Positions 1-43,104 of a stretch of DNA of 43,104 nt are shown here, piece after piece; positions within the stretch are counted from its first letter, which is position 1, and the number at the start of each line of letters is the position of its first letter. The stretch lies in the sequence record PZ445418.1; one strand, written 5' to 3'. Both the position numbers and the translations under genes were made by a program. The notes beneath the pieces were generated by a model that was not told the DNA's origin, ran no database searches, and saw nothing but the letters and a program-made list of their open reading frames with translations. The DNA comes from a phage.

Positions 1-1386
1 ATGCGTAACTACGCGGAAGAACACCGCGCACTTGAACGCGCGATCGCAAAGCGCAACCGACCGCCGCGCCCGACACGCGTTGCGCAGGCCGTCCGCCTGT
101 ATCAACCTGATTGCCTTCCTCACCAGGTCGAACTACTGCGCGACACAAAGACTAAAATACTCGGCCTGTGTTCCGGCTTCGGTGGCGGTAAGTCATGGGT
201 CGCGGCGAGAAAGGTCATCCAGCTTTTAACCCTGAACCCCGGTCATGATGGCATCGTGACAGAACCGACTATTCCCCTCCTGGTTAAAATCATGTACCCG
301 GAACTGGAAAAGGCGTTTGACGAGGCGGGCTTCCGGTGGAAGTTCAATAAGCAGGACAAGATTTATAACGTGCTTGTGAAAGGCAAATGGACCCGCGTTA
401 TCTGTGAGTCAATGGAGAACTATACCCGCCTGATCGGGGTTAACGCCGCGTGGATTGTTGCCGACGAGTTCGATACCACGAAGCAAGACGTTGCGCTGGC
501 GGCGTATCACAAATTGCTCGGTCGTCTGCGTGCAGGCTTTGTACGCCAGTTCGTCATCGTGTCCACCCCGGAAGGCTACCGGGCGATGTATCAAATTTTC
601 GAGGTGGAGAAGGATAGCCAGAAACGTTTGATCCGGGCGAAGACCACCGACAACCACCATTTACCGGCAGACTTTATCGACACGCTGCGCAGCCAATACC
701 CGGCTAACCTGATCGACGCGTACCTGAACGGCCTGTTTGTTAACCTTACGTCGGGCGCGGTGTATAAGATGTTCAACCGTGATGAGAACGCCAGCACCGA
801 GGAAGTGCAACCGGATGACACGCTGATTATCGGTATGGACTTTAACGTCACGAAAATGGCGGCGGTCGTGTACGTCAGACGGCAGCGCATCACCGAAAAC
901 AAGGAGTTCCGCGACGAGATTCACGCAGTGGATGAATTTGTGGACCTGTTTGATACCCCGGCTATGATTGAGGCGATCGAGGAGCGATACCCCGATCATT
1001 GTGCCGCCGGTCGTGTTGTCGTTTACCCGGATAGCAGTGGTAAGTCTCGTAAGACTGTTAACGCATCATCGTCCGATATAGCGCAACTGGAAGACGCGGG
1101 CTTCGAGGTGGAGTATGACAGTGTTAACCCACCTGTGAAAGACCGATTGATCGCGATGAATACGATGATGTGCAACTCGAAGGGCGTGCGCCAGTATTTT
1201 GTCAACCTGGATAAATGCCCTACACTAGCGAAATGTCTGGAACAGCAGGTTTACGACCTGAAGAAAGGCGAGCCGGATAAAACCGCCGGTGTGGACCACA
1301 TGAACGATGCCGCGGGCTATCCAATTGCGCACCTGTTCCCAGTGATTCGCCCAATCGCCGTTGTTCCAACTGTAGACTTCTACTAA
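1..1386 (+). CDS. terL: terminase large subunit
   Basis: Walker A-like GFGGGKS, Walker B-like IVADEFD, C-terminal nuclease-like region; ATG at position 1 overlaps the TerS stop across the window junction. Confidence 0.85.
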   Translation: MRNYAEEHRALERAIAKRNRPPRPTRVAQAVRLYQPDCLPHQVELLRDTKTKILGLCSGFGGGKSWVAARKVIQLLTLNPGHDGIVTEPTIPLLVKIMYPELEKAFDEAGFRWKFNKQDKIYNVLVKGKWTRVICESMENYTRLIGVNAAWIVADEFDTTKQDVALAAYHKLLGRLRAGFVRQFVIVSTPEGYRAMYQIFEVEKDSQKRLIRAKTTDNHHLPADFIDTLRSQYPANLIDAYLNGLFVNLTSGAVYKMFNRDENASTEEVQPDDTLIIGMDFNVTKMAAVVYVRRQRITENKEFRDEIHAVDEFVDLFDTPAMIEAIEERYPDHCAAGRVVVYPDSSGKSRKTVNASSSDIAQLEDAGFEVEYDSVNPPVKDRLIAMNTMMCNSKGVRQYFVNLDKCPTLAKCLEQQVYDLKKGEPDKTAGVDHMNDAAGYPIAHLFPVIRPIAVVPTVDFY

Positions 1387-1396
1387 GGAAACGACC

Positions 1397-2917
1397 ATGA
1401 CCGTTAACGTTGACAACCAGCACCCACTTTATGCGCGCATCGCGCCCGAGTGGAAGATGATCCGCGATTGTGTAGCAGGGGAGCGCGCCGTGAAGGCGTG
1501 CGGCCCTTTGTACCTGCCACACCCAGCCAGTGGCGACAACACTGACCCGAAAGCACGGGCGAGATATAAGGCGTACAAGCAACGCGCTGTATTCCTTAAC
1601 GCCACCGCACGTACACTTAACGCGCTGTTAGGCGTTGCCTTTGCTAAACCGGTGAGTCTCGACCTTTCCGGGGCGATGGCTGACCTGATTGACGACGTAG
1701 ACGGTAGCGGTATGCCGCTACCGCAACTCCTGCGCGGTGCTATGTCGGAAGTGCTGCAATCAGGCCGTGCGGGCTTTATGGTGGACTACGACCGCCAGGC
1801 GCATTTTGATGAACTGGGTAACGTAGTGCCGCAGACAGCCGCCGAGATGGCGTCACACCGCCCGCTTATCCGCCTGTACACGGCAGAACAGATCATCAAC
1901 TGGCGGCAGACCCACGGCGTCGATACGCTGATTGTGCTGAAGGAGACGGACGAAATCAGCACTGAAGACCCGGACGACTTCGCAAACCACGAAGTAACAA
2001 TCTGGACCGAGCTTCGCATGATTAACGGTGCGGCACACGCCCGACGCTGGTTTTACAACGCGGACACGTCCGAGGTGCAAATGGACTTGCCGCGTGGATT
2101 TACCCGCACCGACCTTGTGCCGCTGGTGGATGCTGCCGGTAAAGCGCTGACACAGCTTCCGTTTTGCTGGTGTGGCGCGGTGGATAACAACGCAACGCCT
2201 GACGCCGCTCCGCTGGCGGATATCGCGTCCATCAACATTAAGCACTACAACGCCGAAGCGGACGTCGCCGAGATTGCGCATATTGTGGGTCAGCCTACCC
2301 TTGTTGCGACTGGTCTGACCCAATCATGGGTGGACAAAAACCTGAAAGGTGGCATCGCGCTCGGAGCGACTAAGGGCGTTATTCTGGGGCAGAACATGGA
2401 CGCCAAACTGATCCAGGCCGAGGAGCGCAACTTGTCTGTTGCGCTGTGTGAGCGACGCGAATTGCAAATGGCTAAACTTGGCGCGGCCCTGGTTGAGAAG
2501 GGGACCGCACCCAAGACGGCAACTGAAGCGGCATACGACGCGCAGACTGATAACAGTATCCTGTCACTGATTGCCGGTAACGTTGAGAAGGCTTTCAACC
2601 GTGCGCTGCAAATCGTGCAGCTTTTCACGGGCGACACCGCCGACCAGCGTGTGACGCTGAATAAGTTCTACACCGAAATCACGGTTGATGCGCAGCTTAT
2701 GACCGCGATGATGTCGGGGGTGCAGACCGGCACGGTCCGCCTGGCTGATTTCATCAAGTGGATGATGGCGCAGGGCGTCATCGACGACTCGCAAACCGTC
2801 GAGCAGGTGGAAGACGAACTGCGAAATCAGAATCCATTGCCTCAAATGTCCCCTGATGCGGTAGAATCTACCGAAGAAGACCCGGACAAGGTAGCGGACA
2901 ATGGCGAAGACAATTAA
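1397..2917 (+). CDS. portal protein
   Basis: 506 aa ORF immediately after TerL, RBS AAGGAAA upstream; size and position typical of portal. Confidence 0.7.
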   Translation: MTVNVDNQHPLYARIAPEWKMIRDCVAGERAVKACGPLYLPHPASGDNTDPKARARYKAYKQRAVFLNATARTLNALLGVAFAKPVSLDLSGAMADLIDDVDGSGMPLPQLLRGAMSEVLQSGRAGFMVDYDRQAHFDELGNVVPQTAAEMASHRPLIRLYTAEQIINWRQTHGVDTLIVLKETDEISTEDPDDFANHEVTIWTELRMINGAAHARRWFYNADTSEVQMDLPRGFTRTDLVPLVDAAGKALTQLPFCWCGAVDNNATPDAAPLADIASINIKHYNAEADVAEIAHIVGQPTLVATGLTQSWVDKNLKGGIALGATKGVILGQNMDAKLIQAEERNLSVALCERRELQMAKLGAALVEKGTAPKTATEAAYDAQTDNSILSLIAGNVEKAFNRALQIVQLFTGDTADQRVTLNKFYTEITVDAQLMTAMMSGVQTGTVRLADFIKWMMAQGVIDDSQTVEQVEDELRNQNPLPQMSPDAVESTEEDPDKVADNGEDN

Positions 2918-4004
2918 TCAATATATGGCGGACCGCATGATCCGCCGTCACATCTTCACCCAGCGCCTGAGCAATGACCAGGCGCGGAGGGTGCTGGCTA
3001 TGTGGGAGAAGTTCCGGCCCACGTTACTGGGTAAGCTGACCGAGTTACTTGATGGCAAAAAGTCCATGAACAACAAGGCACTTACCACTTTGTTAACGCA
3101 ACTCGACAAGACCGTTAAAGCAGAATTGCGCACCGAGTTTAAGGCGTTGGCCGAAAGCCTTCAGGAGTTTGCCGACACCGAGGCCGATTATCTCGCCGAC
3201 ACATTGACGGCAGCGATCCAGCCGGTGGTCGCCGTACCGGCGGTCGAGGTGGTTGGCGTAGTGACCGGTGCGCAGATCGCAGCTACGGCAATGAAAAACC
3301 CGTTCCAGGGTAATACGATGATGCAATGGCCTGACTCACTTTCTGAGTGGACCAGGACGCAGATCGGCAATCAGGTGCGCGCCGGATTCATCCAGGGCAA
3401 GCCGACTATGGAAATTATTGCGGACGTGAGGCGCGCGCTAGGCGGTCGTAGTGCGCAAGCTATCTCGAGCGTTGTTAAATCCGCAGTAAACCACTATGCG
3501 GCGACGGCCCGCGAACTAATGGTAAAAGCAAATGACGATATTCTCGAAGGTCGCCAATGGTTATCTACATTGGACACGCATACTTCTCCCATGTGCCAGC
3601 TACGCGATCGCCTGTTCTATCCGGTCGATGTTACTCCCACTACAAAAGGCAAGCGCGGCGGGAAAGTGGTGGCGGGATCACAATATGGCGCTGGTCCGGG
3701 CAAGCTGCATTATTGCTGCCGTTCGACGGAGACGTGGAAAGTCAAAGGTATGGAAGATTGGCCCAGTGGTAAGCGTCCGGCACTGAAGGCCGACGCAGGC
3801 AGATTGCTGAGTGAGCAGGTCGACGCGCAGACTGATTTCTTCTCATGGGTGCAGCGCCAGCCGCGCCATATCCTGGAGGAATTATATGGAGTGCAACGCG
3901 CCGACCAGATTATGCGCGGCGTGAAAGTGCCGAAGATGTTTACCGATTCTGGCGAACTGATGACTATTGCACAGCTTAAAAACCGGGGGTTATGGCGTGA
4001 TTAA
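2901..4004 (+). CDS. MuF-like minor head / head morphogenesis protein
   Basis: 367 aa, follows portal; C-terminal W-STLD-THTSPMC segment resembles Mu F family. Confidence 0.55.
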   Translation: MAKTINQYMADRMIRRHIFTQRLSNDQARRVLAMWEKFRPTLLGKLTELLDGKKSMNNKALTTLLTQLDKTVKAELRTEFKALAESLQEFADTEADYLADTLTAAIQPVVAVPAVEVVGVVTGAQIAATAMKNPFQGNTMMQWPDSLSEWTRTQIGNQVRAGFIQGKPTMEIIADVRRALGGRSAQAISSVVKSAVNHYAATARELMVKANDDILEGRQWLSTLDTHTSPMCQLRDRLFYPVDVTPTTKGKRGGKVVAGSQYGAGPGKLHYCCRSTETWKVKGMEDWPSGKRPALKADAGRLLSEQVDAQTDFFSWVQRQPRHILEELYGVQRADQIMRGVKVPKMFTDSGELMTIAQLKNRGLWRD

Positions 4005-4305
4005 GTATGCAGCGATTGGGCTGGTAATTGGCCTGGCGGTTGGATTCTGGCAGGGTGATTCCTACCGCACTGGCGTTGAGGCGAGAGCGGCGCAAGAAGC
4101 GCAAGCGAAAGCCCAACGGCAGCAAACTAAGGTTGTCGAGGGGGCTGTGCAGGCAGAACAGGCCCGCGATGTGGAATACCGGACTATCACGAAAGAGGTT
4201 GTTAAATATGTTACGCGCCCTAACCGCCCTGATTGTAGTTTTGATTCTGAGCGCGTGCGGATCAAGCAACGTGCCATTGATGCCGCTAACCGAGTCGGTT
4301 TATAG
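3997..4305 (+). CDS. putative i-spanin (Rz-like)
   Basis: N-terminal TM helix (IKYAAIGLVIGLAVGFW) then Ala/Gln-rich helical domain; GTG at 3997 preceded by GGGGG; a TTG at 3967 is the alternative start. Confidence 0.4.
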   Translation: MIKYAAIGLVIGLAVGFWQGDSYRTGVEARAAQEAQAKAQRQQTKVVEGAVQAEQARDVEYRTITKEVVKYVTRPNRPDCSFDSERVRIKQRAIDAANRVGL

Positions 4306-4438
4306 ACCGCCTTGCACCTTTGAGAATGCCTCGGCAGACCCAGACGAAGACTTGCTTGTTGATGTTAAAAATATGGAGTGTGGGGCAAAGTTAAGGGCGC
4401 AAGTGCTGGAGTTGCAGAAAATAATTCGGGGGCCGTGA
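4208..4438 (+). CDS. putative o-spanin (Rz1-like lipoprotein)
   Basis: starts inside the Rz-like gene in another frame; lipobox LSAC after hydrophobic signal; RBS AAAGAGG 9 nt upstream of ATG; Pro/Cys-containing mature part. Confidence 0.45.
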   Translation: MLRALTALIVVLILSACGSSNVPLMPLTESVYRPPCTFENASADPDEDLLVDVKNMECGAKLRAQVLELQKIIRGP

Positions 4439-4452
4439 TGGCCCCTTTTTTG
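4428..4452 (+). terminator. intrinsic terminator
   Basis: GGGGCC-gtgat-GGCCCC hairpin followed by TTTTTT. Confidence 0.7.
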
Positions 4453-5217
4453 TTATCGCGGAATACCGCAAATCTCGTTTAACGTCTTCACGTCCAGTGC
4501 CACCGCCGTGGACTTCGGCTTGTCAGGGTACGGAATGAATTGTTCCACTTCAGGCCACGCCTTGATCAGCTTCTTATCGGTATTGTGCAAATCCAGCACG
4601 CCAGTTACGGTTAGTTTGAACGCGTCATACTTCGCGCGCAAATCGCGGCGGGCCTTGTCGTTACGGTCAAGGCGCTTGCAGAAATCATGGTCCGCCGGGT
4701 AGTCTACGCGACCGCGCGGAAGATATATCGGCAGCGATTTTCCGTCCTCGTCCACTTCGCACACTGAAGCCAGCATAACTTCCTCGTACCCCGGTACGAT
4801 ATCGCCGAGATCGGGAGATAGCTTATTCATATATTTCTCTTCCCAGTATCCGCGGTGCAGGCGGTATCGGAATCCATCGCCGCTCAATGATACGGTGCGA
4901 ACATTACCTCCTGCGTTGATATCGAATCCGGCGCTATAAACGCTGCCGATGCCTTTTGGCCGGTCGGAGTTATAGCTATACGTCGCCTTGTCGGTGTAAA
5001 CGCTAACGCCATACATCTGCGACTGGTTATCGCGGATTTCTGCGATATATGCGCGTAACTCGGCGAACGTGCGAATGCCTTCCGGCATACAGTCCAGCGT
5101 AATGGCGTACGCCAAGTCGCGAGAGTCCATCATGATGGATTTTGCTTCGGTCGCGATTTCATGGTCGCGCAGGATGTTAGCCAGAATCTTGTTTTTAACG
5201 TCTTTTGTCAGTCTCAT
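4453..5217 (-). CDS. hypothetical protein (opposite-strand gene inside head module)
   Basis: 254 aa from internal ATG (MRLTKD) of the 390-aa track ORF; own promoter upstream; no recognisable motif. Confidence 0.55.
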   Translation of the reverse strand: MRLTKDVKNKILANILRDHEIATEAKSIMMDSRDLAYAITLDCMPEGIRTFAELRAYIAEIRDNQSQMYGVSVYTDKATYSYNSDRPKGIGSVYSAGFDINAGGNVRTVSLSGDGFRYRLHRGYWEEKYMNKLSPDLGDIVPGYEEVMLASVCEVDEDGKSLPIYLPRGRVDYPADHDFCKRLDRNDKARRDLRAKYDAFKLTVTGVLDLHNTDKKLIKAWPEVEQFIPYPDKPKSTAVALDVKTLNEICGIPR

Positions 5218-5246
5218 TTTTGCGTCCTCGTTGTTGGTGTGCAACC

Positions 5247-5275
5247 AATATATGCAACCAATACGCGGATTGCAA
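5247..5275 (-). promoter_or_regulatory. sigma70-like promoter TTGCAA-17-TATATT
   Basis: hexamers with 17-bp spacer on minus strand; two TGCAACCAAT copies (5240-5249, 5253-5262) overlap it. Confidence 0.5.
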
Positions 5276-5365
5276 GCGAATTTTGCGATTATTTTTATCA
5301 CTGATAATATTAGAGGCGTGAAGTCGAGCGGGTGGCCCGCTCTGCCACAATCCCAGGGGGATAGC

Positions 5366-6070
5366 ATGAAACTTACTAAAGCAGAATATGACGCGTTGCC
5401 GGAAGGTATGAAGGCGCTTTTTGTTGCCGATGGTGACGGGTATAAATCAACGTTCATGACCGCAGAAGAAGTACAGGCGGAAATCAAGGGTCTGAAAGAC
5501 AACAACGCGAAGCTGGTGAGCGAGAAGAAAGCAGAAGCCGAACGCCGCGCCGAAGCTGAGCGCCTTGCGAAAGAGAAAGAGGAAGCCGCCGCGCGCAAAA
5601 ATGGCGACCTCGAAGCGATCGACAAGTCCTGGAAAGATAAGTTTGCGAAACACGAAGCAGATACATCGGGAAAAATCGAAGCCTACCGCAAGCAGATCCA
5701 CGATCTAACCATCGGCAGCGCTGCCAAAGACCTGGCGTCGAAGCTGTTCGGTAAGAATGCGGGCATCATGCAACGCCACGTAATGGACCGCCTGACGCTG
5801 GAAGACGGTGAAGACGGCAGCTTGAAAGTGCGTGTCTTGCAGGATGGCAAACCGTCCGCGCTGACTATGGAAGAGCTTGAAAAAGAGTTCCGTAATAACG
5901 CCGATTTTGCATCCGTCCTGGCTGGCACGCCAGCCGGTGGCGCGCCTAGCAAACCGACGCAGGTTGTCGAAGATGTGAAGTCGAAAATCACTATGGGCCA
6001 TAGCTTCGGCATCACTGACCTTACGAAACAGGCAGGTGATATCATCGCTAAGATGGGCGACGACGAGTAA
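5366..6070 (+). CDS. scaffolding protein
   Basis: 234 aa, Ala/Glu/Lys-rich helical sequence directly upstream of capsid gene; RBS GGGGGA. Confidence 0.6.
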   Translation: MKLTKAEYDALPEGMKALFVADGDGYKSTFMTAEEVQAEIKGLKDNNAKLVSEKKAEAERRAEAERLAKEKEEAAARKNGDLEAIDKSWKDKFAKHEADTSGKIEAYRKQIHDLTIGSAAKDLASKLFGKNAGIMQRHVMDRLTLEDGEDGSLKVRVLQDGKPSALTMEELEKEFRNNADFASVLAGTPAGGAPSKPTQVVEDVKSKITMGHSFGITDLTKQAGDIIAKMGDDE

Positions 6071-6074
6071 GCAG

Positions 6075-6100
6075 ATTGCCCGCGAAAGCGGGCAATTTTG
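6075..6100 (+). terminator. intrinsic terminator (weak U-tract)
   Basis: ATTGCCCGC-gaaa-GCGGGCAAT then TTTTG. Confidence 0.45.
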
Positions 6101-6167
6101 CGAGCGCGTAAATCTAAGGTAACATTAACGTCACTGGGCGAATGCTCACAACTCAAAGGATTTCGAT

Positions 6168-7271
6168 ATGTCTTTAACAGTGTTCCAGCGTAAACTCGTT
6201 ACCGCGGTTACGCAAATGATCCCCGACAACCTGAACGTATTCAACGCTGCCGCCAATGGCGCTGTTGTTCTCGGTACTGGTGAAGTGCTGAAGGATGTTG
6301 TAGAAAAAATGTCCGTAGGCTTGATCGCCAACCTTGTTACCGACCGTAACGCCTACGCCCCTGTCGGTACTCCGGCAACCGCTAAAGTGCTGGCGCGTAT
6401 GCTGACCAACTCGGTTAACCTGTCCGCGAAAGTGGGTCCGGTGGCAATCACTAAGGCTATGATGGCTAAGATCGAAACCAACGTTAACAGCGTTGCGGCT
6501 GAGATTGCGGCACAGGCCACGCAAGCGATTATGCTGCATTACCTAAAAGCGGGTATCGGTGCGGGTAAAGCGGCGATCGAGAGCAACAACAACAACGCGG
6601 TATACACCCAACCGGCGCGCGTTGATGGCGTTGGCGGTCGTATCTTCCCGACCCTGGCTGACTTCCCGCTGGCGGCTTCTAAGTTCGGCGATCAGGCGTC
6701 TTTGATTAAGTCCTGGTTTATGGACGGCGTTACCTGGGCAAACTTCATTGCATACCAGGCGCTCCCTTCCGCTGAACAGGTATTCGCGATTGGCGATCTT
6801 CAGGTAATGGGCGATGGCCTGGGCCGTCGTTTCATTATCTCCGATGCCGCTGCCGATGCTATGGGTGCTGGTAAAATGCTGGGTCTGGTCCCTGGCGCGG
6901 TTGCAGTTACCACCAACGGCCTCGATATGCTGGCGCAGGAGAAAGGCGGTAACGAGAACATTGAGCGCTGGTGGCAGGGTGAGTTCGACTTCAACGTGGC
7001 TGTTAAAGGCTACCGTCTGAAGGCGTCCGCTCGTACCCCGATCGAAGGCGTCCGCTCGTTCAAGCTGTCCGATATCACCACCAAGGACAACTGGGAACTG
7101 GACCAGGGCCAGGTAGACAACGCACCGGCAACCGTTCAAGATGTTGGCGCTGTGGGTGATGGCGATACTAAAGGCCGTCGTAAGACCCAGGCCGCACAGG
7201 AAGTGCCGACCCGTCACATCAAGGAAACGGCTGGCGTACTGGTTACGCTGACTGCGACCACAGCGTCCTAA
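6168..7271 (+). CDS. major capsid protein
   Basis: 367 aa ORF after scaffold, followed by a strong terminator; position and size. Confidence 0.65.
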   Translation: MSLTVFQRKLVTAVTQMIPDNLNVFNAAANGAVVLGTGEVLKDVVEKMSVGLIANLVTDRNAYAPVGTPATAKVLARMLTNSVNLSAKVGPVAITKAMMAKIETNVNSVAAEIAAQATQAIMLHYLKAGIGAGKAAIESNNNNAVYTQPARVDGVGGRIFPTLADFPLAASKFGDQASLIKSWFMDGVTWANFIAYQALPSAEQVFAIGDLQVMGDGLGRRFIISDAAADAMGAGKMLGLVPGAVAVTTNGLDMLAQEKGGNENIERWWQGEFDFNVAVKGYRLKASARTPIEGVRSFKLSDITTKDNWELDQGQVDNAPATVQDVGAVGDGDTKGRRKTQAAQEVPTRHIKETAGVLVTLTATTAS

Positions 7272-7288
7272 CAGGCGCACATCCCAAA

Positions 7289-7314
7289 GGGGCGGGCATA
7301 AGCCCGCCTTTTTT
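7289..7314 (+). terminator. intrinsic terminator
   Basis: GGCGGGC-ataa-GCCCGCC followed by TTTTTT. Confidence 0.75.
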
Positions 7315-7329
7315 ATAGGAGTGAATACA

Positions 7330-7830
7330 ATGTATGGCGACCCGCAAACCTTTGTCGATTATGCCGCTGCGCGAGGCGTTGAAATTACGCTGGGCGATGC
7401 AACGCGACACCTTACCATCGTTAATGACTTCCTTAACGGCATCAACTGGATCGGCGAACAAGCAGACCAGACCGGAATCGACGCATGGCCCCGCATTAAT
7501 TACCCGTCAGACGGTAAGCCGGTGCGGGACACGCTCACTGAAGTTGTGGCGGTAGTGCCTGCCGGGAAGATCGTAGACTTCGCATCAATCCCCGTTGCTG
7601 TTGAGCAAGCCGTTTACCGGCTGGCAATGTTGGTGGCTGACGAGGTCGATATTTCTCCGATCGGCGATGGCAAGGAGACTATCCGCGAAACTGTAGGCCC
7701 GATCACGATGGAATATGACCCCGCGACGATTGGTAGCGGGGTGTCGTTCCCGTGGTGGGATGGCTTGCTGGGCCACTGGATTGACTCAAACGGCAACGCA
7801 GCGGGTAATTTTGACGTATTCCGGGGGTGA
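7330..7830 (+). CDS. putative head-tail connector protein
   Basis: ATG at 7330 with AGGAG RBS; position between capsid and tail genes. Confidence 0.45.
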   Translation: MYGDPQTFVDYAAARGVEITLGDATRHLTIVNDFLNGINWIGEQADQTGIDAWPRINYPSDGKPVRDTLTEVVAVVPAGKIVDFASIPVAVEQAVYRLAMLVADEVDISPIGDGKETIRETVGPITMEYDPATIGSGVSFPWWDGLLGHWIDSNGNAAGNFDVFRG

Positions 7831-7831
7831 T

Positions 7832-7951
7832 ATGAATCCTGCATTACTGGCGGCTATTATCGCCGCAAATACTAAACAGCCGACGGAACAAGAACCGGAG
7901 CCAGAACCAGTACCACCGGCACAGGAGAGCGAAGAAGATGGCGGGCTTTAA
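7832..7951 (+). CDS. small Pro/Glu-rich hypothetical protein
   Basis: 39 aa, ATG preceded by GGGGGTGA. Confidence 0.3.
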   Translation: MNPALLAAIIAANTKQPTEQEPEPEPVPPAQESEEDGGL

Positions 7952-8291
7952 TTACGCAGGATTAAAGCGGAAAGTGAATCCGCTGATTAAAAAATTCGGC
8001 ATGACCGTTACGGTTACGCGTCCGGGATCGGTTGACCGCGTAGACGGCGAAGAAGTTGTCATCCCACCGACCTCGTTTGACGTCATCGGTCTTCGCGAGG
8101 AGTACGAGCCGAGCGAGATCGACGGAACGCGTATCGTTGCCGGTGATGTGAAGTTTTTATGTCGGGCGGTTGAGCAATTGCGGGTGGGCGACCTGGTTAA
8201 CCTGAACGGCACTGACTACCGGGTCGTCAACCCTAACCCACTGCAACCAGCTGGCACTACCATGCTGTTTCAACTACAGCTAAGGGGCTAA
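7938..8291 (+). CDS. putative head-tail adaptor / head closure protein
   Basis: 117 aa, position in connector region. Confidence 0.45.
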   Translation: MAGFNYAGLKRKVNPLIKKFGMTVTVTRPGSVDRVDGEEVVIPPTSFDVIGLREEYEPSEIDGTRIVAGDVKFLCRAVEQLRVGDLVNLNGTDYRVVNPNPLQPAGTTMLFQLQLRG

Positions 8292-8292
8292 C

Positions 8293-8886
8293 GTGGCTGA
8301 AGTCTACTCATTCGCCGCCACTATTGCTACGTGGGTGGATAAGACGAAGGAGAACAACGATAAGGCGGTGCGGGCGTACGGAATGCAAATACTCGGACGC
8401 CTTATTGAGATCTCCCCAGTGGGCGACCCTCGCCGGTGGAAGATTAACAGGGCGTACGCGATGGCCCGCCAGCACGCGAACAAGGTGAACGCCGCACAGC
8501 GCCGCAAGAATGGCGGCAAACTGAAGCGCGGACAGAAGAAGCACGCCAGTGTGCTGGTATCATTCAAGACTAAAAACGGCAACGTCACGTTCCGCCAGCG
8601 TGGCTGGGCCGCGAAGAATTACACCGGTGGGCGCTTCCGTGGGAACTGGCAGGTGACGTTCGACCGCCCGGCTGTCGGCGCTATTGACCGCGTGGATAAG
8701 GCCGGAACGGCAACATTAGCCGCGGGGCGTGAAGTGCTGGCGCATTACGATTCCGGTGAATACGGGTCGATCTGGTTTACTAACAATGTGCCGTATGCGA
8801 AGCGACTTGAGTATGGTTGGAGTCTACAAGCGCCTGCGGGGATTGTTCGCGTCGTAGCGGCAGAAATTAATTCGAAGGTGAAATAA
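8293..8886 (+). CDS. putative neck / tail completion protein
   Basis: 197 aa, GTG start abutting previous stop; position. Confidence 0.45.
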   Translation: MAEVYSFAATIATWVDKTKENNDKAVRAYGMQILGRLIEISPVGDPRRWKINRAYAMARQHANKVNAAQRRKNGGKLKRGQKKHASVLVSFKTKNGNVTFRQRGWAAKNYTGGRFRGNWQVTFDRPAVGAIDRVDKAGTATLAAGREVLAHYDSGEYGSIWFTNNVPYAKRLEYGWSLQAPAGIVRVVAAEINSKVK

Positions 8887-9308
8887 TGAGCAATACTCTA
8901 ATCCGCAAGGCGCTTAACAGCGTAGTAGAAGAATTATCGGTTAGCCTGAGCACTAGCACGCGCCCGATAAAGGTTAACTGGGAGAACGTGAGCGGCGACC
9001 ACGCAAACGGCAGCGGTGTCTACCTGGAGCCATATCTGCTTCCGGCCCCTACCCAGTTTGTGGGCTTCCAGCAGAAGGGCCGGATCTATGCAGGCGTGTA
9101 TCAGGTTGCTGTGGTATTTCCTGCGGGCACTGGCACACAGTATGCGAGCGAACTGGCGGACGCCATCGCGACGTCTGACAAGTGGCAGGCCGTAAGGCTT
9201 ACCGGCGCTGCATTCCAGCTTCAGGACGCGCCATACACCAGTTCAGTGATTGAAGACGTTGATCGCGCCCGCATCGTGGTTACAGTCCCCTACACCTGTT
9301 GCGCCTGA
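8886..9308 (+). CDS. putative tail terminator protein
   Basis: 140 aa, ATGA overlap with previous gene, immediately upstream of major tail gene. Confidence 0.45.
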   Translation: MSNTLIRKALNSVVEELSVSLSTSTRPIKVNWENVSGDHANGSGVYLEPYLLPAPTQFVGFQQKGRIYAGVYQVAVVFPAGTGTQYASELADAIATSDKWQAVRLTGAAFQLQDAPYTSSVIEDVDRARIVVTVPYTCCA

Positions 9309-9369
9309 TTTGGCGCTATTCTGCGCGTGCTGTATCATTAATCCGTATATCTAAACAGGAGCGTTCATT

Positions 9370-10095
9370 ATGGGTTATCAACTTCCTAACGGGTCCAGCG
9401 TCCAGATTGGGTCCGTACTGGGCAACGGCATCGCTGTTACGGCAGCTACCAACGCCGCCGCGTCGATCTCCGACCTTACGCAAGGTTGCGTAATTACCTG
9501 CGCGGAGTCTCACGGTCTGGTTGTTGGCGACGTTGTTATGTTCACTAAAACCCCGTGGGTCCGTGCGCTGAACCGCGCGTTCATCGTTGGTAAAGTATCT
9601 GGGAACGACGTTACACTGGCGCGCTTCGATACTCAAGACGCCACCAAATACCCGACCGGTGCTTTCGGCGTAGGCACACCAGGCGAGGTGGTGAAGGTGT
9701 CGAGCTTTATCGACTTCCCGTTTATCACTAACGTCGCCGTGTCTGGTGGCGACCAGCAGACTACTACCTTCCAGCCGTTGCAGGTGAATACCGCGATTAG
9801 TCTGAATACCACGAAAAACCCGTTGGTCCAGACGTACACCTTCACCCATGACGAAGAAGACCCGATCCGCCCGATTCTGGAAGACCTGGACGACACACAG
9901 AAAACCACTGTGATTAAGTTCACTAACCCGGCAGCGGCAAGCGGCAAAGGTGAGATCCGCATTTACCCGGCTAAGGTGTCTTTCCAGAAGATTCCATCAG
10001 CTGAAGTAAACAACGTGGAGACGGTGGAGTCCACTCTGACCATGCAATCCGATATGGTTATTTACCGTAAGGACCTGGTTGAAGCGCTGTCGTAA
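9370..10095 (+). CDS. major tail (tube) protein
   Basis: 241 aa, followed by strong terminator, upstream of G/GT chaperone and tape measure. Confidence 0.6.
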   Translation: MGYQLPNGSSVQIGSVLGNGIAVTAATNAAASISDLTQGCVITCAESHGLVVGDVVMFTKTPWVRALNRAFIVGKVSGNDVTLARFDTQDATKYPTGAFGVGTPGEVVKVSSFIDFPFITNVAVSGGDQQTTTFQPLQVNTAISLNTTKNPLVQTYTFTHDEEDPIRPILEDLDDTQKTTVIKFTNPAAASGKGEIRIYPAKVSFQKIPSAEVNNVETVESTLTMQSDMVIYRKDLVEALS

Positions 10096-10125
10096 TTTGG
10101 TCGCTTAAATAGCGGGTGTTAATAT

Positions 10126-10148
10126 GGGGCCAGTACGGCCCCTTTTTT
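10126..10148 (+). terminator. intrinsic terminator
   Basis: GGGGCC-agtac-GGCCCC followed by TTTTTT. Confidence 0.75.
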
Positions 10149-10164
10149 ATTGGAGAATACTACA

Positions 10165-10527
10165 ATGGCAAAAGCACCACTCTTCACACTTGACCCTAAG
10201 CCGACCTTTAAGCTGCCGATTGAGATCCCGCGCCCCGGTGAAAACGAACCGGGAAAAATGACGTTTACCGTGCGCCACCGCCCGATCGACGAATTTTCGC
10301 AGACCATGCAGGATACTGAGCGCAAGTTGTCGGAGTATGACGACAATGACCCTGACGGCTTTAACGTTATGGTCGAGGCCATAATGCACGTCGCTGAAGG
10401 CTGGAATCTGCCGGACGAATTTAACGCGGAGAACGTCCGCCGCCTGGTGGTCAACTACCCGCGCGCGTTCGGCGTGTTCCATACGTCGTACTACCTCGAA
10501 CTGATGGGATTGCGTGAAAAAAACTAA
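10165..10527 (+). CDS. tail assembly chaperone (G-like)
   Basis: 120 aa acidic protein directly upstream of tape measure; ends at slip site; RBS GGAGAA. Confidence 0.6.
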   Translation: MAKAPLFTLDPKPTFKLPIEIPRPGENEPGKMTFTVRHRPIDEFSQTMQDTERKLSEYDDNDPDGFNVMVEAIMHVAEGWNLPDEFNAENVRRLVVNYPRAFGVFHTSYYLELMGLREKN

Positions 10528-10841
10528 TTGAGGCGGCGCGACGCTTTTACGGCCCGCCGCCACCCTCCGAAGATTTAGCCGCGAGTTTATGGGGGGCGGC
10601 CCCTGAAGACGTTTGCCCTCCGGTCGCACTATGGCCCGACAACGCGAAGGTAGTCGCAGTCTTCACCGATTGCTCCACGCAATGGCGCACCGGATTCGGT
10701 GGCGCATACGGCATCGACTACGGCGTACTGGAATGGCTGTTTAGGATGCACGGCATCGAAAACGCACAACGTGCGTTTAAAGATATCAAACTAATGGAAC
10801 GCGTTGCGCTGGATGAAATGGCGCGGCAGAACCCAGCATAA
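10165..10841 (+). CDS. tail assembly chaperone GT-like fusion via programmed -1 frameshift
   Basis: heptamer A_AAA_AAC (10518-10524) just before G stop; -1 frame stays open about 107 codons to TAA at 10839-10841 with no start codon of its own. Confidence 0.5.
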
Positions 10842-10845
10842 CGAA

Positions 10846-11161
10846 GCGGGACAGGGGTGCTGTCCCGTTCTGTCCCGCCCACAATGAATCTGCATACCTA
10901 TTCAGTTTTACTGCATAAACTAAAAGCGGGACGGCGGGACGTCCCGATCTGTCCCGCCCCAGAAATGTGAATACCTATTCAGTTTTACTGCATAAAACAA
11001 ACGGGACAAAAAGCGGGACAGAATGGGGCGGGACAGATCGGGACGTCCCGCCGTCCCCCTCAGTGCTGCCGCGGGTTTCGGCCGATCGGGACAGGCGGGA
11101 CAACCACCAGTCTTTCAGACTAGACGGGGGTCAATGGCCCCCCTCGTCTGAGACTGAATAA
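10846..11161. repeat. iteron element A: GCGGGACA(G/A) array, two 26-bp box repeats, terminal GC-rich hairpin
   Basis: box ATACCTATTCAGTTTTACTGCATAAA at 10894-10919 and 10971-10996; about 9 forward and 5 reverse GGGAC units incl. palindromes GGGACGTCCC; hairpin 11107-11158. Confidence 0.8.
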
Positions 11162-11224
11162 GGTTTGTTTTAAATTCGCTGATACAATAAACGACGGCAA
11201 CTGCATAAAAAGGGGGACTGCATA

Positions 11225-13867
11225 ATGGCAGATCAGGCAGCGGGCATCACGCTCAAGGCGGACGTCGCGCAAATTAAAACGGCTAATACTGTGCTGGATA
11301 CATTTGCGCAGAAATCCGAGAACACAGAACAGAAAGTAAAGAAATTAAACGACACACTCGGCAAGTCGAAGAAGGTTACTAGCGACGCCGCGGGCGGAAT
11401 GGGGAAGTTAGCGACTGAATCGCAGCGTGCCGCCGATGGCATGACTAAACAGGAGCGACTCGCCAACCGGCTAGGCATGTCGACCAAGAACCTGGGATTC
11501 GCATCGCGGAACGCCGCATTCCAGTTACAGGATATCGCGGTAACGCTTGAAATGGGTATGCCGGTGCATCGAGTCATGCTTCAGCAGCTACCACAGCTTA
11601 CTGGGGCGTTTGGCGGGTTGGGGAATACGCTGCGTTATGTCGTCGGCACCCTCGGCCCGTTAGGGATCGGCATCGCTGCATTAACGGCAACGATGGGCGT
11701 TGGCGTGTCGATTATGTCACGAGCAGAGAACCAGGTCGCAGCGCTTAATAAGACGCTGGCGCTGTCGGGTAATATCTCCGGCCTCACCGCTAACCAGATC
11801 CTGGTGCTATCAGAGAACGCCGAGCGGATGGGCGGATCATTCCGCAAGACGCGTGACACAATTCAGTCACTGGCGGCGGCGGGTGTGAAAGCGGGTGCGG
11901 ACTTCGGCGGGTTAGCAAAGGTGGTTAATGACTTTGCAAAGACGTCGGGCCAACCTATTGAGGACGTTGTCGCGTCGGTGGCGAAGCTGTCAACCGATCC
12001 GGTAGGCGGCTTGCGCGCACTGGCGGATAAGTATCACGTCGTAAACGAAGCGCAGATCCAGCAGGTGCAGTCGCTTGTGGATATGGGTCGCGAGACAGAC
12101 GCAGTTGCGTTGGCTAACAAAACCGCCGCCGCGTCGTTTACCACTATGACCAACGATATCAAGGCGAACATGGGCACGCTTGAGCGGTCTATGAACGTCG
12201 TCACATCGGCAGCTAAATCGATGTGGGACGCTATCCTGGATGTGGGCCGCGCGCAGTCCTCGAATGAGTCAGAGATGAAAGCGCGTGAGTCCTTGCAGCG
12301 CATGACCACGGCTTACTATGCCGAGATGAGAGCGGTAAACGCTGCCGGCGGGGTGATGACCGAAGCGCAGAAAGCGCGTATTAACATGCTTTACAGCGAA
12401 CTGGTCGCCCAGGAAAAGGTGGTTGCGTCGCTTACCATGCGCAACCGTGCCGAGCGAGACAACGCCAGCGCCGCTGACGAAGCAGCAAAGGCGAACGAGG
12501 AGGCAAACCGCACCGCCCGCGACCGCGCCGCGTTTGAGAAGGAGTACGCAACCAACTCGAAGCGGCGAGCCAACGAGATCGCCCGCCTCAATTTGCTGAA
12601 TAAGCGCGGTGTTATTAACGAGAAAGAACTAGCCGAGGCGGTGAAGCAGGTCAACGAGCGCTACAAAGACCCCGCACCGAAGAAAGCGGCGGCAGTTCGA
12701 GTCGATGCCGGGCTGAAAATGCTGGAAGTCGCGCGAAGCGAATTAGCCCAGCTTCGTGAGTCTGGAAAGCAGATCGAAGCCAACGCATCGACGCAGACCC
12801 GCACGCAACGCGCGCAAGCGGCCCTAAACAAGCTGATCGCAGATAATGAGCAGTTAATCGCAGCAAGCAAGGAGCGCACACTAACGGCAGCAGAAAAGCA
12901 GCAAATGGCGGAGTTCGAGGCGGTTAAATCTGTACGCGAGCAGATCGTCGAAGAAGCCAAATTGCTGGACGCGAAAGAGAAGCAGATCAAGGCACATGCC
13001 CAGGTCGAGGCATTCATCAAGAACCAGAACGCCGAGCTAAAAGCCACCGCGGCGGGCTATGCGCTTTCCACTCGCGAAGCGGCTAACCTGCGCGAAGAAT
13101 TGCAGCTAATTGACCGCCTTCAGCGTGTAGGTGCTAACGATACTGAGATAGACAAGGCGGTGTCTAAGCTGCGTGAAGTTCAGGAAGCGCAGACCGGAGC
13201 TAACGCCTCATTATGGGATGGATTTAGTCGCGGGCTTCGCGATAGTGTGGATGAAATGGGTAACGGCTATACGCAGATGTCGTCACTCACAAAATTCACG
13301 TTCGGCGCTATGCAGGACACGATGAACGAGTTTTTCGAGACTGGCAAGCTGAACGCAAAGGATATGGTTAAATCCATCCTGAGCGAACTAATCAAGCTGG
13401 CTACCTCGCAGGCTTTCAAGTCGATCGTTAGCGCTTTTGGTGGCGACGGCGGCAAAAACGGATTGTTCGGCGCTATCTTCTCTGGCCTCACCAAGAATGC
13501 GGACGGCGGAGCGTACGCAGGAGGCAATCTCGCGGCCTATTCAGGGAAAGTGGTAAGTCAGCCTACCTTTTTCAGTTATGGCGTCCAGGCGTTCGCTAAT
13601 GGCGCAGGATTGATGGGCGAGGCTGGTCCTGAGGCCATCATGCCACTGAAGCGCGGGCCGGACGGGAAACTGGGCGTTGCCGCGTCTGGCGCAGGCGGGG
13701 GTATGGTCGTGACGACTAACGTTTACACGGGGGCCGGTAAAACGGATACCAGTGTCAGCGGGCCGGACCCCCGTACCGCGCAGGCGTTCGGCAAGCAGAT
13801 CACCGAGGCGGTGAAGGCCGAGATCGTGAAAGCGACGAAACCGGGTGGTGTACTTTACAAACGATGA
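11225..13867 (+). CDS. tail tape measure protein
   Basis: 880 aa, helical N-terminal two-thirds, Gly-rich C-terminus, between GT chaperone and gpM-like gene. Confidence 0.85.
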   Translation: MADQAAGITLKADVAQIKTANTVLDTFAQKSENTEQKVKKLNDTLGKSKKVTSDAAGGMGKLATESQRAADGMTKQERLANRLGMSTKNLGFASRNAAFQLQDIAVTLEMGMPVHRVMLQQLPQLTGAFGGLGNTLRYVVGTLGPLGIGIAALTATMGVGVSIMSRAENQVAALNKTLALSGNISGLTANQILVLSENAERMGGSFRKTRDTIQSLAAAGVKAGADFGGLAKVVNDFAKTSGQPIEDVVASVAKLSTDPVGGLRALADKYHVVNEAQIQQVQSLVDMGRETDAVALANKTAAASFTTMTNDIKANMGTLERSMNVVTSAAKSMWDAILDVGRAQSSNESEMKARESLQRMTTAYYAEMRAVNAAGGVMTEAQKARINMLYSELVAQEKVVASLTMRNRAERDNASAADEAAKANEEANRTARDRAAFEKEYATNSKRRANEIARLNLLNKRGVINEKELAEAVKQVNERYKDPAPKKAAAVRVDAGLKMLEVARSELAQLRESGKQIEANASTQTRTQRAQAALNKLIADNEQLIAASKERTLTAAEKQQMAEFEAVKSVREQIVEEAKLLDAKEKQIKAHAQVEAFIKNQNAELKATAAGYALSTREAANLREELQLIDRLQRVGANDTEIDKAVSKLREVQEAQTGANASLWDGFSRGLRDSVDEMGNGYTQMSSLTKFTFGAMQDTMNEFFETGKLNAKDMVKSILSELIKLATSQAFKSIVSAFGGDGGKNGLFGAIFSGLTKNADGGAYAGGNLAAYSGKVVSQPTFFSYGVQAFANGAGLMGEAGPEAIMPLKRGPDGKLGVAASGAGGGMVVTTNVYTGAGKTDTSVSGPDPRTAQAFGKQITEAVKAEIVKATKPGGVLYKR

Positions 13868-13902
13868 TAAAATGGCCCTCACATCCATCGTGGGGGCTTT
13901 TT

Positions 13903-14502
13903 ATGTCACAAGGTACAATCACCTTAACTAAGGGCAGTAAGACCGTTACGGGCGCGGGGACGGCGTTCCTTAGCGAGATCGGGAAGGTACTCGTATTCGC
14001 CCGCATCGACGGCAACGACTACACCGGAAAAATTGCGGCGTTCAACTCGAACACGGTCATTACCCTGAAAGATAACTGGGCCGGCCCAACGAAAGCCGGT
14101 GCGGTATATGAGCTAATAGAAGCGCACGACCCGCGGTCAAATGAATGGCCCTATTACTGGCACATGCAATTGCAAGGCGGCGGAGACGTGCAGTTGGCTT
14201 TCCGGTCCGAGGAATTGCAATTCGGTAACGGTTACGGTCAGAACATCGCGGACGGCCCGAACGCCGAGACAAAACAGTTCCCCGTGCAATTCATTGGACT
14301 GACTACGGACAAGTGGTGCGACCCTAAACTGGTTTACAACTTCCTTCGCGGGCACTTCATCAAACCGTTTGTTGTCACCGCGCCGGATGGCGAAACAGGT
14401 TTGTTCGTGGTCGAGCGTTCGAGCTTGTCGTACACTGACAATGGGCACTACACGGCAACGGTGTCCGCCACCCTTAAGACAGCTATTGGATTCGTAAGAT
14501 GA
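13903..14502 (+). CDS. minor tail protein (gpM-like) with N-terminal extension
   Basis: C-terminal half resembles lambda gpM (W-x-Q...QFGNGYGQ vs RFGDGYSQ); N-terminal 90 aa shares motif with fibre 21385. Confidence 0.6.
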   Translation: MSQGTITLTKGSKTVTGAGTAFLSEIGKVLVFARIDGNDYTGKIAAFNSNTVITLKDNWAGPTKAGAVYELIEAHDPRSNEWPYYWHMQLQGGGDVQLAFRSEELQFGNGYGQNIADGPNAETKQFPVQFIGLTTDKWCDPKLVYNFLRGHFIKPFVVTAPDGETGLFVVERSSLSYTDNGHYTATVSATLKTAIGFVR

Positions 14503-15287
14503 ATAAACTATATCGCGAGGCGACGCGCTTTGACCCATCGGGCCGCGTTCGCCTGATTCACATTGACGCGCAGGACGTGGAGCCGGGCGACGGAGCGATC
14601 GGCGCAGGCCATCACTATTTTCACTATTGCTTTATCCCGCACACTGCCGAAGATATTGCCGCCGCAGGCGGTGACGAGTCCAAGCTAAAACCGAAATCCA
14701 TCTTCTTCGGTGGGCAGGAGTTCGAATTTTGGCCCTTTGATTTGTCCGGCCTTAACTTCTCCACATCAACGGCAGCAGAACCGCAGCTGACCATCGTTGA
14801 TATTGGCGGCATAATCACCCGGCTGTCGCTGAATCACGACCAGCTACTGGGCGCGAAGGTTGAGATCATTGATACGTTCGCGAAGTTCCTGGATAACGGA
14901 TCGGACCCAGACCCAACGCAAAAACGTGTCCAGGAGTATTACATCGACTCACAGATCGGTCGCAATCCGGGCAAGCAGATCACCTTTGCGCTATCCTCAC
15001 CTGCGGATATGGAGGGGCAAGTAGTTCCCCGCCGCCAGATCATGAACATGTGCGAATGGGCGTTAAATGGGAAGTACGCCAGCGGGGACGGCTGCACGTG
15101 GAACCTTGCGAAGCCTGGCATCAAATACTACGACGAGCGCGGAAACGAAGTCATCTCGATGACTATGGACCGATGCGGCGGATGCTTGTCGGACTGCTAT
15201 CTTCGTTTTGGACAAGGTCTTGCGGACCCAAAAGCAGCGGTGCTGGACTTCGGCGGTTTTCCAGGGTCCAAATTAATTAAGGGGTAG
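14499..15287 (+). CDS. minor tail protein (gpL-like)
   Basis: 262 aa, C-terminal Cys cluster CGGCLSDC, position after gpM-like. Confidence 0.65.
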   Translation: MNKLYREATRFDPSGRVRLIHIDAQDVEPGDGAIGAGHHYFHYCFIPHTAEDIAAAGGDESKLKPKSIFFGGQEFEFWPFDLSGLNFSTSTAAEPQLTIVDIGGIITRLSLNHDQLLGAKVEIIDTFAKFLDNGSDPDPTQKRVQEYYIDSQIGRNPGKQITFALSSPADMEGQVVPRRQIMNMCEWALNGKYASGDGCTWNLAKPGIKYYDERGNEVISMTMDRCGGCLSDCYLRFGQGLADPKAAVLDFGGFPGSKLIKG

Positions 15288-15289
15288 TC

Positions 15290-16030
15290 ATGCTAACGAA
15301 GAAGGTTAAACGCGATATCGCCGCACACGTTGCGGCATGTCTGCCGGAAGAAGCGTGCGGGCTGGTCGTCATGGTGGGCCGCAAACAAGTGTTTATCCCG
15401 TGCCTGAACGTCTTCGAAGACCCGACCGGCGTGCGCTCGCGCAAAGACGCGTTTACGATTAGCGATATGGCCTGGATGGATGCCGAGGATATGGGTGACG
15501 TCGTGCGCGTAGTCCACTCGCACCCAGGTCAGCGCGAGCTAGCCCCGTCATTGGGCGACGTTAACGGGTGCAACGGCAGCGGCGTCGTCTGGACAATTAC
15601 CAATGAGTATGGCGACTTTATCGAGATCGACCCGGAAGACCCGCCGCTGGTAGGACGCCGATTTGTTCTCGGGGTTACTGACTGTTACGGCCTCGTCATG
15701 GCATGGCATAAAAAGCAGGGCGTAAACCTGCCGGACTTCCGTGTACCATACAACTGGTGGGAGGCAGGCGAAAACCTGTATATGGACAATTGGTATGGCG
15801 CTGGCTTCCGGGAGTGCGAGGAGAATACGCCGGGGGCAATGGTCATCATGCAGATTAGCGCACCCGTGCCTAACCATGCCGGGATATTCCTTCCGGGCAA
15901 CCAACTACTACACCATATCTACGGCAGCCTGTCTAGCGTGATACCTTTCCGGGCAGGATTTTTCCGCGACAATGTGGTTAAATGGGTACGTCATAAAGAC
16001 CTACCGGGGAATATCACAGAATGGCAATGA
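15290..16030 (+). CDS. tail protein gpK-like (JAMM/MPN plus NlpC/P60-like)
   Basis: HSHPGQ...S..D JAMM-like motif, Cys/His peptidase-like C-terminal half, position. Confidence 0.7.
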   Translation: MLTKKVKRDIAAHVAACLPEEACGLVVMVGRKQVFIPCLNVFEDPTGVRSRKDAFTISDMAWMDAEDMGDVVRVVHSHPGQRELAPSLGDVNGCNGSGVVWTITNEYGDFIEIDPEDPPLVGRRFVLGVTDCYGLVMAWHKKQGVNLPDFRVPYNWWEAGENLYMDNWYGAGFRECEENTPGAMVIMQISAPVPNHAGIFLPGNQLLHHIYGSLSSVIPFRAGFFRDNVVKWVRHKDLPGNITEWQ

Positions 16031-16638
16031 CCACGTTTAAATTGTACGGCGTCTTAGGGCGTCGTTTTGGTAAAGTGCATAAGCTGGACTGCTTCACACC
16101 AGGCGAAGGCATCACCGGCCTGTGTGTGAAGTTGCCAGGGTTACAGGACTTTCTAATGTCGGCCCACCTGGACAATATGATGTTCAAGGTGCGCAAAGGC
16201 AACCACACGATGACCGGCTATGATGAACTGGGCGAGTTCCACGGCAACCGCGTCGTTACCATCGCGCCGGTTATGACTGGCGCAAAAAGCGGATTGGGCC
16301 AATTGCTGGCGGGTGTCGCGATCGTAGTGGCGTCGTTCTATACGGGCGGACTTGCTACTGCCGCTTTTGGGGCTTCGGCGGCAACCGCTGCCGCTATCGG
16401 TACGGCGACGTTTTCGTTCGGGATGTCGATGGCGCTGGGTGGCGTTATGCAATTGCTGTCGCCACAACCGAAAGGATTGCAGACACGGCAGGACGTGGAT
16501 AACAAGGCGTCGTACGCGTTCGGCGGACCGGTGAACACAACCGCGCAAGGCACGGCACTTGGTGTATTATGGGGCGAGCGTGAGATCGGCGGCGCTATTA
16601 TTTCAGCCGGAATCGTAACCGAGGACTTGAACGAATGA
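16021..16638 (+). CDS. tail assembly protein gpI-like
   Basis: 205 aa, Gly/Ala-rich hydrophobic C-terminal half, directly upstream of gpJ-like gene. Confidence 0.6.
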   Translation: MAMTTFKLYGVLGRRFGKVHKLDCFTPGEGITGLCVKLPGLQDFLMSAHLDNMMFKVRKGNHTMTGYDELGEFHGNRVVTIAPVMTGAKSGLGQLLAGVAIVVASFYTGGLATAAFGASAATAAAIGTATFSFGMSMALGGVMQLLSPQPKGLQTRQDVDNKASYAFGGPVNTTAQGTALGVLWGEREIGGAIISAGIVTEDLNE

Positions 16639-19600
16639 CGATTATCTACAACGTCACAGGGCATAAAGGCGGCGGCGGCAAACAGCACACTCCGCAGGAA
16701 ACGCCGGATAGCCTGCATTCCCTGGCTAAAATCCGCATCTTGCTTGCGCTAGGGGAAGGGGAATTCGAAAGTATTACCAGCGCCAGCGAATTACGGCAGC
16801 GTGTATATCTGGACGGCACTCCGATCCAGAACGCCGACCTGTCGGAAAACTTCCCCGGCGCGCGCGTGGAGTTCCGCCCGGGCACACAGCACCAGGACGT
16901 GATCCACGGATTTTCAGCGGTAGAAAGCGAGCAATCCGTCGGTGTAAAACTGGAAAACGGCACGCCGTGGGTGCGCCAGATTAATGACACCAGTCTTGAC
17001 GCCGTGCGCATTCGAATCGGCATTCCGGCTTTGTACACCAACGAAGATAACGGCGACCTGGTGGGCGGGCGCATCGACTATAAAATCGTTGTGTACACCG
17101 ATAACGCCGACCCGCGCGAGTTCAACTTCGCTGCCGTTGGTAAAACAATGTCGCTGTATGAGCGCGACCACCGCATCGAATTACCGCCGAACGTGAACAC
17201 CGGCTGGCGCGTGGAAGTGCACCGCACAACGGCGGATTCCACATCGGCGAAAGTGGTGAACGATATCCGGGTACAATCAATCACTGAGATTATCGACGCC
17301 CGTCTGCGCTACCCGCTAACCGCGCTGTTGTTCGTGGAGTTCGACGCTAAGGCGTTCCAGAACATCCCGCGCGTGTCCATCAAGTGCAAAGGTCGCAAAG
17401 TGCTGGTCCCGAACAACTACGACCCGATTAATCATACCTATTCTGGCGACTGGGACGGCACGTTCAAACGCGCATGGACGGATAACCCCGCGTGGCACTG
17501 GTACGATATTTGTATTACTGAGCGCTTCGGCCTCGGGCGTAGGATCAAGCCGCAAATGCTGAACCGGTACGCGCTATACCAGATTGCGCAGCGCTGCGAC
17601 CAAATGGTCAGTGACGGCAACGGCGGGCAAGAAATCCGCTTTAAGAATGATATGTACATTCAATCGCAGACAGACGCCTGGACCGTGCTTAAGGATTTAG
17701 CAGCTATCTTTGCCGGTATGACCTGGTGGGGCAACCAGATGTTGAATATCGTCAGTGACCAACCGGTAGCAGCAGTGTCTCACACTATCACCAACGCCTC
17801 GGTTATTGATGGTCGATTCGACTACGCGTCAGGGAGCCAGAAAACTCGGTATTCCACGTTCGCGGTAGCATACGGCAACCCGAAGAACCACTATGATGAT
17901 GCCATCGCAACGGGACAACGTGTCGAACTGGTACGCCGCCATAAGATCAACCGTCTTGATATCACGGCGATTGGCTGTACGCGTGAATCTGAAGCGCAAC
18001 GCCGCGGGCACTGGGCGCTAATATCCAACCAGCTTGACCAGCAAGTTAGCTTCAAAGTTGGCATGGAAGGGTTATTCTTTATTCCGGGTAGCGTAGTCGC
18101 GATCGCGGATACAAACATTTCTGGCGGCTTCGAGTCCCGAGGCGGTCGCCTGTTGTCAGATCCAGGCACGCGTACCGTGCTGAACACGGACTGCGAAATC
18201 ACGTTCCGTCCGGGTGATAAATTCCTGGTACGCACCGATAGCGGGAATGTGGAGACTCGCGAGATCGCCAGCGTCAACGGCAACCAGGTAACGCTAAAAA
18301 CCGCACTGGACGCCAACCCTATTCCTGATCAGCCGTTTTGCGTTGATGGCGACGATATCCAGTTGCAGAAGTTCCGCATAACCGACCTGGAATATGACGA
18401 CTCTACCAGCACTTTCTCGGTGCGTGGGATTGAATACAACGATAGCAAGTATGATGCCGTTGATAATGGCGCTCGCCTTGACCCTGGCATCTTCACGCAA
18501 GTGCCTGACGGCGTAATGAAGGGGCCAGAATCCGTGACCATAACCCCGTCGCAGATTTCATCGCAAGGCCAGCTAATCACCAACGTGGATATTGTTTTCC
18601 CGCCGGTGAAGGATGCCGTTGTATATGAAATCCAGTGGCGACGAACCAGCTTGCAGAATATGGAAATCCAGTGGGGTAACGACTGGGTGAACATCCCCCG
18701 CACGGCATCGAACGGCGCGCACATCCCGAACGTGTTTTCCGGGAACTATCAGGCGCGCGTTCGCGCAATCGGTATGGGCGAAATTTCATCCCCGTGGGTG
18801 TCTTCCGCAATCACGCCGGTGGAAGGTCGCCTCGGCGGGCTTAATGCGCCAATCATCACCAACGCGATTTCAGGTTTGCACCAGATCCTATGGAAGTGGA
18901 ACCACAACAACGCCGCTACGGATATTTCGCACACCGAGCTTGAAGTCCGCAAGACGGGTGAGACGGAATGGAGGTTCCTAACCAACGTCCCATACCCTGG
19001 GTCGGAGTATGCGCAAACGTCGCTGGAGTTCGGCATCTATCAGCAGTTGCGCGCCCGTGTAGCGGATAAAATCGGCAACCTGTCGGACTGGTCCGCCCCG
19101 TTTGAAGGCCAGGTGAGTGACAAAGTTGACGAGTACATGAAGGGGCTTGATGACGAGTTCTTGACGTCCGAGGATGGCAAACGCTTCCAGGAAGCGATCG
19201 ACACCATGCCGCAAGGCATTTATGAGGCCATGCTAACGGACGCACAGCAGTTGTTTAACGCCCGCGCCGAGTACAAGGGGATTTATGCAGAAATCTCGGT
19301 CGCGTATAACGTGGCGGCAGATGCCCGCCAGGCGGTAGCGCAACTGGAAACGTTGATCGGCACTCGCCTTGACGATGCTGAAGCGGCAATCCACACGTTG
19401 CAGACCGCGCAGAGTACGCAGGAACAAGCGTTCGCCCAGTACCAGCAAACTGTTGCCGCTAAGTTCGGGGAACAGGAAGCCGCCATCCAGCAGGTACAAA
19501 CGGCAACCGCAGACGTTGCGGGAGCGCTGGCGGAGTATAAGACCCAGGTCGCGGCGCAGTTTGATCAGCAGTCCGCAGCTATCGAGCAGAAGATGACGTC

Positions 19601-20054
19601 TTCGTTTAACCATGCCGGTGGCAACGCCACATACAGCCTTAAGGCAGGCGTGACGTATAACGGGACTTACTATGATGCCGGTATGCAGCTTTCCGTCGTG
19701 GCGGAAGGCGGCGCGGTTAAATCGCGTATTGCGTTCAAGGCGGACCAGTTCTACATCATGCACCCATCTAATGGGTCGCTTTCGTCCGCGTTTATCGTTG
19801 ACGGTGGTCAGGTGTACATCGACACCGCCCGCATCAAGAATGCGTCCATTAACTTTGCGCAGATAACGGACACGTTGCAGTCCAACAACTACGACGGCAG
19901 TACTCGAGGATGGCGCTTAGGTAAGGATGGAACGTTTATCAACCTGGGGACTGGAAGCGGTGGTGGTACAAAGCAGACCAACACCAACTACAGCGTTAAA
20001 GACGAGAACGGTGTTTTACGCGTGCAACTTGGCGAGCTTACTGGTCGCTGGTAG
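16635..20054 (+). CDS. central tail fibre / host specificity protein (gpJ-like)
   Basis: 1139 aa (lambda J about 1130 aa), position after gpI-like. Confidence 0.8.
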   Translation: MTIIYNVTGHKGGGGKQHTPQETPDSLHSLAKIRILLALGEGEFESITSASELRQRVYLDGTPIQNADLSENFPGARVEFRPGTQHQDVIHGFSAVESEQSVGVKLENGTPWVRQINDTSLDAVRIRIGIPALYTNEDNGDLVGGRIDYKIVVYTDNADPREFNFAAVGKTMSLYERDHRIELPPNVNTGWRVEVHRTTADSTSAKVVNDIRVQSITEIIDARLRYPLTALLFVEFDAKAFQNIPRVSIKCKGRKVLVPNNYDPINHTYSGDWDGTFKRAWTDNPAWHWYDICITERFGLGRRIKPQMLNRYALYQIAQRCDQMVSDGNGGQEIRFKNDMYIQSQTDAWTVLKDLAAIFAGMTWWGNQMLNIVSDQPVAAVSHTITNASVIDGRFDYASGSQKTRYSTFAVAYGNPKNHYDDAIATGQRVELVRRHKINRLDITAIGCTRESEAQRRGHWALISNQLDQQVSFKVGMEGLFFIPGSVVAIADTNISGGFESRGGRLLSDPGTRTVLNTDCEITFRPGDKFLVRTDSGNVETREIASVNGNQVTLKTALDANPIPDQPFCVDGDDIQLQKFRITDLEYDDSTSTFSVRGIEYNDSKYDAVDNGARLDPGIFTQVPDGVMKGPESVTITPSQISSQGQLITNVDIVFPPVKDAVVYEIQWRRTSLQNMEIQWGNDWVNIPRTASNGAHIPNVFSGNYQARVRAIGMGEISSPWVSSAITPVEGRLGGLNAPIITNAISGLHQILWKWNHNNAATDISHTELEVRKTGETEWRFLTNVPYPGSEYAQTSLEFGIYQQLRARVADKIGNLSDWSAPFEGQVSDKVDEYMKGLDDEFLTSEDGKRFQEAIDTMPQGIYEAMLTDAQQLFNARAEYKGIYAEISVAYNVAADARQAVAQLETLIGTRLDDAEAAIHTLQTAQSTQEQAFAQYQQTVAAKFGEQEAAIQQVQTATADVAGALAEYKTQVAAQFDQQSAAIEQKMTSSFNHAGGNATYSLKAGVTYNGTYYDAGMQLSVVAEGGAVKSRIAFKADQFYIMHPSNGSLSSAFIVDGGQVYIDTARIKNASINFAQITDTLQSNNYDGSTRGWRLGKDGTFINLGTGSGGGTKQTNTNYSVKDENGVLRVQLGELTGRW

Positions 20055-20057
20055 TAT

Positions 20058-20076
20058 GGGGCTTCGGCCCCTTTTT
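20058..20076 (+). terminator. intrinsic terminator
   Basis: GGGGC-ttcg-GCCCC followed by TTTTT. Confidence 0.65.
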
Positions 20077-20089
20077 AACGAGGTTATTT

Positions 20090-20392
20090 ATGGCATTCGG
20101 TATCGCAACGTGGGACGCGCAAGGACGCCCAAACAACTACGGCATTAAACCGGTAAGCGTGATCGGAAGGATTCATCTTGCGGAAGGACAAAAATCAGGC
20201 GCATGGTCATTCCCTGTGCCGGCGGGGATGAAGGTCGGATACGTGGTCGCACTGGATAAAGGCGCGGTCGGGCCAGGACGCAGAATAACCGCCAGCGGGA
20301 ACACTATCACGGTTTCCGCGGCAAGTGAGGTTGGTGGCGGGGTTTACTCCGCATCTGAATGTGACGTTATTGTTTTTGTGGAGCGAGCATAA
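20090..20392 (+). CDS. hypothetical tail-associated protein
   Basis: 100 aa ORF with RBS GAGG, downstream of gpJ-like. Confidence 0.45.
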   Translation: MAFGIATWDAQGRPNNYGIKPVSVIGRIHLAEGQKSGAWSFPVPAGMKVGYVVALDKGAVGPGRRITASGNTITVSAASEVGGGVYSASECDVIVFVERA

Positions 20393-21066
20393 TGGCTAAT
20401 TACGGCGCGTTGATTGACTTACCAAACGGCAACCCGTTTATCACGCCAGAATCGACGCCGTTTTGTCTATTCCGCCGTGTGGTTGTTGGGTCTTCGGCTA
20501 ACGGCACTGCGCAGTCGGCGGCTGCCGATATTAATTTGGGCGGTGACTACCCTGCAATAGCGTTTGTGAAAACTACGAACACCGCCCAGCCGACCGTCGT
20601 AGGGTCTTCTCGCGTTGGTAATGTGGTGAAGGTGAGCGCCAGCAATCCATTTGGGCAAGGATTCACGATGACGGCATACATCTTTGCCATATTCCCACAG
20701 ACCCTTCCGCGGTGGGGCTTCGCTATTTGGGATAAGACGGGGAGGCTAGTGCTGACGAACGAGAGCCGGGTACTAAGCGATTTAGTTACCGTCGGATCGC
20801 CAGGCGCTAACGGGGGGATTAACATTGACCAGACGCTAAACGGCAGCTACGCCGTCGCTCCGGGCATATTGGGGTCTACGCTGATCCGGTTTTTTGTGCA
20901 GGGCCAGCCGCAGGTAATATCGGTAACGGCGTACACGGGGGCCAGATTTGATGGGTCGCGAACGCGTATATCGGCAGCGTCGTCGGGGAACGCCACGGGG
21001 GATGTGGTTGGGTATACTAACAACGGCAACGCGATTATGGCGATTAACACTGCCAATTATGATTGA
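20392..21066 (+). CDS. hypothetical tail-associated protein
   Basis: 224 aa, ATGA-type coupling to previous gene. Confidence 0.45.
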   Translation: MANYGALIDLPNGNPFITPESTPFCLFRRVVVGSSANGTAQSAAADINLGGDYPAIAFVKTTNTAQPTVVGSSRVGNVVKVSASNPFGQGFTMTAYIFAIFPQTLPRWGFAIWDKTGRLVLTNESRVLSDLVTVGSPGANGGINIDQTLNGSYAVAPGILGSTLIRFFVQGQPQVISVTAYTGARFDGSRTRISAASSGNATGDVVGYTNNGNAIMAINTANYD

Positions 21067-21068
21067 AG

Positions 21069-21090
21069 AAAGCCCCGAAAGGGGCTTATT
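21069..21090. terminator. bidirectional intrinsic terminator
   Basis: AAGCCCC-gaaa-GGGGCTT between convergent genes; overlaps lipoprotein stop. Confidence 0.6.
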
Positions 21091-21304
21091 TGCAGGTTGT
21101 GCTTTTGAAATGGCCTACAGACACGTACTGGAAACTAAACGGATAGCCAGCCCGTAACATTTTATGACCGCTAACGTCCGCAACCCCAAACACAGGGACT
21201 GAGTACTCCATACCACTATTCATGTATGTTGCGTCGCAGATTTTAGACGGCATATTGGCACAACCGGACAAAAGAACCACACAAATCATAATTAAAGTTT
21301 TCAT
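21086..21304 (-). CDS. small lipoprotein, candidate Cor/Llp-like superinfection exclusion protein
   Basis: MKTLIMICVVLLSGC signal with lipobox LSGC; AGGAGA RBS; antisense to tail genes next to fibre locus. Confidence 0.55.
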   Translation of the reverse strand: MKTLIMICVVLLSGCANMPSKICDATYMNSGMEYSVPVFGVADVSGHKMLRAGYPFSFQYVSVGHFKSTTCK

Positions 21305-21334
21305 GGTATCATCTCCTATATTTGGTTGGGTTTT

Positions 21335-21363
21335 AGTATTGCACCGCTCAACCAAGAATGCAA
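21335..21363 (-). promoter_or_regulatory. sigma70-like promoter TTGCAT-17-AATACT for lipoprotein gene
   Basis: hexamers with 17-bp spacer; -35 overlaps TGCAACCAAT (21359-21368). Confidence 0.4.
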
Positions 21364-21384
21364 CCAATTTATGAGGATTCAGCT

Positions 21385-23388
21385 ATGGCAGCGGGTACAC
21401 TATCCGTAACGAATAACAGCAAGGCGGTAGTCGGTGTCGGCACGACGTTCACCGCGTTTAAAGCTGGCGACTTCTTAACGTTGGTGGTGGGGCAAGTCCC
21501 TTACACTGTTGCTATCGCGTCCGTCGAAAGCAACACCGCGCTTACGCTGGTGCTGCCGTTCGACGGCCCCACGGCAACCGGCCTTGCCTGGGATGGCGTT
21601 GCGCGTGATACCATGTCCCTGGCGACGATGGGCGTAACAGTCCAGGCGCAGAAAGCATTGCGCTTGATGATTGCAGATGAAAACAACTGGCGTGCCATCT
21701 TCGGCGACGCTGAAGAAATCACAGTGACGTTACCAAACGGGCAGGTTATGCAGGGCATGTCATGGGGCTATCTGTCAAGTCTTCTAAAAGACGTTGACCC
21801 GGTGGAGCTTCAGAATATTGCCAACCAGGCTGTAACCGCGAAAAACGATGCTGTGTCTGCCAAGAATGATGCGCAGACTGCGAAGACTGCCGCAGAAACA
21901 GCGCGCACGCAAGCCCAGTCGGCTAAGACCGCCGCAGAGTCAGCACGTGACGACGCGCAGACGGCTAAGACCGCCGCAGAAACAGCACGCACCCAGGCAC
22001 AGACCGCGAAGACCGCCGCAGAAACCGCCAAGGGTGCGGCGGAAGACGCCCGCGATGAGGCGAAGCAATATGCAGAGCAAGCCGGAGCACCATATAAGCA
22101 GGTATTACAACCGCTACCAGACGTGTGGATTCCGTTTAACGATTCGCTGGATATGCTCGCAGGCTTCGCGCCCGGATACAAGACGGTTACGGTAGCCGAC
22201 GACGAGGTTACTATGCCGAGCGACAAGGTGGTGTCGCTCAAGCGCGCATCAACGGCAACATATATTAACAAGTCCGGCGAGTTTAAAATCGCAGAGATTG
22301 ACGAGCCGAGATTCGAAAAATACGGCCTGCTCATTGAAGGCCAACGCACTAACCACATCATCAACGGGGGCGCTCCGGCTGGCTGGGGCCACAGCACATC
22401 GGTTGGCGTGGTTACGGGTACAGATGCTTTCGGTTTCTTGTATGGAAAGTTTGGTATCGGCCAGGGCGACGTGGGCAGTACGACTGTGCTTAACCTGGCT
22501 TCCGTAACATCAGCAAACAGTCTGGATACTTCCGGCGTCGATAAGTATGTAACGGCGTCATGCCGCTTTCGGTCCGACAAGGATGTACGTCTTCGTGTGC
22601 GTTTTGCAGAAGGCGCGGATCAAGGCAGCATGGCTTTCTCTGGCGACGCGTACATTAAATTAAGCGATTTGTCCGTGTCTAAGACGGGTGTCGCGGCAGA
22701 CCGCATTACCGTAGAAGTCGAGAAAGACGAAGCCACCGGATGGAATCGTGCGGTGGTAATGCTGCAAGCTACCACGGCGCTGGTGAACGCGCAGATCCAG
22801 ATCTCGCCAGTGAGCAGTTATGCTGCCGGTGATTATATCGAACTGGCAACTCCGCAGGTTGAGTTAGGGATCGGGGCGTCTTCATATATCATCTCCGGCA
22901 CATCTCCAACCACACGCGCTAGCGATATGGTGACGGTACCGGCTAACCGCAACCTGTATAACCTGCCGTTTACGGTGCTTGTAGAAGTGCACAAGAACTG
23001 GTCTAAGGCGCCGAACGCAGCGCCGCGTGTATTCGACACCGGCGGTCATCAATCGGGTGCGGCTATTATCCTGGGATTCGGGTCTGGCGATATTGACGGG
23101 TATCCGTACTGCGACATCGGCGGTGCTCACAGACGTTTGAATGAAAACGCAGGGCTTAAGCATATGGTTATGGGTATGCGTGTGAAAGAAAACCAGGACA
23201 CTTGCGCGGTGAGTAACGGCATTCTTTCGACCGAATCGAAAACCACATGGACCTACCTGAAAGGGTCTGCGACGCTGCGAATCGGGGGTCAAACAACGAC
23301 TGGAGACAGACACCTGTTCGGGCACGTCCGTAACTTCCGTATCTGGCATAATGCGCTGACCGACCTACAAATGGGGGAATTAGTGTGA
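21385..23388 (+). CDS. tail fibre protein (Ala-rich repeat shaft, C-terminal lectin-like domain)
   Basis: RBS GAGGA; tandem TAKTAAETARTQAQ-type repeats; C-terminal F-R-I-W-H-N-A-L-T-D segment resembles LamG/ConA-like fold. Confidence 0.65.
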   Translation: MAAGTLSVTNNSKAVVGVGTTFTAFKAGDFLTLVVGQVPYTVAIASVESNTALTLVLPFDGPTATGLAWDGVARDTMSLATMGVTVQAQKALRLMIADENNWRAIFGDAEEITVTLPNGQVMQGMSWGYLSSLLKDVDPVELQNIANQAVTAKNDAVSAKNDAQTAKTAAETARTQAQSAKTAAESARDDAQTAKTAAETARTQAQTAKTAAETAKGAAEDARDEAKQYAEQAGAPYKQVLQPLPDVWIPFNDSLDMLAGFAPGYKTVTVADDEVTMPSDKVVSLKRASTATYINKSGEFKIAEIDEPRFEKYGLLIEGQRTNHIINGGAPAGWGHSTSVGVVTGTDAFGFLYGKFGIGQGDVGSTTVLNLASVTSANSLDTSGVDKYVTASCRFRSDKDVRLRVRFAEGADQGSMAFSGDAYIKLSDLSVSKTGVAADRITVEVEKDEATGWNRAVVMLQATTALVNAQIQISPVSSYAAGDYIELATPQVELGIGASSYIISGTSPTTRASDMVTVPANRNLYNLPFTVLVEVHKNWSKAPNAAPRVFDTGGHQSGAAIILGFGSGDIDGYPYCDIGGAHRRLNENAGLKHMVMGMRVKENQDTCAVSNGILSTESKTTWTYLKGSATLRIGGQTTTGDRHLFGHVRNFRIWHNALTDLQMGELV

Positions 23389-23642
23389 AAGACTTAACGC
23401 TGAAGTTTGAAAGCAAGGCCGCTTTTGCAGCCTTCAAAGCGCAATTGAATTGGGACGAGAACGAGGCGTTGCAGGATGATATTCTGCTTGATGTCATCGG
23501 CAACGTGTATGAGGGTGATGAGGATAATCTCGTTGCCGTTGAGGGGTACTTCGTTAACGTGCGCATTCTTGACGACGACCACGGCATTAACTTTGAGCAG
23601 TATGCCGTTGTGTTAGACTCCCCACTTCGTCAATGGGCTTAA
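23385..23642 (+). CDS. small acidic hypothetical protein
   Basis: 85 aa, overlaps fibre stop; no motif. Confidence 0.35.
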   Translation: MKDLTLKFESKAAFAAFKAQLNWDENEALQDDILLDVIGNVYEGDEDNLVAVEGYFVNVRILDDDHGINFEQYAVVLDSPLRQWA

Positions 23643-23653
23643 GAGGGTAAATC

Positions 23654-23950
23654 ATGGTTACTAAAACAAACATCCCCGCGGATATTACGGCGCTGAAAAA
23701 TTCTACTTCATCATTGTCGTCTGACAAGATGGATAAGTCAGCCAATTTGTCGGACCTGGCAGACAAAACTGAGGCGCGAAGTCACCTTGGTTTAGGGTCA
23801 GCAGCCACGTTGGACGTAGGGGGTAGCAGCGGAAACGCGATGGAGGTTGGCGCTTTCGGCCTCGGTCGCCCGGATGGTGCTTATGTTTTCAACACAACCT
23901 CGCAGGATGCGATATTAGCCGAACTTGAAACTAAGGGGTTGTGTGTTTAG
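23654..23950 (+). CDS. tail fibre N-terminal module protein
   Basis: contains S-A-N-L-S-D-L-A-D-K...A-R-S-H-L-G-L-G-S-A-A-T motif common at tail fibre N-termini. Confidence 0.5.
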   Translation: MVTKTNIPADITALKNSTSSLSSDKMDKSANLSDLADKTEARSHLGLGSAATLDVGGSSGNAMEVGAFGLGRPDGAYVFNTTSQDAILAELETKGLCV

Positions 23951-24533
23951 AAATAACCAACAAATTGCGGCCCCGTGGGATATTTGGAACTATTCATCGA
24001 ACCTATTCTTCAGGGCTGGCGATACCTACAGCATGATAAGTATACCGTTCGAACAGGCCGGGAAAATAAAGGTTTTTGGTGGTGCGGCTGGGTTTGGGTG
24101 GAAGACCGCTCGCACCATCTACGATACGGAAAACACGACCGTAGACTCTAACGGCTTCCTTAAGACCGCGTCGCCTATAGTAAAGGTTTTTAAAGACGGC
24201 AGTTTTGAGACAAACGAGCAATCGAAAGGTGCTACCGTAGAGCGAGTCTCTACTGGTGTTTACAAGATTTCCGGTGTTCTCGGCCTTAATTCCGAGGCAG
24301 TATGGGGTGGTGTCGGCGGCGGCTTTGAGATACCCGTGGACGTTAACAAGCAGGCCAGAATATGGCTTGATTATGAGGTTAATGCTGACGGGTCGATAGT
24401 TATGAAAACTTACCATCGAACACATGACTCGTCACCGTCTTTCGCTACCAATACAATTGACGGTTTTAATAATGGCGACCCAATTGATATCCCATCGGAC
24501 GCGTTCGTATCTGTTCGAGTTAACATGCCATAA
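23925..24533 (+). CDS. hypothetical protein, possible distal part of the fibre
   Basis: 202-aa ORF in a different frame overlapping end of 23654 ORF; in-frame GTG at 23943 after AAGGGG. Confidence 0.4.
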   Translation: MKLRGCVFRNNQQIAAPWDIWNYSSNLFFRAGDTYSMISIPFEQAGKIKVFGGAAGFGWKTARTIYDTENTTVDSNGFLKTASPIVKVFKDGSFETNEQSKGATVERVSTGVYKISGVLGLNSEAVWGGVGGGFEIPVDVNKQARIWLDYEVNADGSIVMKTYHRTHDSSPSFATNTIDGFNNGDPIDIPSDAFVSVRVNMP

Positions 24534-24568
24534 TGAGAAGGGGCCATCCAGATCGCAAATCAGTAATT

Positions 24569-24793
24569 TCATTTCAACTCCTCGATCAGATTCATACGAA
24601 CACCACGGGCAGAAAAAGCGTCACACACAAGATGCCAACGGGCGGTCATTACAAGCCAGCCGGTAAGGTCCATGCCGAGCAATTGCTCCGGGCGACTGAC
24701 CCGCCGCACTTTGTTCTCCCTCGGGTTAATTTGGTAGCGTTTAACAATTTCGTCCACGACGCGCATACTGCGGTCAACGACTAAGATATTCAT
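24569..24793 (-). CDS. hypothetical protein
   Basis: 74 aa from ATG (MNILVV), overlaps end of Dam gene. Confidence 0.4.
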   Translation of the reverse strand: MNILVVDRSMRVVDEIVKRYQINPRENKVRRVSRPEQLLGMDLTGWLVMTARWHLVCDAFSARGVRMNLIEELK

Positions 24794-25259
24794 GTAGCTC
24801 ACTCTCGCTCATTATTTCAATTTGCGCGCTGCCGGTGGGTGGCGCTTCGTCAAAGATTATCAATTGCTGGCACTTGTTATTGCTCGGACCGACTTCGCCG
24901 GTGACGGCGTGAATGAATCGAACACGCCAGTCCAGAAGAATTATCAGGTTTGCAGTCTTCCGGGCCAGCTTCGCCCACTTCGTCGACGTGTCCTGATTCA
25001 GTAGCATGACGGTCCGACGTCCATGCGCTGCGCACTCAACCCACGGCAGCGGATCGGAATACGGCGGGTTGCACCACTTCCACCCTTTCAGCTCTGACCA
25101 GTCCGCATCGAGCGCGCTGTGCTCTGCCGTGAAGTAACGCGGTAGCAGGTGGTTGGCATCGCTTGCCGCCATATCGTAACGGAATCGGTACTTCCGGCGC
25201 AGTGGTTTAAATAAAGCTGGCGGTGTGCGCCAGCTATCTTTTTGCTCACTCTTCTGCAT
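24774..25259 (-). CDS. dam: DNA N6-adenine methyltransferase (phage Dam family)
   Basis: 161 aa with NPPY motif (WKWCNPPYSD) and N-terminal W-R-T-P. Confidence 0.8.
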   Translation of the reverse strand: MQKSEQKDSWRTPPALFKPLRRKYRFRYDMAASDANHLLPRYFTAEHSALDADWSELKGWKWCNPPYSDPLPWVECAAHGRRTVMLLNQDTSTKWAKLARKTANLIILLDWRVRFIHAVTGEVGPSNNKCQQLIIFDEAPPTGSAQIEIMSESELHEYLSR

Positions 25260-25710
25260 GATCTGGATCTATCGCGTACAGGGCAATCTTTTCACCTTTA
25301 TTGATGACGCGTTGCACGCGCTTTGACTCCTCGGCACTAAGCGGGCGCGCGTCCGGGTAGAAGCTGCCGTTTGTAGGGTTACGCCACGCCATAAGCACCA
25401 AATCTTTACGGTCAACCTTAGACTGACGACCTTTGGGGGGCACGTATCCCTCGGCGCGTTTGCATTGCTCGCGCAGACCTTCGGCAGTGATGCGGTTTAG
25501 TGCAACGCTGGTGGTGTATCCGGTGCGCTGCATAATCCCCATCAATTCGAATAGCAGTTCGAAGCGCTCCTCTAGCTCCCGGCGCACTTTCTTCTCGCCT
25601 TCATATAGCGCCTGGTTGGAGTCCGCCAGCGCGTTCGCGCGTTCGGCCTGTTCGCGGGCTTCTAGGCATTGCGCGGCCCAGTATGCTTTTTCTTCTTGTA
25701 AAATTATCAT
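25246..25710 (-). CDS. hypothetical protein (first gene after promoter)
   Basis: 154 aa from ATG at 25710 with GGAG RBS; helical N-terminus. Confidence 0.5.
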   Translation of the reverse strand: MIILQEEKAYWAAQCLEAREQAERANALADSNQALYEGEKKVRRELEERFELLFELMGIMQRTGYTTSVALNRITAEGLREQCKRAEGYVPPKGRQSKVDRKDLVLMAWRNPTNGSFYPDARPLSAEESKRVQRVINKGEKIALYAIDPDHAEE

Positions 25711-25756
25711 CGTGTTGTCTCCAGGTATTAGAAAGGGCGTCCAACCGGACACCCTC

Positions 25757-25785
25757 AATATAATGCAACCAATAGGGTTATGCAA
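25757..25785 (-). promoter_or_regulatory. sigma70-like promoter TTGCAT-17-TATATT
   Basis: two TGCAACCAAT copies (25764-25773, 25781-25790); same hexamers as 38620-38648. Confidence 0.5.
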
Positions 25786-25790
25786 CCAAT

Positions 25791-26114
25791 TTACGAATAA
25801 AAATTTGGGTCGCGTGCAACGTCTACCAGATACAGATTGCTGATTCGGTTTCCGTAGTGGCCTGGTGTGCGCTGGCGGCACACAACGGCGTAGCCTGGAG
25901 GGATTGTATTGCCTGTCGCGATGATCCAAGCCACGCGCGCGCCGGATAGCGTCTTGCCGTTGCACTCGATGCGCGTGCCGCCATCGGCAGTGTTGAGGTT
26001 TCCAATCTTACATCCGGTGGACTTAAGGCGAATAACGCCGGTCTTGCTGTCGTAGGAGAATAACTGGTTAGTCATTGCAACCGAAAAATCAATGGCCTCG
26101 AATGTAGTATTCAT
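25791..26114 (-). CDS. HNH endonuclease-like protein (degenerate)
   Basis: R-V-A-W...G-N-R-I-S-N-L-Y-L-V resembles HNH_3 core, but first His/Asp positions not conserved. Confidence 0.4.
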   Translation of the reverse strand: MNTTFEAIDFSVAMTNQLFSYDSKTGVIRLKSTGCKIGNLNTADGGTRIECNGKTLSGARVAWIIATGNTIPPGYAVVCRQRTPGHYGNRISNLYLVDVARDPNFYS

Positions 26115-26806
26115 TTTAAATTTTCCTCATTGACTGCTATCGCGAAGCCGCGCGGGGTGAGTGAGCGGATTAATTTTGTACGAGCGGATTTACCACCGAG
26201 GCGACTATACTGCTTCGAGTACCCTTTTTCAACGAATACAGGCTTTTTCTCAGGCATACGAAAGCCGTTGCCGGTCCATAAGCAGGTCAACTTCGGATAT
26301 GAATCGCGGGCGTTGATGTATTCAGGGAAGAGCGGGTGTACGTCATCCTCCGGCAGATAGCCGCCATACTCCCACGGGTCAAACGAGTGGTCTGGCTTGC
26401 GCCACTGTGTGGAAAGCACACTGCGCGGATTTTCAATCATATATGGCACTTCGAAGAAATCGCCCAGGTAAGCTGCGATCTTCGCGGTGCGCACCGCCTT
26501 AAGCTGAAAGGCTGGGTCTTTCGCACGCTTGCGCGGGAAAGCTGGCGCGCCGCTCACTGCCAGATCAGTACAAGGCGGGAATGCGTAGATGATGTCCGGC
26601 GTGCCGAAATCGCCATTCATCGCACGGTCCACGAAATCCAGGTCGATAAACTCATTGCGATATCGGATCCCGCGACCGTAAATCCGGTAGTCCAGGTACG
26701 ACCCGTGATCGGCTTCGGAGTAGTTGAAGCAATAACACTTATGTCCCATCTCGGCAGCACGCTCGACCATCAAGCCGCTGCCGTCAAATAATGACCAGAT
26801 AATCAT
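26111..26806 (-). CDS. C5-cytosine DNA methyltransferase-like protein (compact)
   Basis: motif I-like LFDGSG, motif IV-like FPPC, motif VI-like ENP, in canonical order within 231 aa. Confidence 0.5.
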   Translation of the reverse strand: MIIWSLFDGSGLMVERAAEMGHKCYCFNYSEADHGSYLDYRIYGRGIRYRNEFIDLDFVDRAMNGDFGTPDIIYAFPPCTDLAVSGAPAFPRKRAKDPAFQLKAVRTAKIAAYLGDFFEVPYMIENPRSVLSTQWRKPDHSFDPWEYGGYLPEDDVHPLFPEYINARDSYPKLTCLWTGNGFRMPEKKPVFVEKGYSKQYSRLGGKSARTKLIRSLTPRGFAIAVNEENLK

Positions 26807-28263
26807 TTGCGCGCCTTTTTAGCTTTCATGTATTCCATCAAGTCGTCCTGGATATCTCGCTTACTGTCGCGACGTTCGGCGACCAGTTCATCCAGTGTGC
26901 CACGCGCCTGGATAATGTAGACGAATACCGGACGGGGGTGTCCGGCTTGCATCTGGCGAACCGGCCCTATACGCTCCACAATCTGCGAAAAGTGCTCATA
27001 GTTCCAGGTGTCTGAGAAGATAGCAAGGTGGTGCCCACCATCCTGCAAGTTAAGGCCGTGACCCGCCGATGCCGGGTGCGCGAACATGATGGGGATCTCG
27101 CCCCTGTTCCACGCTTCCATATCCTTATTGCCCTGCTTACCTTTACCCAACGCAACGCCGTGCGGAAATTTCTTCTTGAGACGCGCCAGATCATGCTTGT
27201 ACTGGTATGCGACGAGCAACGGTGCGCCGTTCAACTCCTCCACGATACTTTCCAGCGCGTCTAGCTTAGCGTCGTGAATCTTCACCCACTCGTCGGTCCG
27301 TTCGCCGTCTTCGTCGACTTTATACACAGCCCCCGAAGCAAGCTGAAGGCATTTAATAGTCTTCGACGCAGCGTTCGCCGCCTCCACAGTTCCGCTCTCC
27401 AGTTCGGCAAATAGCTCCGCCTCAAACTGGTCATAAATCTTGCGGGCTTTCTTCGGTAGATCCACAACAACCGGCGTATATATTGGCTTGTCACATCCGA
27501 AATATTCAGCCGCATCAACGGTTAGCGACACGTCTGACAGGCGTTGTTGTATTTCTTTCTCGGAGTTTTTTAGCGGGGCGTGCTGCATAGTGAAGCGGCC
27601 AGGCTTAACAGGCTTGCTAATAAACCAGCGGTCTGTGAATGCTTTATAGCTACTGCCGAGGCGTTCGCCACCGTCGACAAACCACGTCTGACCCCATAGG
27701 TCTTTCAGCCCGTTTGGTGCGGGTGTGCCTGTCAGGTTGATCCAGCGCTTGACGTGCTTGTGCGCAATCGCCGCCAGTGCGCGGGCGCGCTTACTTCCCT
27801 GCTTACTTCGATAGCCTTTCAGCTTAGTCGATTCATCGGCAACAACGACCGTAAAGGGCCACGCATCGCCGTAATAGTCAACCAGCCACTCAACCACATC
27901 ATAGTTAACACAAACCACGTTAGCGTTACTCTCCAGCGCGGCTATGCGGTCCTTCTCTGGCCCGGTGCCGTCTACGACCAGCAAGGCGGGGAATCGCCAT
28001 TTTTCTTGTTCCGGGGGCCACGTACCGGACGCAACGCGCAGCGGAGCCAGCACCAGCACGCGGTCATCTTGGTTTGACAGTATGCCAGTCTGGAACATTT
28101 TGTTCAGTGCCCACATTGTCGCGCCGGTTTTACCCGACCCCATTGTCGCCCAGATATTACATCGCTTATGCTTAAGGATGAACGCGGTAATCAACTTCTG
28201 ATATTCGCGGCGTCGGAATCGTGCCATATCTTTATTCCGCCTTTTTCCAGACTTCAGTTTCAC
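26803..28263 (-). CDS. SNF2-family helicase
   Basis: Walker A GSGKTG, Walker B-like VVVADEST, C-terminal helicase motifs HGLNLQ and Q-x-x-E-R. Confidence 0.8.
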   Translation of the reverse strand: MKLKSGKRRNKDMARFRRREYQKLITAFILKHKRCNIWATMGSGKTGATMWALNKMFQTGILSNQDDRVLVLAPLRVASGTWPPEQEKWRFPALLVVDGTGPEKDRIAALESNANVVCVNYDVVEWLVDYYGDAWPFTVVVADESTKLKGYRSKQGSKRARALAAIAHKHVKRWINLTGTPAPNGLKDLWGQTWFVDGGERLGSSYKAFTDRWFISKPVKPGRFTMQHAPLKNSEKEIQQRLSDVSLTVDAAEYFGCDKPIYTPVVVDLPKKARKIYDQFEAELFAELESGTVEAANAASKTIKCLQLASGAVYKVDEDGERTDEWVKIHDAKLDALESIVEELNGAPLLVAYQYKHDLARLKKKFPHGVALGKGKQGNKDMEAWNRGEIPIMFAHPASAGHGLNLQDGGHHLAIFSDTWNYEHFSQIVERIGPVRQMQAGHPRPVFVYIIQARGTLDELVAERRDSKRDIQDDLMEYMKAKKARK

Positions 28264-28450
28264 TATCCCAGTTCCTCTTTGTGGCGTCGTAGTTGGTGGC
28301 GTGTCCGACGTGGATACCGGTAGCCAGGAAGCTCTTAAATTTTTGCCAGCATACCGTCAACGGCAGCGGGTCATTCATGCCTGAGATAAACCATACGCGA
28401 TCGCCCGGTTTACATTCGCCCAGCTTGGTGAGTCTGTAATGTTCTTTCAT
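28232..28450 (-). CDS. hypothetical protein
   Basis: about 72 aa from ATG (MKEHY) after GGGAGA; overlaps helicase start. Confidence 0.35.
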   Translation of the reverse strand: MKEHYRLTKLGECKPGDRVWFISGMNDPLPLTVCWQKFKSFLATGIHVGHATNYDATKRNWDSETEVWKKAE

Positions 28451-28493
28451 CGTCATGTCTCCCAAAAATGGCGGGACAAGCCCGCCGTATTAA

Positions 28494-28667
28494 TTATTTT
28501 TGCTCTGCGCGGTAGCGGCGCTGCCGTTCGCGCTCTTTTTTATTGCGGCACGATTTGCACTCCGCCCGATACCCGTCCGGGCTGCGCGCAGTCTTGCCGG
28601 TGTACTTGTGGAACTGGGATAGCGGTTTAACGCAGCCGCAATTACTGCAACGTTTTTCTTCAATCAT
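28494..28667 (-). CDS. small zinc-ribbon protein
   Basis: 57 aa with C-x2-C ... C-x2-C and basic C-terminus; GAGGA RBS. Confidence 0.45.
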   Translation of the reverse strand: MIEEKRCSNCGCVKPLSQFHKYTGKTARSPDGYRAECKSCRNKKERERQRRYRAEQK

Positions 28668-28707
28668 CTCTAAAATCCTCGATATGGCTAACCGGCACAC
28701 TATACCG

Positions 28708-28986
28708 CTACGCGACCAATTCAGCAACCAATAAATCACAGTCGGCTATGTTGTCGATAACGCGAACGTCAGCACCGCGGCGGGCCATTCTCACATGCTC
28801 ACGTACCTGGTGCGGCTTCGGTTTTCCGCCGGGGCGCTTCACTTCGACGAACACTATGATGCCGTTGATTATGATAATCAGGTCGGGCGCACCCGCGCGC
28901 CCCTCCCATGCCAGTTTGCGGCAGAAGCCGCCTACCTCTTTCACCCGTCGCATCAGGTGACTTTGAATCTTGCCTTCGGGTGTCAT
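28708..28986 (-). CDS. VRR-NUC domain nuclease
   Basis: DLIII...FVEVKRPGGKPKPHQ PD-(D/E)xK-like core; 92 aa. Confidence 0.65.
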   Translation of the reverse strand: MTPEGKIQSHLMRRVKEVGGFCRKLAWEGRAGAPDLIIIINGIIVFVEVKRPGGKPKPHQVREHVRMARRGADVRVIDNIADCDLLVAELVA

Positions 28987-29174
28987 TTGGTTTGCAATTC
29001 CACGTTACGCAGACGAAGGTCTACCGGTATATCCGATCGACCGGTTAGCGCCAGCGCCAGGTTTTCAGGCGTGACAAGTGCCGTAATGGTCTTGCCACGT
29101 TCCAGTCTAATGACGATTCGAATCTCGTCATTGTCCGCCGCGACAGCGCGCATAATGCTCATTTCTGCTTTCAT
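28983..29174 (-). CDS. hypothetical protein
   Basis: about 63 aa from ATG (MKAEM) with AGGAAG RBS, 4 nt after polymerase stop. Confidence 0.4.
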   Translation of the reverse strand: MKAEMSIMRAVAADNDEIRIVIRLERGKTITALVTPENLALALTGRSDIPVDLRLRNVELQTK

Positions 29175-29178
29175 AATC

Positions 29179-31470
29179 TTACTTCCTGTATCGATACATA
29201 ATGTCGCCTTCCGCGGCAAGCGGGAAGCCTTTCGCCCAGATCGGCAGGTCGCACATCAGCGCGCATAGCTCCTCGGTCGTGTAGTCGTCAGTATCCGGCA
29301 CTTCGGTTATCAGTTCATCGTGTACGGACAGTACGATCTCATATCCCGCAGATTCAACGCCCGGCATGGACCATGCGAGGATATCGCGACACAGCGCCTG
29401 TACGATGTTTTCCGTGAGTTTGCCGCCGTAGGTGTACTGGAAGCCCCACTGGCGGGTCGTCTGATTCTCGCCCTGATATTTAATGCGGGTGCTGGTGCGC
29501 TTCTTGCCGGTATCTTCGTCGATCTCGGTAGTCACTGACAGCGCAATGCCCGGATAACTCATGATGCGCCCCGACGGCAACTCGATTTTCAACCACCACC
29601 CCGCGGCGTTCGGGTCGTCGCGCTCCTCGTCGAAGGTGGGGTCGTGCTTCGCCTTCGTGCGGACTATCTTGAGCGCTTTCTTGCCATCCGGGCGAACGTT
29701 CGCGCCAGCCCAGTACGCTTTGCCCGGATTGCGGATCGCGCAGAGCACCGCGTCTTCCAGTTCGGCCCAAAATGCTACCGTCTTCGGGTGGGCCTCACGC
29801 CACATACGTTTGATCGCATCACACGTCAACCATACGTTTTTCGGCAGTATATAAGTTGGGCGCTCGTCTTTCTTGCCAGGCTTCGGCGGTCGTTTCGCTT
29901 CGTTAATGCGGGCATACTCATAACCACGTTTCGCCGCGGCCCAAATATGATCGGGAAATGTGCCCTTCATGACGTCCGCCATCGCATACAGGTCGAGGCC
30001 CAGGTTTTTAGCAAACTGCAGGAACGCCGCCACGCCGCCGCCATAACCAAGTCCCAATTCGCACGCCTTACCAATCTGGCGCAAGTCTTTGCGGTTGGCT
30101 TTGATGTATTCCGGGTCGAGGCCGAACATCTTACCGGCAGTCTCGCAATAGATATCGCGACCAGCCCTGAACACCATTAGCGCGGTTTTCTCGCCGGCGA
30201 TCCAGGCAAGCCCGCGACCTTCCACGTTAGAATAGTCAGCTACAACAAACTTCTTGCCCTTAGCCGGGATAATGCACCCGCGAACGGTAGAGGCTGTTAA
30301 CTTCGATATGTCATACGCCCAGTGCGCTGTCCCGCGTAACAGGGAGTTGATGCCGTTGGTAAGCATGTGCGACCGCACCCAAAACGCGACGTCGCTCTCG
30401 CCATCACGGCGCTTAATCTTCCCTTCGGGGTCGTCGCTATACTCGCCGCGTGCTAGGTTTTGCGGCTGGAAGCCCTTACCGGCCCAGCGTAGCGTGCGCT
30501 TTGCCCCACCATACTGAAGACAACCACGGCGGCGACCATCGGCAGACAGCCCATTTACGAGCGGATTGTACTTGGTCGATGCCGTTGATGATGCTCCGAG
30601 GCGCATCTCGATAAGCACTTTGCCTTCGTCTGGGAAGTCCGGGTCTTCAAGCAGGTCGTTAAGCGTGGATTTCTGCGCGTTGTGGATTGTGAACGCAGGA
30701 GCGAGGTCGCGCAGCGCGGGCAAGAAGTCATTGCCGGTCAGCTTACCGCCGAAGCGCTCCCATGCTTCTTCCTTCAATTCTTCCTTATGCGCCTGTACCG
30801 CTTTGATCGCGGCGCGCGCCAGGTCAACGTCCACATAGAAGCCGCGGTCATTGATCAACTGGTCAATACGCAGGATTTCGTCTTCCTTCGGCGTGTTACC
30901 CCAGTCCGGTATGCGCCAGTAGACTTCCCTCATCGCTATAATATCCAGCGCGGCATAGCGCAGGAATTTAGCCCACTCCTCGGGGTGAGTCTCGCGCGTG
31001 TAGCGGCGGATTTTGTAAGTCTTAGGGGTTGGCTTACAGAATCGTTTAATCAGCGCCTTGCCCGCCTTATCCTTCGCGTGCTCTGCGTCAACGCCCAGCA
31101 CCTGGCATTGCATATCGAGGCTACCCGGCAGCGCGTGTCGAAAGGCCATAATCATGGTATCTTCGATCTGGCCTACCGGCAGGTCAATGCCCCACTTCTC
31201 GCGAATAACCAGGCGGTCAAACAGGAGGCCGTTAGCCATCACTATTTTAGCCTTCTTGCGGCATACCTGGCGGAGCGCCTTGCGCAGTTCACGCGGCATT
31301 GTTGGGGATTCAGTGGCGTCCCATGTCTGCACGCGGCCCTCGTCGATGGCGTATGTGCAAATCATAATCTCGGTGGTTGGGTGCTCTGCGTAGGCGTACG
31401 CCCCTACTTTCTTCAGGTCCACCCCGCTAAATGTCTCGGTATCGAGAAACAGGCGTTCGAAGTCTTTCAT
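29179..31470 (-). CDS. DNA polymerase, family A, with 3'-5' exonuclease domain
   Basis: N-terminal DTET exo motif; DYSNVEGR (motif A-like); KACELGLGYGGG (motif B-like); VHDEL (motif C). Confidence 0.9.
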   Translation of the reverse strand: MKDFERLFLDTETFSGVDLKKVGAYAYAEHPTTEIMICTYAIDEGRVQTWDATESPTMPRELRKALRQVCRKKAKIVMANGLLFDRLVIREKWGIDLPVGQIEDTMIMAFRHALPGSLDMQCQVLGVDAEHAKDKAGKALIKRFCKPTPKTYKIRRYTRETHPEEWAKFLRYAALDIIAMREVYWRIPDWGNTPKEDEILRIDQLINDRGFYVDVDLARAAIKAVQAHKEELKEEAWERFGGKLTGNDFLPALRDLAPAFTIHNAQKSTLNDLLEDPDFPDEGKVLIEMRLGASSTASTKYNPLVNGLSADGRRRGCLQYGGAKRTLRWAGKGFQPQNLARGEYSDDPEGKIKRRDGESDVAFWVRSHMLTNGINSLLRGTAHWAYDISKLTASTVRGCIIPAKGKKFVVADYSNVEGRGLAWIAGEKTALMVFRAGRDIYCETAGKMFGLDPEYIKANRKDLRQIGKACELGLGYGGGVAAFLQFAKNLGLDLYAMADVMKGTFPDHIWAAAKRGYEYARINEAKRPPKPGKKDERPTYILPKNVWLTCDAIKRMWREAHPKTVAFWAELEDAVLCAIRNPGKAYWAGANVRPDGKKALKIVRTKAKHDPTFDEERDDPNAAGWWLKIELPSGRIMSYPGIALSVTTEIDEDTGKKRTSTRIKYQGENQTTRQWGFQYTYGGKLTENIVQALCRDILAWSMPGVESAGYEIVLSVHDELITEVPDTDDYTTEELCALMCDLPIWAKGFPLAAEGDIMYRYRK

Positions 31471-31637
31471 TGCTTAATCCTCACTACGGCGTCAGCGCTG
31501 CCGATCATGGAGAAGATACCGTCGGAAAGGGTTATCTCCTCGCCGTTGTTGCGAATCTCGGCAACGGTGAAATACTCGCCCAGCAATTTAGACCATACTC
31601 GCATTCCGACTTTTACTTCGCTGGCTTTAATGCGCAT
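31467..31637 (-). CDS. small hypothetical protein
   Basis: 56 aa (MRIKASEVKVGMRV...), stop overlaps polymerase ATG (ATGA). Confidence 0.4.
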   Translation of the reverse strand: MRIKASEVKVGMRVWSKLLGEYFTVAEIRNNGEEITLSDGIFSMIGSADAVVRIKQ

Positions 31638-31695
31638 TTTTCATTGTCCTATTAAGAAGCCCGCATTAAGCGGGCTTGAATAGTGGGCTTTGCCC

Positions 31696-32472
31696 TTAAC
31701 GGCGGCGACGTTTGCGTGGTGCTTCGTCTTCGTCGTCGTCCTCATCATCTTCGTCATCGCGTGGCTTACGACGTTTACGAGGTTTCTCGTCTTCGTCATC
31801 GTCATCGCGGCGCTTGGACTTTTTGGACTTGCGCGACTTGTCATCTTCGTCATCGTCATCACGACGTTTTGACTTTTTGGACTTGCGCGGTGCTTCGTCT
31901 TCGTCGTTGTCCAGGTCTTCATCGGAGCAAGAAGACCCGCCACCGCCGAAGGCTTCGCCGTCGTCACGGAAGCGTAAACCCAGCAGTCCAGCACCGAGTC
32001 CCTTGCCGTTGGTATTGTTCCACGCCCAAATATCCAGGGACACATTGCAATAACAACCGGAGTAGATCTCCTGGCCTTCAATTTCGTCGCCTTCTACGGT
32101 CAGACCCTGTTCGGTCTGCTTCTCGCCGAGTGACGTTTGAATGTTTGGCTGCTTGAACGATTTGGCATTGATGTACAACATGCCTTCGAATTCTTCGGTT
32201 ACTTCGTCGCGCTCGTCGCCGTCGCGAACTGCGCATTCCTTAGAATCCTGGGCGTAGTGGCGGTCCATCCACTTATCGGCGTTCTTCTCGGATTTCAGCT
32301 TGTCGGTGAGCACTGCGCGCGCTGCCGCTTCCACTTTGTCCACCTGCGGATCTTCTTTATCAAGAAGAATCACTGCACGGTATGCCGGTTTTTGTCCATC
32401 CTGTTTAGGGGTATCGCGCTCCCAAATTTTAAGGAAACATACGCGCACATTTTTCAGGTTGACTTTAGCCAT
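31696..32472 (-). CDS. ssDNA-binding-like protein (DUF2815-like) with charged tandem-repeat tail
   Basis: ATG at 32472 (MAKVNLKNVRV) with AGGA RBS; FGGGG near C-terminus; tail of repeated DDDDED/KSKKSKRR units. Confidence 0.5.
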   Translation of the reverse strand: MAKVNLKNVRVCFLKIWERDTPKQDGQKPAYRAVILLDKEDPQVDKVEAAARAVLTDKLKSEKNADKWMDRHYAQDSKECAVRDGDERDEVTEEFEGMLYINAKSFKQPNIQTSLGEKQTEQGLTVEGDEIEGQEIYSGCYCNVSLDIWAWNNTNGKGLGAGLLGLRFRDDGEAFGGGGSSCSDEDLDNDEDEAPRKSKKSKRRDDDDEDDKSRKSKKSKRRDDDDEDEKPRKRRKPRDDEDDEDDDEDEAPRKRRRR

Positions 32473-32562
32473 TTTCCAATTCCTCATTTTCACATGTATC
32501 GGGGTTATTGTGAGCCACCCCGTTCGGCTTGGTTGCTAATCTACTTGGTTGCGCCTAAGCGG

Positions 32563-32805
32563 TCAAGCATTTTCATTAAAAAGATTTCGGGTCACGTAGT
32601 TGGCGGCGTTCTCGACCCAGCTTAGCGGCGGGCGTTCGCCATGTCTCGCGATCCACGCCACGGCAATGGTGCTGTATCCATCGTCCAGCCAGCTGGTCGG
32701 ATGGCGAATCATCCAGGCCACCATTAACACGCCTTGCACGCAATGCAGGATAAATCCAAGCGCGCCGAGCAAAAACATCAATAAGATTGCGAATACTTTA
32801 TTCAT
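32563..32805 (-). CDS. small membrane protein
   Basis: 80 aa with two hydrophobic helices. Confidence 0.35.
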   Translation of the reverse strand: MNKVFAILLMFLLGALGFILHCVQGVLMVAWMIRHPTSWLDDGYSTIAVAWIARHGERPPLSWVENAANYVTRNLFNENA

Positions 32806-34228
32806 TGCTTAAGTCCTCGTCAGTAGCTTCCGACCACGCAGGGCGAGGGTCGTCGATTGGTGCTAACACCGGTTTGGCTGGTGCGCGCGTGATTTTATCA
32901 CACAGCTTCGCCCACACTTTCGGCTTTTCGTCCTTCAATACCTTCTCGGCATCCGTAGGGCTGAGCAATGTTTCTTTGTACATCACATCGCGCTTAATCC
33001 GGGCCTTCGTGAATATTTCAATCACTTCGCTCTCGTCCGCCCACTTCCGGATCCCTTCCTTACCGGCAACCATCTTGAGGCCCAGCGATTCGCCAGCCCC
33101 CGCCATTACCGCTTTGAATACCGCGGACTCGATAGCTTTGATGTGCTGGCGCATTGCGTCCAGGCCTTCATAAGCCTTGCGCAGTTCCGCAGCGCTCATA
33201 GCACCGGGGGCCGCTTCTTTCTTACCACGCTTCGCACGTCGTGCCGCCTTCCTGGCTTCGCGGGCCATATTGCGATCGTGAGTGGCGCATTCTTCCTCGG
33301 TCGCCACGCTCACGTCGTCGCCCAGGTCTTCGTCTGTTGCCGTTGGGGGTGTCATCGTGTCGATTGCGGCCTTAGCGCGGGCACTACACTGATCCGCAAA
33401 TCGGCACCACTGGCACGCATCAACGCTGGGACGGAAGTCGGCACGGGTAAGTCCCTTCTTGCCTCGGGAATACGCCTCCAGTGCGGCAATAGCGCGCTTG
33501 GATGCAAACTTCGAGAATATCTCCAGCGCTTCTACCGAAATATCCCACTCCGACGCCCCGCCGCAATACGGCTGGAAGATAACCAGGCGAACGGTCGTAA
33601 TGTCGTACATAGTTTGCAGCTTGCGCAGCAGTCCGAGCGCGTACAACATAAGCTGTTTGTTCTCTTTCGCCTCGACCTTATGACGCCCGGTCTTCAGGTC
33701 GCCAACAATCAGCATGTACGTTCCATCGGTCTTTTTCATGACCATGACCATATCGGCAGTACCGAACGTTTTAATCCGGTTGCCGTCGATCTCGTAGCCT
33801 GGGTGAAGGACGCGGGTCAGATCGGCGCGCATCTCAAGCTGGACAAACTCCGCCACTTCGAGGAGCGGTCGCCAGTGGTCAATGTACGCGTCGCACTGTT
33901 TCACCATGTCGTCGTTGACCAGTACGCCGCCTTTCGGTGCTTTCGGGTGTGCCTTTACTGGCCCCCTGCCTTCGTTCTCGACGTAGCACCCTTTATATGT
34001 CTCCGCGGTAATCAGCTTCTCACCGGCGATAATGCGGTTTAGCACCACTTCAGATACGGTGTGCATACTCGTACCGTTAATCGCGGCTTGCCCGGATTCG
34101 TTCGGGATATCTTTTTCCACCACCAGGGCGGCAGGACACCCCATCCATTTTTTAGCACCGGATGGCCCAAGTAATGAGTGTTCTGTATTGCTACCGGATT
34201 GCGTTTTACGTTTTGGTTTAATCGCCAT
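32798..34228 (-). CDS. Cas4-like PD-(D/E)xK exonuclease (DUF2800-like)
   Basis: N-terminal S-L-L-G-P-S-G-A-K-K-W-M-G-C-P, nuclease core D-M-V-M..V-G-D-L-K, C-terminal C-Q-W-C-R-F-A-D-Q-C cysteine cluster. Confidence 0.65.
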   Translation of the reverse strand: MAIKPKRKTQSGSNTEHSLLGPSGAKKWMGCPAALVVEKDIPNESGQAAINGTSMHTVSEVVLNRIIAGEKLITAETYKGCYVENEGRGPVKAHPKAPKGGVLVNDDMVKQCDAYIDHWRPLLEVAEFVQLEMRADLTRVLHPGYEIDGNRIKTFGTADMVMVMKKTDGTYMLIVGDLKTGRHKVEAKENKQLMLYALGLLRKLQTMYDITTVRLVIFQPYCGGASEWDISVEALEIFSKFASKRAIAALEAYSRGKKGLTRADFRPSVDACQWCRFADQCSARAKAAIDTMTPPTATDEDLGDDVSVATEEECATHDRNMAREARKAARRAKRGKKEAAPGAMSAAELRKAYEGLDAMRQHIKAIESAVFKAVMAGAGESLGLKMVAGKEGIRKWADESEVIEIFTKARIKRDVMYKETLLSPTDAEKVLKDEKPKVWAKLCDKITRAPAKPVLAPIDDPRPAWSEATDEDLSNE

Positions 34229-34407
34229 TATTCCACCCGTGTAAACTGGACAATTACATATTTCACATTTGCCAGGCCCGCTTTTTCGACTCGGCGCTTA
34301 ACTTCATTTTGCGCGTCCACAAAGCAATTGCTTGCGTTGGTGTTTTCAACAATAAAAGAAGTGTGGTCGTTTAATTCGTGGCATGTTGCCAGCACGAAGA
34401 ATTTCAT
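34228..34407 (-). CDS. small hypothetical protein
   Basis: 59 aa (MKFFVLATCHEL...) not in ORF track; GGGAGA RBS; TAATG coupling at both ends. Confidence 0.35.
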   Translation of the reverse strand: MKFFVLATCHELNDHTSFIVENTNASNCFVDAQNEVKRRVEKAGLANVKYVIVQFTRVE

Positions 34408-34658
34408 TATTTCGTCTCCCAGCGGTCAATTGTTTTTGCTTCGGATGCAACTGCGAAGCGAACATATTCCAGATTGGAGTCTGCCCAAATATAAAAGTCG
34501 GGGTTAGTAAAGGTGGTGCGCTTAATTTGCGCAGGAGTATTGCGGCGTTTATCAATTACGGCAACGCGTGACTGAAAGCTGCCGATGCGTTCGAATAGCC
34601 AATAGTACGGGCGCTGGTCGCGGGAATCCACCGCCTCGATTAGCGTGAAGCGTGCCAT
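34407..34658 (-). CDS. hypothetical protein
   Basis: 83-aa track ORF in the coupled early operon. Confidence 0.4.
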   Translation of the reverse strand: MARFTLIEAVDSRDQRPYYWLFERIGSFQSRVAVIDKRRNTPAQIKRTTFTNPDFYIWADSNLEYVRFAVASEAKTIDRWETK

Positions 34659-34706
34659 TGTCTCTTCCTCTAAAAATAGGCCCGCAGATTAGCGGGCCGG
34701 ATAATA

Positions 34707-35135
34707 TTAGTCTTCCAGTTCGAAATAGGTTTCGACGATTTCTTTCAGATCTTTGTGGAAGTCTTCGACGTCGTCATCTTCCAGCTTGGCGATTGATTTG
34801 ATCTCAAACGCTTCCAGCAGGTCGTCAAATTCGTCGTTCGCGTCGTCGTCGTCACCACCAGCGATAATAGCGGCGTACTGTTTGATCTCATCGCGCATCT
34901 CTGCCAGCGGGTCGGCATCTTTCTTACCTTTTCCTTTCGCCGGAGCTTTTTTACCCTTCGCTGGTTTTTCGTCTTCGGCTTCATCGTCGTCATCTTCTAC
35001 GACTTCTTTTTTGGCCTTAGACGGCTTCTTGTCTTCCTGCTTACCAACGGCAGCGCCAACGGTTTCATAATGCTTAGCGATGGTTTCCAGTGCTACTACG
35101 CCGCGAGTAATCAGGTTTACGATTTGCTCAAACAT
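34707..35135 (-). CDS. acidic/Lys-rich early protein, first gene of leftward operon
   Basis: 143 aa from ATG at 35135 with GGAG RBS; runs DDDDEAEDE, GGDDDDANDEFDD, LEDDDVED plus KPAKGKKAPAKGKGKK; track ORF extends upstream to 35363. Confidence 0.5.
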   Translation of the reverse strand: MFEQIVNLITRGVVALETIAKHYETVGAAVGKQEDKKPSKAKKEVVEDDDDEAEDEKPAKGKKAPAKGKGKKDADPLAEMRDEIKQYAAIIAGGDDDDANDEFDDLLEAFEIKSIAKLEDDDVEDFHKDLKEIVETYFELED

Positions 35136-35331
35136 GGTATATCTCCAATTGGTTAAGTTTAGGTGTCGACCATTAACCTCGTCGGTGGCCTTAACATATT
35201 GCCTGGTTACGCGTTCTCCCGTTCGGGTAGTGGACCAGGTTATATAATCACGGTTGGGAATCCTGACACTTCGATCCGGCCCCTGCGTCGCCCCTCTCCA
35301 GTTTGCGTCCTGCATCCTGTCGACGGAGTGC

Positions 35332-35360
35332 ATATTAGATTGGTTGCAGAAGGGAGTCAA
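35332..35360 (-). promoter_or_regulatory. sigma70-like promoter TTGACT-17-TAATAT (leftward early promoter)
   Basis: good hexamers, 17-bp spacer containing TGCAACCAAT (35339-35348 on plus strand). Confidence 0.5.
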
Positions 35361-35370
35361 CAACTAATTT

Positions 35371-35406
35371 AAAAAAAAAGCGCCGAGGCAAAATGCAACG
35401 GCGCTA
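35371..35406 (-). terminator. intrinsic terminator on minus strand
   Basis: AGCGCCG / CGGCGCT stem followed on minus strand by nine U. Confidence 0.6.
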
Positions 35407-35428
35407 ACCAATAAGAGACAATGAGACG
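35371..35428 (-). ncRNA. candidate small RNA (about 58 nt)
   Basis: minus-strand promoter-like TTGAAA-17-AATAAT (35435-35463) followed within about 60 nt by the terminator above; no ORF. Confidence 0.25.
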
Positions 35429-35476
35429 GGATTTATTATTACACGCGTGCGCGCCCGTTTCAATATTCCAAAGGAG

Positions 35477-35505
35477 TTGACACCCTGCGGTTTTAGGTGT
35501 AGTTT
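35477..35505 (+). promoter_or_regulatory. sigma70-like promoter TTGACA-17-TAGTTT
   Basis: perfect -35, weak -10, upstream of HTH gene. Confidence 0.4.
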
Positions 35506-35536
35506 CATTGGTCATTAACCAACCGGAGACAGAACA

Positions 35537-35866
35537 ATGAACGTAAACGACGCAATCGAAATGTTAACCAAGACTGTTTGCAGTGAGACAAGCCGGTCCT
35601 GGGCGTATACCGATGCCGTGGGGGCGGTGTTATTCGAGGTCGAACGTCTGCGCAGTGTAGAAAAAGAATTACGCGCCAGGCTGGAATTGCTCAACGGTAC
35701 GGCGGCGAGCAAGCTGCAAAAGCACAATGAGGAAATGGAAGAATACAAAAAGCAGGTTATCCGTTTGCGCGCCGAGGGAAAGTCATGGGCGATGATCGCG
35801 GAGTTGACAGGAATTAATCAGAGCACCGTGCGATCCTGGGTACGCAATAACAAAACTTCGAAGTAA
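35537..35866 (+). CDS. helix-turn-helix DNA-binding protein
   Basis: 109 aa, C-terminal GKSWAMIAELTGINQSTVRSWVRN HTH-like segment; GGAGA RBS. Confidence 0.55.
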   Translation: MNVNDAIEMLTKTVCSETSRSWAYTDAVGAVLFEVERLRSVEKELRARLELLNGTAASKLQKHNEEMEEYKKQVIRLRAEGKSWAMIAELTGINQSTVRSWVRNNKTSK

Positions 35867-35876
35867 GGCAACGGCA

Positions 35877-38141
35877 ATGAGCTTAATTAAATTCGCTGTA
35901 ACAAGACCCGCTAAAAAAGGCGAAAAAGCCAGGGCGGAAAACTTCCAGATGACGACCGATGAGTTTTTCGAATTTATCAAAGATGCGAAAGAAATCTCCT
36001 CGGTGCATATCAACAAGACCGAGGATAAAGCCGAGTATGCGCGCCGCAAGCGTAAGGCCGACGGCATCGTGGCGTATACCAGTGATGGATTGCGTCGCAA
36101 GACCAGTGCGGTGGACCGCTCGATCCTGTTCTTCGATATTGACCGTACCGACACCCGCACCCTACGCCGCTGCCGTAAGGCGTTCATTGACGCGGGTATG
36201 GAACACGTATTTCACACCACAACCGGCGACCGTCACCCACTGAAAGGCGGTATGCGTTGTGCCCGTTTCCTGGTGCTCACCGATAAGCCTGTACCGGCTG
36301 AAGACCTGGGCCGCGTCCAGTATGCACTACTACACCAACTGGGCCTGTCAGATGTGGACTTCGACGATTGCACGAAAGACACTAACCGCCTAATGTACCT
36401 GCCACATCAGCAGTCTGTCGTTAAGTGTCACTACGGCAAACGTGCCCGCGTCCGTCGTCTGCTTCGCCTGGCTGATAAGCTGGGAGTGGAAAAAGAGGAA
36501 GTACGCCGCGAACTAACCCAGGGCGATGACGGCGTGGCAGACGGTATTCTGGATTGGTGCTTCCAGGCGGGATTCGAACCGCTGTCGTCCGGTCGTGGCT
36601 ATGAAGTGCCGTGCCCGAACGAACACCTGCACAGCGGCGAAGGGTCCACCGCTATTATGGTTAAGGATGGCGAGATCCGTTTCAAGTGTATGCACACCGG
36701 AAACGAGTGCTGTTCCGAACTGAACAGACACCAGCACCTGGCGCTACGTCTTATAGGGATCCCGGACCACCTGAACGTCGAACCGCACAACATGTCACGT
36801 AAGCAAATCGCCGCCATCCTCCCTGGACTGGACGACGAGGAAGTCGAATCGTGCTATGAACATATTGTTGATGCAGTTGGCGACGGCGAAGAATACGGCG
36901 TGTGCACCGATGCGGATCTGGATAACGAGCCGGTCGCACTCTTCAGTAAGCACGACCCGATCATAGAAGGCCTGGTAAACTTCAAATCGACCTGGTACAT
37001 GGCTGGCGAGTCGAACATCGGTAAATCGTTCTACGTGCTGGGGCAAATGGGCGCGGTTGCCGCGGGGATTCCGTTCGGTGGCGCGAAGGTAGTCCAGTCT
37101 CATTGCTTCTATTTCGACGCGGAAGGTGGTGAAGCCTCCAACCAGCGTAAAGAAGCATTGCAGATTAAATACGAGCACGACCTGGACAAGCTGCACATTA
37201 TCGATCTGCAATCACGCGGCTGGGATATCACCAGCAAATCCGGCTTGCGTGAAGTTATCAGCTTCATCAACCGCACCGCTAACGGCGAGCCGGTTGGCCT
37301 GGTGGCGTTCGACTCACTCAACCAGACTGTTGCGCTGCGGTCCGCCGATGCAAAACCGTTCGACGAGAATAACGCCAGCGATATGGGTGAAGTGGTCAAA
37401 GCGCTGAAGGCCATTGCGGAAAATACAGGCGGCAGTGCGGGCGTCATCCACCACCCAGCGAAGGGTGCAAACGGCAGCAGATCTCCCCGTGGGTCCGGCG
37501 CGCTTCATGGTGCTGTCGATTCTGCGTTCTTCCTGGAACAGCCGGACGACAACCAGCCAGGCCAACTCAACCTGTACCATGAAAAGGCACGTAACGGCAT
37601 CAAGCAAGCGCCGCGCGGCTTCGTCCTGCTTAAGTGCAAGGTTAAGGTGGATCTCCGCAAGTCCGAGGCGTTCGAAGCCCACCAGTCCACCAGCACCGGG
37701 CCGGACTTCGGTGATGTGGTTGCCGGATGGGACGTCAAGCCAATTGCCTCCACGCCACGCGACGAGACTCTCTACCTCGTACCGGTCGCCCTGGCGCCGT
37801 TCGCTATCGAACAGGCAAAGGCAGCGGGCAAAGCAGCAGTTAAGGAAGAGAACACCGCCGGACCGCGCAACGAAAAAGAAAAGGTACTTTACGCGGCGCT
37901 GGAAAAACTGATGGAAGACAACCCGGACCATACCGGATTCAGTAAATCGGCAATTGTCCGCCAGGCGGGATTGGCAAAAGGTGGCACATCGACGAAGGCA
38001 ATCGACGATATGGTCGAGCGCGGAGTGCTGGGTTTTTACACCGATCCGCACACTGGGGCCATCTATGGGTCGTCGAATATCGTCATTAAAACGAATATAC
38101 CCATCACGCTTTCGGCGACCGACGAAGATTTAAAAGATTAA
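35877..38141 (+). CDS. primase / replicative ATPase fusion protein
   Basis: 754 aa; Cys/His cluster CPNEHLH...CMHTGNEC; Walker A GESNIGKS and Walker B-like LVAFDSLN in C-terminal half. Confidence 0.7.
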   Translation: MSLIKFAVTRPAKKGEKARAENFQMTTDEFFEFIKDAKEISSVHINKTEDKAEYARRKRKADGIVAYTSDGLRRKTSAVDRSILFFDIDRTDTRTLRRCRKAFIDAGMEHVFHTTTGDRHPLKGGMRCARFLVLTDKPVPAEDLGRVQYALLHQLGLSDVDFDDCTKDTNRLMYLPHQQSVVKCHYGKRARVRRLLRLADKLGVEKEEVRRELTQGDDGVADGILDWCFQAGFEPLSSGRGYEVPCPNEHLHSGEGSTAIMVKDGEIRFKCMHTGNECCSELNRHQHLALRLIGIPDHLNVEPHNMSRKQIAAILPGLDDEEVESCYEHIVDAVGDGEEYGVCTDADLDNEPVALFSKHDPIIEGLVNFKSTWYMAGESNIGKSFYVLGQMGAVAAGIPFGGAKVVQSHCFYFDAEGGEASNQRKEALQIKYEHDLDKLHIIDLQSRGWDITSKSGLREVISFINRTANGEPVGLVAFDSLNQTVALRSADAKPFDENNASDMGEVVKALKAIAENTGGSAGVIHHPAKGANGSRSPRGSGALHGAVDSAFFLEQPDDNQPGQLNLYHEKARNGIKQAPRGFVLLKCKVKVDLRKSEAFEAHQSTSTGPDFGDVVAGWDVKPIASTPRDETLYLVPVALAPFAIEQAKAAGKAAVKEENTAGPRNEKEKVLYAALEKLMEDNPDHTGFSKSAIVRQAGLAKGGTSTKAIDDMVERGVLGFYTDPHTGAIYGSSNIVIKTNIPITLSATDEDLKD

Positions 38142-38260
38142 ATTTTGCGCGCATTGGTTGCCGATATGGGAATTCCCATATCGCTAAAAGGTTAAATTTT
38201 GCGCGCATTGGTTGCCATTTTGAGTGTTTTTATTTGGTCGTATTGGTTGCCGTGTAGTGT
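38138..38260. repeat. direct repeats flanking a perfect 20-bp palindrome
   Basis: TTAAATTTTGCGCGCATTGGTTGCC at 38138-38162 and 38192-38216; palindrome GATATGGGAATTCCCATATC at 38163-38182; third ATTGGTTGCC at 38242-38251. Confidence 0.75.
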
Positions 38261-38268
38261 AAATATAG

Positions 38269-38463
38269 TGAATAGTTATGCAGTTTTATTGCATAAAGTA
38301 AGCGGGACAGAAAGCGGGACAAACAAGGGGCGGGACAAAGCGGGACAGCACCCCCGTCCCGCCCCGGATGGCGCGGCTTCCAGAGGAGCGGGACAGCGGG
38401 ACAGCACCCCAGTCTTTCAGACTAGACGGGGGTCATCGGCCCCCCTCGTCTGAGACTGAATAA
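38269..38463. repeat. iteron element B (second copy of element A)
   Basis: box TGAATAGTTATGCAGTTTTATTGCATAAA, six GCGGGACA(G/A) units, terminal hairpin differing from copy A at only 2 positions. Confidence 0.8.
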
Positions 38464-38619
38464 AATCCGGGGGATTGCAAAATACACGGCAGCATGTTGC
38501 GAAGTGCGGTCGCGGATGAACTAGGCAACCAATGCGAGATGCATTATGCGGAGTGAAAAACACAGTTTGCAGTTGCAGCAGATAGCGATCAACTTTTTCA
38601 TGCGCATGTTTGATATTGG

Positions 38620-38648
38620 TTGCATCCGCCCTAGCACCCTGCTATATT
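38620..38648 (+). promoter_or_regulatory. sigma70-like promoter TTGCAT-17-TATATT
   Basis: flanked by ATTGGTTGCA at 38615-38624 and 38645-38654; leader matches the one upstream of 4453..5217. Confidence 0.55.
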
Positions 38649-38676
38649 GGTTGCACACCAACAAGAGGACTGAACA

Positions 38677-38982
38677 ATGAAAGCGATTATCTGGAATTAC
38701 TCCCTGGCCGTGGCAAAGCTGGACGAAGCGAAGGCACTAAACAGCAACGTAGATCAGGCGCTTCAGGTTGCGATACTGGCGCATCAATCCCTTCGCAGCG
38801 CGCTCTATGGCATGGGCGCCAGCATGGACGAACTGAGGCCGTTGCGTATGGCAATCCACGAATACGCGCGGGCATTCTCCCGTGAGCGCCTGGCGTATCG
38901 CTTCGGTATTGGCGATAAGGCAGTGACAAACGTCGCCAGGATTAAAGCCCAGCGCGAGCTATTCGCCCAGCTTGCGAAATAA
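38677..38982 (+). CDS. hypothetical protein
   Basis: 101 aa helical protein, RBS GAGGA. Confidence 0.5.
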   Translation: MKAIIWNYSLAVAKLDEAKALNSNVDQALQVAILAHQSLRSALYGMGASMDELRPLRMAIHEYARAFSRERLAYRFGIGDKAVTNVARIKAQRELFAQLAK

Positions 38983-38991
38983 GGGGCCAAA

Positions 38992-39261
38992 ATGAGACGT
39001 AGACGAGCTAAACAGCTTTCATGGCATATTCCACTGCATTGCATACGAATATGGGCTGAGAATGCGGTTGAGGGCGATTCTGTGTTCTGGTGCTATCGCG
39101 ATGATGTGAAGCCACTGACGCAGACTCGCTACTTGCACCAGTTTGCAGCACAACACGATTTCAGGGTGCGGACTTCCTTGCAACCAATGGGCATTCGTAT
39201 TACATTACGCCGGAAGCCCGCCGTTGAGCGGGTAGGCAAACACTGGAGGCTGAGCAAATGA
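38992..39261 (+). CDS. hypothetical protein
   Basis: 89 aa, RBS AAGGGG. Confidence 0.45.
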   Translation: MRRRRAKQLSWHIPLHCIRIWAENAVEGDSVFWCYRDDVKPLTQTRYLHQFAAQHDFRVRTSLQPMGIRITLRRKPAVERVGKHWRLSK

Positions 39262-39410
39262 CACCAATGCAAAGGGCACTAATGGCGGGATTCTCGCAGA
39301 AGTTTATTTCAGTAGACGCCTGCATAGCTGATTATGAGATGGACGGCATCGCTACGGTATGCGATGGCGACTATAAGACTGTTGACGAGATCGAGGAGAC
39401 TGAGCAATGA
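39258..39410 (+). CDS. small acidic hypothetical protein
   Basis: 50 aa, ATGA overlaps at both ends; not in ORF track. Confidence 0.35.
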   Translation: MTPMQRALMAGFSQKFISVDACIADYEMDGIATVCDGDYKTVDEIEETEQ

Positions 39411-39979
39411 AATTACTATTCCGCCGTAAGTGCGATGGCTGCATCCTGAAGCCGATCCAGACCCTGGATTCCTACGTCCGCTTGCAAAACGCGGCAGGCA
39501 ATCGGGTGTGGTGGGCGAAGAAAGACAAGCTGACGGCAAACTTTGACGTACTCACCCACGATATCGAGCGCGGCGATGTGCTGCGGGATATTCGCGACGG
39601 GCAGCTATGGATCGTGGAATACGTTGGTTTTAATAGCCTTCGTATGCAGACGCGCAAGGGTGGCGTTGCTGGTAACCTGGTTAAGAGCGTGGCGTACTTC
39701 GGACTAATCAACTACGAGCGAGTGGGCCGCAAATACAGCCTTCGCAAACACCAGCCGCATGAGCGCGTCGAGTTCCGCAAGTCGCAGCCCGCGTATGCCA
39801 CCTACGACGCGAGCAAAGTGATGGAGCCGATCCGTCAGGCGGCGCATGAGATAGTCAATCGCGTTGATGCCGTGACGAATGCACAGCGCCATGCGCAGGA
39901 ATACGGCGTGGGATTCATCCGTGTCGAACGAGACGGCAGCATGAACGCCATCGACCCGCGCTCGGTGATTCTGAAATGA
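39407..39979 (+). CDS. hypothetical protein
   Basis: 190 aa, translationally coupled. Confidence 0.5.
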   Translation: MKLLFRRKCDGCILKPIQTLDSYVRLQNAAGNRVWWAKKDKLTANFDVLTHDIERGDVLRDIRDGQLWIVEYVGFNSLRMQTRKGGVAGNLVKSVAYFGLINYERVGRKYSLRKHQPHERVEFRKSQPAYATYDASKVMEPIRQAAHEIVNRVDAVTNAQRHAQEYGVGFIRVERDGSMNAIDPRSVILK

Positions 39980-40116
39980 GTGCGACGATCCGTGATATGC
40001 TTCAGCACAACCGCTTTGAGATAGGCGGTCGGGTATTTCGCAATTACTTCGTGGCGCGTGCATGGGCGCGCCATATTGGAAAACCGGAAGGGGCAATACG
40101 ATGCTACACGATTTGA
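39976..40116 (+). CDS. small hypothetical protein
   Basis: 46 aa, ATGA overlap with previous gene; not in ORF track. Confidence 0.3.
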   Translation: MSATIRDMLQHNRFEIGGRVFRNYFVARAWARHIGKPEGAIRCYTI

Positions 40117-40388
40117 TATATTGGTTTGGTTTGATCTGCGGGCTGTGCCTGCTTACCGCGGTGCTGGTGGGCGTCCTGATGTTCGTAGTGTGGCCCGCGG
40201 TGGAAGCCGCCAGCATTACCCGCATGACGTTCGAGATATACAAGCGCCGTGGAATCAAGGAGCACCCGACCAGGTTGCGCATGTGGTGGCTGTGGTATCG
40301 CGATATGATAGGCGGGCGAACATTCGAAGCCGTCCGGTCTAGTGGATGGGAGTGGAAAGGCGTCGGCAAGTGGTCCATTTTCGATTAA
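40101..40388 (+). CDS. membrane protein (one TM helix)
   Basis: from ATG at 40101; hydrophobic YWFGLICGLCLLTAVLVGVLMFVVW then basic/Trp-rich tail. Confidence 0.45.
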   Translation: MLHDLIYWFGLICGLCLLTAVLVGVLMFVVWPAVEAASITRMTFEIYKRRGIKEHPTRLRMWWLWYRDMIGGRTFEAVRSSGWEWKGVGKWSIFD

Positions 40389-40405
40389 TTATGCAAGCGT
40401 GATAT

Positions 40406-40440
40406 AGTCCCAGTGAGATAAAACTTACTGGGACTTTTTT
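40406..40440 (+). terminator. intrinsic terminator abutting holin start
   Basis: AGTCCCAGT / ACTGGGACT 9-bp stem, 12-nt loop, TTTTTT ending at 40440; ATG at 40441. Confidence 0.65.
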
Positions 40441-40731
40441 ATGGATAAGCTAAACGAGTGGTTATTCGCCCTTGCGTGTCTTGCTGGTGGCTTCGTCGGC
40501 GCACGCATTCATGGCGAGGCAACGAAAGGGCCGTTGAACTTCGTTTTATATGTCGTGGTTGGCTTCCTGTGTGCCATATTTGGTGCGCCAGCTATTGCCG
40601 AGTGGTCTGGTTTGTCTGGTGAGCGCACTGTTGCCGGTTTGGGCTTCGTAACTGCCATCTTCTGGATGCCAATAGCTGACCGGATCCGGGAGACAATTGC
40701 GTCGCTACACCTTCCGGGGGGCGCAAAATGA
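40441..40731 (+). CDS. holin
   Basis: 96 aa with about three hydrophobic segments, immediately upstream of second membrane protein and endolysin. Confidence 0.6.
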   Translation: MDKLNEWLFALACLAGGFVGARIHGEATKGPLNFVLYVVVGFLCAIFGAPAIAEWSGLSGERTVAGLGFVTAIFWMPIADRIRETIASLHLPGGAK

Positions 40732-40973
40732 TTATCACCGTCCTGTTGTTTGTTATCATAGGGGCTTCGTCCCTGTTTAACGTGTATGCGCCGTCCGTCC
40801 AGGATGGCATTTTAGGCCGGGTGTTATATCTGCTAACAGCGATGATCTGCGTTATCGGATTGTTGCAAACAGGAGACGTATCTGACACCACCTGGACCGC
40901 GTTAATCTGGCTGTTTGCATTGCGCACCCTGCGTAATGCTGTTTTGAATGGGGTAAAACATGCGATTCAGTGA
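40728..40973 (+). CDS. second holin/antiholin-like membrane protein
   Basis: 81 aa, two hydrophobic helices, ATGA coupling. Confidence 0.5.
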   Translation: MIITVLLFVIIGASSLFNVYAPSVQDGILGRVLYLLTAMICVIGLLQTGDVSDTTWTALIWLFALRTLRNAVLNGVKHAIQ

Positions 40974-41451
40974 TAACGGTCTACGATTTACGGCAGCATG
41001 GGAGACGTTCAGCCCAGTGCCGTATTTCGCGACTAAGAAAGAGCAGGCCCGCGGCCTGTACACCTGGGGTTATGGTCATACCGGCACTAACCCGCCTCGA
41101 AGCATTACCCGCGCGGAAGCGCTGGAGCTACTTAAGCACGATGTGGCGTATGCTGAGGACTGGGTGAACAAATACGCACATCCGAGCATTAACCAGGCGC
41201 AATTCGACGCGCTGGTGGACCTGGTAATCAATGCTGGTCCGGGTCCGATCGTACCGGATGACGTCGCGAATGATTTCGATGATGCGGTGCGACTGGGCGA
41301 CTGGGCGAAGGTACGGGCTACTCTGCCGCAGTTCCGCAAGCAAGGTGGGGAAGTGCTGAAGGGGTTAGTCCGTCGAGCAATCGGCAGGCAGGCGCTATTC
41401 GATGGTAAGCAGTGGGACGTTGCCGAGAAGATCGGACGTAACGCAGCATAA
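40960..41451 (+). CDS. endolysin, GH24 lysozyme-like
   Basis: GYGHTG and N-Q-A-Q-F-D-A-L-V-D-L-V-I-N resemble P22 gp19 / T4 lysozyme family. Confidence 0.7.
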   Translation: MRFSDNGLRFTAAWETFSPVPYFATKKEQARGLYTWGYGHTGTNPPRSITRAEALELLKHDVAYAEDWVNKYAHPSINQAQFDALVDLVINAGPGPIVPDDVANDFDDAVRLGDWAKVRATLPQFRKQGGEVLKGLVRRAIGRQALFDGKQWDVAEKIGRNAA

Positions 41452-41467
41452 TACGGGGTAACACAGT

Positions 41468-41881
41468 ATGTTAAAAAGTATTCTTGATCATAACGCCGAC
41501 GCGCTCGCCGCGCTGGCTAAAACCGAAGACCCTGGCGCACGCGCTATCATCGCGGACACTATCAGCCATGCAGGCGTCTTTGACGCGAAGCTGCCTAGCG
41601 TGCCGGAGAGTAAGCCGGTGGCAAGTGCGACCATAACCATCACCCCAGTGTCCGCCGCAGTCGGTGCGAAGGCCGCCGCTTCTGTTGCCGTCCAGCCATC
41701 CGACGCAACTAACAAGGCTGGGAAGTGGGTGTCCGCAAACCCTGACTGCGCGGCAATCGACCAGACTACCGGCGAAATCACAGCGAAATCGGAGGGTGGC
41801 GTCCACATCTTTTGGGTGGCATCCGATGGAGGCGGGGCGATGGCGTCCGCCATCTTCACCGTAACGGGAGCAGGAGCATAA
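41468..41881 (+). CDS. Ig-like (Big_2-type) domain protein
   Basis: C-terminal 80 aa fit Big_2 pattern (ITITP...ATNK...W-S-NP...A-ID...G-ITAK..G...I....DGG). Confidence 0.5.
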   Translation: MLKSILDHNADALAALAKTEDPGARAIIADTISHAGVFDAKLPSVPESKPVASATITITPVSAAVGAKAAASVAVQPSDATNKAGKWVSANPDCAAIDQTTGEITAKSEGGVHIFWVASDGGGAMASAIFTVTGAGA

Positions 41882-41887
41882 AACCAC

Positions 41888-41915
41888 AAGCCCGGTTAAT
41901 TCCGGGCTTTTTATT
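41888..41915 (+). terminator. intrinsic terminator
   Basis: AAGCCCGG-ttaatt-CCGGGCTT followed by TTTTATT. Confidence 0.7.
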
Positions 41916-41917
41916 GC

Positions 41918-41947
41918 TTGACTTGCAACCAACTATCAGACCATACT
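41918..41947 (+). promoter_or_regulatory. sigma70-like promoter TTGACT-18-CATACT
   Basis: TGCAACCAA directly after -35; followed by strong RBS GAGAGGAG. Confidence 0.35.
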
Positions 41948-41977
41948 GCTACCGATCAACGAGAGGAGTATTACACT

Positions 41978-42064
41978 ATGGCACGTAATGATATTTGGGT
42001 GATGGCAATATGGTCCACCGCAGCATTCATTGGTATGGTTATTTGTGAGGTGATAAATGGCTGA
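41978..42064 (+). CDS. small hydrophobic peptide
   Basis: 28 aa (MARNDIWVMAIWSTAAFIGMVICEVING) with strong RBS. Confidence 0.3.
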   Translation: MARNDIWVMAIWSTAAFIGMVICEVING

Positions 42065-42227
42065 GTTAGTCCGCCTTATGGCGCGCGATGAACACGTAAA
42101 AGTCACATTCTACGATAGCGGGAAGTGCTGCCGGGTTGAGTGCTGTGACCGCGGCGTTAAAATGCAATTCGAAGGATACACGGACACGATTGTTGATATC
42201 CTACGCGACCTGGGAACGTTGAAATGA
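42057..42227 (+). CDS. small Cys-rich hypothetical protein
   Basis: 56 aa, RBS GAGGTGA, ATGA coupling to next gene. Confidence 0.4.
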   Translation: MAELVRLMARDEHVKVTFYDSGKCCRVECCDRGVKMQFEGYTDTIVDILRDLGTLK

Positions 42228-42436
42228 TTAGACAAGTATTCATGAGCACGCAGGCCACCCGCCTGAAAGAGCTACGCAAACAACTCGAAGGCTTGCGCCG
42301 ATTCGAACGAACGGCAGCGGCAATAGGCATGTCTATCAGTGAGCGGATCGAGATACTATCTCAAATACGCTACACAGAAGGCGCAATAAGCGAAGTAGAA
42401 AGCATGTTAACCCGATACTACGGTCGCCCCGTTTAA
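42224..42436 (+). CDS. hypothetical protein
   Basis: 70-aa helical track ORF. Confidence 0.45.
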   Translation: MIRQVFMSTQATRLKELRKQLEGLRRFERTAAAIGMSISERIEILSQIRYTEGAISEVESMLTRYYGRPV

Positions 42437-42443
42437 CCCTCCT

Positions 42444-42469
42444 AGCCCGCCGATTTGGTGGGCTTTTTT
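42444..42469 (+). terminator. intrinsic terminator
   Basis: AGCCCGCC-gattt-GGTGGGCT followed by TTTTT. Confidence 0.7.
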
Positions 42470-42483
42470 GTGCCTGTTATAAT
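42455..42483 (+). promoter_or_regulatory. extended -10 promoter (TGtTATAAT) for packaging operon
   Basis: perfect TATAAT at 42478-42483 with TG at 42475-42476; weak -35 TTGGTG inside terminator stem. Confidence 0.5.
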
Positions 42484-42553
42484 CCCAATTAGATGGCAGG
42501 GCCGTCTCCTATGTTGCCGATGGTCGGCGCATATGCACAAAAGGGCTTATATC

Positions 42554-43104
42554 ATGGCAGAAATCAAAGTTAAGGGCCGACGCGCCAAACTGGACGGACG
42601 AGTGGCAGTAACCCCGCGCCGTAAACCTGGCGAGCAAACAGAACACACCAATCTCGGGCCGGAGATCGAATACGGCAAGCGCCGTAGAGGCGGCAAATGT
42701 GGACGTCCTACCGACTACCGTACCGTGTATTGTGACCAGCTTCGCCGCTATTTCGCCGATGCCGTAGCCTGGCAAATCAACTACTCCGACAAAGGTGCTG
42801 CGCAGGTAATCCCTCGCAACAAGATGCCGACTCTAGGTCGCTTTGCCGCAGATATTGGTGTAGGCGTCGCCTGCCTGTACCGCTGGGCGCGCGCACATGA
42901 GGAGTTCGCCGAGGCGATGGCGGACGCTATGGAGTTGCAGAAAACGTTCCTGATGGAAGCTGGCGGCGTGACCATCGCGGCGGGCTTCGCTACCTTCCTG
43001 CTTAAAGCCAACCACGGCGTCCGGGACGATGTACCGCTGGATGACGACGAAGATGATAACGGCGACGTCGTTGTGGAGCCTACTGGCAAAGGTCAGGGTG
43101 AGTA
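42554..43104 (+). CDS. terS: terminase small subunit (stop codon completed by position 1)
   Basis: HTH-like PTLGRFAADIGVGVACLYRWA, acidic C-terminus, directly precedes TerL; RBS AAAGGG. Confidence 0.65.
   Translation, partial: MAEIKVKGRRAKLDGRVAVTPRRKPGEQTEHTNLGPEIEYGKRRRGGKCGRPTDYRTVYCDQLRRYFADAVAWQINYSDKGAAQVIPRNKMPTLGRFAADIGVGVACLYRWARAHEEFAEAMADAMELQKTFLMEAGGVTIAAGFATFLLKANHGVRDDVPLDDDEDDNGDVVVEPTGKGQGE

Follow-up and report, generated by a model that had tools for sequence, protein, structure and literature searches.

Two overlapping genes in the head module of this phage are identified, with high confidence, as an overlapped two-component spanin of the 'Jersey' family of Kongari et al. 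2018 (PMC6139136), the class criteria applied being those of Summer et al. 2007 and Kongari et al. 2018. The window, i.e. the whole stretch of 43,104 nt that was analysed (PZ445418.1), represents the entire, circular genome of a Dhillonvirus, an HK578-like phage of E. coli; circular closure follows from the TerL ATG at base 1, which shares its A with the TerS stop codon TAA at the end of the window, as it does in Oekolampad. The + strand holds every gene from ∼35.5 kb round to 4438, where the genes for TerS, TerL, portal and head morphogenesis are followed, in the same direction, by those for the i-spanin and, last, the o-spanin. A lone reverse-strand accessory gene (Nmad5) adjoins the pair. 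The features of the locus are:

2901..4004, + strand: head-morphogenesis gene (SPP1 gp7 / Mu F-like); phrog_241 'head morphogenesis', E 3e-117
3985..3989, + strand: SD-like GGGGG, 7 nt 5′ of the i-spanin GTG and within the end of the head-morphogenesis gene (direct reading)
3997..4305, + strand: i-spanin gene, 102 aa, GTG start; phrog_2536 'Rz-like spanin', E 1.4e-35
4195..4198, + strand: SD-like GAGG, 9 nt 5′ of the o-spanin ATG (direct reading)
4208..4438, + strand: o-spanin gene, ATG start, prolipoprotein of 76 aa (60 aa mature); phrog_5672 'Rz-like spanin', E 1.3e-25
4428..4446, both strands: G+C-rich hairpin with a T-run on the + strand, terminator-like on both strands (terminator scan)

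The sequence-only reading had claimed a spanin pair at this position and had proposed a profile search against spanin families as a check. That search places both subunits in the 'Jersey' i-/o-spanin family, which corresponds to phrog_2536 and phrog_5672; phrog_1152 and phrog_8821, both annotated 'Rz-like spanin', also match the i-spanin, and phrog_1267, with the same annotation, also matches the o-spanin (E 2.7e-10). Neither protein matches a Pfam family at E ≤ 0.1, the lambda Rz (Phage_lysis) and Rz1 models included, an NCBIfam scan of both returned nothing relevant, and searching the PDB with the i-spanin sequence yielded nothing beyond a chance match (E 0.49). The PHROG matches, together with the topology signals, the overlap of the genes, the conserved lipobox and cysteines, and the homologues that lie beside endolysin genes elsewhere, bear out the claim. 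Likewise, the open reading frame with a transmembrane helix and the overlapping lipoprotein frame with the lipobox LSAC both exist as had been described.

The mechanical ORF that contains the i-spanin spans 3967..4305 (TTG start, 112 aa), and its first codon had been taken as the start of the gene. The TTG at 3967 lies inside the upstream gene and has no SD, and it was rejected in favour of the GTG at 3997, which is preceded by GGGGG and is the start curated for HK578; the o-spanin ATG at 4208 stands as first read. A string of 24 nt around the i-spanin SD is identical to that recorded as the RBS region for the i-spanins of HK578 and JL1 (PMC6139136 supplement). Hydropathy and a rule-based reading of the protein locate a hydrophobic N-terminal helix at approximately residues 4-19 and a single cysteine, Cys80, and beyond the helix the protein is charged, with D, E, K and R making up 29 of the 102 residues. 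This composition suggests a single N-terminal transmembrane helix with a periplasmic remainder. An AlphaFold model of low confidence (pLDDT 57, shallow alignment) contains helices at 3-73 and 84-97 and hints at a helical periplasmic part. The i-spanin thus resembles the inner-membrane member of a two-component spanin in being small, in its single N-terminal transmembrane domain and in its predicted, largely helical periplasmic C-terminal part.

The o-spanin occupies the +1 frame with respect to the i-spanin and starts inside the i-spanin gene, an arrangement of the 'overlapped' type, with an overlap of 98 nt and a further 133 nt beyond the i-spanin stop. Its N-terminus, MLRALTALIVVLILSA followed by CGS, contains R3, a hydrophobic core of 10 residues (mean hydropathy 3.16) and the lipobox L-S-A-C with Cys17, and Gly rather than Asp occupies the +2 position (rule-based reading). 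A positive n-region, hydrophobic core, lipobox Cys and non-Asp +2 residue make up the signal of an outer-membrane lipoprotein, and the protein is predicted to be lipidated at Cys17; a homologue carries the name 'prokaryotic lipoprotein lipid attachment site' in one database source. The mature protein of 60 aa contains 6 Pro as well as Cys36 and Cys58, so that periplasmic cysteines are present in both subunits (Cys80 in the i-spanin). The polar C-terminus, ...KLRAQVLELQKIIRGP, has no hydrophobic stretch, which sets the protein apart from a unimolecular spanin of the T1 gp11 type.

To assess conservation, the locus was compared across 16 related Dhillonviruses on the basis of DNA loci rather than called proteins, as the o-spanin is under-called. 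In the region read only as i-spanin, variation at codon positions 1/2/3 is 0.32/0.16/0.64 with a synonymous:non-synonymous ratio of 226:113, and in the region read only as o-spanin the corresponding values in the o-spanin frame are 0.33/0.16/0.66 and 200:93; the unused control frame gives 24:325. Both the i-spanin and the o-spanin frames are therefore coding and under purifying selection in the 16 Dhillonviruses. The start codons, the lipobox and all periplasmic cysteines of the pair are invariant in 16/16, the i-spanin start and register are the same throughout, and AAAGAGGT at the o-spanin SD is unchanged in every relative. The transmembrane domain, Cys80, the lipobox Cys and both periplasmic o-spanin cysteines are also invariant in the more distant Jerseyvirus Ent3, Kagunavirus K1ind1 and Klebsiella phage ZX4. 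At the protein level, the window spanins share 84-98% identity with their Dhillonvirus homologues, with one outlier at 71%.

These data bear directly on the reading in which only the transmembrane protein is real, the lipoprotein frame being either a chance frame or part of a longer product of 136 aa encoded by the mechanical ORF at 4028..4438 (TTG start). Gene callers do list this ORF, and the product of 76 aa occurs in few protein databases, a large protein-database search having returned 7 clusters only. The scarcity of clusters is attributed to the fact that overlapped ORFs are rarely called, and under-annotation of o-spanins in the overlapped arrangement is a documented artefact (PMC6139136). 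The third-position wobble in the o-spanin frame extends over the 133 nt past the i-spanin stop, the o-spanin ATG, SD and lipobox do not vary, and in 16/16 relatives in-frame stops fall between the TTG and the ATG, within the would-be extension; in 8/16 an in-frame stop lies within two codons directly 5′ of the ATG. The ORF of 136 aa was thus rejected as the true product, in line with the judgement of the sequence-only reading that its N-terminal extension is implausible, and we regard a chance or extended frame as extremely unlikely. The call is an artefact and provides a further case of gene callers mishandling overlapped o-spanins.

A different objection is that a membrane protein and a lipoprotein could serve a role other than lysis, such as superinfection exclusion or receptor masking (cf. 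Cor, Llp and T4 Imm/Sp), as a moron inserted in the head module. The position among head genes and next to the reverse-strand Nmad5 gene does resemble a moron slot, exclusion lipoproteins exist in phages, and one is encoded in this genome:

21086..21304, − strand: Cor-type exclusion lipoprotein; phrog_1119, E 9.7e-28

In addition, our literature search for experiments that tie the 'Jersey' family to lysis returned annotations only. Against a role of this kind, both proteins match spanin PHROGs and the o-spanin does not match the Cor family phrog_1119, and an overlapped transmembrane-protein/lipoprotein pair with conserved periplasmic cysteines is a spanin signature (PMC6139136). Homologues are furthermore found in the lysis cassettes of two Klebsiella phages: in phage ZX4 the homologous i-spanin gene directly follows endolysin and holin genes, and in phage 2 LV-2017 it lies after a lysozyme gene, downstream of a Q-like antiterminator. 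A moron with a non-lysis function would also leave the genome with no spanin at all. A six-frame scan of the 43 kb from every start codon found only five lipobox-like loci, two of which have family support, namely the o-spanin and the Cor-type lipoprotein. A second spanin elsewhere in the genome, which the sequence-only reading had named as part of the evidence that would speak against its claim, was sought and rejected, since the one further lipoprotein with family support resembles Cor, and an Ig-domain protein is the product of the gene that follows the endolysin. A non-lysis role is accordingly judged very improbable, and a spanin role of the pair in lysis is indicated.

The mechanism that we propose is modelled on lambda Rz/Rz1. 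The i-spanin would insert into the inner membrane via its N-terminal helix, N-in C-out, and reach into the periplasm with a domain that is largely helical. The o-spanin would be lipidated at Cys17 by host Lgt/LspA/Lnt and, because Gly and not Asp occupies the +2 position, would be carried by Lol to the inner leaflet of the outer membrane. The two subunits would then bind via their periplasmic parts, forming complexes that are stabilised by disulfides and pass through the meshwork of the peptidoglycan. Once two holins had permeabilised the inner membrane and a soluble lysozyme-type endolysin had degraded the murein, the freed spanin complexes would disrupt the outer membrane, probably by its fusion with the inner membrane, as the final step of lysis. 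The proteins assigned to the earlier steps are encoded at:

40441..40731, + strand: holin 1, 96 aa; phrog_2359 'holin', E 5.1e-31
40728..40973, + strand: holin 2, 81 aa; phrog_2508 'holin', E 1.6e-26
40960..41451, + strand: endolysin of the lysozyme family, 163 aa; PF00959 Phage_lysozyme, E 8.7e-21; phrog_7 'endolysin', E 1.5e-35

Direct reading of the endolysin N-terminus reveals no hydrophobic stretch, and the enzyme is therefore taken to be of the soluble, holin-dependent type. With the spanin pair, the set of holin, endolysin and spanin is complete in this genome. Its lysis functions are split across the packaging genes, as had been stated: the endolysin stop (41451) and the i-spanin start are separated by a gap of 5649 nt that contains the TerS, TerL, portal and head-morphogenesis genes. 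The distance of 6.6 kb given by the sequence-only reading is reproduced when the window is taken as circular, being 6630 nt around the circle from the holin start to its own start for the pair, 3967. Linkage to holin and endolysin genes, a usual but non-defining attribute of spanins, is absent here, and the argument from guilt by association is consequently lost within this genome.

The putative transcription signals at the ends of the gene blocks are consistent with control of the spanin apart from the holins and endolysin. The head-morphogenesis stop overlaps the i-spanin start by 8 nt, a possible setting for co-transcription and translational coupling of the two genes. At the other end, the hairpin at 4428..4446 includes the o-spanin stop codon and closes the co-directional block; its local fold has an energy of −21.3 kcal/mol (z −2.2), and its GGCCCC(C)TTTT motif is kept in relatives. 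From the overlap at the i-spanin start and the terminator after the o-spanin, the spanin would most likely be expressed from the packaging/head mRNA and not from the holin-endolysin transcript. Candidate boundaries between the two units were located upstream:

41888..41909, both strands: terminator-like hairpin after the gene following the endolysin (terminator scan); candidate end of the holin-endolysin unit
42444..42483, + strand: terminator-like hairpin (42444-42464) followed by an extended −10-like element (scan and sequence); here the transcription unit whose last genes are the spanins may begin

The extended −10-like element, TGtTATAAT (42475-42483), is accompanied by a −35-like TTGGTG (42455-42460), precedes the TerS ATG (42554) by 70 nt and is conserved in Oekolampad. 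A further strong hairpin-plus-T-run is found at 40406-40435 (z −5.5).

The pair could nonetheless be a functional spanin under common control with the other lysis genes, if one long late transcript ran from the lysis cassette past the hairpins, across the packaging genes and on to the spanins. The uninterrupted + strand orientation from ∼35.5 kb round to 4438 would permit such a transcript, and lambda provides a precedent in that its lysis cassette and terminase genes lie on one antiterminated late transcript. Consensus scans are, moreover, no evidence of function, and terminator-like sites in 1..8000 are no commoner than in shuffled sequence. The three strong hairpin-plus-T-run sites between and around the units (40406-40435, 41888-41909 and 42444-42464), the conserved TGtTATAAT directly before TerS, and the number of terminator-like sites in 38000..43104 (10 observed versus 4.8 ± 2.5 expected) all argue against read-through, which we consider a possible but less probable arrangement. 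Separate control of the spanin, as the sequence-only reading had supposed, is plausible on these signals. Synthesis from the head mRNA would be tolerable because spanins build up without harm until the murein is destroyed.

A stronger claim would be that the head-module placement is functional rather than a historical accident, with spanin synthesis tied to the packaging/head operon transcriptionally and perhaps also translationally. The placement is conserved in Dhillonvirus, Jerseyvirus and Kagunavirus, and the 8-nt overlap is present in Dhillonvirus, on which grounds this reading may be entertained, although we think it rather unlikely to be correct. If it were, the capacity for outer-membrane disruption would scale with capsid production and be regulated independently of the holin clock. 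Our literature search returned annotations, and no explicit discussion, of the head-module position of 'Jersey' spanins.

Both the pair and its position among the head genes are already known from close relatives, in which they are catalogued or annotated. The pair of HK578 and JL1 is listed as overlapped and as belonging to the 'Jersey' family, the HK578 i-spanin at 4569-4899 (109 aa) and its o-spanin at 4780-5011 (76 aa, 60 mature) (Kongari et al. 2018, PMC6139136), and GenBank relatives including Oekolampad annotate an i-spanin and an o-spanin at the homologous position. HK578, JL1, EP23 and SO-1 form a genus-level group with the window, sharing the position after the head-morphogenesis gene, the identical RBS string and an o-spanin that agrees in length (76 aa, 60 mature), in lipobox and in cysteines. 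The i-spanin of the window has 102 aa, ends in ...NRVGL and gives the 98-nt overlap, whereas that of HK578 has 109 aa, ends in ...NGVGTATAVQVR and gives an overlap of 119 nt; the variant of 102 aa is common to the window, Oekolampad, Envy, Gluttony and SO-1.

Outside this family, lambda Rz/Rz1 resembles the window pair in its inferred job, in combining a type II inner-membrane protein that has a helical periplasmic domain with a small outer-membrane lipoprotein in the +1 frame, and in the periplasmic cysteines of both subunits (PMC6139136), but with no detectable sequence similarity. Unlike Rz/Rz1, the window pair is overlapped rather than embedded and lies outside the lysis cassette, and its o-spanin is longer than Rz1, has fewer prolines and is helix-prone in its C-terminal third. 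The classic spanin genes unlinked to holin and endolysin are T4 pseT.3/pseT.2, which demonstrate that linkage is not required (PMC6139136). The T4 o-spanin also has a predicted C-terminal helix; the T4 spanin genes are separated rather than overlapped and belong to a different sequence family, and the T4 holin and endolysin genes, unlike those of the window, are also unlinked from each other.

The split layout itself extends to Jerseyvirus and Kagunavirus, such that the finding is correct but ordinary, a modest and already visible trait of one siphophage group as a whole, with little value beyond correct annotation; it could nevertheless serve as a natural test of the need for spanin expression coordinated with that of holin and endolysin. 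The spanins of vB_SenS-Ent3 (gp07/gp08) and K1ind1 (gp06/gp07) are homologous to the window pair at 35-43% identity and share with it the motifs VKYV..P.R..C.F and PPC...D.DEDL..DV.N.EC. As in the window, the overlapped pair that encodes them sits in the head module, ahead of the scaffold gene, and two holin genes and an endolysin gene lie just upstream of terminase. In these two genera, however, the pair is separated by ∼320 nt from a Hoc-like decoration gene upstream of it instead of overlapping the head-morphogenesis gene, the i-spanins have 128 aa, and no reverse-strand Nmad5 gene follows. In Jerseyvirus SeF1, PHROGs 2536 and 5672 are reported for genes 9 and 10, and PHROGs 2359 and 2508 for genes 63 and 64 (PMC9409062), the same four families as in the window.

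The 43,104-bp window is a whole siphophage genome, from an E. coli phage of the HK578-like genus Dhillonvirus, rotated such that its first base is the start of the large terminase (TerL) ATG. Many Dhillonvirus genomes match region 3600-4800 at 92-94% identity, the best of them being phage Oekolampad (Bas18). The small terminase gene (TerS) reaches the final base of the window and the last A of its TAA stop is base 1, just as TerS and TerL share an A in Oekolampad. As the TerS/TerL junction thus closes the circle, distances may be counted across the window end.

Features of the spanin locus and lysis cassette
2901..4004, plus strand, head-morphogenesis gene (phrog_241, 3e-117)
3997..4305, plus strand, i-spanin gene: GTG start, 102 aa, GGGGG 7 nt upstream
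4208..4438, plus strand, o-spanin gene: ATG start, 76 aa, GAGG 9 nt upstream
4428-4446, G+C-rich hairpin and T-run, terminator-like on both strands, containing the o-spanin stop codon
40441..40731, plus strand, holin (phrog_2359)
40728..40973, plus strand, second holin (phrog_2508)
40960..41451, plus strand, endolysin of the lysozyme family (PF00959, phrog_7)

The i-spanin product has a hydrophobic helix (residues 4-19), is otherwise highly charged and carries a single cysteine, Cys80. Its low-confidence AlphaFold model (pLDDT 57) consists of a long helix (3-73), a Cys80 loop and a second helix (84-97), and may resemble the two-helix layout described for Rz. The N-terminus of the o-spanin, MLRALTALIVVLILSA/CGS, combines a basic residue, a hydrophobic core and the lipobox L-S-A-C (Cys17); the Gly at position +2 means that no inner-membrane retention signal is present. 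Among the 60 aa of the mature protein are six prolines and two cysteines, Cys36 and Cys58. The genes overlap by 98 nt and the o-spanin gene runs 133 nt past the i-spanin end, which is the 'overlapped' architecture that the sequence-only reading had recognized. A scan of all six frames of the genome that took each ATG, GTG and TTG as a possible start found lipobox-like signals at five loci only. Two of these have profile support: the o-spanin and a lipoprotein of the Cor exclusion type, 21086..21304(-). The latter gene, the only credible one for a lipoprotein besides the o-spanin, lies between tail genes and encodes 72 aa (MKTLIMICVVLLSGC...) of the Cor superinfection-exclusion family (phrog_1119, 9.7e-28).

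The spanin locus is collinear in all 16 other Dhillonviruses compared (Oekolampad and 15 IMG/VR contigs). Variable sites at codon positions 1/2/3 amount to 0.32/0.16/0.64 in the i-only part and 0.33/0.16/0.66 in the o-only part read in the o frame, and synonymous to non-synonymous differences from the window are 226:113 (i-only), 200:93 (o-only) and 24:325 (unused frame); purifying selection therefore acts on both frames. None of the 16 relatives departs from the window in the GTG at 3997, the ATG at 4208, the SD motifs, the lipobox or any cysteine. A mechanical ORF list gives longer versions of the two plus-strand frames, both from TTG codons: 3967..4305 (112 aa) and 4028..4438 (136 aa). Of the span 3967-4438 first proposed for the pair, the end holds, and the start gives way to GTG 3997, which puts it within the last 8 nt of the head-morphogenesis gene, the mechanical TTG lying ∼30 nt too far upstream. 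The 136-aa ORF, already doubted from the sequence, is rejected as an accident of the window genome, as in-frame stops lie between TTG and ATG in every relative, in eight of them within the two codons directly before ATG.

No Pfam or NCBIfam model matches either protein, which places the pair outside the lambda Rz/Rz1 sequence families. The expected match to spanin profiles is obtained with PHROGs annotated 'Rz-like spanin': phrog_2536 (1.4e-35) and two others for the i-spanin, phrog_5672 (1.3e-25) and phrog_1267 (2.7e-10) for the o-spanin. By tblastn, i-spanin homologues occur in 668 phage records, mostly from Jerseyvirus (Salmonella) and from Dhillonvirus or Kagunavirus (Escherichia), some of them from Klebsiella phages. 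When the pair is aligned with its homologues from Jerseyvirus Ent3, Kagunavirus K1ind1 and Klebsiella phage ZX4, the TMD, the motif VKYV..P.R..C.F and Cys80 prove to be conserved in the i-protein, as do the lipobox Cys, the motifs PPC and D.DEDL..DV.N.EC and the two periplasmic cysteines in the lipoprotein. In ZX4 the homologous pair comes directly after endolysin and holin; in Klebsiella phage 2 LV-2017 it comes after lysozyme, and a Q-like antiterminator lies upstream of them. These arrangements supply the lysis-cassette association that is absent from the window itself. In ZX4 (5800-6937 of the extracted locus), endolysin, holin and overlapped spanin pair lie together between head-morphogenesis and coat genes, and the o-spanin ORF (6692-6937, lipobox ISGC) is without annotation in its record.

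The spanin reading of the pair is thus supported, and both the pair and its position were already known. Kongari et al. 2018 (PMC6139136) assign HK578, JL1, EP23, EK99P-1, SSL-2009a and SO-1 to a 'Jersey' family of overlapped two-component spanins; for HK578 their tables have an i-spanin of 109 aa (4569-4899), an o-spanin of 76 aa, 60 aa when mature (4780-5011), an overlap of 119 nt and the RBS string agcttaaaaaccGGGGGttatggc. This string is identical to window 3973-3996, and the sole difference from HK578 is the 102-aa i-spanin variant of the window with its 98-nt overlap, which is common to Oekolampad, Envy, Gluttony and SO-1. Among Dhillonviruses (window 4285-4305 against ∼3289-3330 in the loci L006-L020 extracted from relatives) the i-spanin C-terminus takes two forms, 102 aa (...NRVGL, 98-nt overlap) or 109 aa (...NGVGTATAVQVR, 119-nt overlap), and the o-spanin is constant at 76 aa with either. 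We found no experiment on the 'Jersey'-type family in the literature. By analogy with Rz/Rz1, the i-spanin would be held in the inner membrane by its anchor and the lipidated o-spanin would go to the outer membrane, the two forming a disulfide-linked complex across the periplasm. The murein meshwork would restrain this complex, which, after holin triggering and endolysin action, would disrupt the outer membrane.

The split of the lysis functions noted earlier is confirmed: 5649 nt, with TerS, TerL, portal and head-morphogenesis genes, separate the endolysin stop from the i-spanin start, and the 6.6 kb first estimated from the holin is 6630 nt round the closed genome from the holin start to 3967. 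In the GenBank entries for Oekolampad, GeorgBuechner, Gluttony and others, i-/o-spanin are annotated at the corresponding place, and holins and endolysin lie near the opposite end. Jerseyvirus and Kagunavirus share this layout: their spanin genes stand in the head module, ahead of scaffold, and holin-holin-endolysin comes just before terminase; a published Jerseyvirus annotation has exactly the same four PHROGs, as genes 9 + 10 and 63 + 64 (PMC9409062). T4 is the classic case of unlinked spanin genes (PMC6139136). On direct reading, the endolysin N-terminus has no hydrophobic segment. The gene at 41468..41881 (+) was rejected as a spanin; its product is an Ig-domain protein in which a 48-aa N-terminal part (phrog_11068) is joined to an Ig-like domain of the Big_2 type. 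In Oekolampad the place of this gene is taken by an ORF of only 55 aa, and the two phages differ in the region up to TerS. Directly upstream of the holin, 40101-40388 (+) encodes a small single-TMD protein (phrog_2531, 8.3e-37) that could either help to regulate lysis or be a membrane protein with no part in it.

The plus strand carries every gene from ∼35.5 kb round to 4438; the spanin genes close this block and are followed by the bidirectional terminator and a lone reverse-strand gene. There are three strong hairpin and T-run sites, at 40406-40435 (z -5.5) before the holin, at 41888-41909, 3′ of the Ig-domain gene, and at 42444-42464. Directly after the last, 70 nt before TerS, lies a perfect extended -10, TGtTATAAT (42475-42483), that is kept in Oekolampad; it was missed by a consensus scan because the accompanying -35-like TTGGTG matches at only 3/6 positions. 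The hairpins, the conserved TGtTATAAT and the end terminator therefore make plausible a single unit from a putative promoter through TerS, TerL, portal, head-morphogenesis and i-/o-spanin genes to the terminator. Such a unit would agree with the separate control of spanins and holin/endolysin proposed earlier, which, as judged from consensus matches, is plausible but unproven, and read-through from the lysis cassette may also reach the packaging genes and spanins. The hairpin at 40406-40435 (12 bp and a T6 run, -24.8 kcal/mol) ends 5 nt before the holin ATG and could shield the cassette from transcription that comes from upstream or, on transcripts that read through, throttle holin translation. 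The holin's sole SD-like GGGA lies inside the 3′ arm of the hairpin, the 5′ arm is overlapped by an extended -10-like TGaTATAGT (40400-40408), and 40400-40441 is identical in Oekolampad save one loop base. The lone reverse-strand gene, 4453-5220 (-), encodes an Nmad5 (nucleotide-modification-associated) domain (PF18757, 1.2e-36) and is flanked by the o-spanin terminator and the scaffold gene; Jerseyvirus and Kagunavirus lack a gene here.

Follow-up and report, generated by a model that had tools for sequence, protein, structure and literature searches.

What is a lone minus-strand gene doing in the head module of a phage, beside the genes that build the capsid and under transcription signals that appear to be its own? 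The stretch of DNA analysed here (the window; 43,104 nucleotides, sequence record PZ445418.1) is the complete genome of the E. coli phage KarlBarth (Bas17), a BASEL phage in wide laboratory use, and the protein of the gene in question, bas17_0007, exactly matches YP_010740601.1 from that phage. Its function had been described as unrecognisable, a description that can now be withdrawn, as the protein is a full-length member of the Pfam family Nmad5 (nucleotide modification associated domain 5, PF18757; residues 1-253 on positions 1-206 of the 206-position profile, E 8.5e-57, 193 bits against a curated gathering threshold of 27 bits), is assigned to PHROG 1965 and already bears the name nmad5 in the genus. 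The ATG at 5217 is supported as the start codon by the family N-terminus M-R-L-T, in which R2 and L3 are conserved in 86% and 87% of 136 sequences, respectively. The gene is thus an already known, non-essential accessory gene of Dhillonvirus with an established link to the bacterial defence Tmn, a membrane NTPase; what is new here is its presence in all 157 Dhillonvirus-type records, the promoter family to which its upstream region belongs, the lack of hypermodification enzymes in the window and a confident structural model with no match to a solved fold.

The surroundings of nmad5 are those of a typical structural block. Pfam recognises TerL (Terminase_6N/6C), a portal-type DUF4055 protein and a Gp13-like major capsid protein on the flanks, and the head-morphogenesis, spanin and scaffold genes were named from the annotation of phages SECphi18 and SM_S22. 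The original prediction of a 254-residue minus-strand gene in the capsid module, with a promoter-like site and a terminator of its own, was borne out in its coordinates, hairpin and hexamers (Table 1). Its placement between the portal/MuF and scaffold/capsid genes was right on the scaffold/capsid side but not on the other, where the Rz/Rz1 spanin genes (3967-4438) intervene after the MuF-like gene, so that Rz1 and nmad5 are convergent and separated by the terminator, a hairpin with a minimum free energy of -17.8 kcal/mol on the plus strand and -13.6 kcal/mol on the minus strand. With a predicted promoter and a terminator of its own, and an orientation independent of the surrounding operon, nmad5 forms an autonomous unit. 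It resembles the moron units, such as cor and llp near receptor-binding genes, which are likewise dispensable single genes with a private promoter (a predicted one for nmad5) and terminator. In relatives, there are two slots of variable content at the locus, one between the promoter and nmad5 and one downstream of nmad5. A scan of the plus strand (5218-5365) for a promoter of the scaffold gene gave nothing beyond GATAAT (5303-5308), whose -35 element is poor.

Table 1. Features of the nmad5 locus and of the loci with related promoters in the KarlBarth genome
Feature	Position	Strand	Details
Bidirectional intrinsic-terminator-like hairpin at the Rz1/nmad5 convergence	4428..4446	both	GGGGGCCGTGATGGCCCCT + TTTTTTG
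nmad5 (bas17_0007) CDS	4453..5217	minus	254 aa + stop (ATG 5217, TAA 4455-4453); ORF and translation
Shine-Dalgarno-like GAGGAC	5224..5229	minus	7 nt before ATG; read from the sequence
22-nt element TATATTGGTTGCACACCAACAA	5231..5252	minus	-10 and first 16 nt downstream; identical to 38643-38664 (plus)
Two ATTGGTTGCA copies	5240..5262	minus	5262-5253 in the spacer; 5249-5240 over the -10 and expected start site
Sigma-70-type promoter-like site of nmad5	5247..5275	minus	-35 TTGCAA 5275-5270, 17 nt, -10 TATATT 5252-5247
cor superinfection-exclusion lipoprotein gene	21086..21304	minus	lipobox LLSGC; PHROG 1119 Cor, E 1e-27
Homologue of the SM_S22 anti-Tmn gene	25249..25710	minus	82% identity over 154 aa, E 1.8e-74
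Third promoter of the same architecture	25757..25785	minus	TTGCAT-17-TATATT + two ATTGGTTGCA motifs
Sister promoter	38620..38664	plus	-35 TTGCAT 38620-38625, 17 nt, -10 TATATT 38643-38648; same 22-mer (38643-38664), then GAGGAC, then ATG 38677
101-aa gene behind the sister promoter	38677..38982	plus	ORF; PHROG 9839 (unknown function)

Unlike sporadic morons, nmad5 occurs in every sampled genome of the genus and bears no compositional sign of recent acquisition. The locus was found in 157 Dhillonvirus-type records, as was the capsid gene, with the same breakdowns by organism and host; its GC content is 52.7% compared with 54.6% for the genome; and a distant relative carries an orthologue that is 44% identical in an unchanged antisense position. 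Because it is present in 157 of 157 records, has an ordinary GC content and keeps its antisense position in a distant relative, we consider nmad5 an old, genus-wide gene, and the term insertion, under which it had first been described, does not suit it. Recent horizontal acquisition was considered and rejected, GC being without anomaly and presence not sporadic. No Nmad5 paralogue or second copy was found in the window.

How the gene is transcribed can be approached from its upstream region. The hexamers of the promoter-like site match at 9 of 12 positions and their 17-nt spacing lies within the 16-18 nt required. This is the only sigma-70-like site on either strand in 3800-6200, a count of one that is not above the 1.9 expected from shuffles, and since a scan of 1-40000 likewise gave counts at or below the shuffle expectation, promoter hexamers alone are uninformative here. 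The -35 sequences TTGCAA and TTGCAT are moderate matches only, and the generic sigma-70 scan overlooks TTGCAT promoters. The nmad5 promoter is kept in SECphi18, SM_S22, CHD5UKE2, several IMG/VR Dhillonviruses and one distant relative. The 22-nt element that comprises the -10 and the start of the leader is present in exactly two copies in the window, with none expected and none in 100 shuffles; as GAGGAC follows both copies, the near identity first noticed between this promoter and leader and those of the gene at 38677 is confirmed. The element includes an inverted repeat, TTGGT-N5-ACCAA, and hairpins predicted for the 5' end of the leader are weak (-3.4 and -2.5 kcal/mol). The product of the 38677 gene has no match in Pfam, NCBIfam or PADLOC, and in SM_S22 the sister promoter is found at the syntenic site, but with a different first gene behind it.

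Both promoters also belong to a wider family defined by the motif ATTGGTTGCA, of which there are 15 copies in the window at one mismatch or less compared with 3.0 expected, a fivefold excess that none of 100 shuffles reached. In our reading of their contexts, the copies are nearly all intergenic, and comparison with SM_S22 revealed syntenic positions and identical motifs separated by diverged spacers, a footprint-like pattern. A sigma-54 reading of the motif was rejected from the sequence, the spacing of GG and GC being unfit. A third promoter of this architecture lies before a gene that tblastn located in the window with SM_S22 CDS0035 as query; SM_S22 ORF35 has been identified as anti-Tmn (PMC11846954), and PADLOC and NCBIfam gave no match for the KarlBarth homologue. 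The promoter of cor has its -35 TTGCAT (21363-21358) inside a ATTGGTTGCA motif and an AATACT -10 (21340-21335). The cor gene is itself a second antisense single-gene unit within the structural block. The ATTGGTTGCA-class architecture thus precedes nmad5, the anti-Tmn homologue, cor and the small-gene cluster at 38.6 kb, and it recurs upstream of the 44%-identical orthologue in the distant relative. The early-type promoter of the original prediction, which hexamers at chance level could not sustain by themselves, gains support from this company, and expression of nmad5 at the same time as cor and the anti-Tmn homologue would follow from the kinship of their promoters. A literature search found no Dhillonvirus transcriptome.

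The most direct functional information on this gene comes from sister phages. In SM_S22 and SM_A8, a lysine-to-glutamate change in nmad5 (K216E/K296E) permits escape from Tmn (Yamashita et al. 2025, Commun Biol, PMC11846954); the mutants of the two phages arose independently at the same residue, and reverting the change restores Tmn sensitivity (PMC11846954). Deletion of nmad5 leaves the phage viable and able to form plaques and, in a background lacking anti-Tmn, still sensitive to Tmn, while the gene proved toxic on cloning and could not be cloned (PMC11846954). In other published escape screens, carried out on SECphi18, the genes hit were SSB, DNA polymerase, portal and Ksap1, and not nmad5. 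The SM_S22 protein is 87% identical to that of KarlBarth over all 254 residues and is encoded at the same antisense site beside the scaffold gene, behind the same promoter. The two numberings of the escape residue can be reconciled, as the SM_S22 gene is annotated as 334 residues, with an N-terminal extension of 80 residues that the family lacks and whose coding sequence begins upstream of the promoter and overlaps with the oppositely oriented scaffold gene; because of this extension, K296 in SM_S22 numbering corresponds to K216 of a protein of the same length, and the 334-residue form is a probable mis-annotation. K216 is common to both proteins, within ...NTDKKLIKAWPEV..., and since the orthologue shares position, promoter and this lysine, the published genetics should carry over to KarlBarth. 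The anti-defence or host-interaction role first suggested for the gene is upheld to the extent that its orthologue is genetically tied to Tmn, but escape follows from the K-to-E variant only and not from deletion. The Tmn data were obtained with sister phages rather than with KarlBarth itself, and an anti-defence role of wild-type Nmad5 is hypothetical.

The position of nmad5 between head-morphogenesis and scaffold/capsid genes could mean that its product serves in head assembly or in the virion and is encoded on the opposite strand by chance. Homology to a structural virion protein was, however, looked for and not found: searches of Pfam, PHROGs, the PDB and a viral structure library gave no match to a head, scaffold or connector family, as expected of the non-virion protein first envisaged. 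Together with the viability of the deletion phage, the occurrence of homologues in early or replication modules elsewhere, and a private promoter of the class common to cor and anti-Tmn, this makes a role in the virion very improbable. Nmad5 is probably a soluble protein with no part in the particle.

Conservation within the family is concentrated in a few signatures, all of which the KarlBarth protein has: N-terminal R-L-T, the central T-x-x-[KR]-L-x-x-x-W-P-E and C-terminal L-N-x-x-x-G-L-P. Across 136 diverse members, T213, L217, W221, P222, E223, L246 and N247 are each at least 90% conserved. At position 216, 101 of the 136 have K or R, and the six residues most often found there include no acidic one; across 36 Dhillonvirus sequences the position is invariant. 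Structure prediction, proposed at the outset as a check, was run and gave an AlphaFold model of high confidence (pLDDT 90.5, pTM 0.84); an earlier, poor model from 6 sequences (pLDDT 56.6) was set aside. A search of the viral structure library with the model returned only other Nmad5 proteins, and neither its structure nor its sequence significantly resembled any solved enzyme, a result that does not in itself disprove catalysis. The PADLOC and NCBIfam libraries contained no match to Nmad5.

The name of the family reflects its association with modification genes, and the authors of the SM_S22 study read nmad5 as a DNA-modification gene (PMC11846954), such that Nmad5 would be a base-modifying enzyme or an obligatory accessory to one and Tmn would sense the modified DNA. 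The copies in the thymidine-hypermodifying Pseudomonas phages M6, SN1 and LKO4 share M-R-L-T, T-x-x-K-L-x-x-x-W-P-E and L-N-x-x-x-G-L-P with the Dhillonvirus form, and that of the Yuavirus LKO4 lies inside the thymidine-hypermodification cluster. In a neighbourhood survey of IMG/VR, which covered 24 distinct Nmad5 groups (with a related-locus search based on 12 sequences), 3 of the 24 adjoin genes for 5-hmdU DNA kinase, HMUDK_hel or ThyA-like proteins; a nucleotide pocket could be built from the conserved R/K, T, W, E and N; and the window encodes Dam. Dam is, however, the only DNA-modifying enzyme family that Pfam scans detected among the predicted proteins of the window, which yielded no ThyA-like hydroxymethylase, 5-hmdU DNA kinase, aGPT-Pplase, glycosyltransferase, radical-SAM or PLP enzyme, although identical scans did detect hypermodification families beside Nmad5 in other phages. 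Of the co-encoded ThyA-like, 5-hmdU DNA kinase and aGPT-Pplase genes that define a thymidine hypermodification system, none was accordingly found here, and the annotation of SM_S22 lists no hypermodification genes either. Whereas the M6/SN1/LKO4-type copies sit within a 5-hmdU kinase/aGPT-Pplase cluster, Dhillonvirus nmad5 stands alone in the head module, and its product is some 50 residues longer (254 compared with about 200) owing to an enlarged, fast-evolving middle beta region. Most of the 24 groups lie outside modification clusters: five follow a CI-type repressor, and others adjoin exonuclease/primase-helicase or NADAR genes. Dhillonviruses are, moreover, reported to be clearly more sensitive to type I and II restriction-modification than the deazaguanine-modified Queuovirinae (PMC8594841), no known enzyme fold was detected for Nmad5, and the persistent Tmn sensitivity of phages lacking nmad5 fits poorly with Tmn sensing an Nmad5-made modification. 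The modification reading is consequently an unlikely one, and Nmad5 probably makes no modified base in this phage.

Several of these neighbourhoods point instead to replication or recombination, with Nmad5 as an accessory that docks, for example, onto the replisome or the host sliding clamp through its invariant C-terminal tail and is linked to defence only indirectly. In Guernseyvirinae and metagenomic phages, Nmad5 heads an exonuclease/SSB/polymerase operon divergent from a primase-helicase gene; the copy in the P22-like Kapi1 lies in an early-left operon with recT and kil; and in some Dhillonviruses a 171-residue gene just downstream of nmad5, in the same unit, has a weak, below-cut-off match to DNA_pol3_beta_2 (E 2e-4; PHROG 3007). 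That the cloned gene is toxic agrees with a disturbance of host replication, and strong purifying selection acts on L-N-x-x-x-G-L-P at the very C-terminus, with 12 synonymous and 2 non-synonymous codon changes in the tail relative to a 35%-identical homologue. This tail may resemble clamp-binding peptides, but it is modelled, with fair confidence, as a folded helix rather than a free peptide, and has an invariant N where clamp motifs have Q. As nmad5 is also dispensable for plaque formation, and as neither a replication gene nor any other is a universal partner across the 24 groups, such a role appears rather doubtful, if less so than base modification.

A precedent for the Tmn phenotype is the RIIB protein of T2, which binds Tmn directly and activates it, and of which a variant exists that binds without activating (PMC13001434). 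Like RIIB, Nmad5 is a non-structural and, we infer, early protein, and for both one amino acid change determines how the encounter with Tmn ends. By extension of this likeness, wild-type Nmad5 would itself be the pattern that Tmn binds and senses, and K216E would abolish the recognition; the recurrence of the same residue in independent escape mutants of two phages, the restored sensitivity of revertants, the location of K216 in the most conserved surface motif and the fact that an early phage protein activates Tmn by binding it directly all agree with this. Loss of RIIB function leads to escape, however, whereas deletion of nmad5 does not, so that simple loss of recognition would not suffice and Nmad5 cannot be the sole trigger. 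The two proteins are also unrelated in sequence; Nmad5 as a homologue of T4 RIIB, a known Tmn trigger, was rejected at an hhalign probability of 0.3%. We therefore give this explanation only a small chance, about that of base modification. The RIIB variant that binds without activating nevertheless provides a precedent for a non-null Nmad5 allele.

The reading that we favour, as moderately probable, is that nmad5 encodes an early-expressed host-interaction protein, neither a virion component nor, probably, a base-modifying enzyme in this phage, and that K216E is a gain-of-function allele with respect to Tmn. Host sigma-70 RNA polymerase would transcribe nmad5 from its ATTGGTTGCA-class promoter, so that the protein would be made early, alongside other host-interaction products and separately from the surrounding late structural transcript. 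The ATTGGTTGCA copy that covers the expected start site may serve some regulator as its operator, a 109-residue HTH protein (35537-35866) being one candidate. The most conserved surface, predicted to comprise R2-L3-T4, T213-x-x-[K/R]216-L217-x-x-x-W221-P222-E223 and L246-N247-x-x-x-G-L-P, is a putative binding site for a protein or for a phosphorylated or nucleotide partner in early DNA metabolism or host takeover, and engagement of such a partner would account for the toxicity of the cloned gene. The conserved polar set of R2, K/R8, T213, K/R216, W221, E223 and N247 might just as well line a small pocket for catalysis or nucleotide binding, so that an enzymatic role is conceivable. If early phage proteins switch Tmn on by direct binding, as the literature suggests, K216E, which reverses the charge of a conserved basic residue in the patch, may block that activation, for instance because the variant binds unproductively or hides the true trigger, an effect that loss of the gene would not have.

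A broader version of this proposal is put forward tentatively, as possible rather than probable. Nmad5 may be misnamed, being an early protein of new fold whose RLT/TxxKLxxxWPE/LNxxxGLP patch would act on a host or replisome target and which would itself stand directly in the Tmn sensing path; nmad5, anti-Tmn, cor and the early small genes would then form a co-regulated host-interaction regulon set by the phage-specific ATTGGTTGCA promoter/operator, with the modular promoter-leader also serving as a landing pad for swaps of accessory genes.

Very few phage genes are known to decide the outcome of an encounter with Tmn, and nmad5 is one of them. That it stands alone in KarlBarth without modification enzymes, has no known fold and shares its promoter class with anti-Tmn and cor sharpens both the question of what Nmad5 does and that of how the K-to-E change acts. 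The practical gain is modest: the findings could guide the engineering of therapeutic Dhillonviruses, and could correct both the 334-residue annotation and a functional label that is probably misleading.

The minus-strand gene within the capsid module, originally described as a 254-aa gene bracketed by a terminator and its own promoter, is real and was correctly delimited, with gene, promoter-like site and terminator-like hairpin all being re-found. Its function had been called unrecognisable, but the product matches Nmad5 (PF18757) end to end (Pfam, E 8.5e-57) as well as PHROG 1965, and is identical to bas17_0007 of Escherichia phage KarlBarth (YP_010740601.1; BASEL phage Bas17, a Dhillonvirus familiar as a laboratory phage). 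The suggestion of a host-interaction role points in the right direction; nevertheless, nmad5 belongs to a known family and had been both named and studied before. Its start is placed at 5217 because the N-terminal M-R-L-T is conserved across 136 diverse family members. In the related Dhillonvirus SM_S22, nmad5 is annotated as 334 aa (5005-6009 of its locus, L002; counterpart 4453-5457 in the window), which adds 80 residues to the N-terminus of the 254-aa protein, and the in-frame ATG of this longer form is also present in the window. As this start precedes the promoter and places the extension across the opposite-strand scaffold gene, the published 'truncated N-terminus' of phage SM_A8 most likely reflects a difference in annotation, K296 being the same residue as K216; the extension is probably an artefact and the 'truncated' SM_A8 protein the normal form. 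The window and SM_S22 proteins are 87% identical, with K216 in the same ...NTDKKLIKAWPEV... context.

Features of the nmad5 locus and of related units, in window coordinates except for loci of related phages (L numbers)
Feature	Position	Strand	Basis or detail
nmad5 coding sequence, 254 aa	ATG 5217 to stop 4455-4453	minus	ORF and translation
GAGGAC	7 nt upstream of nmad5 ATG	minus	read from sequence
nmad5 promoter-like site	-35 TTGCAA 5275-5270, 17-nt spacer, -10 TATATT 5252-5247	minus	consensus scan
22-mer TATATTGGTTGCACACCAACAA (-10 and next 16 nt)	5231-5252; 38643-38664	minus; plus	exact copies
Terminator-like G+C-rich hairpin with T-runs	4428-4446	both	consensus scan; MFE -17.8 (plus), -13.6 (minus) kcal/mol
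Nmad5 C-terminal 18 codons	4453-4510		tail TAVALDVKTLNEICGIPR
Variable slot between promoter-leader and nmad5, and downstream 171-aa gene of some phages	L011-L016, L018 (about 5490-6000); L006 2657-4363		
Anti-Tmn homologue	25249-25710, promoter 25757-25785	minus	82% identical to SM_S22 ORF35
cor-type gene, 72-aa lipoprotein	21086-21304, promoter about 21335-21368	minus	lipobox LLSGC; PHROG 1119, E 1e-27

The link to host defence comes from Dhillonvirus mutants escaping Tmn, a membrane NTPase, on Tmn-expressing cells, which carry nmad5 K216E (SM_A8) or K296E (SM_S22 without anti-Tmn). This single change alone restored sensitivity when reverted and gave resistance when introduced, while a clean nmad5 deletion was viable and still Tmn-sensitive, and cloning of the gene failed, with apparent toxicity (Yamashita et al. 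2025, PMC11846954). Since the lysine-to-glutamate change gives escape and deletion does not, the simplest reading is that K216E is a gain-of-function allele. Nmad5 as the direct and sole trigger of Tmn would account for escape mutations in its gene, but is improbable alongside a deletion that stays sensitive. A precedent for the gain-of-function allele is found in phage T2, where the early protein RIIB activates Tmn by direct binding and a variant, RIIB D219S, is able to bind without activating it (2026 preprint, PMC13001434).

A confident structural model of Nmad5 (pLDDT 90.5, pTM 0.84), built on 136 diverse homologues, opens with three helices, continues with a beta region and one long helix (178-209), and closes with a pair of short helices bearing K216...W221-P222-E223 and a C-terminal helix. 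No solved structure resembles this model. A profile search of 1.84 billion representatives gave 382 relatives, mostly of about 200 aa, compared with which the Dhillonvirus proteins have extra middle residues. T213, L217, W221, P222, E223, L246 and N247 are nearly invariant and R2, L3, I11 and G104 are more than 80% conserved, with a basic residue at position 8 in 125 of 136 sequences and at position 216 in 101, where the six commonest residues include no acidic one. Residue 2 and T213 have one isolated beta bridge each in the model, so that the N-terminus and the K216 motif may form one patch. Conservation of this kind is consistent with a binding surface, though perhaps also with a small pocket that takes a phosphorylated ligand. 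A homologue of 35% overall identity has exactly the same final 18 residues; since 12 of the last 24 codons nevertheless differ synonymously, this is purifying selection on the tail, not recent exchange, and of unusual strength for an extreme C-terminus.

Across 24 distinct groups (IMG/VR and annotated phages), Nmad5 has no universal neighbour. In five groups a CI-type repressor gene precedes nmad5 by a few genes, as in Kapi1, where nmad5 stands between cI and cIII/kil/recT; three groups adjoin 5-hmdU DNA kinase, HMUDK_hel or ThyA-like genes (e.g. LKO4), others head an exonuclease/SSB/polymerase operon opposite a primase-helicase gene, and further ones sit beside NADAR/YAcAr/HD genes. What these neighbourhoods share is early, non-structural DNA metabolism or host takeover, not base modification. 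A true modification enzyme, to which the 5-hmdU and ThyA-like neighbours might point, is unlikely: partner enzymes are absent from the window, where Pfam scans of predicted proteins found no DNA-modifying enzyme family other than Dam, and Dhillonviruses are reported to be comparatively sensitive to restriction (PMC8594841). Slightly better placed, if still doubtful among such varied neighbours, is a replication or recombination accessory, possibly docking by its conserved C-terminal tail, as the exonuclease/SSB/polymerase and recT company might suggest.

The surroundings of nmad5 are as originally described, with TerL, a portal-type protein and a Gp13-like capsid protein assigned by Pfam (the portal also independently, by RAZR work on the related phage SECphi18) and head morphogenesis, Rz/Rz1 spanin and scaffold genes by the annotation of relatives. 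To these we add the spanin genes (3967-4438) as immediate neighbours upstream in window order, convergent with nmad5. These plus-strand Rz/Rz1-type genes overlap, lie between the MuF-like gene and nmad5 (Rz1 lipobox LILSAC) and the lysozyme/holin region, at about 40.4-41.5 kb, is ~36 kb away. The late gene block is broken by the strong plus-strand terminator ahead of scaffold and capsid, and the 148-bp divergent region 5218-5365 yielded no convincing plus-strand promoter, only GATAAT (5303-5308) with a poor -35. That nmad5 encodes a virion protein, as its place in the head module might imply, is highly improbable, its model resembling only other Nmad5 proteins in a viral structure library.

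The locus is not the insertion that had been proposed. The 1.2-kb region around nmad5 matches 157 phage records, almost all Escherichia Dhillonviruses, and the capsid gene likewise 157, distributed identically over organisms and hosts; nmad5 has a GC content of 52.7%, the genome one of 54.6%; and a metagenomic relative whose Nmad5 is 44% identical keeps the same antisense position beside scaffold and Gp13-like capsid genes. Sequence change in the locus outpaces that in the capsid gene (identity of 80-90% versus 90-95% in most records), with 68% of sites variable in residues 51-135, 32% in residues 176-254 and K216 invariant. What varies is the cassette around nmad5, not its presence: in about half of the Dhillonvirus loci from IMG/VR, a small ORF of one of at least three unrelated kinds, without Pfam match, stands between promoter and nmad5. 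A GGGGCGAAAGCCCC hairpin comes after this ORF, and the leader's CCAACA marks the junction. Some phages carry a downstream 171-aa gene (PHROG 3007) with a weak, below-threshold DNA_pol3_beta_2 match.

The promoter-like site is the sole one that the consensus scan detected in 3800-6200, where hexamers by themselves do not exceed chance (1 site against 1.9 expected); its -35 hexamer is its own reverse complement. The predicted likeness to the leader of the 101-aa gene at 38677 is borne out by the two exact copies of TATATTGGTTGCACACCAACAA in the window, where chance would give none, each preceding GAGGAC and an ATG. The decamer ATTGGTTGCA, core of this 22-mer, has 15 copies in the genome with up to one mismatch (3.0 expected; 0 of 100 shuffles reach 15), nearly all intergenic when read by eye. 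Three promoters, those of nmad5, 25785-25757 (minus) and 38620-38648 (plus), have the same architecture, TTGCA(A/T)-17 nt-TATATT plus a pair of motif copies; the second (TTGCAT, double ATTGGTTGCA), of nmad5-like design, heads the homologue of the SM_S22 anti-Tmn gene, which was defined by experiment. The motif is also borne by the promoter (TTGCAT-17-AATACT) of the lipoprotein gene matching the Cor superinfection-exclusion family. In SM_S22 the motifs occupy syntenic positions, and at the anti-Tmn promoter both are unchanged while 5 of the 7 nt between them differ; TTGCAA-N5-ATTGGTTGCA-..-TATAGT is kept in the distant metagenomic relative; and different first genes stand behind the same promoter-leader in SM_S22 and phage CHD5UKE2. 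This good comparative evidence argues for a functional, modular promoter/operator class heading host-interaction genes, for which reason 'early-type' seems a reasonable label; a literature search found no Dhillonvirus transcriptome.

Several further observations concern these units. The anti-Tmn homologue carries its own promoter within the replication operon, and its family is named 'DNA ligase' in public annotation and PHROGs, without Pfam support. The cor-type gene is a second antisense single-gene unit in the structural (tail) block, just upstream of the tail-fibre gene; its syntenic place in the SM_S22 annotation holds only small plus-strand ORFs. Behind the primase-helicase gene, the long intergenic region 38141-38676, which could be a control region or replication origin, has six ATTGGTTGC(A/C) copies (especially 38153-38162, 38207-38216 and 38242-38251), two of them 54 bp apart, each preceded by AAATTTTGCGCGC, beside a GATATGGGAATTCCCATATC palindrome. 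Just upstream of the primase-helicase gene, a 109-aa protein (35537-35866, plus), annotated 'transposase' in relatives, has a C-terminal helix-turn-helix (HTH_23, Sigma70_r4_2) and is, speculatively, a candidate regulator or binder of ATTGGTTGCA.

Overall, we lean towards a reading in which nmad5 would be transcribed early by sigma-70 from its motif-class promoter, Nmad5 would act through its conserved patch on a partner, and K216E would block Tmn activation, either because the variant binds non-productively or because it masks a different trigger.

Follow-up and report, generated by a model that had tools for sequence, protein, structure and literature searches.

The C1 operator of the temperate phage P1 is an asymmetric 17-bp sequence present in many dispersed copies, which overlap promoters and occur singly or in pairs of varied arrangement. 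The stoperators of mycobacteriophage L5, all bound by one phage protein (gp71), are asymmetric 13-bp repeats, about 30 in number and mostly in short intergenic gaps, which share one orientation with respect to transcription and block elongation. DnaA boxes and the sites of the RepE/RepA iteron-plus-operator systems are 9-mers found in both orientations beside the AT-rich stretch and iterons of an origin and also in promoters that the cognate protein regulates. T4 MotA boxes and lambda CII sites are phage-specific, lie at or over the -35 element in fixed register to the -10 element, and serve activation only; NarL/GerE/LuxR-type helix-turn-helix (HTH) proteins recognise short, asymmetric sites arranged singly or as direct or inverted repeats of variable spacing. 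We describe here a short asymmetric box, (A/G)TTGGTTGC(A/C), which resembles each of these in part and for which we found no description in the searchable literature.

The stretch of E. coli phage DNA analysed (43,104 nucleotides, PZ445418.1; hereafter the window) was subjected to an unbiased k-mer scan, in which ATTGGTTGC ranked first among 9-mers (14 copies vs 0.47 expected); 12 of these copies are intergenic, in a window that is ~89% coding and ~11% non-coding. The 10-mer ATTGGTTGCA has nine exact matches in the whole window vs 0.07 expected, a number reached in 0 of 100 shuffles, and 15 matches when up to one mismatch is allowed (2.96 expected). This genome-wide count, which a sequence-only reading of the window had put forward as a check, bears out the enrichment of the motif. 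The coordinates which that reading had given, from 5240 to 41933, were all correct when re-located in the window sequence; the exact copy inside gp54, ATTGGTTGCT at the gp39 promoter and the two CTTGGTTGC copies at the SSB promoter were absent from it (Table 1). Relative to local transcription, 11 copies are forward and 6 reverse, and 13 of 17 strong copies are located at predicted promoters, not at the origin-like region.

Table 1 Box copies, associated predicted promoters and related features in the window.
Feature	Position	Strand	Context
Box ATTGGTTGCA	5240-5249	-	Overlaps -10/+1 of gp07 (Nmad5) promoter, TTGCAA(5275-5270)-17-TATATT(5252-5247); kept in 7/7 relatives
Box ATTGGTTGCA	5253-5262	-	Spacer of gp07 promoter
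Degenerate copy cTTGGTTGag	21347-21356		gp27 promoter
Box	21359-21368	-	TTGCA = -35 of gp27 promoter, TTGCAT-17-AATACT
Box	25764-25773	-	Spacer of gp33 promoter
Box	25781-25790	-	-35 of gp33 promoter, TTGCAT-17-TATATT(25762-25757), offset 18 nt
Degenerate second copy ATTGGTCGC	28712-28720		gp39 promoter
Box ATTGGTTGCT	28723-28732	-	-35 of gp39 promoter, within 3' end of gp40; TTGCTG-17-TATAGT(28704-28699)
Reverse box CTTGGTTGC	32528-32536	+	+1 region of SSB promoter
Reverse box CTTGGTTGC	32544-32552	+	Spacer, abuts -10 of minus-strand SSB promoter, TTGACC(32566-32561)-17-TAGATT(32543-32538)
Reverse box	35339-35348	+	Spacer of minus-strand gp48 promoter, TTGACT(35360-35355)-17-TAATAT(35337-35332)
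Degenerate inverted pair ATTGGTcattaACCAAC	35507-35523	+	At +1 of gp50 promoter (TTGACA 35477-35482, TAGTTT 35500-35505)
gp50, long helix + C-terminal HTH	35537-35866	+	Candidate box binder (Pfam, AF2, codon changes)
Box ATTGGTTGCC	38153-38162	+	Region B, directly 3' of helicase-primase stop codon
Box ATTGGTTGCC	38207-38216	+	Region B, within duplicated segment AAARrTTAAATTTTGCGCGCATTGGTTGCC
Box ATTGGTTGCC	38242-38251	+	Region B, upstream of iteron array
GCGGGACA iteron array, 6 copies	38302-38403	+	Flanked by region-B boxes; probable origin
Box	38524-38533	-	Region B, downstream of iteron array, opposite orientation
Box	38615-38624	+	-35 (TTGCAT 38620-38625) of gp53 promoter
Box	38646-38655	+	Overlaps -10 (TATATT 38643-38648) and +1 of gp53 promoter
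Exact box	39179-39188	-	Inside gp54; overlaps possible plus-strand internal promoter TTGCAA(39178-39183)-17-TACATT(39201-39206)
Reverse box GTTGGTTGCA	41924-41933	-	Directly 3' of -35 of plus-strand promoter after gp63 terminator, TTGACT(41918-41923)-18-CATACT(41942-41947)

All promoters considered here were predicted from the consensus, and those whose -35 is TTGCAT score below the threshold of the promoter scan. On these predictions the motif marks promoters, as had been proposed: strong copies are present at eight promoters, a further one lies inside gp54, and two have degenerate copies. The box takes three placements in sigma70-type core promoters, with its TTGCA serving as the -35 in fixed register, within the spacer in either orientation, or on the -10/+1. 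Overlap with a -35 followed by a 17-bp spacer, which the sequence-only reading had described for intergenic copies in general, applies at 38615, 25781, 28723 and 21359 only, where a TTGnnn hexamer stands 17 bp 5' of a TAnnnT -10 (16-18 bp being the range for a sigma70 -35); the copies at 5240, 5253, 25764, 38646 and 32528-35339 are in spacers or on the -10/+1, and those at 38153-38533 have neither a -10 nor any recognisable promoter. The distance from box end to TAnnnT is 18 nt at 5 of 41 sites vs 0.39 expected, and reverse copies abut the -10. Promoters with a weak TTGCAT/TTGCTG -35 hold the box in strict register; those with a strong TTGACx -35 hold it reversed, within the spacer. The weak--35 promoters have forward copies in their spacers and over the -10/+1 as well, and the gp07 and gp53 promoters have ~27 nt in common, leader included.

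ATTGGTTGC was the top-ranked 9-mer in 8 of 8 Dhillonvirus genomes (the window and seven others), with orthologous box sites in all of them. Identity across these genomes was 0.95-0.97 at box positions 1-9, compared with 0.67-0.97 in the ten upstream columns (mostly 0.67-0.91) and 0.75-0.90 downstream. The constraint is not confined to the sigma70 -35 hexamer, the five bases upstream of it (ATTGG) being as conserved as TTGC (0.95-0.97). These data bear on whether the box is a promoter element alone, that is, a sigma70 promoter family with an extended -35 (ATTGG+TTGCA) read by host RNA polymerase, the extra copies being remnants of promoter duplication. Such an element would fit the fixed 17-bp register at the four promoters, which recurs with TTGCA as the -35 in the relatives L150 and L151 and in Edwardsiella phage eiAU-183, as well as the segment common to gp07 and gp53. 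Nevertheless, we consider it highly improbable: sigma70 makes no base-specific contacts at positions -40 to -36, which ATTGG occupies, promoters with a good TTGACx -35 still have boxes in their spacers, other copies lie on the -10/+1 or past +1 in both orientations, and those at 38153-38533 have no -10 at a sensible distance.

We favour the reading, at a probability of about 0.55, that the box is a putative operator of a sequence-specific DNA-binding protein, located inside core promoters. Its incorporation into at least nine predicted promoters and the probable origin of this phage and its relatives marks it as a probable binding site for a regulatory protein. The suggestion of the sequence-only reading that the motif is an operator rather than just a promoter variant is consistent with its behaviour, since its position varies, both orientations occur, ATTGG is conserved to the same degree as TTGC, and copies exist away from promoters. 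The many copies, their non-random placement at promoters and the purifying selection on the site are as expected of a dispersed multi-copy operator. Because TTGCA serves as the -35 at four promoters, a bound protein would compete there directly with sigma region 4; at the others, with a box of either orientation in the spacer, over the -10/+1 or slightly past the start, it would block RNA polymerase. The effect would be mainly occlusion of the polymerase, and most transcription units, among them the antisense 'moron' genes that lie within the late operon, may thereby come under co-ordinated control, negative or temporal.

The putative operator resembles P1 C1 operators in being asymmetric, genome-dispersed and promoter-overlapping, singly or paired in varied arrangements; it differs in length (9-10 bp) and in belonging to a virulent phage with no C1 homologue in family scans. 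Like L5 stoperators, it is a short asymmetric repeat mostly in short intergenic gaps; unlike them, it is of mixed orientation and sits in core promoters. An immunity network of the L5 or P1 type does not match, as Pfam and PHROGs scans of the small proteins found no repressor or integrase family and Dhillonvirus isolates have been described as lytic. It does need explaining why a virulent phage should place a repressor at almost all of its promoters, the one before the terminase genes among them, and an activator would also be in keeping with the strictly fixed register seen at four to seven promoters. The box might in that case be a positive specificity element, with a phage protein on the -35-positioned copies recruiting or re-targeting RNA polymerase (as a class II activator or by MotA-like sigma appropriation) at middle/late promoters, and spacer copies shutting early ones. 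The strict register at weak--35 promoters, the oppositely oriented spacer box at TTGACx promoters, and the match of the gp50 HTH to Sigma70_r4_2 above threshold agree with this. We judge it improbable, however: forward copies are found too within the spacer or over the -10/+1 of promoters of this weak--35 type, where a bound protein should inhibit; the terminase genes are preceded by a promoter of the 'repressed' design; and scans of 20 small proteins (Pfam, PHROGs) found no MotA, AsiA or CII homologue. MotA and CII sites are, moreover, position-fixed, whereas the box has further copies in spacers, over the -10/+1 and off promoters.

In diverged relatives (~70% identity in the helicase-primase gene, DNA mostly unalignable), the box remains the top word but is re-placed within the same core promoters, with two tandem copies filling the gp48 and SSB promoter spacers (the gp48 spacer in L151). 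Where the window has its degenerate pair, at the +1 of the gp50 promoter, L150 and L151 both carry a perfect TGCAACCAAT, and in L151 the promoter after the gp63 terminator bears an additional copy over its -10/+1. Turnover of position with retained occupancy is as expected for repressor sites. A nearly identical box with the same promoter designs is present in eiAU-183 and in Serratia phages Smarc3/Tsm2; related Enterobacter and Salmonella phages have a different variant, GTTGGCTGY, and enrichment is weak or absent in Jersey and K1H.

The sequence-only reading had also taken the 10-mer as a half-site of the palindrome ATTGGTTGCAACCAAT, bound by a dimeric regulator. The full palindrome does not occur in the window. 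Copies are mostly single or direct repeats, with pair spacings of 9, 12, 13, 17, 31, 35 or 54 bp rather than a constant one between inverted half-sites, and what remains of that proposal is an imperfect inverted pair, ATTGGT-N5-ACCAAC, in three leaders (5240, 38646, 35507) and one tail-to-tail pair carried by relatives. The E. coli PdhR/LldR (GntR-FadR type) box is ATTGGT-N3-ACCAAT, of which the window has these imperfect N5 versions only. A host protein conserved in Enterobacterales and exploited by the phages could explain why near-identical boxes occur in Escherichia, Edwardsiella and Serratia phages with no common lineage-specific DNA-binding protein, and ATTGGT is the PdhR/LldR half-site. 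This too seems very unlikely: the spacing is N5 not N3, sites are mostly single, the conserved positions 7-9 (TGC) fall outside the PdhR half-site, and the GTTGGCTGY variant and the weak or absent enrichment in Jersey and K1H sit poorly with the normally constant specificity of a host factor. We know of no E. coli factor matching the 9-mer.

Region B is probably a replication origin, a reading guided by the SO-1 record, which annotates the region as 'region B ... possible ...'. Its box cluster adjoins the iterons and an AT-rich region and is conserved across relatives, as for an origin accessory box. In every lineage examined, the biggest group of boxes is found at the helicase-primase 3' end or shortly past it, on either side of a conserved AT-rich landmark (aatagttatgcag...aataaataagc) and an iteron array; this applies to the window, L150, L151, Ioannina, eiAU-183 (~11 copies), Smarc3 (four copies) and, with the variant GTTGGCTG(T/C), phiEap-2 and GRNsp27. 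The box might therefore be an origin element first (an initiator or accessory box, cf. DnaA boxes or RepE-type pairs), its binder, e.g. the helicase-primase or an unrecognised initiator, regulating promoters secondarily, and the helicase-primase is indeed common to all box-carrying lineages compared. We regard this as unlikely, as the strong copies in the window are predominantly at promoters, the second iteron array of the window (region A) has no box, and no part of the helicase-primase tracks either repeat. Unlike in the DnaA and RepE systems, a separate iteron family (GCGGGACA) stands alongside the box and most copies are at promoters; by inspection, ATTGGTTGC matches the DnaA box TTATCCACA at 4 of 9 positions only. 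For the operator reading, boxes flanking the iteron array suggest that the same protein probably acts at the origin too.

Two binders had been proposed, a Zn-ribbon protein and the HTH protein at 35537 (gp50). The former gains no support: none of the conserved small proteins bears a Zn-ribbon signature, and the sole Cys-rich ORF (42057-42227) is absent from 7 of 7 relatives. gp50 is co-conserved with the box, being present in all Dhillonvirus-type genomes examined, but this candidacy is undermined by eiAU-183, Smarc3 and Tsm2, box-carrying phages in which we found no gp50 homologue. Across the box-carrying phages compared, no protein combining the matching phyletic pattern with a DNA-binding domain was found. 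The binder is no less likely to be a host factor, or a factor shared with relatives that lack gp50, than to be gp50 itself. More speculatively, and in our estimate quite unlikely, an ancient unrecognised regulator of several virulent siphovirus genera (Dhillonvirus, Eiauvirus, Guernseyvirinae-like) could tie the global control of promoters to the origin, with a specificity that has shifted between TTGGTTGC and TTGGCTGY. In that case either the box would be bound by a conserved replication protein that also has an unsuspected role in transcription, or non-homologous early HTH proteins (gp50 vs Cro/XRE-like) would have converged on one inherited operator network.

Among proteins encoded in the window, gp50 is the best candidate, tentatively so on its sequence features. 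It exceeds the Pfam gathering thresholds for HTH_23 (30.9 vs 24.6 bits), HTH_28 (28.4 vs 25) and Sigma70_r4_2 (27.7 vs 25.7), and falls below the cut-offs for GerE (15.9 vs 23.5) and HTH_3 (17.7 vs 23). Its AF2 model (pLDDT 84) has a C-terminal domain resembling the NarL/GerE/LuxR-type fold (SdiA/RhlR, 34 residues, ≤38% identity; Foldseek E-values ≥0.3, not significant), although, unlike proteins of that type, gp50 has only a long helix and no receiver or ligand domain. Furthermore, the HTH half is nearly invariant and under strong purifying selection (21 synonymous vs 8-9 non-synonymous codon changes). In L151 the iteron switches to GGTGTGGCA while the box and the gp50 HTH are unchanged, indicating that the HTH follows the box and not the iterons.

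The box, ATTGGTTGCA or its nine-nucleotide form ATTGGTTGC, is a real, conserved and previously undescribed cis-regulatory element of the window. The window's 43.1 kb amount to a practically full-length coliphage genome of the Dhillonvirus type (HK578/SO-1-like), with 91-92% identity to phages rolling, Envy and GeorgBuechner. Gene annotation was transferred from GeorgBuechner, and ~89% of the window is coding. Dhillonviruses are among the coliphages isolated most often and are used in phage-therapy and host-interaction collections (e.g., BASEL); to our knowledge, nothing is known about the timing of their gene expression. The box was not described in any text retrieved by full-text searches for the word, and for promoters or transcriptomes of Dhillonvirus, HK578 or SO-1; an Rfam search gave zero matches, and promoter annotation in the HK578 record is limited to three consensus promoters in the divergent region.

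The 10-mer ATTGGTTGCA, whose recurrence the sequence-only reading had noticed, was observed 9 times against 0.07 expected (15 vs 2.96 with one mismatch allowed), which bears out that claim. A k-mer scan independent of this word ranked ATTGGTTGC first among all 9-mers in the window (14 vs 0.47 expected), with 12 of the 14 copies intergenic. The copies listed earlier stand, and four that the earlier list lacks were added: one exact match at 39179, ATTGGTTGCT at 28723, and CTTGGTTGC at both 32528 and 32544. With TTGGTTG as the anchor, sites from ten genomes gave the consensus (A 67%, G 16%) TTGGTTG C(92%) (A 52%, C 23%), with information content confined to those ten positions. In all seven other Dhillonvirus genomes ATTGGTTGC was again the top 9-mer (13-17 copies each), and the sites were orthologous. 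Alignments around 17 window sites showed an identity of 0.95-0.97 at box positions 1-9, with 0.67-0.97 (mostly 0.67-0.91) in the ten upstream columns and 0.75-0.90 in the downstream columns; the ATTGG part was as conserved as the TTGC part. The box was still the top word in two much more diverged relatives, L150 and L151 (7 copies across 6.1 kb and 6 across 10.9 kb), whose helicase-primase identity is only 69-70% and whose DNA is mostly unalignable. The box is under selection.

Three placements within core promoters were observed. In the first, the box's own TTGCA serves as the −35 hexamer, with a −10 (TATATT, TATAGT or AATACT) 17 bp away; an offset of 18 nt from box end to TAnnnT was shared by 5 of the 41 independent sites, where 0.39 would be expected for any one offset, and it was also seen in L150, L151 and the Edwardsiella phage eiAU-183. 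In the second, a forward box falls within the spacer or over the −10/+1, and in the third, promoters whose −35 is a good TTGACx hexamer have a reverse-oriented box in the spacer or at +1. In L151, the gp48 and SSB promoter spacers were filled by two tandem 9-bp copies (e.g., TTGACG-CAACCAACGCAACCAAG-TATTGT), and the gp50 promoter carried a perfect copy immediately past +1. Because L151 re-places copies within the same promoters, box position inside the core promoter turns over in evolution, on this comparison, while presence there is retained.

Coordinates of genome segments, box copies and associated features in the window
Feature	Position	Strand	Remark
Structural and lysis genes	1 to ~24.8 kb, and 38.7 kb to end	+	GeorgBuechner annotation
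Replication operon	24.6-35.3 kb	-	GeorgBuechner annotation
Divergent early control region	35.3-35.5 kb		GeorgBuechner annotation
gp50, then helicase-primase	35.5-38.1 kb	+	GeorgBuechner annotation
Box as −35	38615		gp53 promoter
Box as −35	25781		gp33 promoter
Box as −35	28723		gp39 promoter
Box as −35	21359		gp27 promoter
Forward box, spacer or −10/+1	25764, 5253, 5240, 38646		
Reverse box	35339		gp48 promoter
Reverse boxes	32544, 32528		SSB promoter
Reverse box	41924		Promoter downstream of gp63 terminator
Boxes at no recognisable promoter	38153, 38207, 38242, 38524		Origin-side cluster
GCGGGACA iteron array	10846-11102		SO-1 'region A'
Palindrome CGGGACGTCCCG, two copies	10935-10946, 11039-11050		In region A
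GCGGGACA iteron array	38302-38403		SO-1 'region B'
Palindrome GATATGGGAATTCCCATATC	38163-38182		Perfect, 20 bp; EcoRI site inside
gp50 (HTH protein)	35537-35866	+	
gp48 ORF	34707-35315	-	202 aa
gp07 (Nmad5)	4453-5217	-	Antisense within structural operon
gp07 leader	5218-5245		
gp53 leader	38650-38676		
Short transcription unit	35371-35463	-	Relatives: 36-aa 'gp49' annotated
Degenerate box ATTGGTTAGC	35403-35412		
Intrinsic terminator	35371-35405	-	
Cys-rich small ORF (GKCCRVECC)	42057-42227	+	Between gp63 and TerS

The pattern matches what is expected of an operator, at which an occupied box would block RNA polymerase, and the box probably belongs to a set of operators scattered over the genome and serving one phage regulator, the origin-side cluster included. 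A pure promoter element, read by RNA polymerase alone with no separate binder, is quite improbable, as it leaves unexplained the conserved ATTGG, the spacer and start-site copies, the use of both orientations and the origin-side cluster; copies at the −35 position could have an activating role. Within the late operon, the genes lying antisense (gp07/Nmad5 and gp27) all have predicted box promoters. Such control would make sense if these genes must be off while late transcription passes through them.

The four copies of the origin-side cluster flank the GCGGGACA iteron array of the probable replication origin, immediately 3′ of the helicase-primase gene, and the SO-1 record labels this stretch of boxes and iterons as a repeat region. 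GCGGGACA(G) was a second over-represented word in the window (15 copies vs 1.4 expected), and its two-array layout recalls the two-site origin of P4 (ori/crr). GeorgBuechner carries the arrays as small ORFs gp18 and gp52, which are probably not genes. The iteron is GGTGTGGCA in L151 (6640-6760) instead of GCGGGACA (window 38300-38410), CGGACAA in phiEap-2 and GGGGGAGA in GRNsp27, the latter two outside Dhillonvirus; despite this switch, a landmark (aatagttatgcag...aataaataagc) and a downstream hairpin are conserved. A helicase-primase sub-domain was rejected as a tracker of the switch, no discriminating region having been found. Palindrome GATATGGGAATTCCCATATC, poorly conserved in relatives, sits between two copies of a ~33-bp duplicated segment, AAARrTTAAATTTTGCGCGCATTGGTTGCC. 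A tail-to-tail inverted box pair, TTGCAACCAAcctATTGGTTGCAA, which could form a 10-bp hairpin or a symmetric binding site, is present in GeorgBuechner (24953-24976), SO-1, HK578, CHD5UKE2, Ioannina, Oekolampad and EE09 (7 of 7 relatives), and the segment is missing from the window.

The box extends to other genera. In eiAU-183, TTGGTTGC occurred 23 times vs 2.2 expected and GTTGGTTGCA 10 times vs 0.14, with two identically designed promoters and ~11 copies past the helicase-primase gene. The Serratia phages Smarc3 and Tsm2 carried 12-13 copies vs ~1.6 expected, nearly every aligned copy being identical between them. In phiEap-2 and GRNsp27, the variant GTTGGCTG(T/C) was found at homologous origin-side positions, adjoining the common landmark and lineage-specific iterons; GRNsp27 had it also ahead of the homologous first promoter, the leader of which, ACACCAACAGAGGAGA, is a match for that of gp53 in the window. 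Enrichment was weak or absent in Jersey, K1H and T1. When IMG/VR was scanned for box pairs no more than 30 bp apart, the matches outside Dhillonvirus were coding tandem repeats (27-bp period) or chance pairs, with no proteins in common with the window. T1 has a word of its own in strong excess, CTGAYTGGT (25 copies where 0.63 are expected), on both strands, with an ATTGGT core in common with the box; we rejected it as the same system, its even dispersal through coding DNA marking a different phenomenon.

We then considered the binder, for which the sequence-only reading had named an HTH protein or a Zn-ribbon protein. The HTH protein, gp50, is the sole recognisable one among ~20 small proteins, scoring above threshold for HTH_23, HTH_28 and Sigma70_r4_2. 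Its single-sequence model (pLDDT 84) consisted of a single long helix (residues 21-79) and, after it, an HTH resembling those of LuxR/GerE/NarL and resolvases, with matches that were not significant. Its N-terminus is hypervariable (alleles at 77% and 47-49% identity) and its HTH half nearly invariant: between the window and L150/L151, the HTH half had 21 synonymous vs 8-9 non-synonymous codon changes, and the N-terminal part 1-4 vs 24-30. In L151 the box and gp50 HTH are unchanged although the iteron has switched, and the HTH therefore follows the box, not the iteron. However, no gp50-type HTH was found in eiAU-183, Smarc3 or Tsm2, profile search included, where a Cro/XRE-like protein occupies its slot; the box is older than gp50. 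Among the compared phages, no protein was found that tracks the box by distribution or sequence. The HTH proposal holds for conservation and falters on distribution; the earlier interpretation was right in part. We regard gp50 as a doubtful candidate, another phage protein common to box phages as a somewhat better, still tentative one, and a host protein as improbable. Distant gp50 relatives from IMG/VR (L024-L026, 31-38% identity) belong to low-GC phages without the box and were uninformative.

Other candidates were rejected. The Zn-ribbon proposal failed, no conserved candidate being found. The very basic gp54 drops to 28% identity in L151, where the box has not changed; the window lacks the gp64-type 'transcriptional regulator' found in SO-1; and gp48, with a helical segment and acidic tail, is unlike a specific DNA binder. 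Dam is the only protein common to Smarc3, Tsm2 and eiAU yet missing from phiEap-2 and GRNsp27, which have the variant box; moreover, a methylase recognising 9 bp is implausible. SO-1 and HK578 have the box without Nmad5. The Cro/XRE-like slot protein has no window homologue, and its recognition helices do not group by box variant. A sigma54 promoter was dismissed by inspection, the GG-to-GC spacing being wrong. The gp47 single-sequence model was of low confidence (pLDDT 62).

The box yields a concrete promoter map that covers nine or more transcription units and their predicted starts, one short sequence usable as bait for the missing regulator, and an engineering handle by which promoters could be tuned or silenced. 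The starts are predicted to fall 5-9 nt past the −10 hexamers, which lie at 5247, 21335, 25757, 28699, 32538 and 35332 on the minus strand and at 35505, 38648 and 41947 on the plus strand. Its presence in genera without a gp50-type protein offers a clean comparison of how dispersed operator networks are inherited.

Several further features were observed. Other genes fill the gp07 slot, which has its own box promoter, in HK578 and in SO-1 (there a DNA pol III beta-like one), with promoter and leader kept; eiAU-183 has an Nmad5 gene at another locus. The gp07 and gp53 leaders have CACACCAACAA(C)GAGGA in common, and the same CA-rich leader precedes the first gene past region B in L151 (~6990-7010) and GRNsp27 (~18370-18390), persisting even where the overlapping box is missing; it may be a conserved translation-initiation leader. 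The short minus-strand unit has a strong promoter (TTGAAA-17-AATAAT with TG), the degenerate box ~25 nt on and the terminator at its end; its predicted ~55-nt transcript might act as a small RNA, or as an attenuated leader preceding the gp48 promoter. The Cys-rich ORF occupies a variable slot and is absent from 7 of 7 relatives; most other Dhillonviruses have a 380-aa metallophosphatase-like gene there. ACGGCAGC / CGGCAGC-type words exceeded expectation in the window (27 vs 3.2), and they were likewise over-represented in each of the related phages examined; the plus strand was mildly favoured (20 vs 7), and no reading frame was preferred. Most gp48 homologues have 133-170 aa, the family alignment is restricted to the C-terminal 70% of the window ORF, which has a long acidic/lysine-rich tail, and the true start may, from these lengths, be internal Met61 (about 35135). 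Proteomic evidence exists for the EE09 homologue, CDS56 (PMC10673088).

Follow-up and report, generated by a model that had tools for sequence, protein, structure and literature searches.

The alpha protein of satellite phage P4 is reportedly a primase-helicase whose C-terminal winged-helix domain recognises octamer iterons, and these iterons are said to lie at two sites (ori and crr) several kb apart and in both orientations. In the SaPIs, the origin is said to sit immediately 3' of the helicase (Pri/Rep) gene, with island-specific iterons of 6–8 nt arranged symmetrically around an AT-rich segment, and the specificity domain of the helicase reportedly co-varies with the iteron; we know of no GC-rich terminal hairpin, conserved box or second copy described for these origins. 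Bacillus phage SPP1 has two similarly organised origins, oriL and oriR, which combine direct repeats with an AT-rich unwinding element and are served by the same phage initiator; oriR lies in a non-coding segment that interrupts the late morphogenesis genes, has transcription signals on either side, and has been proposed to stall forks and thereby trigger the theta-to-sigma switch (PMC6316719). For the archaeal plasmid pRN1, the minimal replicon is reported to need 166 bp of non-coding DNA downstream of the primase-helicase gene (PMC4234260), and the order is given as a small repressor gene (orf56), the gene for an AEP prim-pol/helicase with a winged helix (orf904) and then the essential stretch (PMC4234260, PMC2777425).

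The window, i.e., the whole 43,104-nt stretch analysed here (PZ445418.1), is the complete genome of a Dhillonvirus, an HK578/SO-1-like siphophage of E. coli with a GC content of 55%. It contains two related repeat-bearing loci, regions A and B, with the following features in and around them:

10150-10527: tail assembly chaperone G (Pfam Phage_TAC_4), upstream of region A.
10839-10841: stop codon TAA of the -1 frameshift extension G/GT, which has the slippery run GAAAAAAA (read from the sequence).
10842-11224, + strand: region A, comprising all 383 nt of the non-coding gap that separates the tail chaperone G/GT from the tape-measure ATG (11225).
10846-10880: left iteron set, a GCGGGACAG-GGGTG-CTGTCCCG hairpin and a further CTGTCCCGCC; GGGAC once forward and twice reverse.
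10894-10919, + strand: AT-rich box 1, ATACCTATTCAGTTTTACTGCATAAA, 26 nt, with 25-nt windows up to 72-76% A+T.
10925-10961: middle iteron set, with the palindrome GGGACGTCCC; left arm of a 37-nt inverted repeat.
10971-10996, + strand: AT-rich box 2, identical to box 1, opening the ~195-nt module common to region B.
11002-11060, + strand: four forward iterons (starts at 11002, 11014, 11029 and 11039), then the inverted pair GGGACGTCCC..GTCCCC.
11061-11085, + strand: spacer CAGTGCTGCCGCGGGTTTCGGCCGA, a small hairpin presenting GGGTTT.
11086-11103, + strand: two more forward iterons, TCGGGACAGGCGGGACAA.
11108-11156, + strand: terminal bulged hairpin of ~20 bp, with a G-rich 5' arm and a C-rich 3' arm.
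11180-11188, + strand: putative extended -10 promoter TGATACAAT of the tape-measure operon, picked out by eye and invariant in 14 phages.
11194-11201, + strand: ACGGCAAC, a copy of the octamer ACGGCARC located 38 nt beyond the hairpin.
11225-13867: tape-measure gene (880 aa), downstream of region A.
35877-38141, + strand: helicase-primase gene (754 aa), encoding an AEP PrimPol, an AAA_25 RepA/DnaB-like helicase and a C-terminal winged helix.
37878-38141: C-terminal winged helix of ~90 aa (~residues 668-740), modelled by AlphaFold as H1-S-H2-H3-wing (pLDDT 77.5).
38268-38458, + strand: region B module, directly downstream of the helicase-primase gene.
38268-38297: box of region B.
38302-38404: array of region B, with 6 forward repeats and 1 reverse.
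38410-38458: hairpin of region B.

As in SPP1, there are two similar sites, one at the replication genes and the other in a non-coding island among morphogenesis genes. However, whereas SPP1 uses a separate gp38 initiator, a loader, a DnaB-type helicase and the host primase, a single protein combines primase, helicase and winged helix here; oriL is inside gene 38, whereas region B follows its gene; and the SPP1 repeats have no sequence similarity to those of the Dhillonvirus, for which origin function is a prediction. The likeness to P4 lies in a single primase-helicase with a C-terminal winged helix and in short iterons present at two separate sites in both orientations, although P4 alpha joins a Toprim-type primase to an SF3 helicase and the phage protein an AEP PrimPol to a RecA-type AAA_25 helicase. 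With the SaPIs the phage shares a repeat site immediately 3' of the helicase gene, short lineage-specific repeats and an AT-rich segment, but the helicase family and the host are different and there is a second copy. The gene order of small HTH, helicase-primase and module recalls pRN1, by analogy only: that replicon is an archaeal plasmid with an SF3 helicase, and we know of no such iteron array described there. Seen against these systems, region A might be a second copy of an iteron-type, origin-like site, comparable to SPP1 oriL/oriR or P4 ori/crr, a putative assignment that we hold tentatively and rate a little short of an even chance.

The existence of the repeats is not new, because the GenBank record of the Sodalis phage SO-1 (NC_013600), a sister Dhillonvirus, already flags the same loci as repeat_region A and B. 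The part of that annotation that was read speaks of 'direct, inverted and palindromic repeat sequences', notes that the two loci resemble each other and mentions a 'possible' role; it names neither a binding protein nor homology beyond the genus. A literature search that took in papers on related phages returned nothing describing the repeats, nor did it return a description of a Dhillonvirus replication origin. What appears to be new is the homology across genera, the series of repeat specificities and the link to the winged helix.

Region A is densely organised. A preliminary description had counted about 14 copies of GGGAC(A/G) in both orientations between the GT chaperone and the tape-measure gene, and both the flanking genes and the array are borne out, with 15 sites in 10848-11102 (9 forward, 6 reverse). 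A lack of enrichment relative to genome composition was to count there against the proposal; at the background rate, 15 sites in 382 bp have a Poisson probability of ~1e-23, though the total of 43 in the window equals the shuffled expectation of 44, with 22 of the 43 falling within two short stretches. Similarly, GCGGGACAG with at most one mismatch occurs 27 times against 12.4 expected, a number attained in 0 of 100 shuffles, and GCGGGACA ranks among the most frequent 8-mers of the genome. The perfect palindromes of the same description were recovered, GGGACGTCCC at 10936-10945 and 11040-11049 and GGGACAG-GGGTG-CTGTCCC at 10848-10866, as were the two exact 26-nt boxes and the terminal GC-rich bulged hairpin (RNA MFE -26.9 kcal/mol). 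The palindrome TGCAGT-TTT-ACTGCA that had been read in the boxes needs correction, the actual sequence being TTCAGT-TTT-ACTGCA with pairing limited to CAGT/ACTG. The box segment TTATGCAGA is DnaA-box-like, a resemblance only, matching 8 of the 9 positions of what we take to be the DnaA box, TTATNCACA. A+T content in 25-nt windows peaks at 72-76% at 10895-10905 and 10965-10980, and at 76-80% at 38255-38270. The 37-nt inverted repeat (10925-10961 and 11024-11060, 97% complementary, with 62 nt between the arms) brackets box 2 and two iterons. The ORFs that overlie the region (10967-11161 and others) are spurious, as had been supposed, because several single-base indels among 14 related Dhillonvirus copies break any frame; judged by this comparison, region A is non-coding.

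Region B has 7 GGGACR sites in 100 bp (P ~1e-8) and shares with region A a ~195-nt module of constant order, namely a box (GTGAATAnnTATnCAGTTTTAnTGCATAAA), four forward GCGGGACA, an inverted pair, a spacer, two forward repeats and a 49-nt hairpin. Region A can be described as this module (10967-11156) preceded by an extra box and two partial, inverted iteron sets, and the hairpins of the two regions are identical but for two loop bases. A 701-nt query around region A matched 157 phage records at 80-95% identity, and both regions are found in 157 of 157 Dhillonvirus records. Neither has a copy in the complete E. coli genomes searched, and thus the element is neither host-derived nor a mobile element of the host. 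Conservation, expressed as the mean pairwise identity among distinct Dhillonvirus copies (14 of A, 16 of B), is distributed unevenly over the module: it is 96-98% in the hairpin stems against 44-55% in the three apical loop bases, 91-92% in the GGGAC cores against 81-84% in the rest of the arrays, and 79-88% in the boxes. Each of the 15 hairpin sequence variants in the genus folds at -24 to -30 kcal/mol. The inverted pair exists in two forms, GGGAC/GTCCC and GGGACAG-CACCC-CTGTCCC, which have been swapped mosaically between copies and phages.

The relationship to the helicase-primase gene becomes apparent beyond the genus. A full-length protein search yielded at least 327 homologues of the protein. 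Relatives drawn from these were examined together with their flanking DNA, and in every lineage examined the DNA straight after the helicase-primase stop codon holds a short lineage-specific repeat array; across 8 lineages, region B or its homologue begins ~0-130 nt from that codon. The repeat is GCGGGACA in the divergent Dhillonvirus-like contigs L032 and L066, GGGGAGA in Salmonella phage FSL SP-031 (Cornellvirus), GGGATAA in the metagenomic contig L073, CGGACAA in Enterobacter phage phiEap-2 and Pantoea phage AH01, of TTGCGA type in contigs L067 and L070, and TTCCGCACA in contig L072. In SP-031, L073, phiEap-2 and AH01 the layout is that of the window, i.e., box, forward repeats, inverted pair, GGGTTT spacer, forward repeats, hairpin and ACGGCARC. 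Although the short repeat differs by lineage, the box is nearly identical across genera: box 2 of region A is homologous to the Guernseyvirinae box GTGAATAGTTATGCAG, which is 97.6% identical over 42 nt between SP-031 and phiEap-2. Hairpins of -25.5 to -32.9 kcal/mol occupy the equivalent position in eiAU, phiEap-2, AH01, SP-031 and L073. By eye, the spacer hairpin with its GGGTTT is also kept in phiEap-2 and AH01 with altered stem bases (GCAA/TTGC and CCAA/TTGG).

The Edwardsiella phage eiAU-183 (Eiauvirus) has both positions occupied, one behind the primase gene and one ahead of the tape-measure gene, and its hairpin has the common core GACGGGGG...CCCCTCGTC; its motif is CGCCCCG, and motif and layout in Eiauvirus are much more divergent than in the other homologues. 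FSL SP-031, on the other hand, has a single cluster in its genome, beside the primase gene, and no copy before its tape-measure gene. Taken together, these comparisons indicate that Dhillonvirus, Eiauvirus and Guernseyvirinae have homologous modules, always directly 3' of the helicase-primase gene. Since SP-031 has the primase-adjacent cluster only, region B can be inferred to be the ancestral copy. Region A, which itself has no such link to the helicase-primase gene, is by the same token a duplicate that arose later and occurs in Dhillonvirus and Eiauvirus.

A repeat that varies by lineage within a constant architecture leads one to expect a co-evolving, phage-encoded reader, and the winged helix of the helicase-primase is the reader proposed here. 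The N-terminal AEP PrimPol domain is modelled with a pLDDT of 85.9 and matches the PrimPol of cyanophage S-2L in Foldseek (6zp9, E 3e-5), while by sequence the protein has a marginal RepA match only in the PDB. The winged-helix model matches the MarR family, histone H1, ORC2 and DnaD with probabilities of 0.9-1.0 and weak E-values (at least 0.015); P4 alpha was absent from its top 50 fold matches. Divergence is faster in this domain than elsewhere in the protein: with the domain boundary chosen by hand, the WH/N identity ratio is 0.69-1.0 for pairs sharing a repeat and 0.51-0.71 for close pairs with different repeats, the ranges overlapping in a set of ~12 proteins. For instance, L073 and AH01, whose repeats differ, are 85% identical in the N-part and 44% in the winged helix. 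Only pairs that have a repeat in common agree in how the recognition helix starts (STKAI/NTTAI for Dhillonvirus, RRRSL/RRRDL for phiEap-2 with AH01). On the other side, the similar repeats CGGGACA of Dhillonvirus and CGGACAA of phiEap-2 go with very different recognition helices. A small XRE HTH protein of 109 aa is encoded just upstream; its recognition helix is nearly the same in L073 and phiEap-2 (SQARISHICLGR and SQGRVSHICLGR), and yet their repeats differ. Thus, the winged-helix recognition helix tracks the repeat in a manner that is suggestive and, given the small sample and the overlapping ranges, not proof, whereas the small neighbouring HTH, to judge from this pair, does not track it.

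The preliminary description had left the function as a menu of replication origin, packaging site, transcription-control site or structured RNA. The view of a protein-binding iteron array finds support in the lineage-changing repeat and the constant architecture, and among these options an origin-type site appears to receive the most support, because the ancestral copy always abuts the gene for a helicase-primase whose winged helix seems to track the repeat. Several hallmarks of origins are present, viz. a repeat array far above chance, adjacent AT-rich DNA and the linkage of region B to the helicase-primase gene. At such a site, the C-terminal winged-helix domains of a multimeric helicase-primase would bind the repeats, the adjacent AT-rich box (bracketed in region A by inverted iteron sets) would melt, and the helicase would load itself, with the hairpin, extruded in single-stranded DNA or in the transcript, possibly aiding loading or priming. 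Region A, in the tail-gene cluster, might then serve as a further origin or as a site that, once bound, modulates replication. Cumulative GC skew over the whole window has no inflection at A or B and turns only at ~24.8 and 35.4 kb, which are gene-orientation boundaries; it is weakly informative on origins here, because skew follows gene orientation in a 43-kb phage.

The alternative that survives best is one of transcription control, which we regard as possible if rather unlikely. The GGGAC array would bind a phage regulator of the downstream promoter, the hairpins would end or process the upstream transcript, and the modules would bound temporal units. Both modules lie between co-oriented transcription units and are always oriented with transcription; the left hairpin begins just 5 nt past the G/GT stop codon; and the ~20-bp irregular terminal hairpin resembles the RNase III processing sites of T7 and lambda. 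The invariant extended -10 follows hairpin A, and sigma70-like promoters TTGGTTGCAT-N17-TATATT (TTGCAT-N17-TATATT) were read by eye after module B; together with the constant orientation, these promoters suit a transcriptional or an RNA role just as well as an origin. However, a two-hexamer promoter scan gave no match at 11180-11188, and a terminator and promoter scan of the + strand found none in 10842-11224 or 38142-38676. The left iteron set scored as terminator-like on the minus strand only and AATAA follows the terminal hairpin, so that, for want of a U tract, the hairpins are not intrinsic terminators on the + strand. Further, the dedicated small HTH regulator beside the primase gene does not track the repeat, the constant neighbour across lineages is the helicase-primase gene rather than any particular downstream gene, and FSL SP-031 does without a copy before its tape-measure gene. 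Roles in replication and transcription can nonetheless coexist, as SPP1 oriR is itself bracketed by transcription signals.

An unlikely alternative places the function in a structured RNA. Here the box would be a weak sigma70 promoter (TGAATA-N17-CATAAA/AATAGT) yielding a ~170-nt RNA from the first iteron onward, with single-stranded GGGA repeats and internal and terminal hairpins, that might act as a sponge, a cis leader, or a primer or R-loop RNA. Genera that have only their enterobacterial hosts in common carry almost the same box, as would be expected if a host factor such as RNA polymerase reads it, but the promoter match is poor, lacking a T at -7 in Dhillonvirus, the scan missed it, and no terminator follows. 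The repeats are mostly forward on the sense strand, although in SP-031 and region A some lie upstream of the box. Folding z-scores are modest (-2.2 and -2.6); the hairpins keep their stems but not their loops, and from one genus to another the stem sequence changes while stability stays similar. Conserved stems with free loops fit RNA as well as single-stranded DNA. Against an RNA, Rfam gave no family match at the gathering threshold over the whole window and, at relaxed thresholds, only generic miRNA-hairpin models that are due to the inverted repeat and score far under their cut-offs (42 vs 99 bits), with none for region B, and a tRNA search gave nothing meaningful. In region A the inverted repeats form a layout that is symmetric in the DNA itself, and in the box of region B the loop flanked by TATGCA and TGCATA, which stands in either orientation (GTTTTAT or ATAAAAC) depending on the phage, is by its sequence a DNA-level inversion typical of quasi-palindromes. 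The origin reading accounts for the fixed position beside the helicase-primase gene better than either the transcription or the RNA alternative, though one element may combine such roles, transcription-activated and RNA-primed origins being examples. A CsrA sponge based on the GGGA repeats was considered and rejected, as the Eiauvirus repeat has no GGA and many repeats are inverted. Separately, with respect to G-quadruplexes, the G-rich strand differs in Eiauvirus.

A bolder elaboration, which we consider improbable, would make the module the entry point of a sequence-programmed replication, with RNA-primed loading followed by rightward movement that uses ACGGCARC. The octamer is present in 51 copies, 39 of them on the + strand, against ~8 expected under codon shuffling, is over-represented in three genera, and has one copy shortly after each hairpin. 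A host-RNA-polymerase promoter in the box would transcribe the G-rich iteron tract to give an R-loop or a structured primer RNA, the self-loading AEP primase-helicase would dock on the iterons and the hairpin through its winged helix, and ACGGCARC would provide preferred priming or signalling sites during the rightward movement. If this is true, a lytic siphophage group would turn out to have an oriented replication code of a new kind.

A packaging or DNA-handling site (pac/cos or partition), or a functionless selfish repeat duplicated within the genome, is very improbable: the two copies per genome, the mosaic exchange of variant cores (the GGGACGTCCC form vs GGGACAG-CACCC-CTGTCCC) and the public records that start or end near the regions are in its favour, but region A is 10 kb from the terminase genes, which lie at the window ends (TerL starts at 1, as also on the SO-1 map), the single copy in FSL SP-031 is beside the primase gene, the record ends are accounted for by assembly breaks in repeats, the absence from E. 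coli genomes speaks against a mobile host element, and the presence in every Dhillonvirus genome, the near-invariant stems and the homology across genera amount to a conservation that points to selection and not drift. We also rejected the view that public records stop at true genome ends within region A; the ends of eiAU-183 share a 16-nt overlap and resemble an assembly junction that was left untrimmed.

Dhillonviruses are common and widely used E. coli phages, including SECphi4 and several phages of recent collections, and the 'hypothetical proteins' annotated over these regions in many of their records are best treated as spurious. If the origin reading is true, region B would be a concrete candidate for the replication origin, and the odd non-coding gap that region A makes in the tail operon would be explained. 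The same element would then extend to phages of Salmonella, Enterobacter, Pantoea and Edwardsiella, and its repeats (GGGACA, GGGAGA, GGGATA and CGGACAA) would constitute a natural series of switches in repeat and winged-helix specificity for self-loading primase-helicases.

The octamer ACGGCARC occurs 51 times in the window, 39 of these copies lying on the plus strand in the genome-wide count, with the plus-strand share reaching 29 of 33 within 1-24784; ACGGCAGC alone is seen 27 times in the window against 2.4 expected. Since shuffling of codon order yields just 7.9 +/- 2.1 copies (maximum 14) in place of the real 51, and since the sites are spread over at least two reading frames, the surplus of ACGGCARC arises at the level of DNA. 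Copies from the genome-wide count include:

879, 3207, 9007, 12884 and 38486: example ACGGCARC sites
11194: ACGGCAAC, an ACGGCARC copy

A second recurrent word, TTGGTTGC, is found 19 times in the window (1.9 expected), at the following places and others:

38150-38654: TTGGTTGC
5241-5261, minus strand: TTGGTTGC
25765-25789, minus strand: TTGGTTGC
28724, minus strand: TTGGTTGC
21360, minus strand: TTGGTTGC

In several places the -35 element of a sigma70-like promoter, with the layout TTGGTTGCAT-N17-TATATT, is provided by this word; two different genes (38677, plus strand; about 5220, minus strand) are preceded by the same promoter-plus-leader, TATATTGGTTGCACACCAACAAnGAGGAC..ATG. Related genera have their own, likewise recurrent counterparts, namely GCAACCAA, GCAGCCAAC, GCGGCCAAC and CAGCCAAC.

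The region B module (box, iteron array and terminal hairpin, 3' of the helicase-primase gene) is flanked at 270-360 nt by copies of CGCATTGGTTGCC, three direct (38150-38162, 38204-38216 and 38238-38251 of the window) and one perfect inverted (38524-38536), a set that could serve as operators for a regulator. In the box of this module, TATGCA and TGCATA enclose a 7-nt loop whose orientation differs among Dhillonviruses: a comparison of 38279-38295 of the window with the same site in L002, L005, L012, L015, L017, L024 and others shows either GTTTTAT or the reverse-complementary ATAAAAC, a small DNA inversion inside a quasi-palindrome. Upstream of the helicase-primase gene, a 109-aa protein (35537-35866) labelled 'transposase' in public records matches HTH_23 and Sigma70_r4_2; an unrelated XRE-type HTH protein occupies the same position in Guernseyvirinae and Eiauvirus.

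A canonical intrinsic terminator (10126-10142; GGGGCCAGTACGGCCCC then TTTTTTATTG) separates the gene for the major tail protein from that for chaperone G and is probably an attenuator that reduces expression of the downstream tail genes. Separately, in-frame tandem repeats are present in coding DNA at 31712-31924 and 21838-22028 of the window, one in an acidic stretch of the minus-strand gene block, where the period is 54 nt, and the other in the 676-aa tail fibre-like ORF, with a period of 42/84 nt.

The 'linear' public record of the Edwardsiella phage eiAU-183 (L025) has ends, 43002-43017 and 1-16, that overlap by 16 nt (CCAACAATGCAACCAA) within the repeat region, an overlap that suggests a circular assembly left untrimmed at its junction and not the real termini of the genome. 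ACGGCARC is itself found 28 times in this phage, 53 times in the sister Dhillonvirus SO-1 and 33 times in the Cornellvirus FSL SP-031, and in the lineages read, every module has one copy downstream of its terminal hairpin. The octamer might act as a priming site or a polarity signal.

Follow-up and report, generated by a model that had tools for sequence, protein, structure and literature searches.

The cor genes of phages phi80, N15, HK022 and mEp167 confer exclusion when expressed from a prophage or from a plasmid. The Cor proteins of these four phages are experimentally characterised inactivators of FhuA (10.64898/2026.03.26.714494; PMC13164509). Functional inactivation of FhuA by Cor is credited to Uc-Mass 2004, as cited in 10.64898/2026.03.26.714494, and one study is reported to have Cor depend on further proteins of the outer membrane (Arguijo-Hernandez 2018, as cited in PMC13164509). 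How Cor works at the molecular level, unlike the T5 lipoprotein Llp, is unsolved (10.64898/2026.03.26.714494). Cor and Llp form one structural family with a disulfide common to both (PMC9586334; 10.64898/2026.03.26.714494). A cassette containing cor has been described for T1, HK022, N15, ES18 and phi80 (PMC13164509; PMC8594841), and it accompanies the use of FhuA in the BASEL phages of the Drexlerviridae and of the genus Dhillonvirus (PMC13164509; PMC8594841).

The sequence analysed here (PZ445418.1; 43,104 nucleotides, hereafter the window) is that of a Dhillonvirus. It begins at the large terminase gene. Its nearest matches are GeorgBuechner, Envy and other Dhillonviruses over the first 20 kb, with an identity of about 92%, and Escherichia phage rolling over the region 20000..22500, with 99%. 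A small minus-strand gene in this region is in our reading cor, the superinfection-exclusion lipoprotein gene of an FhuA-dependent Dhillonvirus, to which we assign a probability of about 0.88. This cor is not new. Its product is 100% identical to rolling_58 (QHR66357.1), annotated as "super-infection exclusion protein", and genes of this kind are already published: beside the public annotation, they are treated by Wietzorrek 2006, as cited in PMC13164509, and in PMC8594841, PMC10373560 and PMC13164509. The features of the locus are collected in Table 1.

Table 1. Coordinates of the cor gene, its signals and its neighbours in the window
Feature	Position	Strand	Details and basis
J-like central tail fibre / tail tip protein gene	16635..20054	+	37-38% identical over the full length to phi80/N15 J
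p100, phi80/N15 gp22 orthologue (cassette gene 1)	20090..20392	+	70-73% identical to phi80/N15 gp22
p224, phi80/N15 gp23 orthologue (cassette gene 2)	20392..21066	+	57-64% identical to phi80/N15 gp23
GC-rich hairpin AAGCCCC-GAAA-GGGGCTT, probable two-way terminator	21070..21087		fold z-scores, compensatory substitutions
cor, predicted Cor-family superinfection-exclusion lipoprotein precursor (72 aa)	21086..21304	-	ATG at 21304, TAA at 21088..21086
Predicted lipoprotein signal peptide, lipobox LSGC	21260..21304	-	translation
Shine-Dalgarno sequence AGGAG	21313..21317	-	8 nt 5' of the cor ATG; from the sequence
Candidate cor promoter	21335..21363	-	-35 TTGCAT (21363..21358), 17-nt spacer, extended -10 TGC-AATACT, -10 at 21340..21335
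Lateral tail fibre gene	21385..23388	+	divergent from cor over 80 bp; equivalent to rolling_59 and bas16_0028

The cor gene and its product

The program-made list of open reading frames contains a 93-aa frame with a TTG start (21086..21367, minus strand). The true start of cor is the internal ATG at 21304, not this TTG. The Shine-Dalgarno sequence in front of the ATG has counterparts in the relatives, where it reads AGGAG, AGGGG or AGAGG. The full precursor of 72 residues is MKTLIMICVVLLSGCANMPSKICDATYMNSGMEYSVPVFGVADVSGHKMLRAGYPFSFQYVSVGHFKSTTCK. Compared among six Dhillonvirus orthologues, cor exhibits pN/pS values of 0.06-0.23 with pS up to 0.49, which indicates that the frame is real and under purifying selection. 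Since every neighbouring gene lies on the plus strand, its antisense placement is real as well.

The N-terminus of the protein, MKTLIMICVVLLSGC followed by ANMPSK..., consists of an n-region MK with Lys2, a hydrophobic core TLIMICVVL and the lipobox L-S-G-C at residues 12-15. From this sequence, mature Cor would begin at Cys15, which would carry the lipid. Bacterial lipoproteins are sorted according to the residue at position +2. This residue is alanine in the window protein, not aspartate, which predicts sorting of Cor to the outer membrane.

The signal peptide also attracts weak matches to spanins, and one could take the product for a lipoprotein of lysis, either the Rz1-like outer-membrane subunit of a spanin or some other, on the strength of Pfam O_Spanin_T7 (E-value = 0.094) and of PHROG 6073 and 456 (E-value = 0.13-0.21). 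Pfam has no Cor family, and a spanin match below threshold on the signal peptide is the only one that it gives. All these matches are limited to the signal peptide (residues 1-21), no partner i-spanin gene is found nearby, and the phage has its own overlapping i-spanin/o-spanin pair at 3967..4438, annotated as such in GeorgBuechner. A role as spanin or lysis lipoprotein is thus extremely improbable, and we rejected it on account of the matches confined to the signal peptide and the separate spanin pair. This spanin pair lies between head-morphogenesis genes, and the lipobox of its o-spanin is LSAC. In GeorgBuechner the spanin genes stand well apart from those for holin and endolysin, which occupy about 41.3-42.4 kb.

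In contrast to these partial matches, similarity to Cor extends over the whole protein. Residues 1-72 match positions 1-75 of the 78 in PHROG 1119, "Cor superinfection exclusion protein" (E-value = 9.7e-28). With the NCBIfam equivalog model NF047972, "phage exclusion lipoprotein Cor", which has a cutoff of 31 bits, residues 2-71 align to positions 2-76 of the 78 in the profile at a score of 58.8 bits. By blastp the protein is 51% identical to the Cor of T1, 40% to that of phi80 and 41% to that of N15 (E-values from 1e-21 to 1e-16). A single-sequence search of a large protein collection returned six close relatives only; the wider Cor family was reached through an alignment seeded with the T1, phi80 and N15 proteins. 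The profile search of the large collection gave 203 homologues, many of them named "phage exclusion lipoprotein Cor" or "cor protein". Five residues (C15, C23, G53, P55 and C71) never vary among 92 aligned family sequences, and three more in the AGYPF motif (A52, Y54 and F56) are conserved in at least 90%. In a five-sequence alignment with the Cor proteins of T1, phi80 and N15 the RAGYPF motif is invariant throughout. A family-model match above its cutoff, the lipobox cysteine, the signature of the mature domain and the position in the cassette, the features of sequence and position by which membership of the Cor family was judged, were all found.

The preliminary description had proposed a candidate for exclusion of the Cor/Llp type, a 72-aa protein with the lipobox LSGC encoded opposite to the surrounding tail genes. 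The reading frame with its internal ATG and Shine-Dalgarno sequence and the plus-strand orientation of all flanking genes agree with this, and the assignment to the Cor/Llp type is borne out by PHROG 1119, NF047972, the identities to known Cor proteins, the synteny and the fold match to Llp (see below). Exclusion, lipidation, localisation and FhuA binding of the window Cor are properties that we infer from homologues 40-51% identical to it.

Cassette, flanking signals and local divergence

The gene order, J-like gene, gp22-like gene, gp23-like gene and cor, is the same as in phi80, N15 and T1. The J-like product is annotated as a central tail fibre or tail tip protein in the relatives, and its gene is followed by the cassette, in which cor comes third. 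The products of the first two cassette genes are 54% (p100) and 52% (p224) identical to their T1 counterparts, and respectively 100% and 99.1% identical to JLBYU60_25 and JLBYU60_26. Directly behind the J-like stop codon and ahead of p100 we noticed a strong hairpin, GGGGCTTCGGCCCC, that resembles a terminator and has TTTTT after it (20058..20081), so that the receptor cassette may be transcriptionally separate from the tail operon. On the other side of cor, the N-terminal part of the lateral fibre gene contains a 42-nt (14-aa) tandem repeat of the type AKTAAETARTQAQ in about 3.9 copies (21864..22028), which phage rolling annotates as a repeat_region. The 2501 bases of 20000..22500 in the window match 2522 bases of rolling, and the tandem repeat is a possible site of this 21-base difference.

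The GC-rich hairpin is located exactly between the stop codons of the convergent p224 and cor genes and overlaps the cor TAA. On both strands its stability exceeds that of shuffled sequence, with a folding energy of -12.4 kcal/mol (z = -3.4) on the cor strand and -14.2 kcal/mol (z = -2.8) on the plus strand. The stem varies by compensatory substitutions among the relatives: AGGCCCC/GGGGCCT in GeorgBuechner, AATCCCC/GGGGATT in Teewinot and AAACCCC/GGGGTTT in Pubbukkers. T1 has AAGCCCC-GCAA-GGGGCTT at the equivalent place. The T-tracts of the hairpin, UCUUCAAU and AUUUGC, are weak, and the consensus promoter and terminator scan did not call it. Some relatives have TTTC as the loop on the cor strand, others GAAA, over a stem preserved by the compensatory changes, and it looks as though the element had been inverted or exchanged between strands.

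The candidate promoter on the other side of cor has its TG and -10 elements conserved in all six Dhillonvirus relatives compared. It is sub-consensus and was missed by the scan, which requires four of six matches per hexamer. The 80-bp region between cor and the lateral fibre gene is 91-92% identical to the relatives against about 85% for cor itself, which is consistent with constraint on the intergenic region. Another weak promoter-like match of the scan, at 21312..21285, overlaps the cor start codon and was disregarded. Rfam and tRNA scans of the whole window gave no matches.

The preliminary description had also given the gene its own promoter and a bidirectional terminator, of which the terminator is borne out in part. 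For this, a hairpin with compensatory changes and stability on both strands stands; the weak T-tracts and the silence of the scan weigh on the other side, and a bidirectional terminator is a reasonable inference. For the promoter, what stands is a candidate with conserved TG and -10 that lies below the scan threshold, so that a promoter of its own is a putative attribute of cor.

The cor gene is a local hotspot of divergence beside the receptor-binding genes. Compared with Bas16, JLBYU60 and Teewinot, cor is about 85% identical in nucleotide sequence (pS 0.37-0.47, pN 0.06-0.09), against 97-99% for p100 and p224 (pS 0.04-0.09). The divergence of cor next to such conserved neighbours suggests that its alleles recombine on their own, with the hairpin and the promoter as breakpoints, and mosaic recombination at these two elements is probably the cause of the divergence. 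We rank such breakpoints as likelier than a locking of FhuA specific to each allele. The N-terminal strand of Cor is, besides, unusually similar to that of Llp. It is unlikely that Dhillonvirus Cor alleles are being exchanged or diversified independently of the receptor-binding genes, perhaps because each allele would lock FhuA in another state and so have its own cross-exclusion spectrum against competing FhuA phages. The comparison with phage rolling has another pattern: p100, p224 and cor are 100% identical in nucleotide sequence, and the J-like gene only 91.7% (pS 0.29). An identical cassette beside such a J-like gene implies that lineages have exchanged the receptor cassette recently.

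Predicted receptor

The products p100 and p224 are 97-100% identical to their counterparts in JLBYU60, GeorgBuechner and Teewinot. Dependence on FhuA has been shown for JLBYU60 and Teewinot (PMC10373560), and GeorgBuechner (Bas16) is listed with FhuA in the BASEL S5 table. Given this identity to FhuA-dependent phages and the presence of the full cassette, FhuA is predicted as the receptor of the window phage and as the target of its Cor. The suggestion of the preliminary description that the gene would point to the receptor is supported in this way.

Cor-like proteins also occur in BtuB-dependent Tempevirinae and in Markadamsvirinae phages (PMC13164509), and Cor alone is therefore no proof of FhuA. 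One might accordingly suppose that the window protein, as a Cor-family lipoprotein, acts on a receptor of the outer membrane other than FhuA, such as BtuB or some further TonB-dependent transporter, all the more as no gene of the locus is as diverged as cor, at the nucleotide identities given above for cor and for p100/p224. However, the complete three-gene cassette is present, and in BASEL phages it always goes with FhuA (PMC13164509); the BtuB-linked cases are without one of the two upstream genes. The near identity of p100 and p224 to the proteins of phages needing FhuA, and the unrelated cassette that an LptD-using Dhillonvirus has in the same slot, likewise argue against another target, which we consider very unlikely.

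With FhuA as the target, the locus is of some practical use. That a Cor-type exclusion gene can be recognised from sequence alone adds little in itself. From the three genes of the cassette that follows the J-like gene, the terminal receptor of this Dhillonvirus can be predicted to be FhuA, and the prediction may serve the choice of hosts, the anticipation of fhuA (tonA) resistance and the composition of phage cocktails without mutual exclusion. The window cor is also a convenient test case for the molecular mechanism of Cor, as opposed to that of Llp.

Fold, proposed mode of action and comparison with known systems

An AlphaFold2 model built on the family alignment predicts a small beta domain with good confidence: the mean pLDDT is 84.8, and the mature part reaches 93-94. 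Of 350,542 PDB chains, the model best matches 8a60_B, the T5 Llp in complex with FhuA (TM-scores 0.54/0.61, rmsd 3.0 A, 59 aligned columns, E-value = 0.033); fold-search E-values are modest because the domain is tiny. In BFVD, the CEC_Kaz_2018 orthologue comes first, followed by Llp-type and "receptor-blocking" lipoproteins of T5-like phages. On this model the window Cor has the Cor/Llp fold. By sequence, the Cor profile also finds 8a60_B as its top match in the PDB, at a marginal E-value of 0.0069 and over positions 1-45 only. Pairwise BLASTP between Cor and Llp gives 40% identity over the first 40 residues, about half of which are signal peptide.

The fold also bears on a different role for the product, as an accessory factor in assembly or host recognition for the receptor-binding proteins p100 and p224. 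It is true that cor always travels with two upstream genes of unproven function (PMC13164509). Such a role is nevertheless most unlikely, given that cor stands on the opposite strand with its own signals, that the export and lipidation signal would send Cor to the periplasm and away from virion assembly in the cytoplasm, that the cor genes of phi80, N15, HK022 and mEp167 confer exclusion from a prophage or plasmid, and that the model matches Llp, a periplasmic binder of FhuA.

For Cor as an exclusion lipoprotein we propose the following course of events. After infection, transcription of cor would start at its own promoter and run against the late tail genes, as the family suggests. The precursor would be exported, receive its lipid at Cys15 and end up in the outer membrane, on the periplasmic leaflet. 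A disulfide between Cys23 and Cys71 would join the two ends of the small beta domain. [quoted passage not shown] For KanT1 Cor, an AlphaFold3 model of the mature protein with FhuA lacking residues 1-70 has been made (PMC13164509). FhuA would be locked, with its surface loops closing allosterically as described for Llp (PMC9586334), and would refuse the receptor-binding proteins of phages. FhuA-dependent phages would no longer adsorb irreversibly, so that infection by the window phage and by others using FhuA (T1, T5, phi80) would be blocked. Progeny virions might also be spared from being wasted on the debris of lysed cells.

Two further lipoproteins resemble Cor in position or action. TheodorHerzl (MZ501107), an LptD-dependent Dhillonvirus, has a minus-strand lipoprotein gene of about 76 codons (bas14_0026) between its J-like and lateral fibre genes, as the window has cor. 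Its slot (L013, 3910..5075) encodes a putative receptor-binding protein of 311 aa and the 76-aa lipoprotein with the lipobox VGC, both on the minus strand. The last 40 or so residues of its J-like protein fail to align with those of the window protein. We rejected a kinship between the window Cor and this LptD-type lipoprotein, their match (E-value = 0.063) being confined to the signal peptide. The Rtp45-type lipoprotein of phage Rtp, to which bas14_0026 is the equivalent in this slot, is also periplasmic and blocks the phage's own receptor in the same manner (PMC12685063); the type differs in its target, LptDE, and in its partner, in TheodorHerzl the receptor-binding protein of 311 aa.

T5 Llp is, as the window Cor is predicted to be, a small outer-membrane lipoprotein of a virulent siphophage that uses FhuA. 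Its gene adjoins a receptor-binding gene and has its own promoter, as cor may have. Both proteins exhibit a pair of cysteines at equivalent ends of the mature domain (C9/C57 in the window Cor, C11/C58 in Llp; PMC9586334), and the N-terminal strand of Cor, ICDATYMNSGMEYSVPVF, resembles that of Llp, KCEAYYMQDHVKYKANVF. In contrast to Cor, Llp is without the RAGYPF motif. Its partner in T5 is the receptor-binding protein pb5, whereas the window has the pair of gp22/gp23 type; no gene of the pb5 (oad) type was found beside the window cor, its neighbours being gp22/gp23-like.

The resemblance to phi80 and N15 extends over the cassette of J, gp22 (100 aa), gp23 (224-225 aa) and cor, and over the full length of Cor (40-41% identity). 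In those phages cor has the orientation of the tail genes and serves lysogenic conversion, being expressed by the prophage, whereas in the window it is antisense and belongs to a virulent phage. The window protein also has 3 residues fewer in the segment that follows the lipobox. T1 is closer. It is virulent like the window phage, and its Cor shares with the window protein the length class, the lipobox, the two cysteines, the RAGYPFSF motif, the antisense orientation of the gene and the hairpin between the stop codons. The window protein is 3 residues shorter than T1 Cor, and downstream of cor T1 has recombination genes where the window has the lateral tail fibre gene. The Cor proteins of other Dhillonviruses, identical to the window protein in rolling and 75-94% identical to it in the remainder, exhibit no difference of substance.

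Follow-up and report, generated by a model that had tools for sequence, protein, structure and literature searches.

The second lateral fibre locus of Escherichia phage KarlBarth (Bas17, Dhillonvirus, MZ501088) is divided between two overlapping reading frames. Are these two coupled genes, one gene read through a recoding event, a pseudogenised receptor-binding protein or the trace of a sequencing indel? The sequence-only reading of this DNA had placed the four possibilities side by side. The window analysed here is the complete genome of 43,104 bp. Bas17 is listed in the BASEL collection as a sewage isolate with FhuA as the terminal receptor, and its genome was sequenced by Illumina NextSeq with 261x coverage. 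The elements of the junction were all found as proposed earlier: a 98-aa ORF with a fibre N-terminus stops at 23950, a 202-aa ORF opens at 23925, and between these points lie a GTG (23943) preceded by AAGGGG and a GT/TG run. The locus contains the following features.

21385–23388, plus strand: first lateral tail fibre gene, 667 aa (GeorgBuechner gp28 residues 1–256 align from 21385).
23385–23642, plus strand: 85-aa gene between both fibre genes (PHROG 1361).
23643–23647, plus strand: Shine-Dalgarno-like GAGGG, 6 nt before the ATG of the second fibre (read from the sequence).
23654–23950, plus strand: ORF1, 5' fragment of the second lateral fibre gene, 98 aa (GenBank QXV81946.1).
23925–24533, plus strand: ORF2, 3' fragment of the second lateral fibre gene, 202 aa from TTG 23925, in the +1 frame relative to ORF1.
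23939–23946, plus strand: mutation site, T(TG)3T versus T(TG)4T in all close relatives (alignment and seven contig junctions).
24132–24530, plus strand: PF25670 Phage_tail_C_2 domain, ORF2 residues 70–202 (Pfam, E = 1.4e-58).

ORF1 extends from ATG 23654 to a premature TAG at 23948–23950 and corresponds to residues 1–98 of an intact 293-aa protein. ORF2 ends with TAA at 24531–24533, and from TGT 23940 onward it is homologous to residues 97–293 of the intact protein. The sequence shared by the two ORFs contains GGGGT(TG)3TTTAG, in which the TTGTGTGTTT run occupies 23939–23948. The in-frame GTG at 23943 is located 4 nt downstream of AAGGGG (23933–23938), and GenBank starts the ORF2 piece from this GTG (QXV81947.1, 196 aa). 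Both the 98-aa and the 196-aa pieces are called 'putative tail fiber protein' in GenBank.

The gene order at the locus is the first lateral fibre, the 85-aa gene, the split second fibre and then genes on the opposite strand, so that the second fibre gene closes the rightward gene block. The mechanical ORF of the first fibre starts at 21358, and homology to relatives begins at ATG 21385. Its counterpart, GeorgBuechner gp28, is a 'lateral tail fiber protein', and the gene matches the PHROG tail families phrog_1419 and phrog_1980 and is intact in KarlBarth. At 21823, in the Ala/Lys/Thr/Gln-rich repeat region of the first fibre (about 21800–22100; AKNDAQTAKTAAETARTQAQ...), a 21-nt in-frame gap is present relative to a closely related 44.8-kb contig (L005). 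It resembles repeat-number variation in a coiled-coil shaft, and a repeat_region is annotated there in phage rolling. The start of the 85-aa gene overlaps the stop of the first fibre by 4 nt, and this gene has the identical position in every locus that contains the second fibre. Many Dhillonvirus genomes are about 92% identical to the KarlBarth genome. The 85-aa gene and the second fibre are found in only some Dhillonviruses (rolling, LM40P1, Ioannina and several metagenomic contigs), and GeorgBuechner has one lateral fibre only.

Directly after the stop of the second fibre, at 24543–24547, a stretch of about 1.69 kb that is present in the closest relatives (L005 10897–12583) is missing from KarlBarth. 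In L005 this stretch contains three leftward genes of 191 aa, about 173–184 aa (DUF6378) and 156 aa. The alignment blocks flanking the gap overlap by 5 bp at the join, and GeorgBuechner gp29 and gp30 likewise have no counterpart in KarlBarth. KarlBarth has the smallest genome of its group (43.1 kb versus 44–46 kb), partly because this stretch is absent.

Further observations concern small reading frames elsewhere in the genome. Small ORFs that share the motifs MN..TYSVLLHK and GTDRDVPP form a tandem pair at 10857–11161, downstream of the tail-chaperone region and ahead of the tape-measure gene, and a third copy is located at about 38.3 kb (38268–38450). These ORFs are homologues of GeorgBuechner gp18 and gp52, and the copy at 10967–11148 matches gp52 in two frames by tblastn; the ORFs may represent either a small gene present in several copies or a regulatory element. 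Behind a gpG-like gene (frame 1, 10165–10524) lies a short conserved -1 frame ORF, a homologue of GeorgBuechner gp17 (10725–10838), and this region (10165–10838) is the usual place of the programmed -1 frameshift of the tail-assembly chaperone G/GT. At 35007–35515, GeorgBuechner gp48 is matched over the first 103 of its 232 residues only and the 36-aa gp49 is matched in two frames, which could reflect mosaic replacement or small indels in early genes.

When the two frames of the second fibre locus are joined (conceptual fusion ...ETKGLCV-FRNNQQ...), one protein of 293 aa is obtained, a short second lateral fibre or a subunit of one, and it matches PHROG tail fibre families, phrog_1591 among them. 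The N-terminal piece, ORF1, bears a conserved fibre N-terminus and has no match in Pfam. In ORF2, the C-terminal residues cover positions 1–132/133 of the PF25670 model with a score of 197 bits (cut-off 27). PF25670 is the Pfam 'Phage tail protein C-terminal domain'; it makes up the distal part of the fibre, presumably the receptor-binding end. The same module is also found in Kuravirus, T1-like and lambdoid fibres. From residue 36 to residue 293 the reconstructed protein aligns with the last 258 residues of SU10 gp12 (E = 1.9e-129), and over these residues the identity is 72–79% to phiEco32-like and T1-like fibres and about 40–50% to lambdoid side tail fibres. No model in NCBIfam covers the second-fibre protein. 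The intact protein was also modelled as a monomer with AlphaFold2 from an alignment of 23 sequences; the quality was poor (mean pLDDT 62, with values below 50 near the junction), and a Foldseek search of this model against the PDB returned no significant match.

The first 28 codons or so of the second fibre are near-identical between rolling and KarlBarth, after which rolling diverges (about 45% amino acid identity). This pattern agrees with a fibre in which the attachment region at the N-terminus is combined with a distal module that can be exchanged. Such an architecture has been described for the lateral fibres of small siphoviruses (PMC8594841). The rolling record itself (L004, MN850575, 3355–4187) is linearised inside its second-fibre gene, and the ORF runs off the end and is unannotated.

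The fused sequence was used as a query and retrieved an intact protein of 293 aa (P0001), 99% identical over 100% of the length, which is encoded on L005. The DNA of L005 and KarlBarth differs by three substitutions in about 900 nt and by one gap. The gap is located at the junction, which reads GGGGT-TGTGTGTG-TTTAGA in L005 and GGGGT-TGTGTG-TTTAGA in KarlBarth. One TG unit (2 bp) of the TGTGTGTG run is gone, and the place of the loss within the run cannot be assigned. In the intact allele the run encodes Leu-Cys-Val (TTG TGT GTG). After the loss of TG the codons become TTG TGT GTT TAG, a stop follows right after Val98, and the remainder of the gene is in the +1 frame. In KarlBarth, the N-terminal attachment/shaft region and the C-terminal domain are no longer on one polypeptide, with the TAG at 23948–23950 between them. 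The insertion of a single G into the GGGG run (23935–23938) was also considered as the lesion and was rejected, since the closest alleles share GGGG and differ only in the TG run.

Other relatives were compared at the same site. Three further 293-aa members of the 90% cluster of P0001 were traced to six contigs (L007–L012). Together with L005 these contigs, which come from metagenome/SRA data of separate samples, read T(TG)4TTT and contain an unbroken ORF of 293 aa (882 nt) in 7/7 cases, with about 96.5–99.7% nucleotide identity to the KarlBarth allele. Intact second-fibre proteins of 293 aa are found in LM40P1 and among metagenomic proteins (P0001, P0123–P0125 and P0002). In LM40P1 (three records, about 83% nucleotide identity) one ORF of 293 aa continues as ...YGLCVFRNDLQIAAPW... 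at the place where KarlBarth has ...KGLCV* / CVFRNNQQIAAPW in two frames, and P0002 (a cluster of 28 sequences) is likewise a single ORF. More distant alleles encode the same motif through (TG)3 in frame or through other codons, for example GLTV. Exact-pattern scans with GAAACTAAGGGGT N4-10 TTTAGAAATAACCAACAAATTGC for either junction allele gave no match in viral_contigs/metagenome_contigs; this pattern was too specific because the close alleles differ at flanking bases.

In the best-matching phage records found by tblastn the module is in one piece, Ioannina excepted. The second-fibre copy of Ioannina (L001 3353–4234) has lost one nucleotide in each of two homopolymers: around codon 11 a TT is shortened to T, and close to the 3' end A6 is shortened to A5. 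As a result, the CDS annotated for this copy is cut short at either end. Real decay and sequencing errors are both possible for these deletions. The gene is thus disrupted in two of the few cultured Dhillonvirus isolates that have it, and intact in 7/7 environmental contigs. The split of a fibre gene at the GT/TG run, as suggested by the sequence-only reading, was borne out by the relatives, which are fused exactly there and have one TG unit more. Relatives with the same two separate ORFs, which that reading had named as evidence against a broken gene, were not found: one ORF is present in the seven close contigs and in the distant relatives examined, again with the exception of Ioannina.

The GenBank annotation implies synthesis of both the 98-aa and the 196-aa product, the latter through translational coupling or re-initiation at GTG 23943, and that they associate non-covalently into a working fibre or have separate roles. 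The lateral fibres of related phages are indeed built from one or several polypeptides (PMC8594841), and a Shine-Dalgarno-like AAGGGG is followed, 4 nt further on, by the in-frame GTG within the last codons of ORF1. From its sequence the start of the 196-aa fragment is plausible, and the fragment may be made. However, AAGGGG and GTG are already present in the intact alleles, where they encode Lys-Gly and Val; because they are ordinary codons there, they have not evolved as a start site. The two-ORF arrangement exists in no relative compared and is a singleton state without evolutionary history. The break also does not fall between modules or in a linker, and instead lies inside the motif G95 L96 x V98 x R100 N101, which is invariant in the 23-sequence family alignment. 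A functional split gene is very improbable.

A full-length fibre could also be produced from the two frames by a frame shift at UGU_GUU_UAG, either as an evolved mechanism or as leaky compensation of the indel. A -2 slip of the P-site tRNA-Val from GUU to GUG would give GLCVFRNN, and a +1 slip would give GLCV-RNN. Perfect cognate re-pairing is possible for the -2 slip, as GUU and GUG are both Val codons and overlap at -2. The next codon in the 0 frame is a stop, which creates a 'shifty stop' context, and the SD-like AAGGGG is located upstream. Shifts of -2 next to stop codons were reportedly described by Weiss et al. in 1987. Low-level compensatory frameshifting at 'savior' indels has been documented elsewhere (PMC5009743).

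Several results argue against such a recoding site. The overlap of the two ORFs is conserved in no relative compared, and the site is therefore not a programmed one. No stable RNA structure was predicted downstream (fold of 23925–24030, z = -0.85 versus shuffles), and no canonical X_XXY_YYZ or CUU_UGA-type motif is present. All the local sequence elements are ordinary coding sequence in the intact alleles; AAGGGG in particular consists of Lys-Gly codons there and is not a purpose-built SD stimulator. At the junction, nothing of note emerged from a scan for promoters and terminators. Shifts of -2 without stimulators are normally rare. It is highly doubtful that recoding explains the locus. The same low probability applies to the specific case in which a -2 slip at UAG would partly compensate the deletion and give a product identical to the wild-type 293-aa fibre. 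If that case were true, a population would contain a few functional second fibres, and the TG run would dim fibre expression in a leaky, reversible manner and would not be the mark of a dead pseudogene.

Since the lost TG equals one repeat unit exactly, the TG run, a simple-sequence repeat, could in principle be a contingency locus, a hypermutable on/off switch that makes the second fibre phase-variable. In the case of lambda, hypermutability of a side-fibre gene has been discussed (PMC2762979). However, the tract has only 4 units, its length is the same in 7/7 close relatives, and the repeat itself is unconserved in distant alleles. The motif TGTGTG occurs 14 times in the KarlBarth genome versus 19 ± 4 expected; it is not enriched, and a TG run is no more frequent than by chance. 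The non-random feature of the locus is instead that its two frames combine into a single 293-aa protein with 99% identity to intact proteins from other sources. Phase variation is the least probable of the readings considered and can be given almost no weight.

Is the lesion genuine, and when did it arise? When KarlBarth was compared with four distinct close alleles, the TG gap was the sole column in which it differed from all the others, and no private substitution was observed. The TG loss is the only private difference, so no decay has occurred since the break and the event is recent. Judged from the alignment, the lesion is without evolutionary depth and would be either very recent or an artefact. 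In the latter case the phage itself would have (TG)4 and an unbroken gene for 293 aa, and one TG would have been dropped from the consensus. A mixed population of both forms in the stock is also conceivable. An error would look much the same, as a lone 2-bp indel within a short repeat of an allele that is otherwise free of private changes, and the two 1-nt homopolymer deletions of Ioannina show that indels of the second-fibre gene occur in deposited records.

The sequencing data and the remainder of the genome speak against an error. The consensus is based on Illumina NextSeq reads with 261x coverage. At such depth, consensus errors of Illumina sequencing in a dinucleotide repeat of 4 units are very rare. 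In the 19 kb aligned to L005, all other gaps were multiples of 3 or compensated pairs in a diverged stretch, and no other uncompensated frameshift was found there or in the core genes. The large GeorgBuechner proteins that have a counterpart in KarlBarth were all matched in a single frame. An artefact is therefore unlikely, although a little less so than the readings discussed above, and we infer that the deletion is real and not a consensus error. Among the four alternatives raised at the outset, the pseudogenised receptor-binding protein is now best supported. Coupled genes and recoding found no support as evolved features, and the sequencing indel is unlikely given the 261x Illumina coverage and the otherwise frameshift-free genome.

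Our preferred reading, to which we give a probability of roughly 80%, is that the TG loss is a very recent, real 2-bp slipped-strand deletion that inactivated the second lateral fibre. Replication slippage would have removed one TG from the (TG)4 run. Translation from the normal start ends after residue 98, as the sequence shows, and the resulting stub would keep the N-terminal attachment region and lack the PF25670 domain. The distal 196 aa would at best be made alone from GTG 23943, without an anchor on the virion. With a stub that has no distal domain and a 196-aa piece that has no anchor, the second fibre would therefore be lost. Going by its sequence, the second fibre of KarlBarth is most likely non-functional. 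No polar effect is expected, because the second fibre is the last gene of the rightward block. The TG deletion is most likely an ordinary inactivating mutation, a known kind of event, and not a recoding device.

The conditions of isolation suggest why the loss could persist. The BASEL authors proposed that the lateral fibres of Dhillonvirus recognise the O-antigen, and stated that without O-antigen these phages do not depend on this recognition for access to their porin receptor; by these accounts the fibres are required solely for passage through the O-antigen (PMC8594841, PMC11990801). KarlBarth was isolated on O-antigen-less K-12, and selection on the second-fibre gene would therefore have been relaxed. 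KarlBarth grows on K-12 despite its split second-fibre gene. By analogy with fibre loss in laboratory lambda, we infer a scenario in which the loss was tolerated, and possibly favoured, on the K-12 strain used for isolation and plaque purification. Positive selection for the loss would presuppose that the second fibre binds something on K-12.

BASEL is a widely distributed reference collection, and the Bas17 records list two 'putative tail fiber proteins'. The text of the BASEL collection paper contains no mention of a frameshift. If the two pieces are halves of one inactivated gene, the annotation should become that of a frameshifted/disrupted gene. The host-range and adsorption phenotypes of Bas17 would then be those of a mutant that probably lacks the second lateral fibre. 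Wild-type phage should be recovered once a TG is put back, and this would be a simple route to what the widespread PF25670 module recognises.

The locus can be compared with several known systems. In shifty-stop and compensatory frameshifting (prfB-type +1 and 'savior indel', PMC5009743; the -2/+2 shifts reported by Weiss et al. in 1987), a re-pairable P-site codon is also located by a stop and an SD-like element is also present upstream. In contrast to these systems, the KarlBarth site is unconserved, has no stimulatory structure, has non-canonical spacing and motif, and arose through a recent deletion instead of having evolved.

Kuravirus SU10 gp12 (long tail fiber proximal protein, PDB 7z47 chain D, 786 aa) and the phiEco32-type tail fibres share the C-terminal module with the reconstructed KarlBarth protein, which is about 72–76% identical to Kuravirus fibres. 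However, gp12 is a fibre of a podovirus, with a different N-terminal part of 526 residues that docks on an adaptor. Only residues 1–90 of SU10 gp12 were modelled, and the shared module is thus without a solved structure (PMC9509320).

The intact second fibres of other Dhillonviruses have the same locus (first fibre, 85-aa gene, second fibre, then leftward genes), the same N-terminus and the same PF25670 C-terminus. They differ from KarlBarth in being single ORFs with T(TG)4TTT (TTA TGT GTG in LM40P1), whereas KarlBarth is one TG short. The 'putative tail fiber protein' of Ioannina (WFD55448.1) is the same gene, also disrupted in the deposited genome of a cultured Dhillonvirus. Its lesions are the two 1-nt homopolymer deletions and its allele is about 83% identical.

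The closest parallel outside the genus is the stf gene of lambda PaPa, which is present as orf401/orf314 versus the intact stf of Ur-lambda. Laboratory lambda lacks side fibres owing to an stf frameshift (PMC12617516). When Stf+ lambda is plated, large-plaque mutants quickly arise, and frameshifts were found in 15/19 of those with mutated stf (PMC2762979). In both phages, a side fibre of a siphophage is divided into two ORFs by a small indel in a laboratory-propagated isolate. Wild relatives have the gene as one ORF. The lambda fibre can be dispensed with on K-12, and according to the literature on Dhillonviruses this would also hold for KarlBarth. As with lambda PaPa, the seven environmental contigs are intact while KarlBarth has (TG)3 and is split. 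The two cases differ in that the Dhillonvirus fibre is a 293-aa protein with the PF25670 module and Stf is T4 gp37-like, and in that the KarlBarth lesion is the loss of a dinucleotide repeat unit. If the inactivation is true, KarlBarth would be a second, independent lambda-stf-like case, in which an accessory fibre was lost on isolation with rough laboratory strains.

Follow-up and report, generated by a model that had tools for sequence, protein, structure and literature searches.

A standard DNA-modification block of a Dhillonvirus coliphage, encoding a mini Dam, a compact Dcm-like methyltransferase and an HNH_3-like protein

The minus-strand segment 24774–26806 is the usual DNA-modification block of a Dhillonvirus coliphage and has been annotated before. 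The window (the whole stretch of 43,104 nucleotides that was analysed, record PZ445418.1) is a Dhillonvirus genome, and about 150 GenBank phages that are 91–94% identical to it annotate the same block, one of whose methylases belongs to a family with a characterised member. On the basis of the gene identities, the protein fold, the homology to a characterised enzyme, the conservation and the purifying selection observed here, we consider it probable that the block is a segment of the Dhillonvirus replication operon, and, with the same degree of confidence, that two orphan methylases encoded in it mark the phage's own DNA. The features, all on the minus strand, follow one another in this order:

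26803–28263, minus strand: SNF2-family helicase, 486 residues, the first gene of the block
26111–26806, minus strand: predicted compact Dcm-like DNA cytosine-C5 methyltransferase, 231 residues
25791–26114, minus strand: HNH_3 or I-HmuI-like protein, 107 residues, overlapping the methylase in an ATGA and translationally coupled to it
25711–25790, minus strand: intergenic spacer of 80 nt, with the direct repeat ATTGGTTGCAT present twice
25246–25710, minus strand: protein of unknown function, 154 residues
24774–25259, minus strand: mini phage Dam, predicted N6-adenine DNA methyltransferase, 161 residues
24569–24793, minus strand: Ksap1 homologue, 74 residues, directly downstream of Dam

The preliminary description had reported three open reading frames (Dam, the HNH-like protein and the 231-residue protein). 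All three are present on the minus strand where it placed them, and their identifications stand, supported by matches too strong to be due to chance, but it overlooked a fourth gene, that of the 154-residue protein between Dam and the HNH-like frame. The helicase at the head of the block is identified by Pfam SNF2-rel_dom (E 9e-11) and PHROG 62 (E 3e-157), and its stop codon overlaps the start of the methylase, also as an ATGA. A promoter scan found 4 sites as against 4.1 in shuffled sequence; there is thus no excess, and no promoter is claimed for the 80-nt spacer. Some relatives have an additional small open reading frame at the position of this spacer (StarDew gp33 and TheodorHerzl bas14_0034). 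The Ksap1 homologue (PHROG 10685, E 6e-45; 58% identity to the 74-residue protein of SECphi18) is a relative of a protein described elsewhere (PMC11564622) and is context only, lying outside the methylation function.

The assignment of the mini Dam is straightforward. It scores 123.1 bits against Pfam PF05869 (E 1e-35), well past the gathering score of 28.1, and has the NPPY motif at residues 64–67 (N64-P65-P66-Y67 in the translation), which bears out its earlier description as an NPPY-type N6-adenine methyltransferase. It also matches PHROG 111 (E 2e-55), the PADLOC orphan methyltransferase model (E 5e-11) and type II methylase models. Against NCBIfam TIGR01712 it reaches 87.6 bits, which is below the equivalog cut-off of 97.05, and sequence and profile searches of the PDB were negative. 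It resembles the phage Dam family PF05869 (T1 Dam type) in its strong Pfam match, NPPY motif, small size and orphan status, although at 161 residues it lies at the short end of that family, and it is 30% identical to the Dam-like enzyme of KarlJaspers. Characterised members of PF05869 have GATC specificity. The gene has a dN/dS of 0.059.

The 231-residue protein carries motif I of the cytosine-C5 methyltransferases as FDGSG at residues 7–11 (the SAM loop, which aligns with motif I of M.HaeIII), motif IV as PPC at residues 77–79, with Cys79 as the predicted catalytic residue, and motif VI as ENP at residues 125–127 (E125-N126-P127), containing Glu125. All three motifs, as noted previously, are present, and they are invariant across 29 homologues. 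Beyond them, a check for motifs VIII (QxRxR) and X (GN[AS]V) found as conserved in the family only W135-R136 and a C-terminal LGGKS..TKxIRSLTPRGFAxAV, whose LTPRGFAxAV part is not recognisable as motif X and is nearer to motif IX (TPRE). The preliminary description had seen little room for a target-recognition domain, which is only partly right: approximately 66 residues (137–202) separate the motif VI–VIII region from the C-terminal motif, and conservation over residues 137–182 equals that of the catalytic motifs.

In sequence searches with this protein there was no significant match in Pfam, NCBIfam, PADLOC or PDB sequences, and none to PF00145 at E ≤ 0.1. Homologues 61–63% identical to it score 24.7–28.5 bits against PF00145 (cut-off 22), the profile covering only positions 4–94 and leaving the C-terminal half unrecognised. 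The family profile found M.HaeIII alone in the PDB (E 0.56), and an hhalign comparison with the canonical C5 methylase of Edwardsiella phage eiAU gave a probability of 0.7%. Because these searches gave nothing significant, homology was demonstrated by way of the fold and of the KarlJaspers homologue described below. In the structure comparison the protein has the C5-methylase catalytic-domain fold, of the standard type. The nearest solved structures are the catalytic domains of DNMT3A and DNMT3B, with only 13–17% sequence identity; these are eukaryotic enzymes of about 285 residues that have partner subunits and act on CpG, and nothing points to direct ancestry. The fold, together with motifs I, IV and VI, also occurs in enzymes of the E. 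coli Dcm/M.EcoRII type and in PF00145 enzymes such as M.HhaI and M.HaeIII, but the window enzyme is about 100–240 residues shorter than the PF00145 bacterial C5 methylases (E. coli Dcm has 472 residues). CCWGG is the presumed common target of the window enzyme and E. coli Dcm.

The closest characterised relatives are the Dcm enzymes of phages K42 and KarlJaspers (Drexlerviridae), which come from a phage family other than that of the window phage. They belong to the same compact family (about 230–236 residues), stand alone without a restriction partner as the window enzyme does, and are triggers of retron Ec86 (Eco1). Over its full length the window protein shares 54% identity with the KarlJaspers (Bas06) enzyme bas06_0055 (E 8e-87); KarlJaspers is a close relative of K42, and it is the K42 homologue that triggers Ec86 and for which 5mC was found by LC-MS after expression. 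The catalytic C82, the ENP glutamate E128 and the first conserved lysine, K175, of the KarlJaspers enzyme align with C79, E125 and K172 here, C82 being the corresponding cysteine in K42/KarlJaspers Dcm, while its second lysine (K176) is replaced by Leu173. Residues 183–202 are unrelated in the two enzymes (5% identity), and the target of the window enzyme could therefore differ from that of KarlJaspers. In the K42 study, CCWGG was assumed from E. coli Dcm, with support from msDNA mutants only and not from mapping. The compact family is large: it spans more than 1,500 phage records, and clustering at 50% identity leaves about 1,900 clusters. In at least five Dhillonvirus records the cytosine methylase gene is deleted or split, which indicates that it is dispensable in the laboratory.

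On this reading, Dam and the Dcm-like enzyme would be orphan methylases, lacking a restriction enzyme as partner and most likely marking the phage's own DNA during replication using S-adenosylmethionine. Dam would add m6A, probably at GATC by analogy with its family, and the 231-residue enzyme, with Cys79 and Glu125 doing the chemistry, would produce 5mC, probably at CCWGG or a site akin to it. Host restriction enzymes with recognition sites that overlap such marks would then be hindered by the methylation; both the target sites and this benefit are what we infer. There may also be a cost, in that the cytosine methylase can perhaps be sensed by retron Ec86, judging from its 54%-identical homologue. 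The window contains 156 GATC and 145 CCWGG sites; neither is avoided in the site-frequency analysis, which does not in itself reveal the target motifs.

Dual self-methylation as an anti-restriction measure is the conventional and plausible reading. It is unlikely, in our judgement, that the methylases are active but have their main role elsewhere, for example in evading or steering host mismatch repair and MutH, or in timing replication, packaging or gene expression. Such a role would fit the position of the genes within the replication operon and their translational coupling to the helicase. Wild-type E. coli methylates GATC and CCWGG, so that protection would be redundant on this host. In BASEL phenotyping, methylase genes did not predict restriction resistance. 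The BASEL results also weigh against the anti-restriction reading itself: the Dhillonviruses were comparatively sensitive to the restriction systems tested, and in the Drexlerviridae methylase genes showed no simple link with resistance (PMC8594841). Against a regulatory role, in turn, stand three points: it has no direct support in the present analysis, several isolates can do without the cytosine methylase, and phage Dam and Dcm enzymes of the orphan type are by convention associated with escape from restriction on hosts whose restriction repertoire is different (PMC3025963). The preliminary description had proposed that the compact protein might have a non-canonical activity, which could mean CmoX-like carboxymethylation with host Cx-SAM, a relaxed sequence context, or a preference for single-stranded, hairpin or replicating DNA. 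This is improbable given the standard C5-methylase fold and the 5mC produced by the characterised member of the family. For CmoX the published criteria are an SPPC motif, replacement of the motif-X Asn by Arg, and a genome that also encodes CmoA and often an amide ligase (PMC12783734). Motif IV of the window enzyme is FPPC; Arg219 is no more than a candidate counterpart of the motif-X Asn, given the closer resemblance of its surroundings to motif IX; the annotation of the syntenic TheodorHerzl genome lists neither CmoA nor an amide ligase; and DNMT3, HhaI and HaeIII score similarly or better. A CmoX-like carboxymethyltransferase was accordingly judged unlikely, on the strength of the FPPC motif and the 5mC from the K42 homologue.

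The 107-residue protein had been described as HNH_3-like but without canonical catalytic residues, and this proves to be correct. It matches the PHROG 99 'HNH endonuclease' profile (E 2e-16), and its Val78-Cys79 align with Asp74-His75 of I-HmuI in hhalign (E 0.32, not significant alone). The same position is Arg-Cys in the eiAU homologue and Thr-Leu in a divergent relative. Against Pfam HNH_3 the score is 13.2 bits, under the cut-off of 24.8 and covering profile positions 5–21 only; sequence and profile searches of the PDB were negative, and the AF2 model has a pLDDT of 46, having been built from five near-identical sequences. The likeness to I-HmuI (PDB 1u3e) consists of a colinear N-terminal β domain and, after it, an HNH-type segment; the NxxxNL signature is kept, but unlike I-HmuI the protein stops soon past the motif, without the C-terminal DNA-binding domains. 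Most likely it binds DNA but has ceased to cleave it, and its role does not depend on the methylase. A function as specificity subunit of the methylase was considered and rejected: the K42 enzyme works alone, 66 of the 80 sampled phage loci with a compact methylase have no such partner, and the 107-residue gene also persists where the methylase is deleted.

A comparable arrangement is found in Edwardsiella phage eiAU, where a helicase, a gp31-like protein, a C5 methylase and a Dam provide the same four functions in one block. Its HNH-like homologue is 40% identical, with the same catalytic loss, and its Dam is also a PF05869 protein. The C5 methylase of eiAU, in contrast, is a canonical 330-residue PF00145 enzyme whose sequence shows no detectable resemblance to that of the compact one, and the HNH-like gene precedes the methylase there, whereas in the window it follows it.

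It had been suggested that the adjacency of the two genes is the remnant of a restriction-modification or homing cassette, with the 107-residue gene as a decayed restriction or homing endonuclease that was formerly the partner of the methylase. The overlap with the methylase stop codon, the PHROG 99 match with loss of the Asp-His pair, and the eiAU homologue adjoining a different C5 methylase and Dam could all be taken in this sense, yet we regard it as very improbable. The gene matched 161 phage records, 160 of which cover at least 80% of the protein and always at the same locus, and it is present in every matching Dhillonvirus record, making it a core gene of the genus, whereas mobile homing genes are patchy. 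Its dN/dS is 0.026, as low as that of the helicase, indicating strong purifying selection and therefore no decay. The catalytic loss, being common to eiAU, is therefore old and stable. Because of these three observations the gene is considered a fixed functional one, neither decaying nor mobile, and in this it differs from HNH_3 homing endonucleases. It is kept where the methylase has been deleted (Shigella phage 1b, Opt212), and conversely the methylase does without it at most of the sampled loci. No restriction enzyme occurs in syntenic annotated genomes. In the window, the neighbours of the methylases are the helicase, the HNH-like protein, the 154-residue protein and Ksap1, with no cognate restriction endonuclease beside them, and PADLOC gave no restriction-enzyme match for any of the five proteins scanned.

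The 154-residue protein matches PHROG 10530 (E 5e-93) and had no match in Pfam, NCBIfam or the PDB by sequence and profile searches. It has 214 clusters; the matches listed come from Dhillonviruses only, all lying on contigs of Dhillonvirus size. Its dN/dS is 0.23. The database label 'DNA ligase' that it carries is unsupported. This label and that of 'HNH endonuclease' are spreading through these records without support and should be treated with caution.

A more far-reaching view, to which we give only a small chance, is that the enzymes of about 230 residues form a distinct minimal class of C5 methylases with a substrate range unlike that of host Dcm: they might recognise another motif or a looser one, act on hairpin or replicating DNA, or use Cx-SAM in part. 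If so, this would explain why retron Ec86 is triggered by the compact enzymes and not by host Dcm, the recurrent methylase deletions in Dhillonviruses would be scars of an arms race, and the conserved HNH-like neighbour, dead as a nuclease, might bind DNA as an accessory of the replication and modification module. For the compact Dcm-like family as a whole, a map of target sites would be of help in predicting which restriction systems or retrons are evaded or triggered by phages that are candidates for therapy.

The minus strand of 24774-26806 contains four open reading frames. The preliminary description gave three, all of which are confirmed in place, but overlooked a 154-aa ORF at 25246-25710. 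With its flanking genes, the block reads as follows.

26803-28263, minus: SNF2-type helicase, preceding the block
26111-26806, minus: compact C5 methylase, 231 aa
25791-26114, minus: HNH-like protein, 107 aa
25711-25790: 80-nt spacer, with the direct repeat ATTGGTTGCAT present twice and then TATATT
25246-25710, minus: 154-aa ORF, starting at an internal ATG of a listed 239-aa ORF
24774-25259, minus: Dam, 161 aa
24569-24793, minus: 74-aa ORF directly after Dam and after the block, a Ksap1 homologue

The methylase gene overlaps its neighbours at both ends, its start codon with the helicase stop and its stop codon with the start of the HNH-like gene. Because both overlaps are ATGA, these three genes are taken to be one translationally coupled unit. 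The spacer was not flagged by a consensus promoter scan, and some relatives have an extra ORF of ~80 aa at its position (StarDew gp33, TheodorHerzl bas14_0034). Further upstream, between an 81-aa zinc-finger ORF (28494-28739) and a 77-aa ORF (28232-28465), the minus strand has a GC-rich hairpin with a T-run after it (GGCGGGCTTGTCCCGCC ATTTTT; 28470-28486), possibly an internal terminator or attenuator ahead of the helicase-methylase unit.

A megablast search with 24500-28300 matched 161 phage records, of which 143 share 80-95% identity over at least 80% of the query. With few exceptions the records are from Dhillonvirus phages of Escherichia or Shigella, for example NHEP3 (93.6%), SO-1, StarDew, HK578 and SECphi18. 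The annotated order in these relatives is helicase, 'DNA cytosine methyltransferase', 'HNH endonuclease', a hypothetical protein or 'DNA ligase', 'DNA N-6-adenine methyltransferase', a small protein and a phosphatase. The expert annotation of the BASEL phage collection uses 'Dcm-like C5 cytosine methyltransferase', 'putative homing endonuclease' and 'Dam-like N6-adenine methyltransferase'. Since the relatives share both order and annotations, the cluster is a known and widely annotated one, conserved in an established genus. Four of the records with over 90% nucleotide identity to the coliphage block are named Campylobacter phage A144, Acinetobacter phage NJ01, Salmonella phage Kenya-K19 and Sodalis phage SO-1 (MG065648.1, OQ221563.1, OQ291023.1, GQ502199.1); the host stated for at least some of these deposits is questionable.

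For the compact methylase, Pfam, NCBIfam, PADLOC and PDB sequence searches gave no match, and the only sequence-library match is to PHROG 757, 'DNA methyltransferase' (E 1e-82). Its reading as a methyltransferase is borne out by fold comparison, where the best match is DNMT3B (score 14.1, 187 of 231 residues aligned), followed by DNMT3A and CmoX (8yf3) (both 12.5), the prophage CP-933R methylase (12.3), M.HhaI (11.5) and M.HaeIII (11.1). The outcome that the preliminary description named as refuting, a protein lacking any significant MTase-fold match, therefore did not occur. The family is large, with 2,889 clusters at 90% identity (lengths ~226-250 aa) and 1,932 clusters at 50% identity (E <= 0.001). 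On the phage side there are 1,510 records, ranging over Dhillonvirus, T1-like Drexlerviridae, rV5-like and PVP-SE1-like phages, RB49, Klebsiella siphoviruses and others. A 29-member alignment has as invariants FDGSG, PPCTD, ENP, W135-R136 and a C-terminal LGGKS..TKxIRSLTPRG. The profile of this alignment has M.HaeIII as its top PDB sequence, with motifs I and IV aligned, although not significantly (E 0.56), and three homologues of 61-63% identity score above the Pfam PF00145 cut-off, over motifs I-IV only.

One member of the family has been characterised. According to a preprint, all mutants of phage K42 (KarlJaspers strain) that escape retron Ec86 have a disrupted 711-bp 'dcm', whose product has catalytic C82 together with residues E128, K175 and K176. 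Expressed alone, it raises 5mC on the Ec86 msDNA (LC-MS measurement), and its toxicity is limited to cells carrying Ec86; the C82A/E128A/K175A/K176A mutant produces neither effect (10.1101/2023.08.16.553469). The 711-bp KarlJaspers gene (MZ501090, bas06_0055) encodes 236 aa, with 54% full-length identity to the window protein (E 8e-87); C82, E128 and K175 align with C79, E125 and K172, and K176 with Leu173. Because this enzyme is a member, the compact family contains a bona fide 5mC-forming DNA methylase, and the earlier idea of a non-canonical activity is unsupported. In place of a target-recognition domain the protein has residues 137-182, which share 70% identity with the KarlJaspers enzyme and equal the catalytic motifs in conservation across the family. 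Residues 183-202 are just 5% identical. It is likely, though not certain, that the two enzymes share a target site. The K42 study adopted CCWGG specificity from E. coli Dcm, backed only by a CCTGG mutation in msDNA, without site mapping (10.1101/2023.08.16.553469).

The Dam protein matches Pfam PF05869 at 123 bits (cut-off 28.1), with NPPY at residues 64-67. It lies under the TIGR01712 equivalog cut-off (87.6 vs 97.05), is matched by PADLOC orphan-methyltransferase models, and shares 30% identity with the Dam-like enzyme of KarlJaspers, which is larger. T1 Dam is a characterised PF05869-family member with GATC specificity, and from such members we infer the same specificity here. T1 Dam is cited in PMC3025963 (its reference 30).

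The HNH-like protein matches PHROG 99 (E 2e-16), and reaches 13.2 bits against Pfam HNH_3 (cut-off 24.8), over profile positions 5-21 only. An hhalign comparison with I-HmuI (the PDB 1u3e sequence, identity checked) is not significant alone (E 0.32), but the alignment is colinear and puts Val78-Cys79 opposite the catalytic pair Asp74-His75. The loss of canonical catalytic residues was thus correctly noticed; this position is Arg-Cys in the 40%-identical homologue of Edwardsiella phage eiAU and Thr-Leu in a divergent Dhillonvirus-like contig. The NRxxNL signature is kept and the C-terminus follows soon after, whereas I-HmuI has C-terminal DNA-binding domains. In 160 of 161 matching phage records at least 80% of the protein is covered, always at the same locus, and the gene has a dN/dS of 0.026 against 14 relatives; it is therefore not decaying. 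The protein is constrained, and most likely binds DNA without cutting it.

It had been suggested that the adjacency of the compact methylase and the HNH-like gene could be a remnant restriction-modification or homing cassette. In 80 viral contigs encoding the compact methylase, searched 3 kb each side, the HNH-like gene is beside it in 14, all Dhillonvirus-type, and missing from 66; it is also retained in Dhillonviruses that have lost most of the methylase (e.g. Shigella phage 1b, Opt212). No restriction endonuclease was found in syntenic annotated genomes, and the remnant cassette is thus unsupported. The K42 enzyme functions when expressed by itself (10.1101/2023.08.16.553469). In eiAU (L086, 852-4382) the block comprises an SNF2 helicase, the HNH-like homologue (151 aa, sharing the catalytic loss), a canonical C5 methylase of 330 aa (PF00145) and a PF05869 Dam. 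No sequence similarity between this C5 methylase and the compact one could be detected, so the slot is occupied there by a non-orthologous gene. The functions of the block therefore predate the particular cytosine methylase, and the arrangement appears to be synteny conserved among related siphoviruses, in which one gene was replaced, rather than a restriction-modification remnant.

A PF05869 Dam also occurs within 3 kb of a compact methylase in another lineage (L063, L075, L077-L085), which fits the idea that the two marks are useful in combination. In phage contigs of ~10-45 kb (L021, L024, L027, L031, L042, L043, L045, L051, L054, L068) the compact methylase is followed directly, 2-6 bp on, by an SNF2 helicase (65-68% identical). 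This order is the reverse of that in Dhillonvirus, yet the genes still adjoin, and the adjacency thus survives rearrangement.

Values of dN/dS are 0.019 for the methylase, 0.023 for the helicase and 0.059 for Dam. The 154-aa ORF (0.23) evolves faster than its neighbours, at 77-93% identity where the methylase has 97-99%, and is confined to Dhillonviruses among the matches listed. PHROGs and many GenBank records label it 'DNA ligase', with no support from Pfam, NCBIfam or PDB; the name looks like a propagated mis-annotation. The 74-aa ORF is 58% identical to Ksap1 of SECphi18. This small protein of Dhillonviruses is an activator of the defence protein KpAvs2 and has known natural escape variants (PMC11564622). 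The dN/dS of the 74-aa ORF, the block's highest at 0.36, fits these variants.

Dual methylation by Dam and the compact methylase is plausible: two orphan methylases, expressed together with replication genes, would most likely methylate phage DNA as it replicates. The window has 156 GATC and 145 CCWGG sites, neither avoided. The benefit would presumably be shielding from restriction enzymes blocked by the two marks, and the known cost would be that retron Ec86 can detect the cytosine methylase. In BASEL phenotyping, Dhillonviruses showed comparatively high sensitivity to the tested systems, and methylase genes in Drexlerviridae were not simply linked to resistance (PMC8594841). Several 6-bp palindromes are strongly depleted across the whole window (AAGCTT 0, ~9-13 expected; CTGCAG 1, ~10-12; GGTACC 1, ~6-12), and GATC, CCWGG, GCGC and CCGG are not, which suggests avoidance of particular type II enzyme sites alongside methylation.

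The cytosine-methylase allele of the window is intact. Several Dhillonviruses have in-frame deletions or splits in this gene: residues 181-219 are missing in TheodorHerzl and 91-126 or 95-165 in metagenomic alleles, 61 aa are left in Shigella phage 1b, and PS2, Opt212 and JohannBuxtorf are also affected (positions include L003 26863-27441 and L005 2989-3174; proteins P0004, P0012, P0016). Two of the deletions are flanked by direct repeats of 6-7 nt (CGGCTT, CCGCGCA), both of which occur in the window's gene. These alleles fit a balance of cost and benefit for the cytosine methylase, and defences that sense the methylase, such as retron Ec86, may have selected for them.
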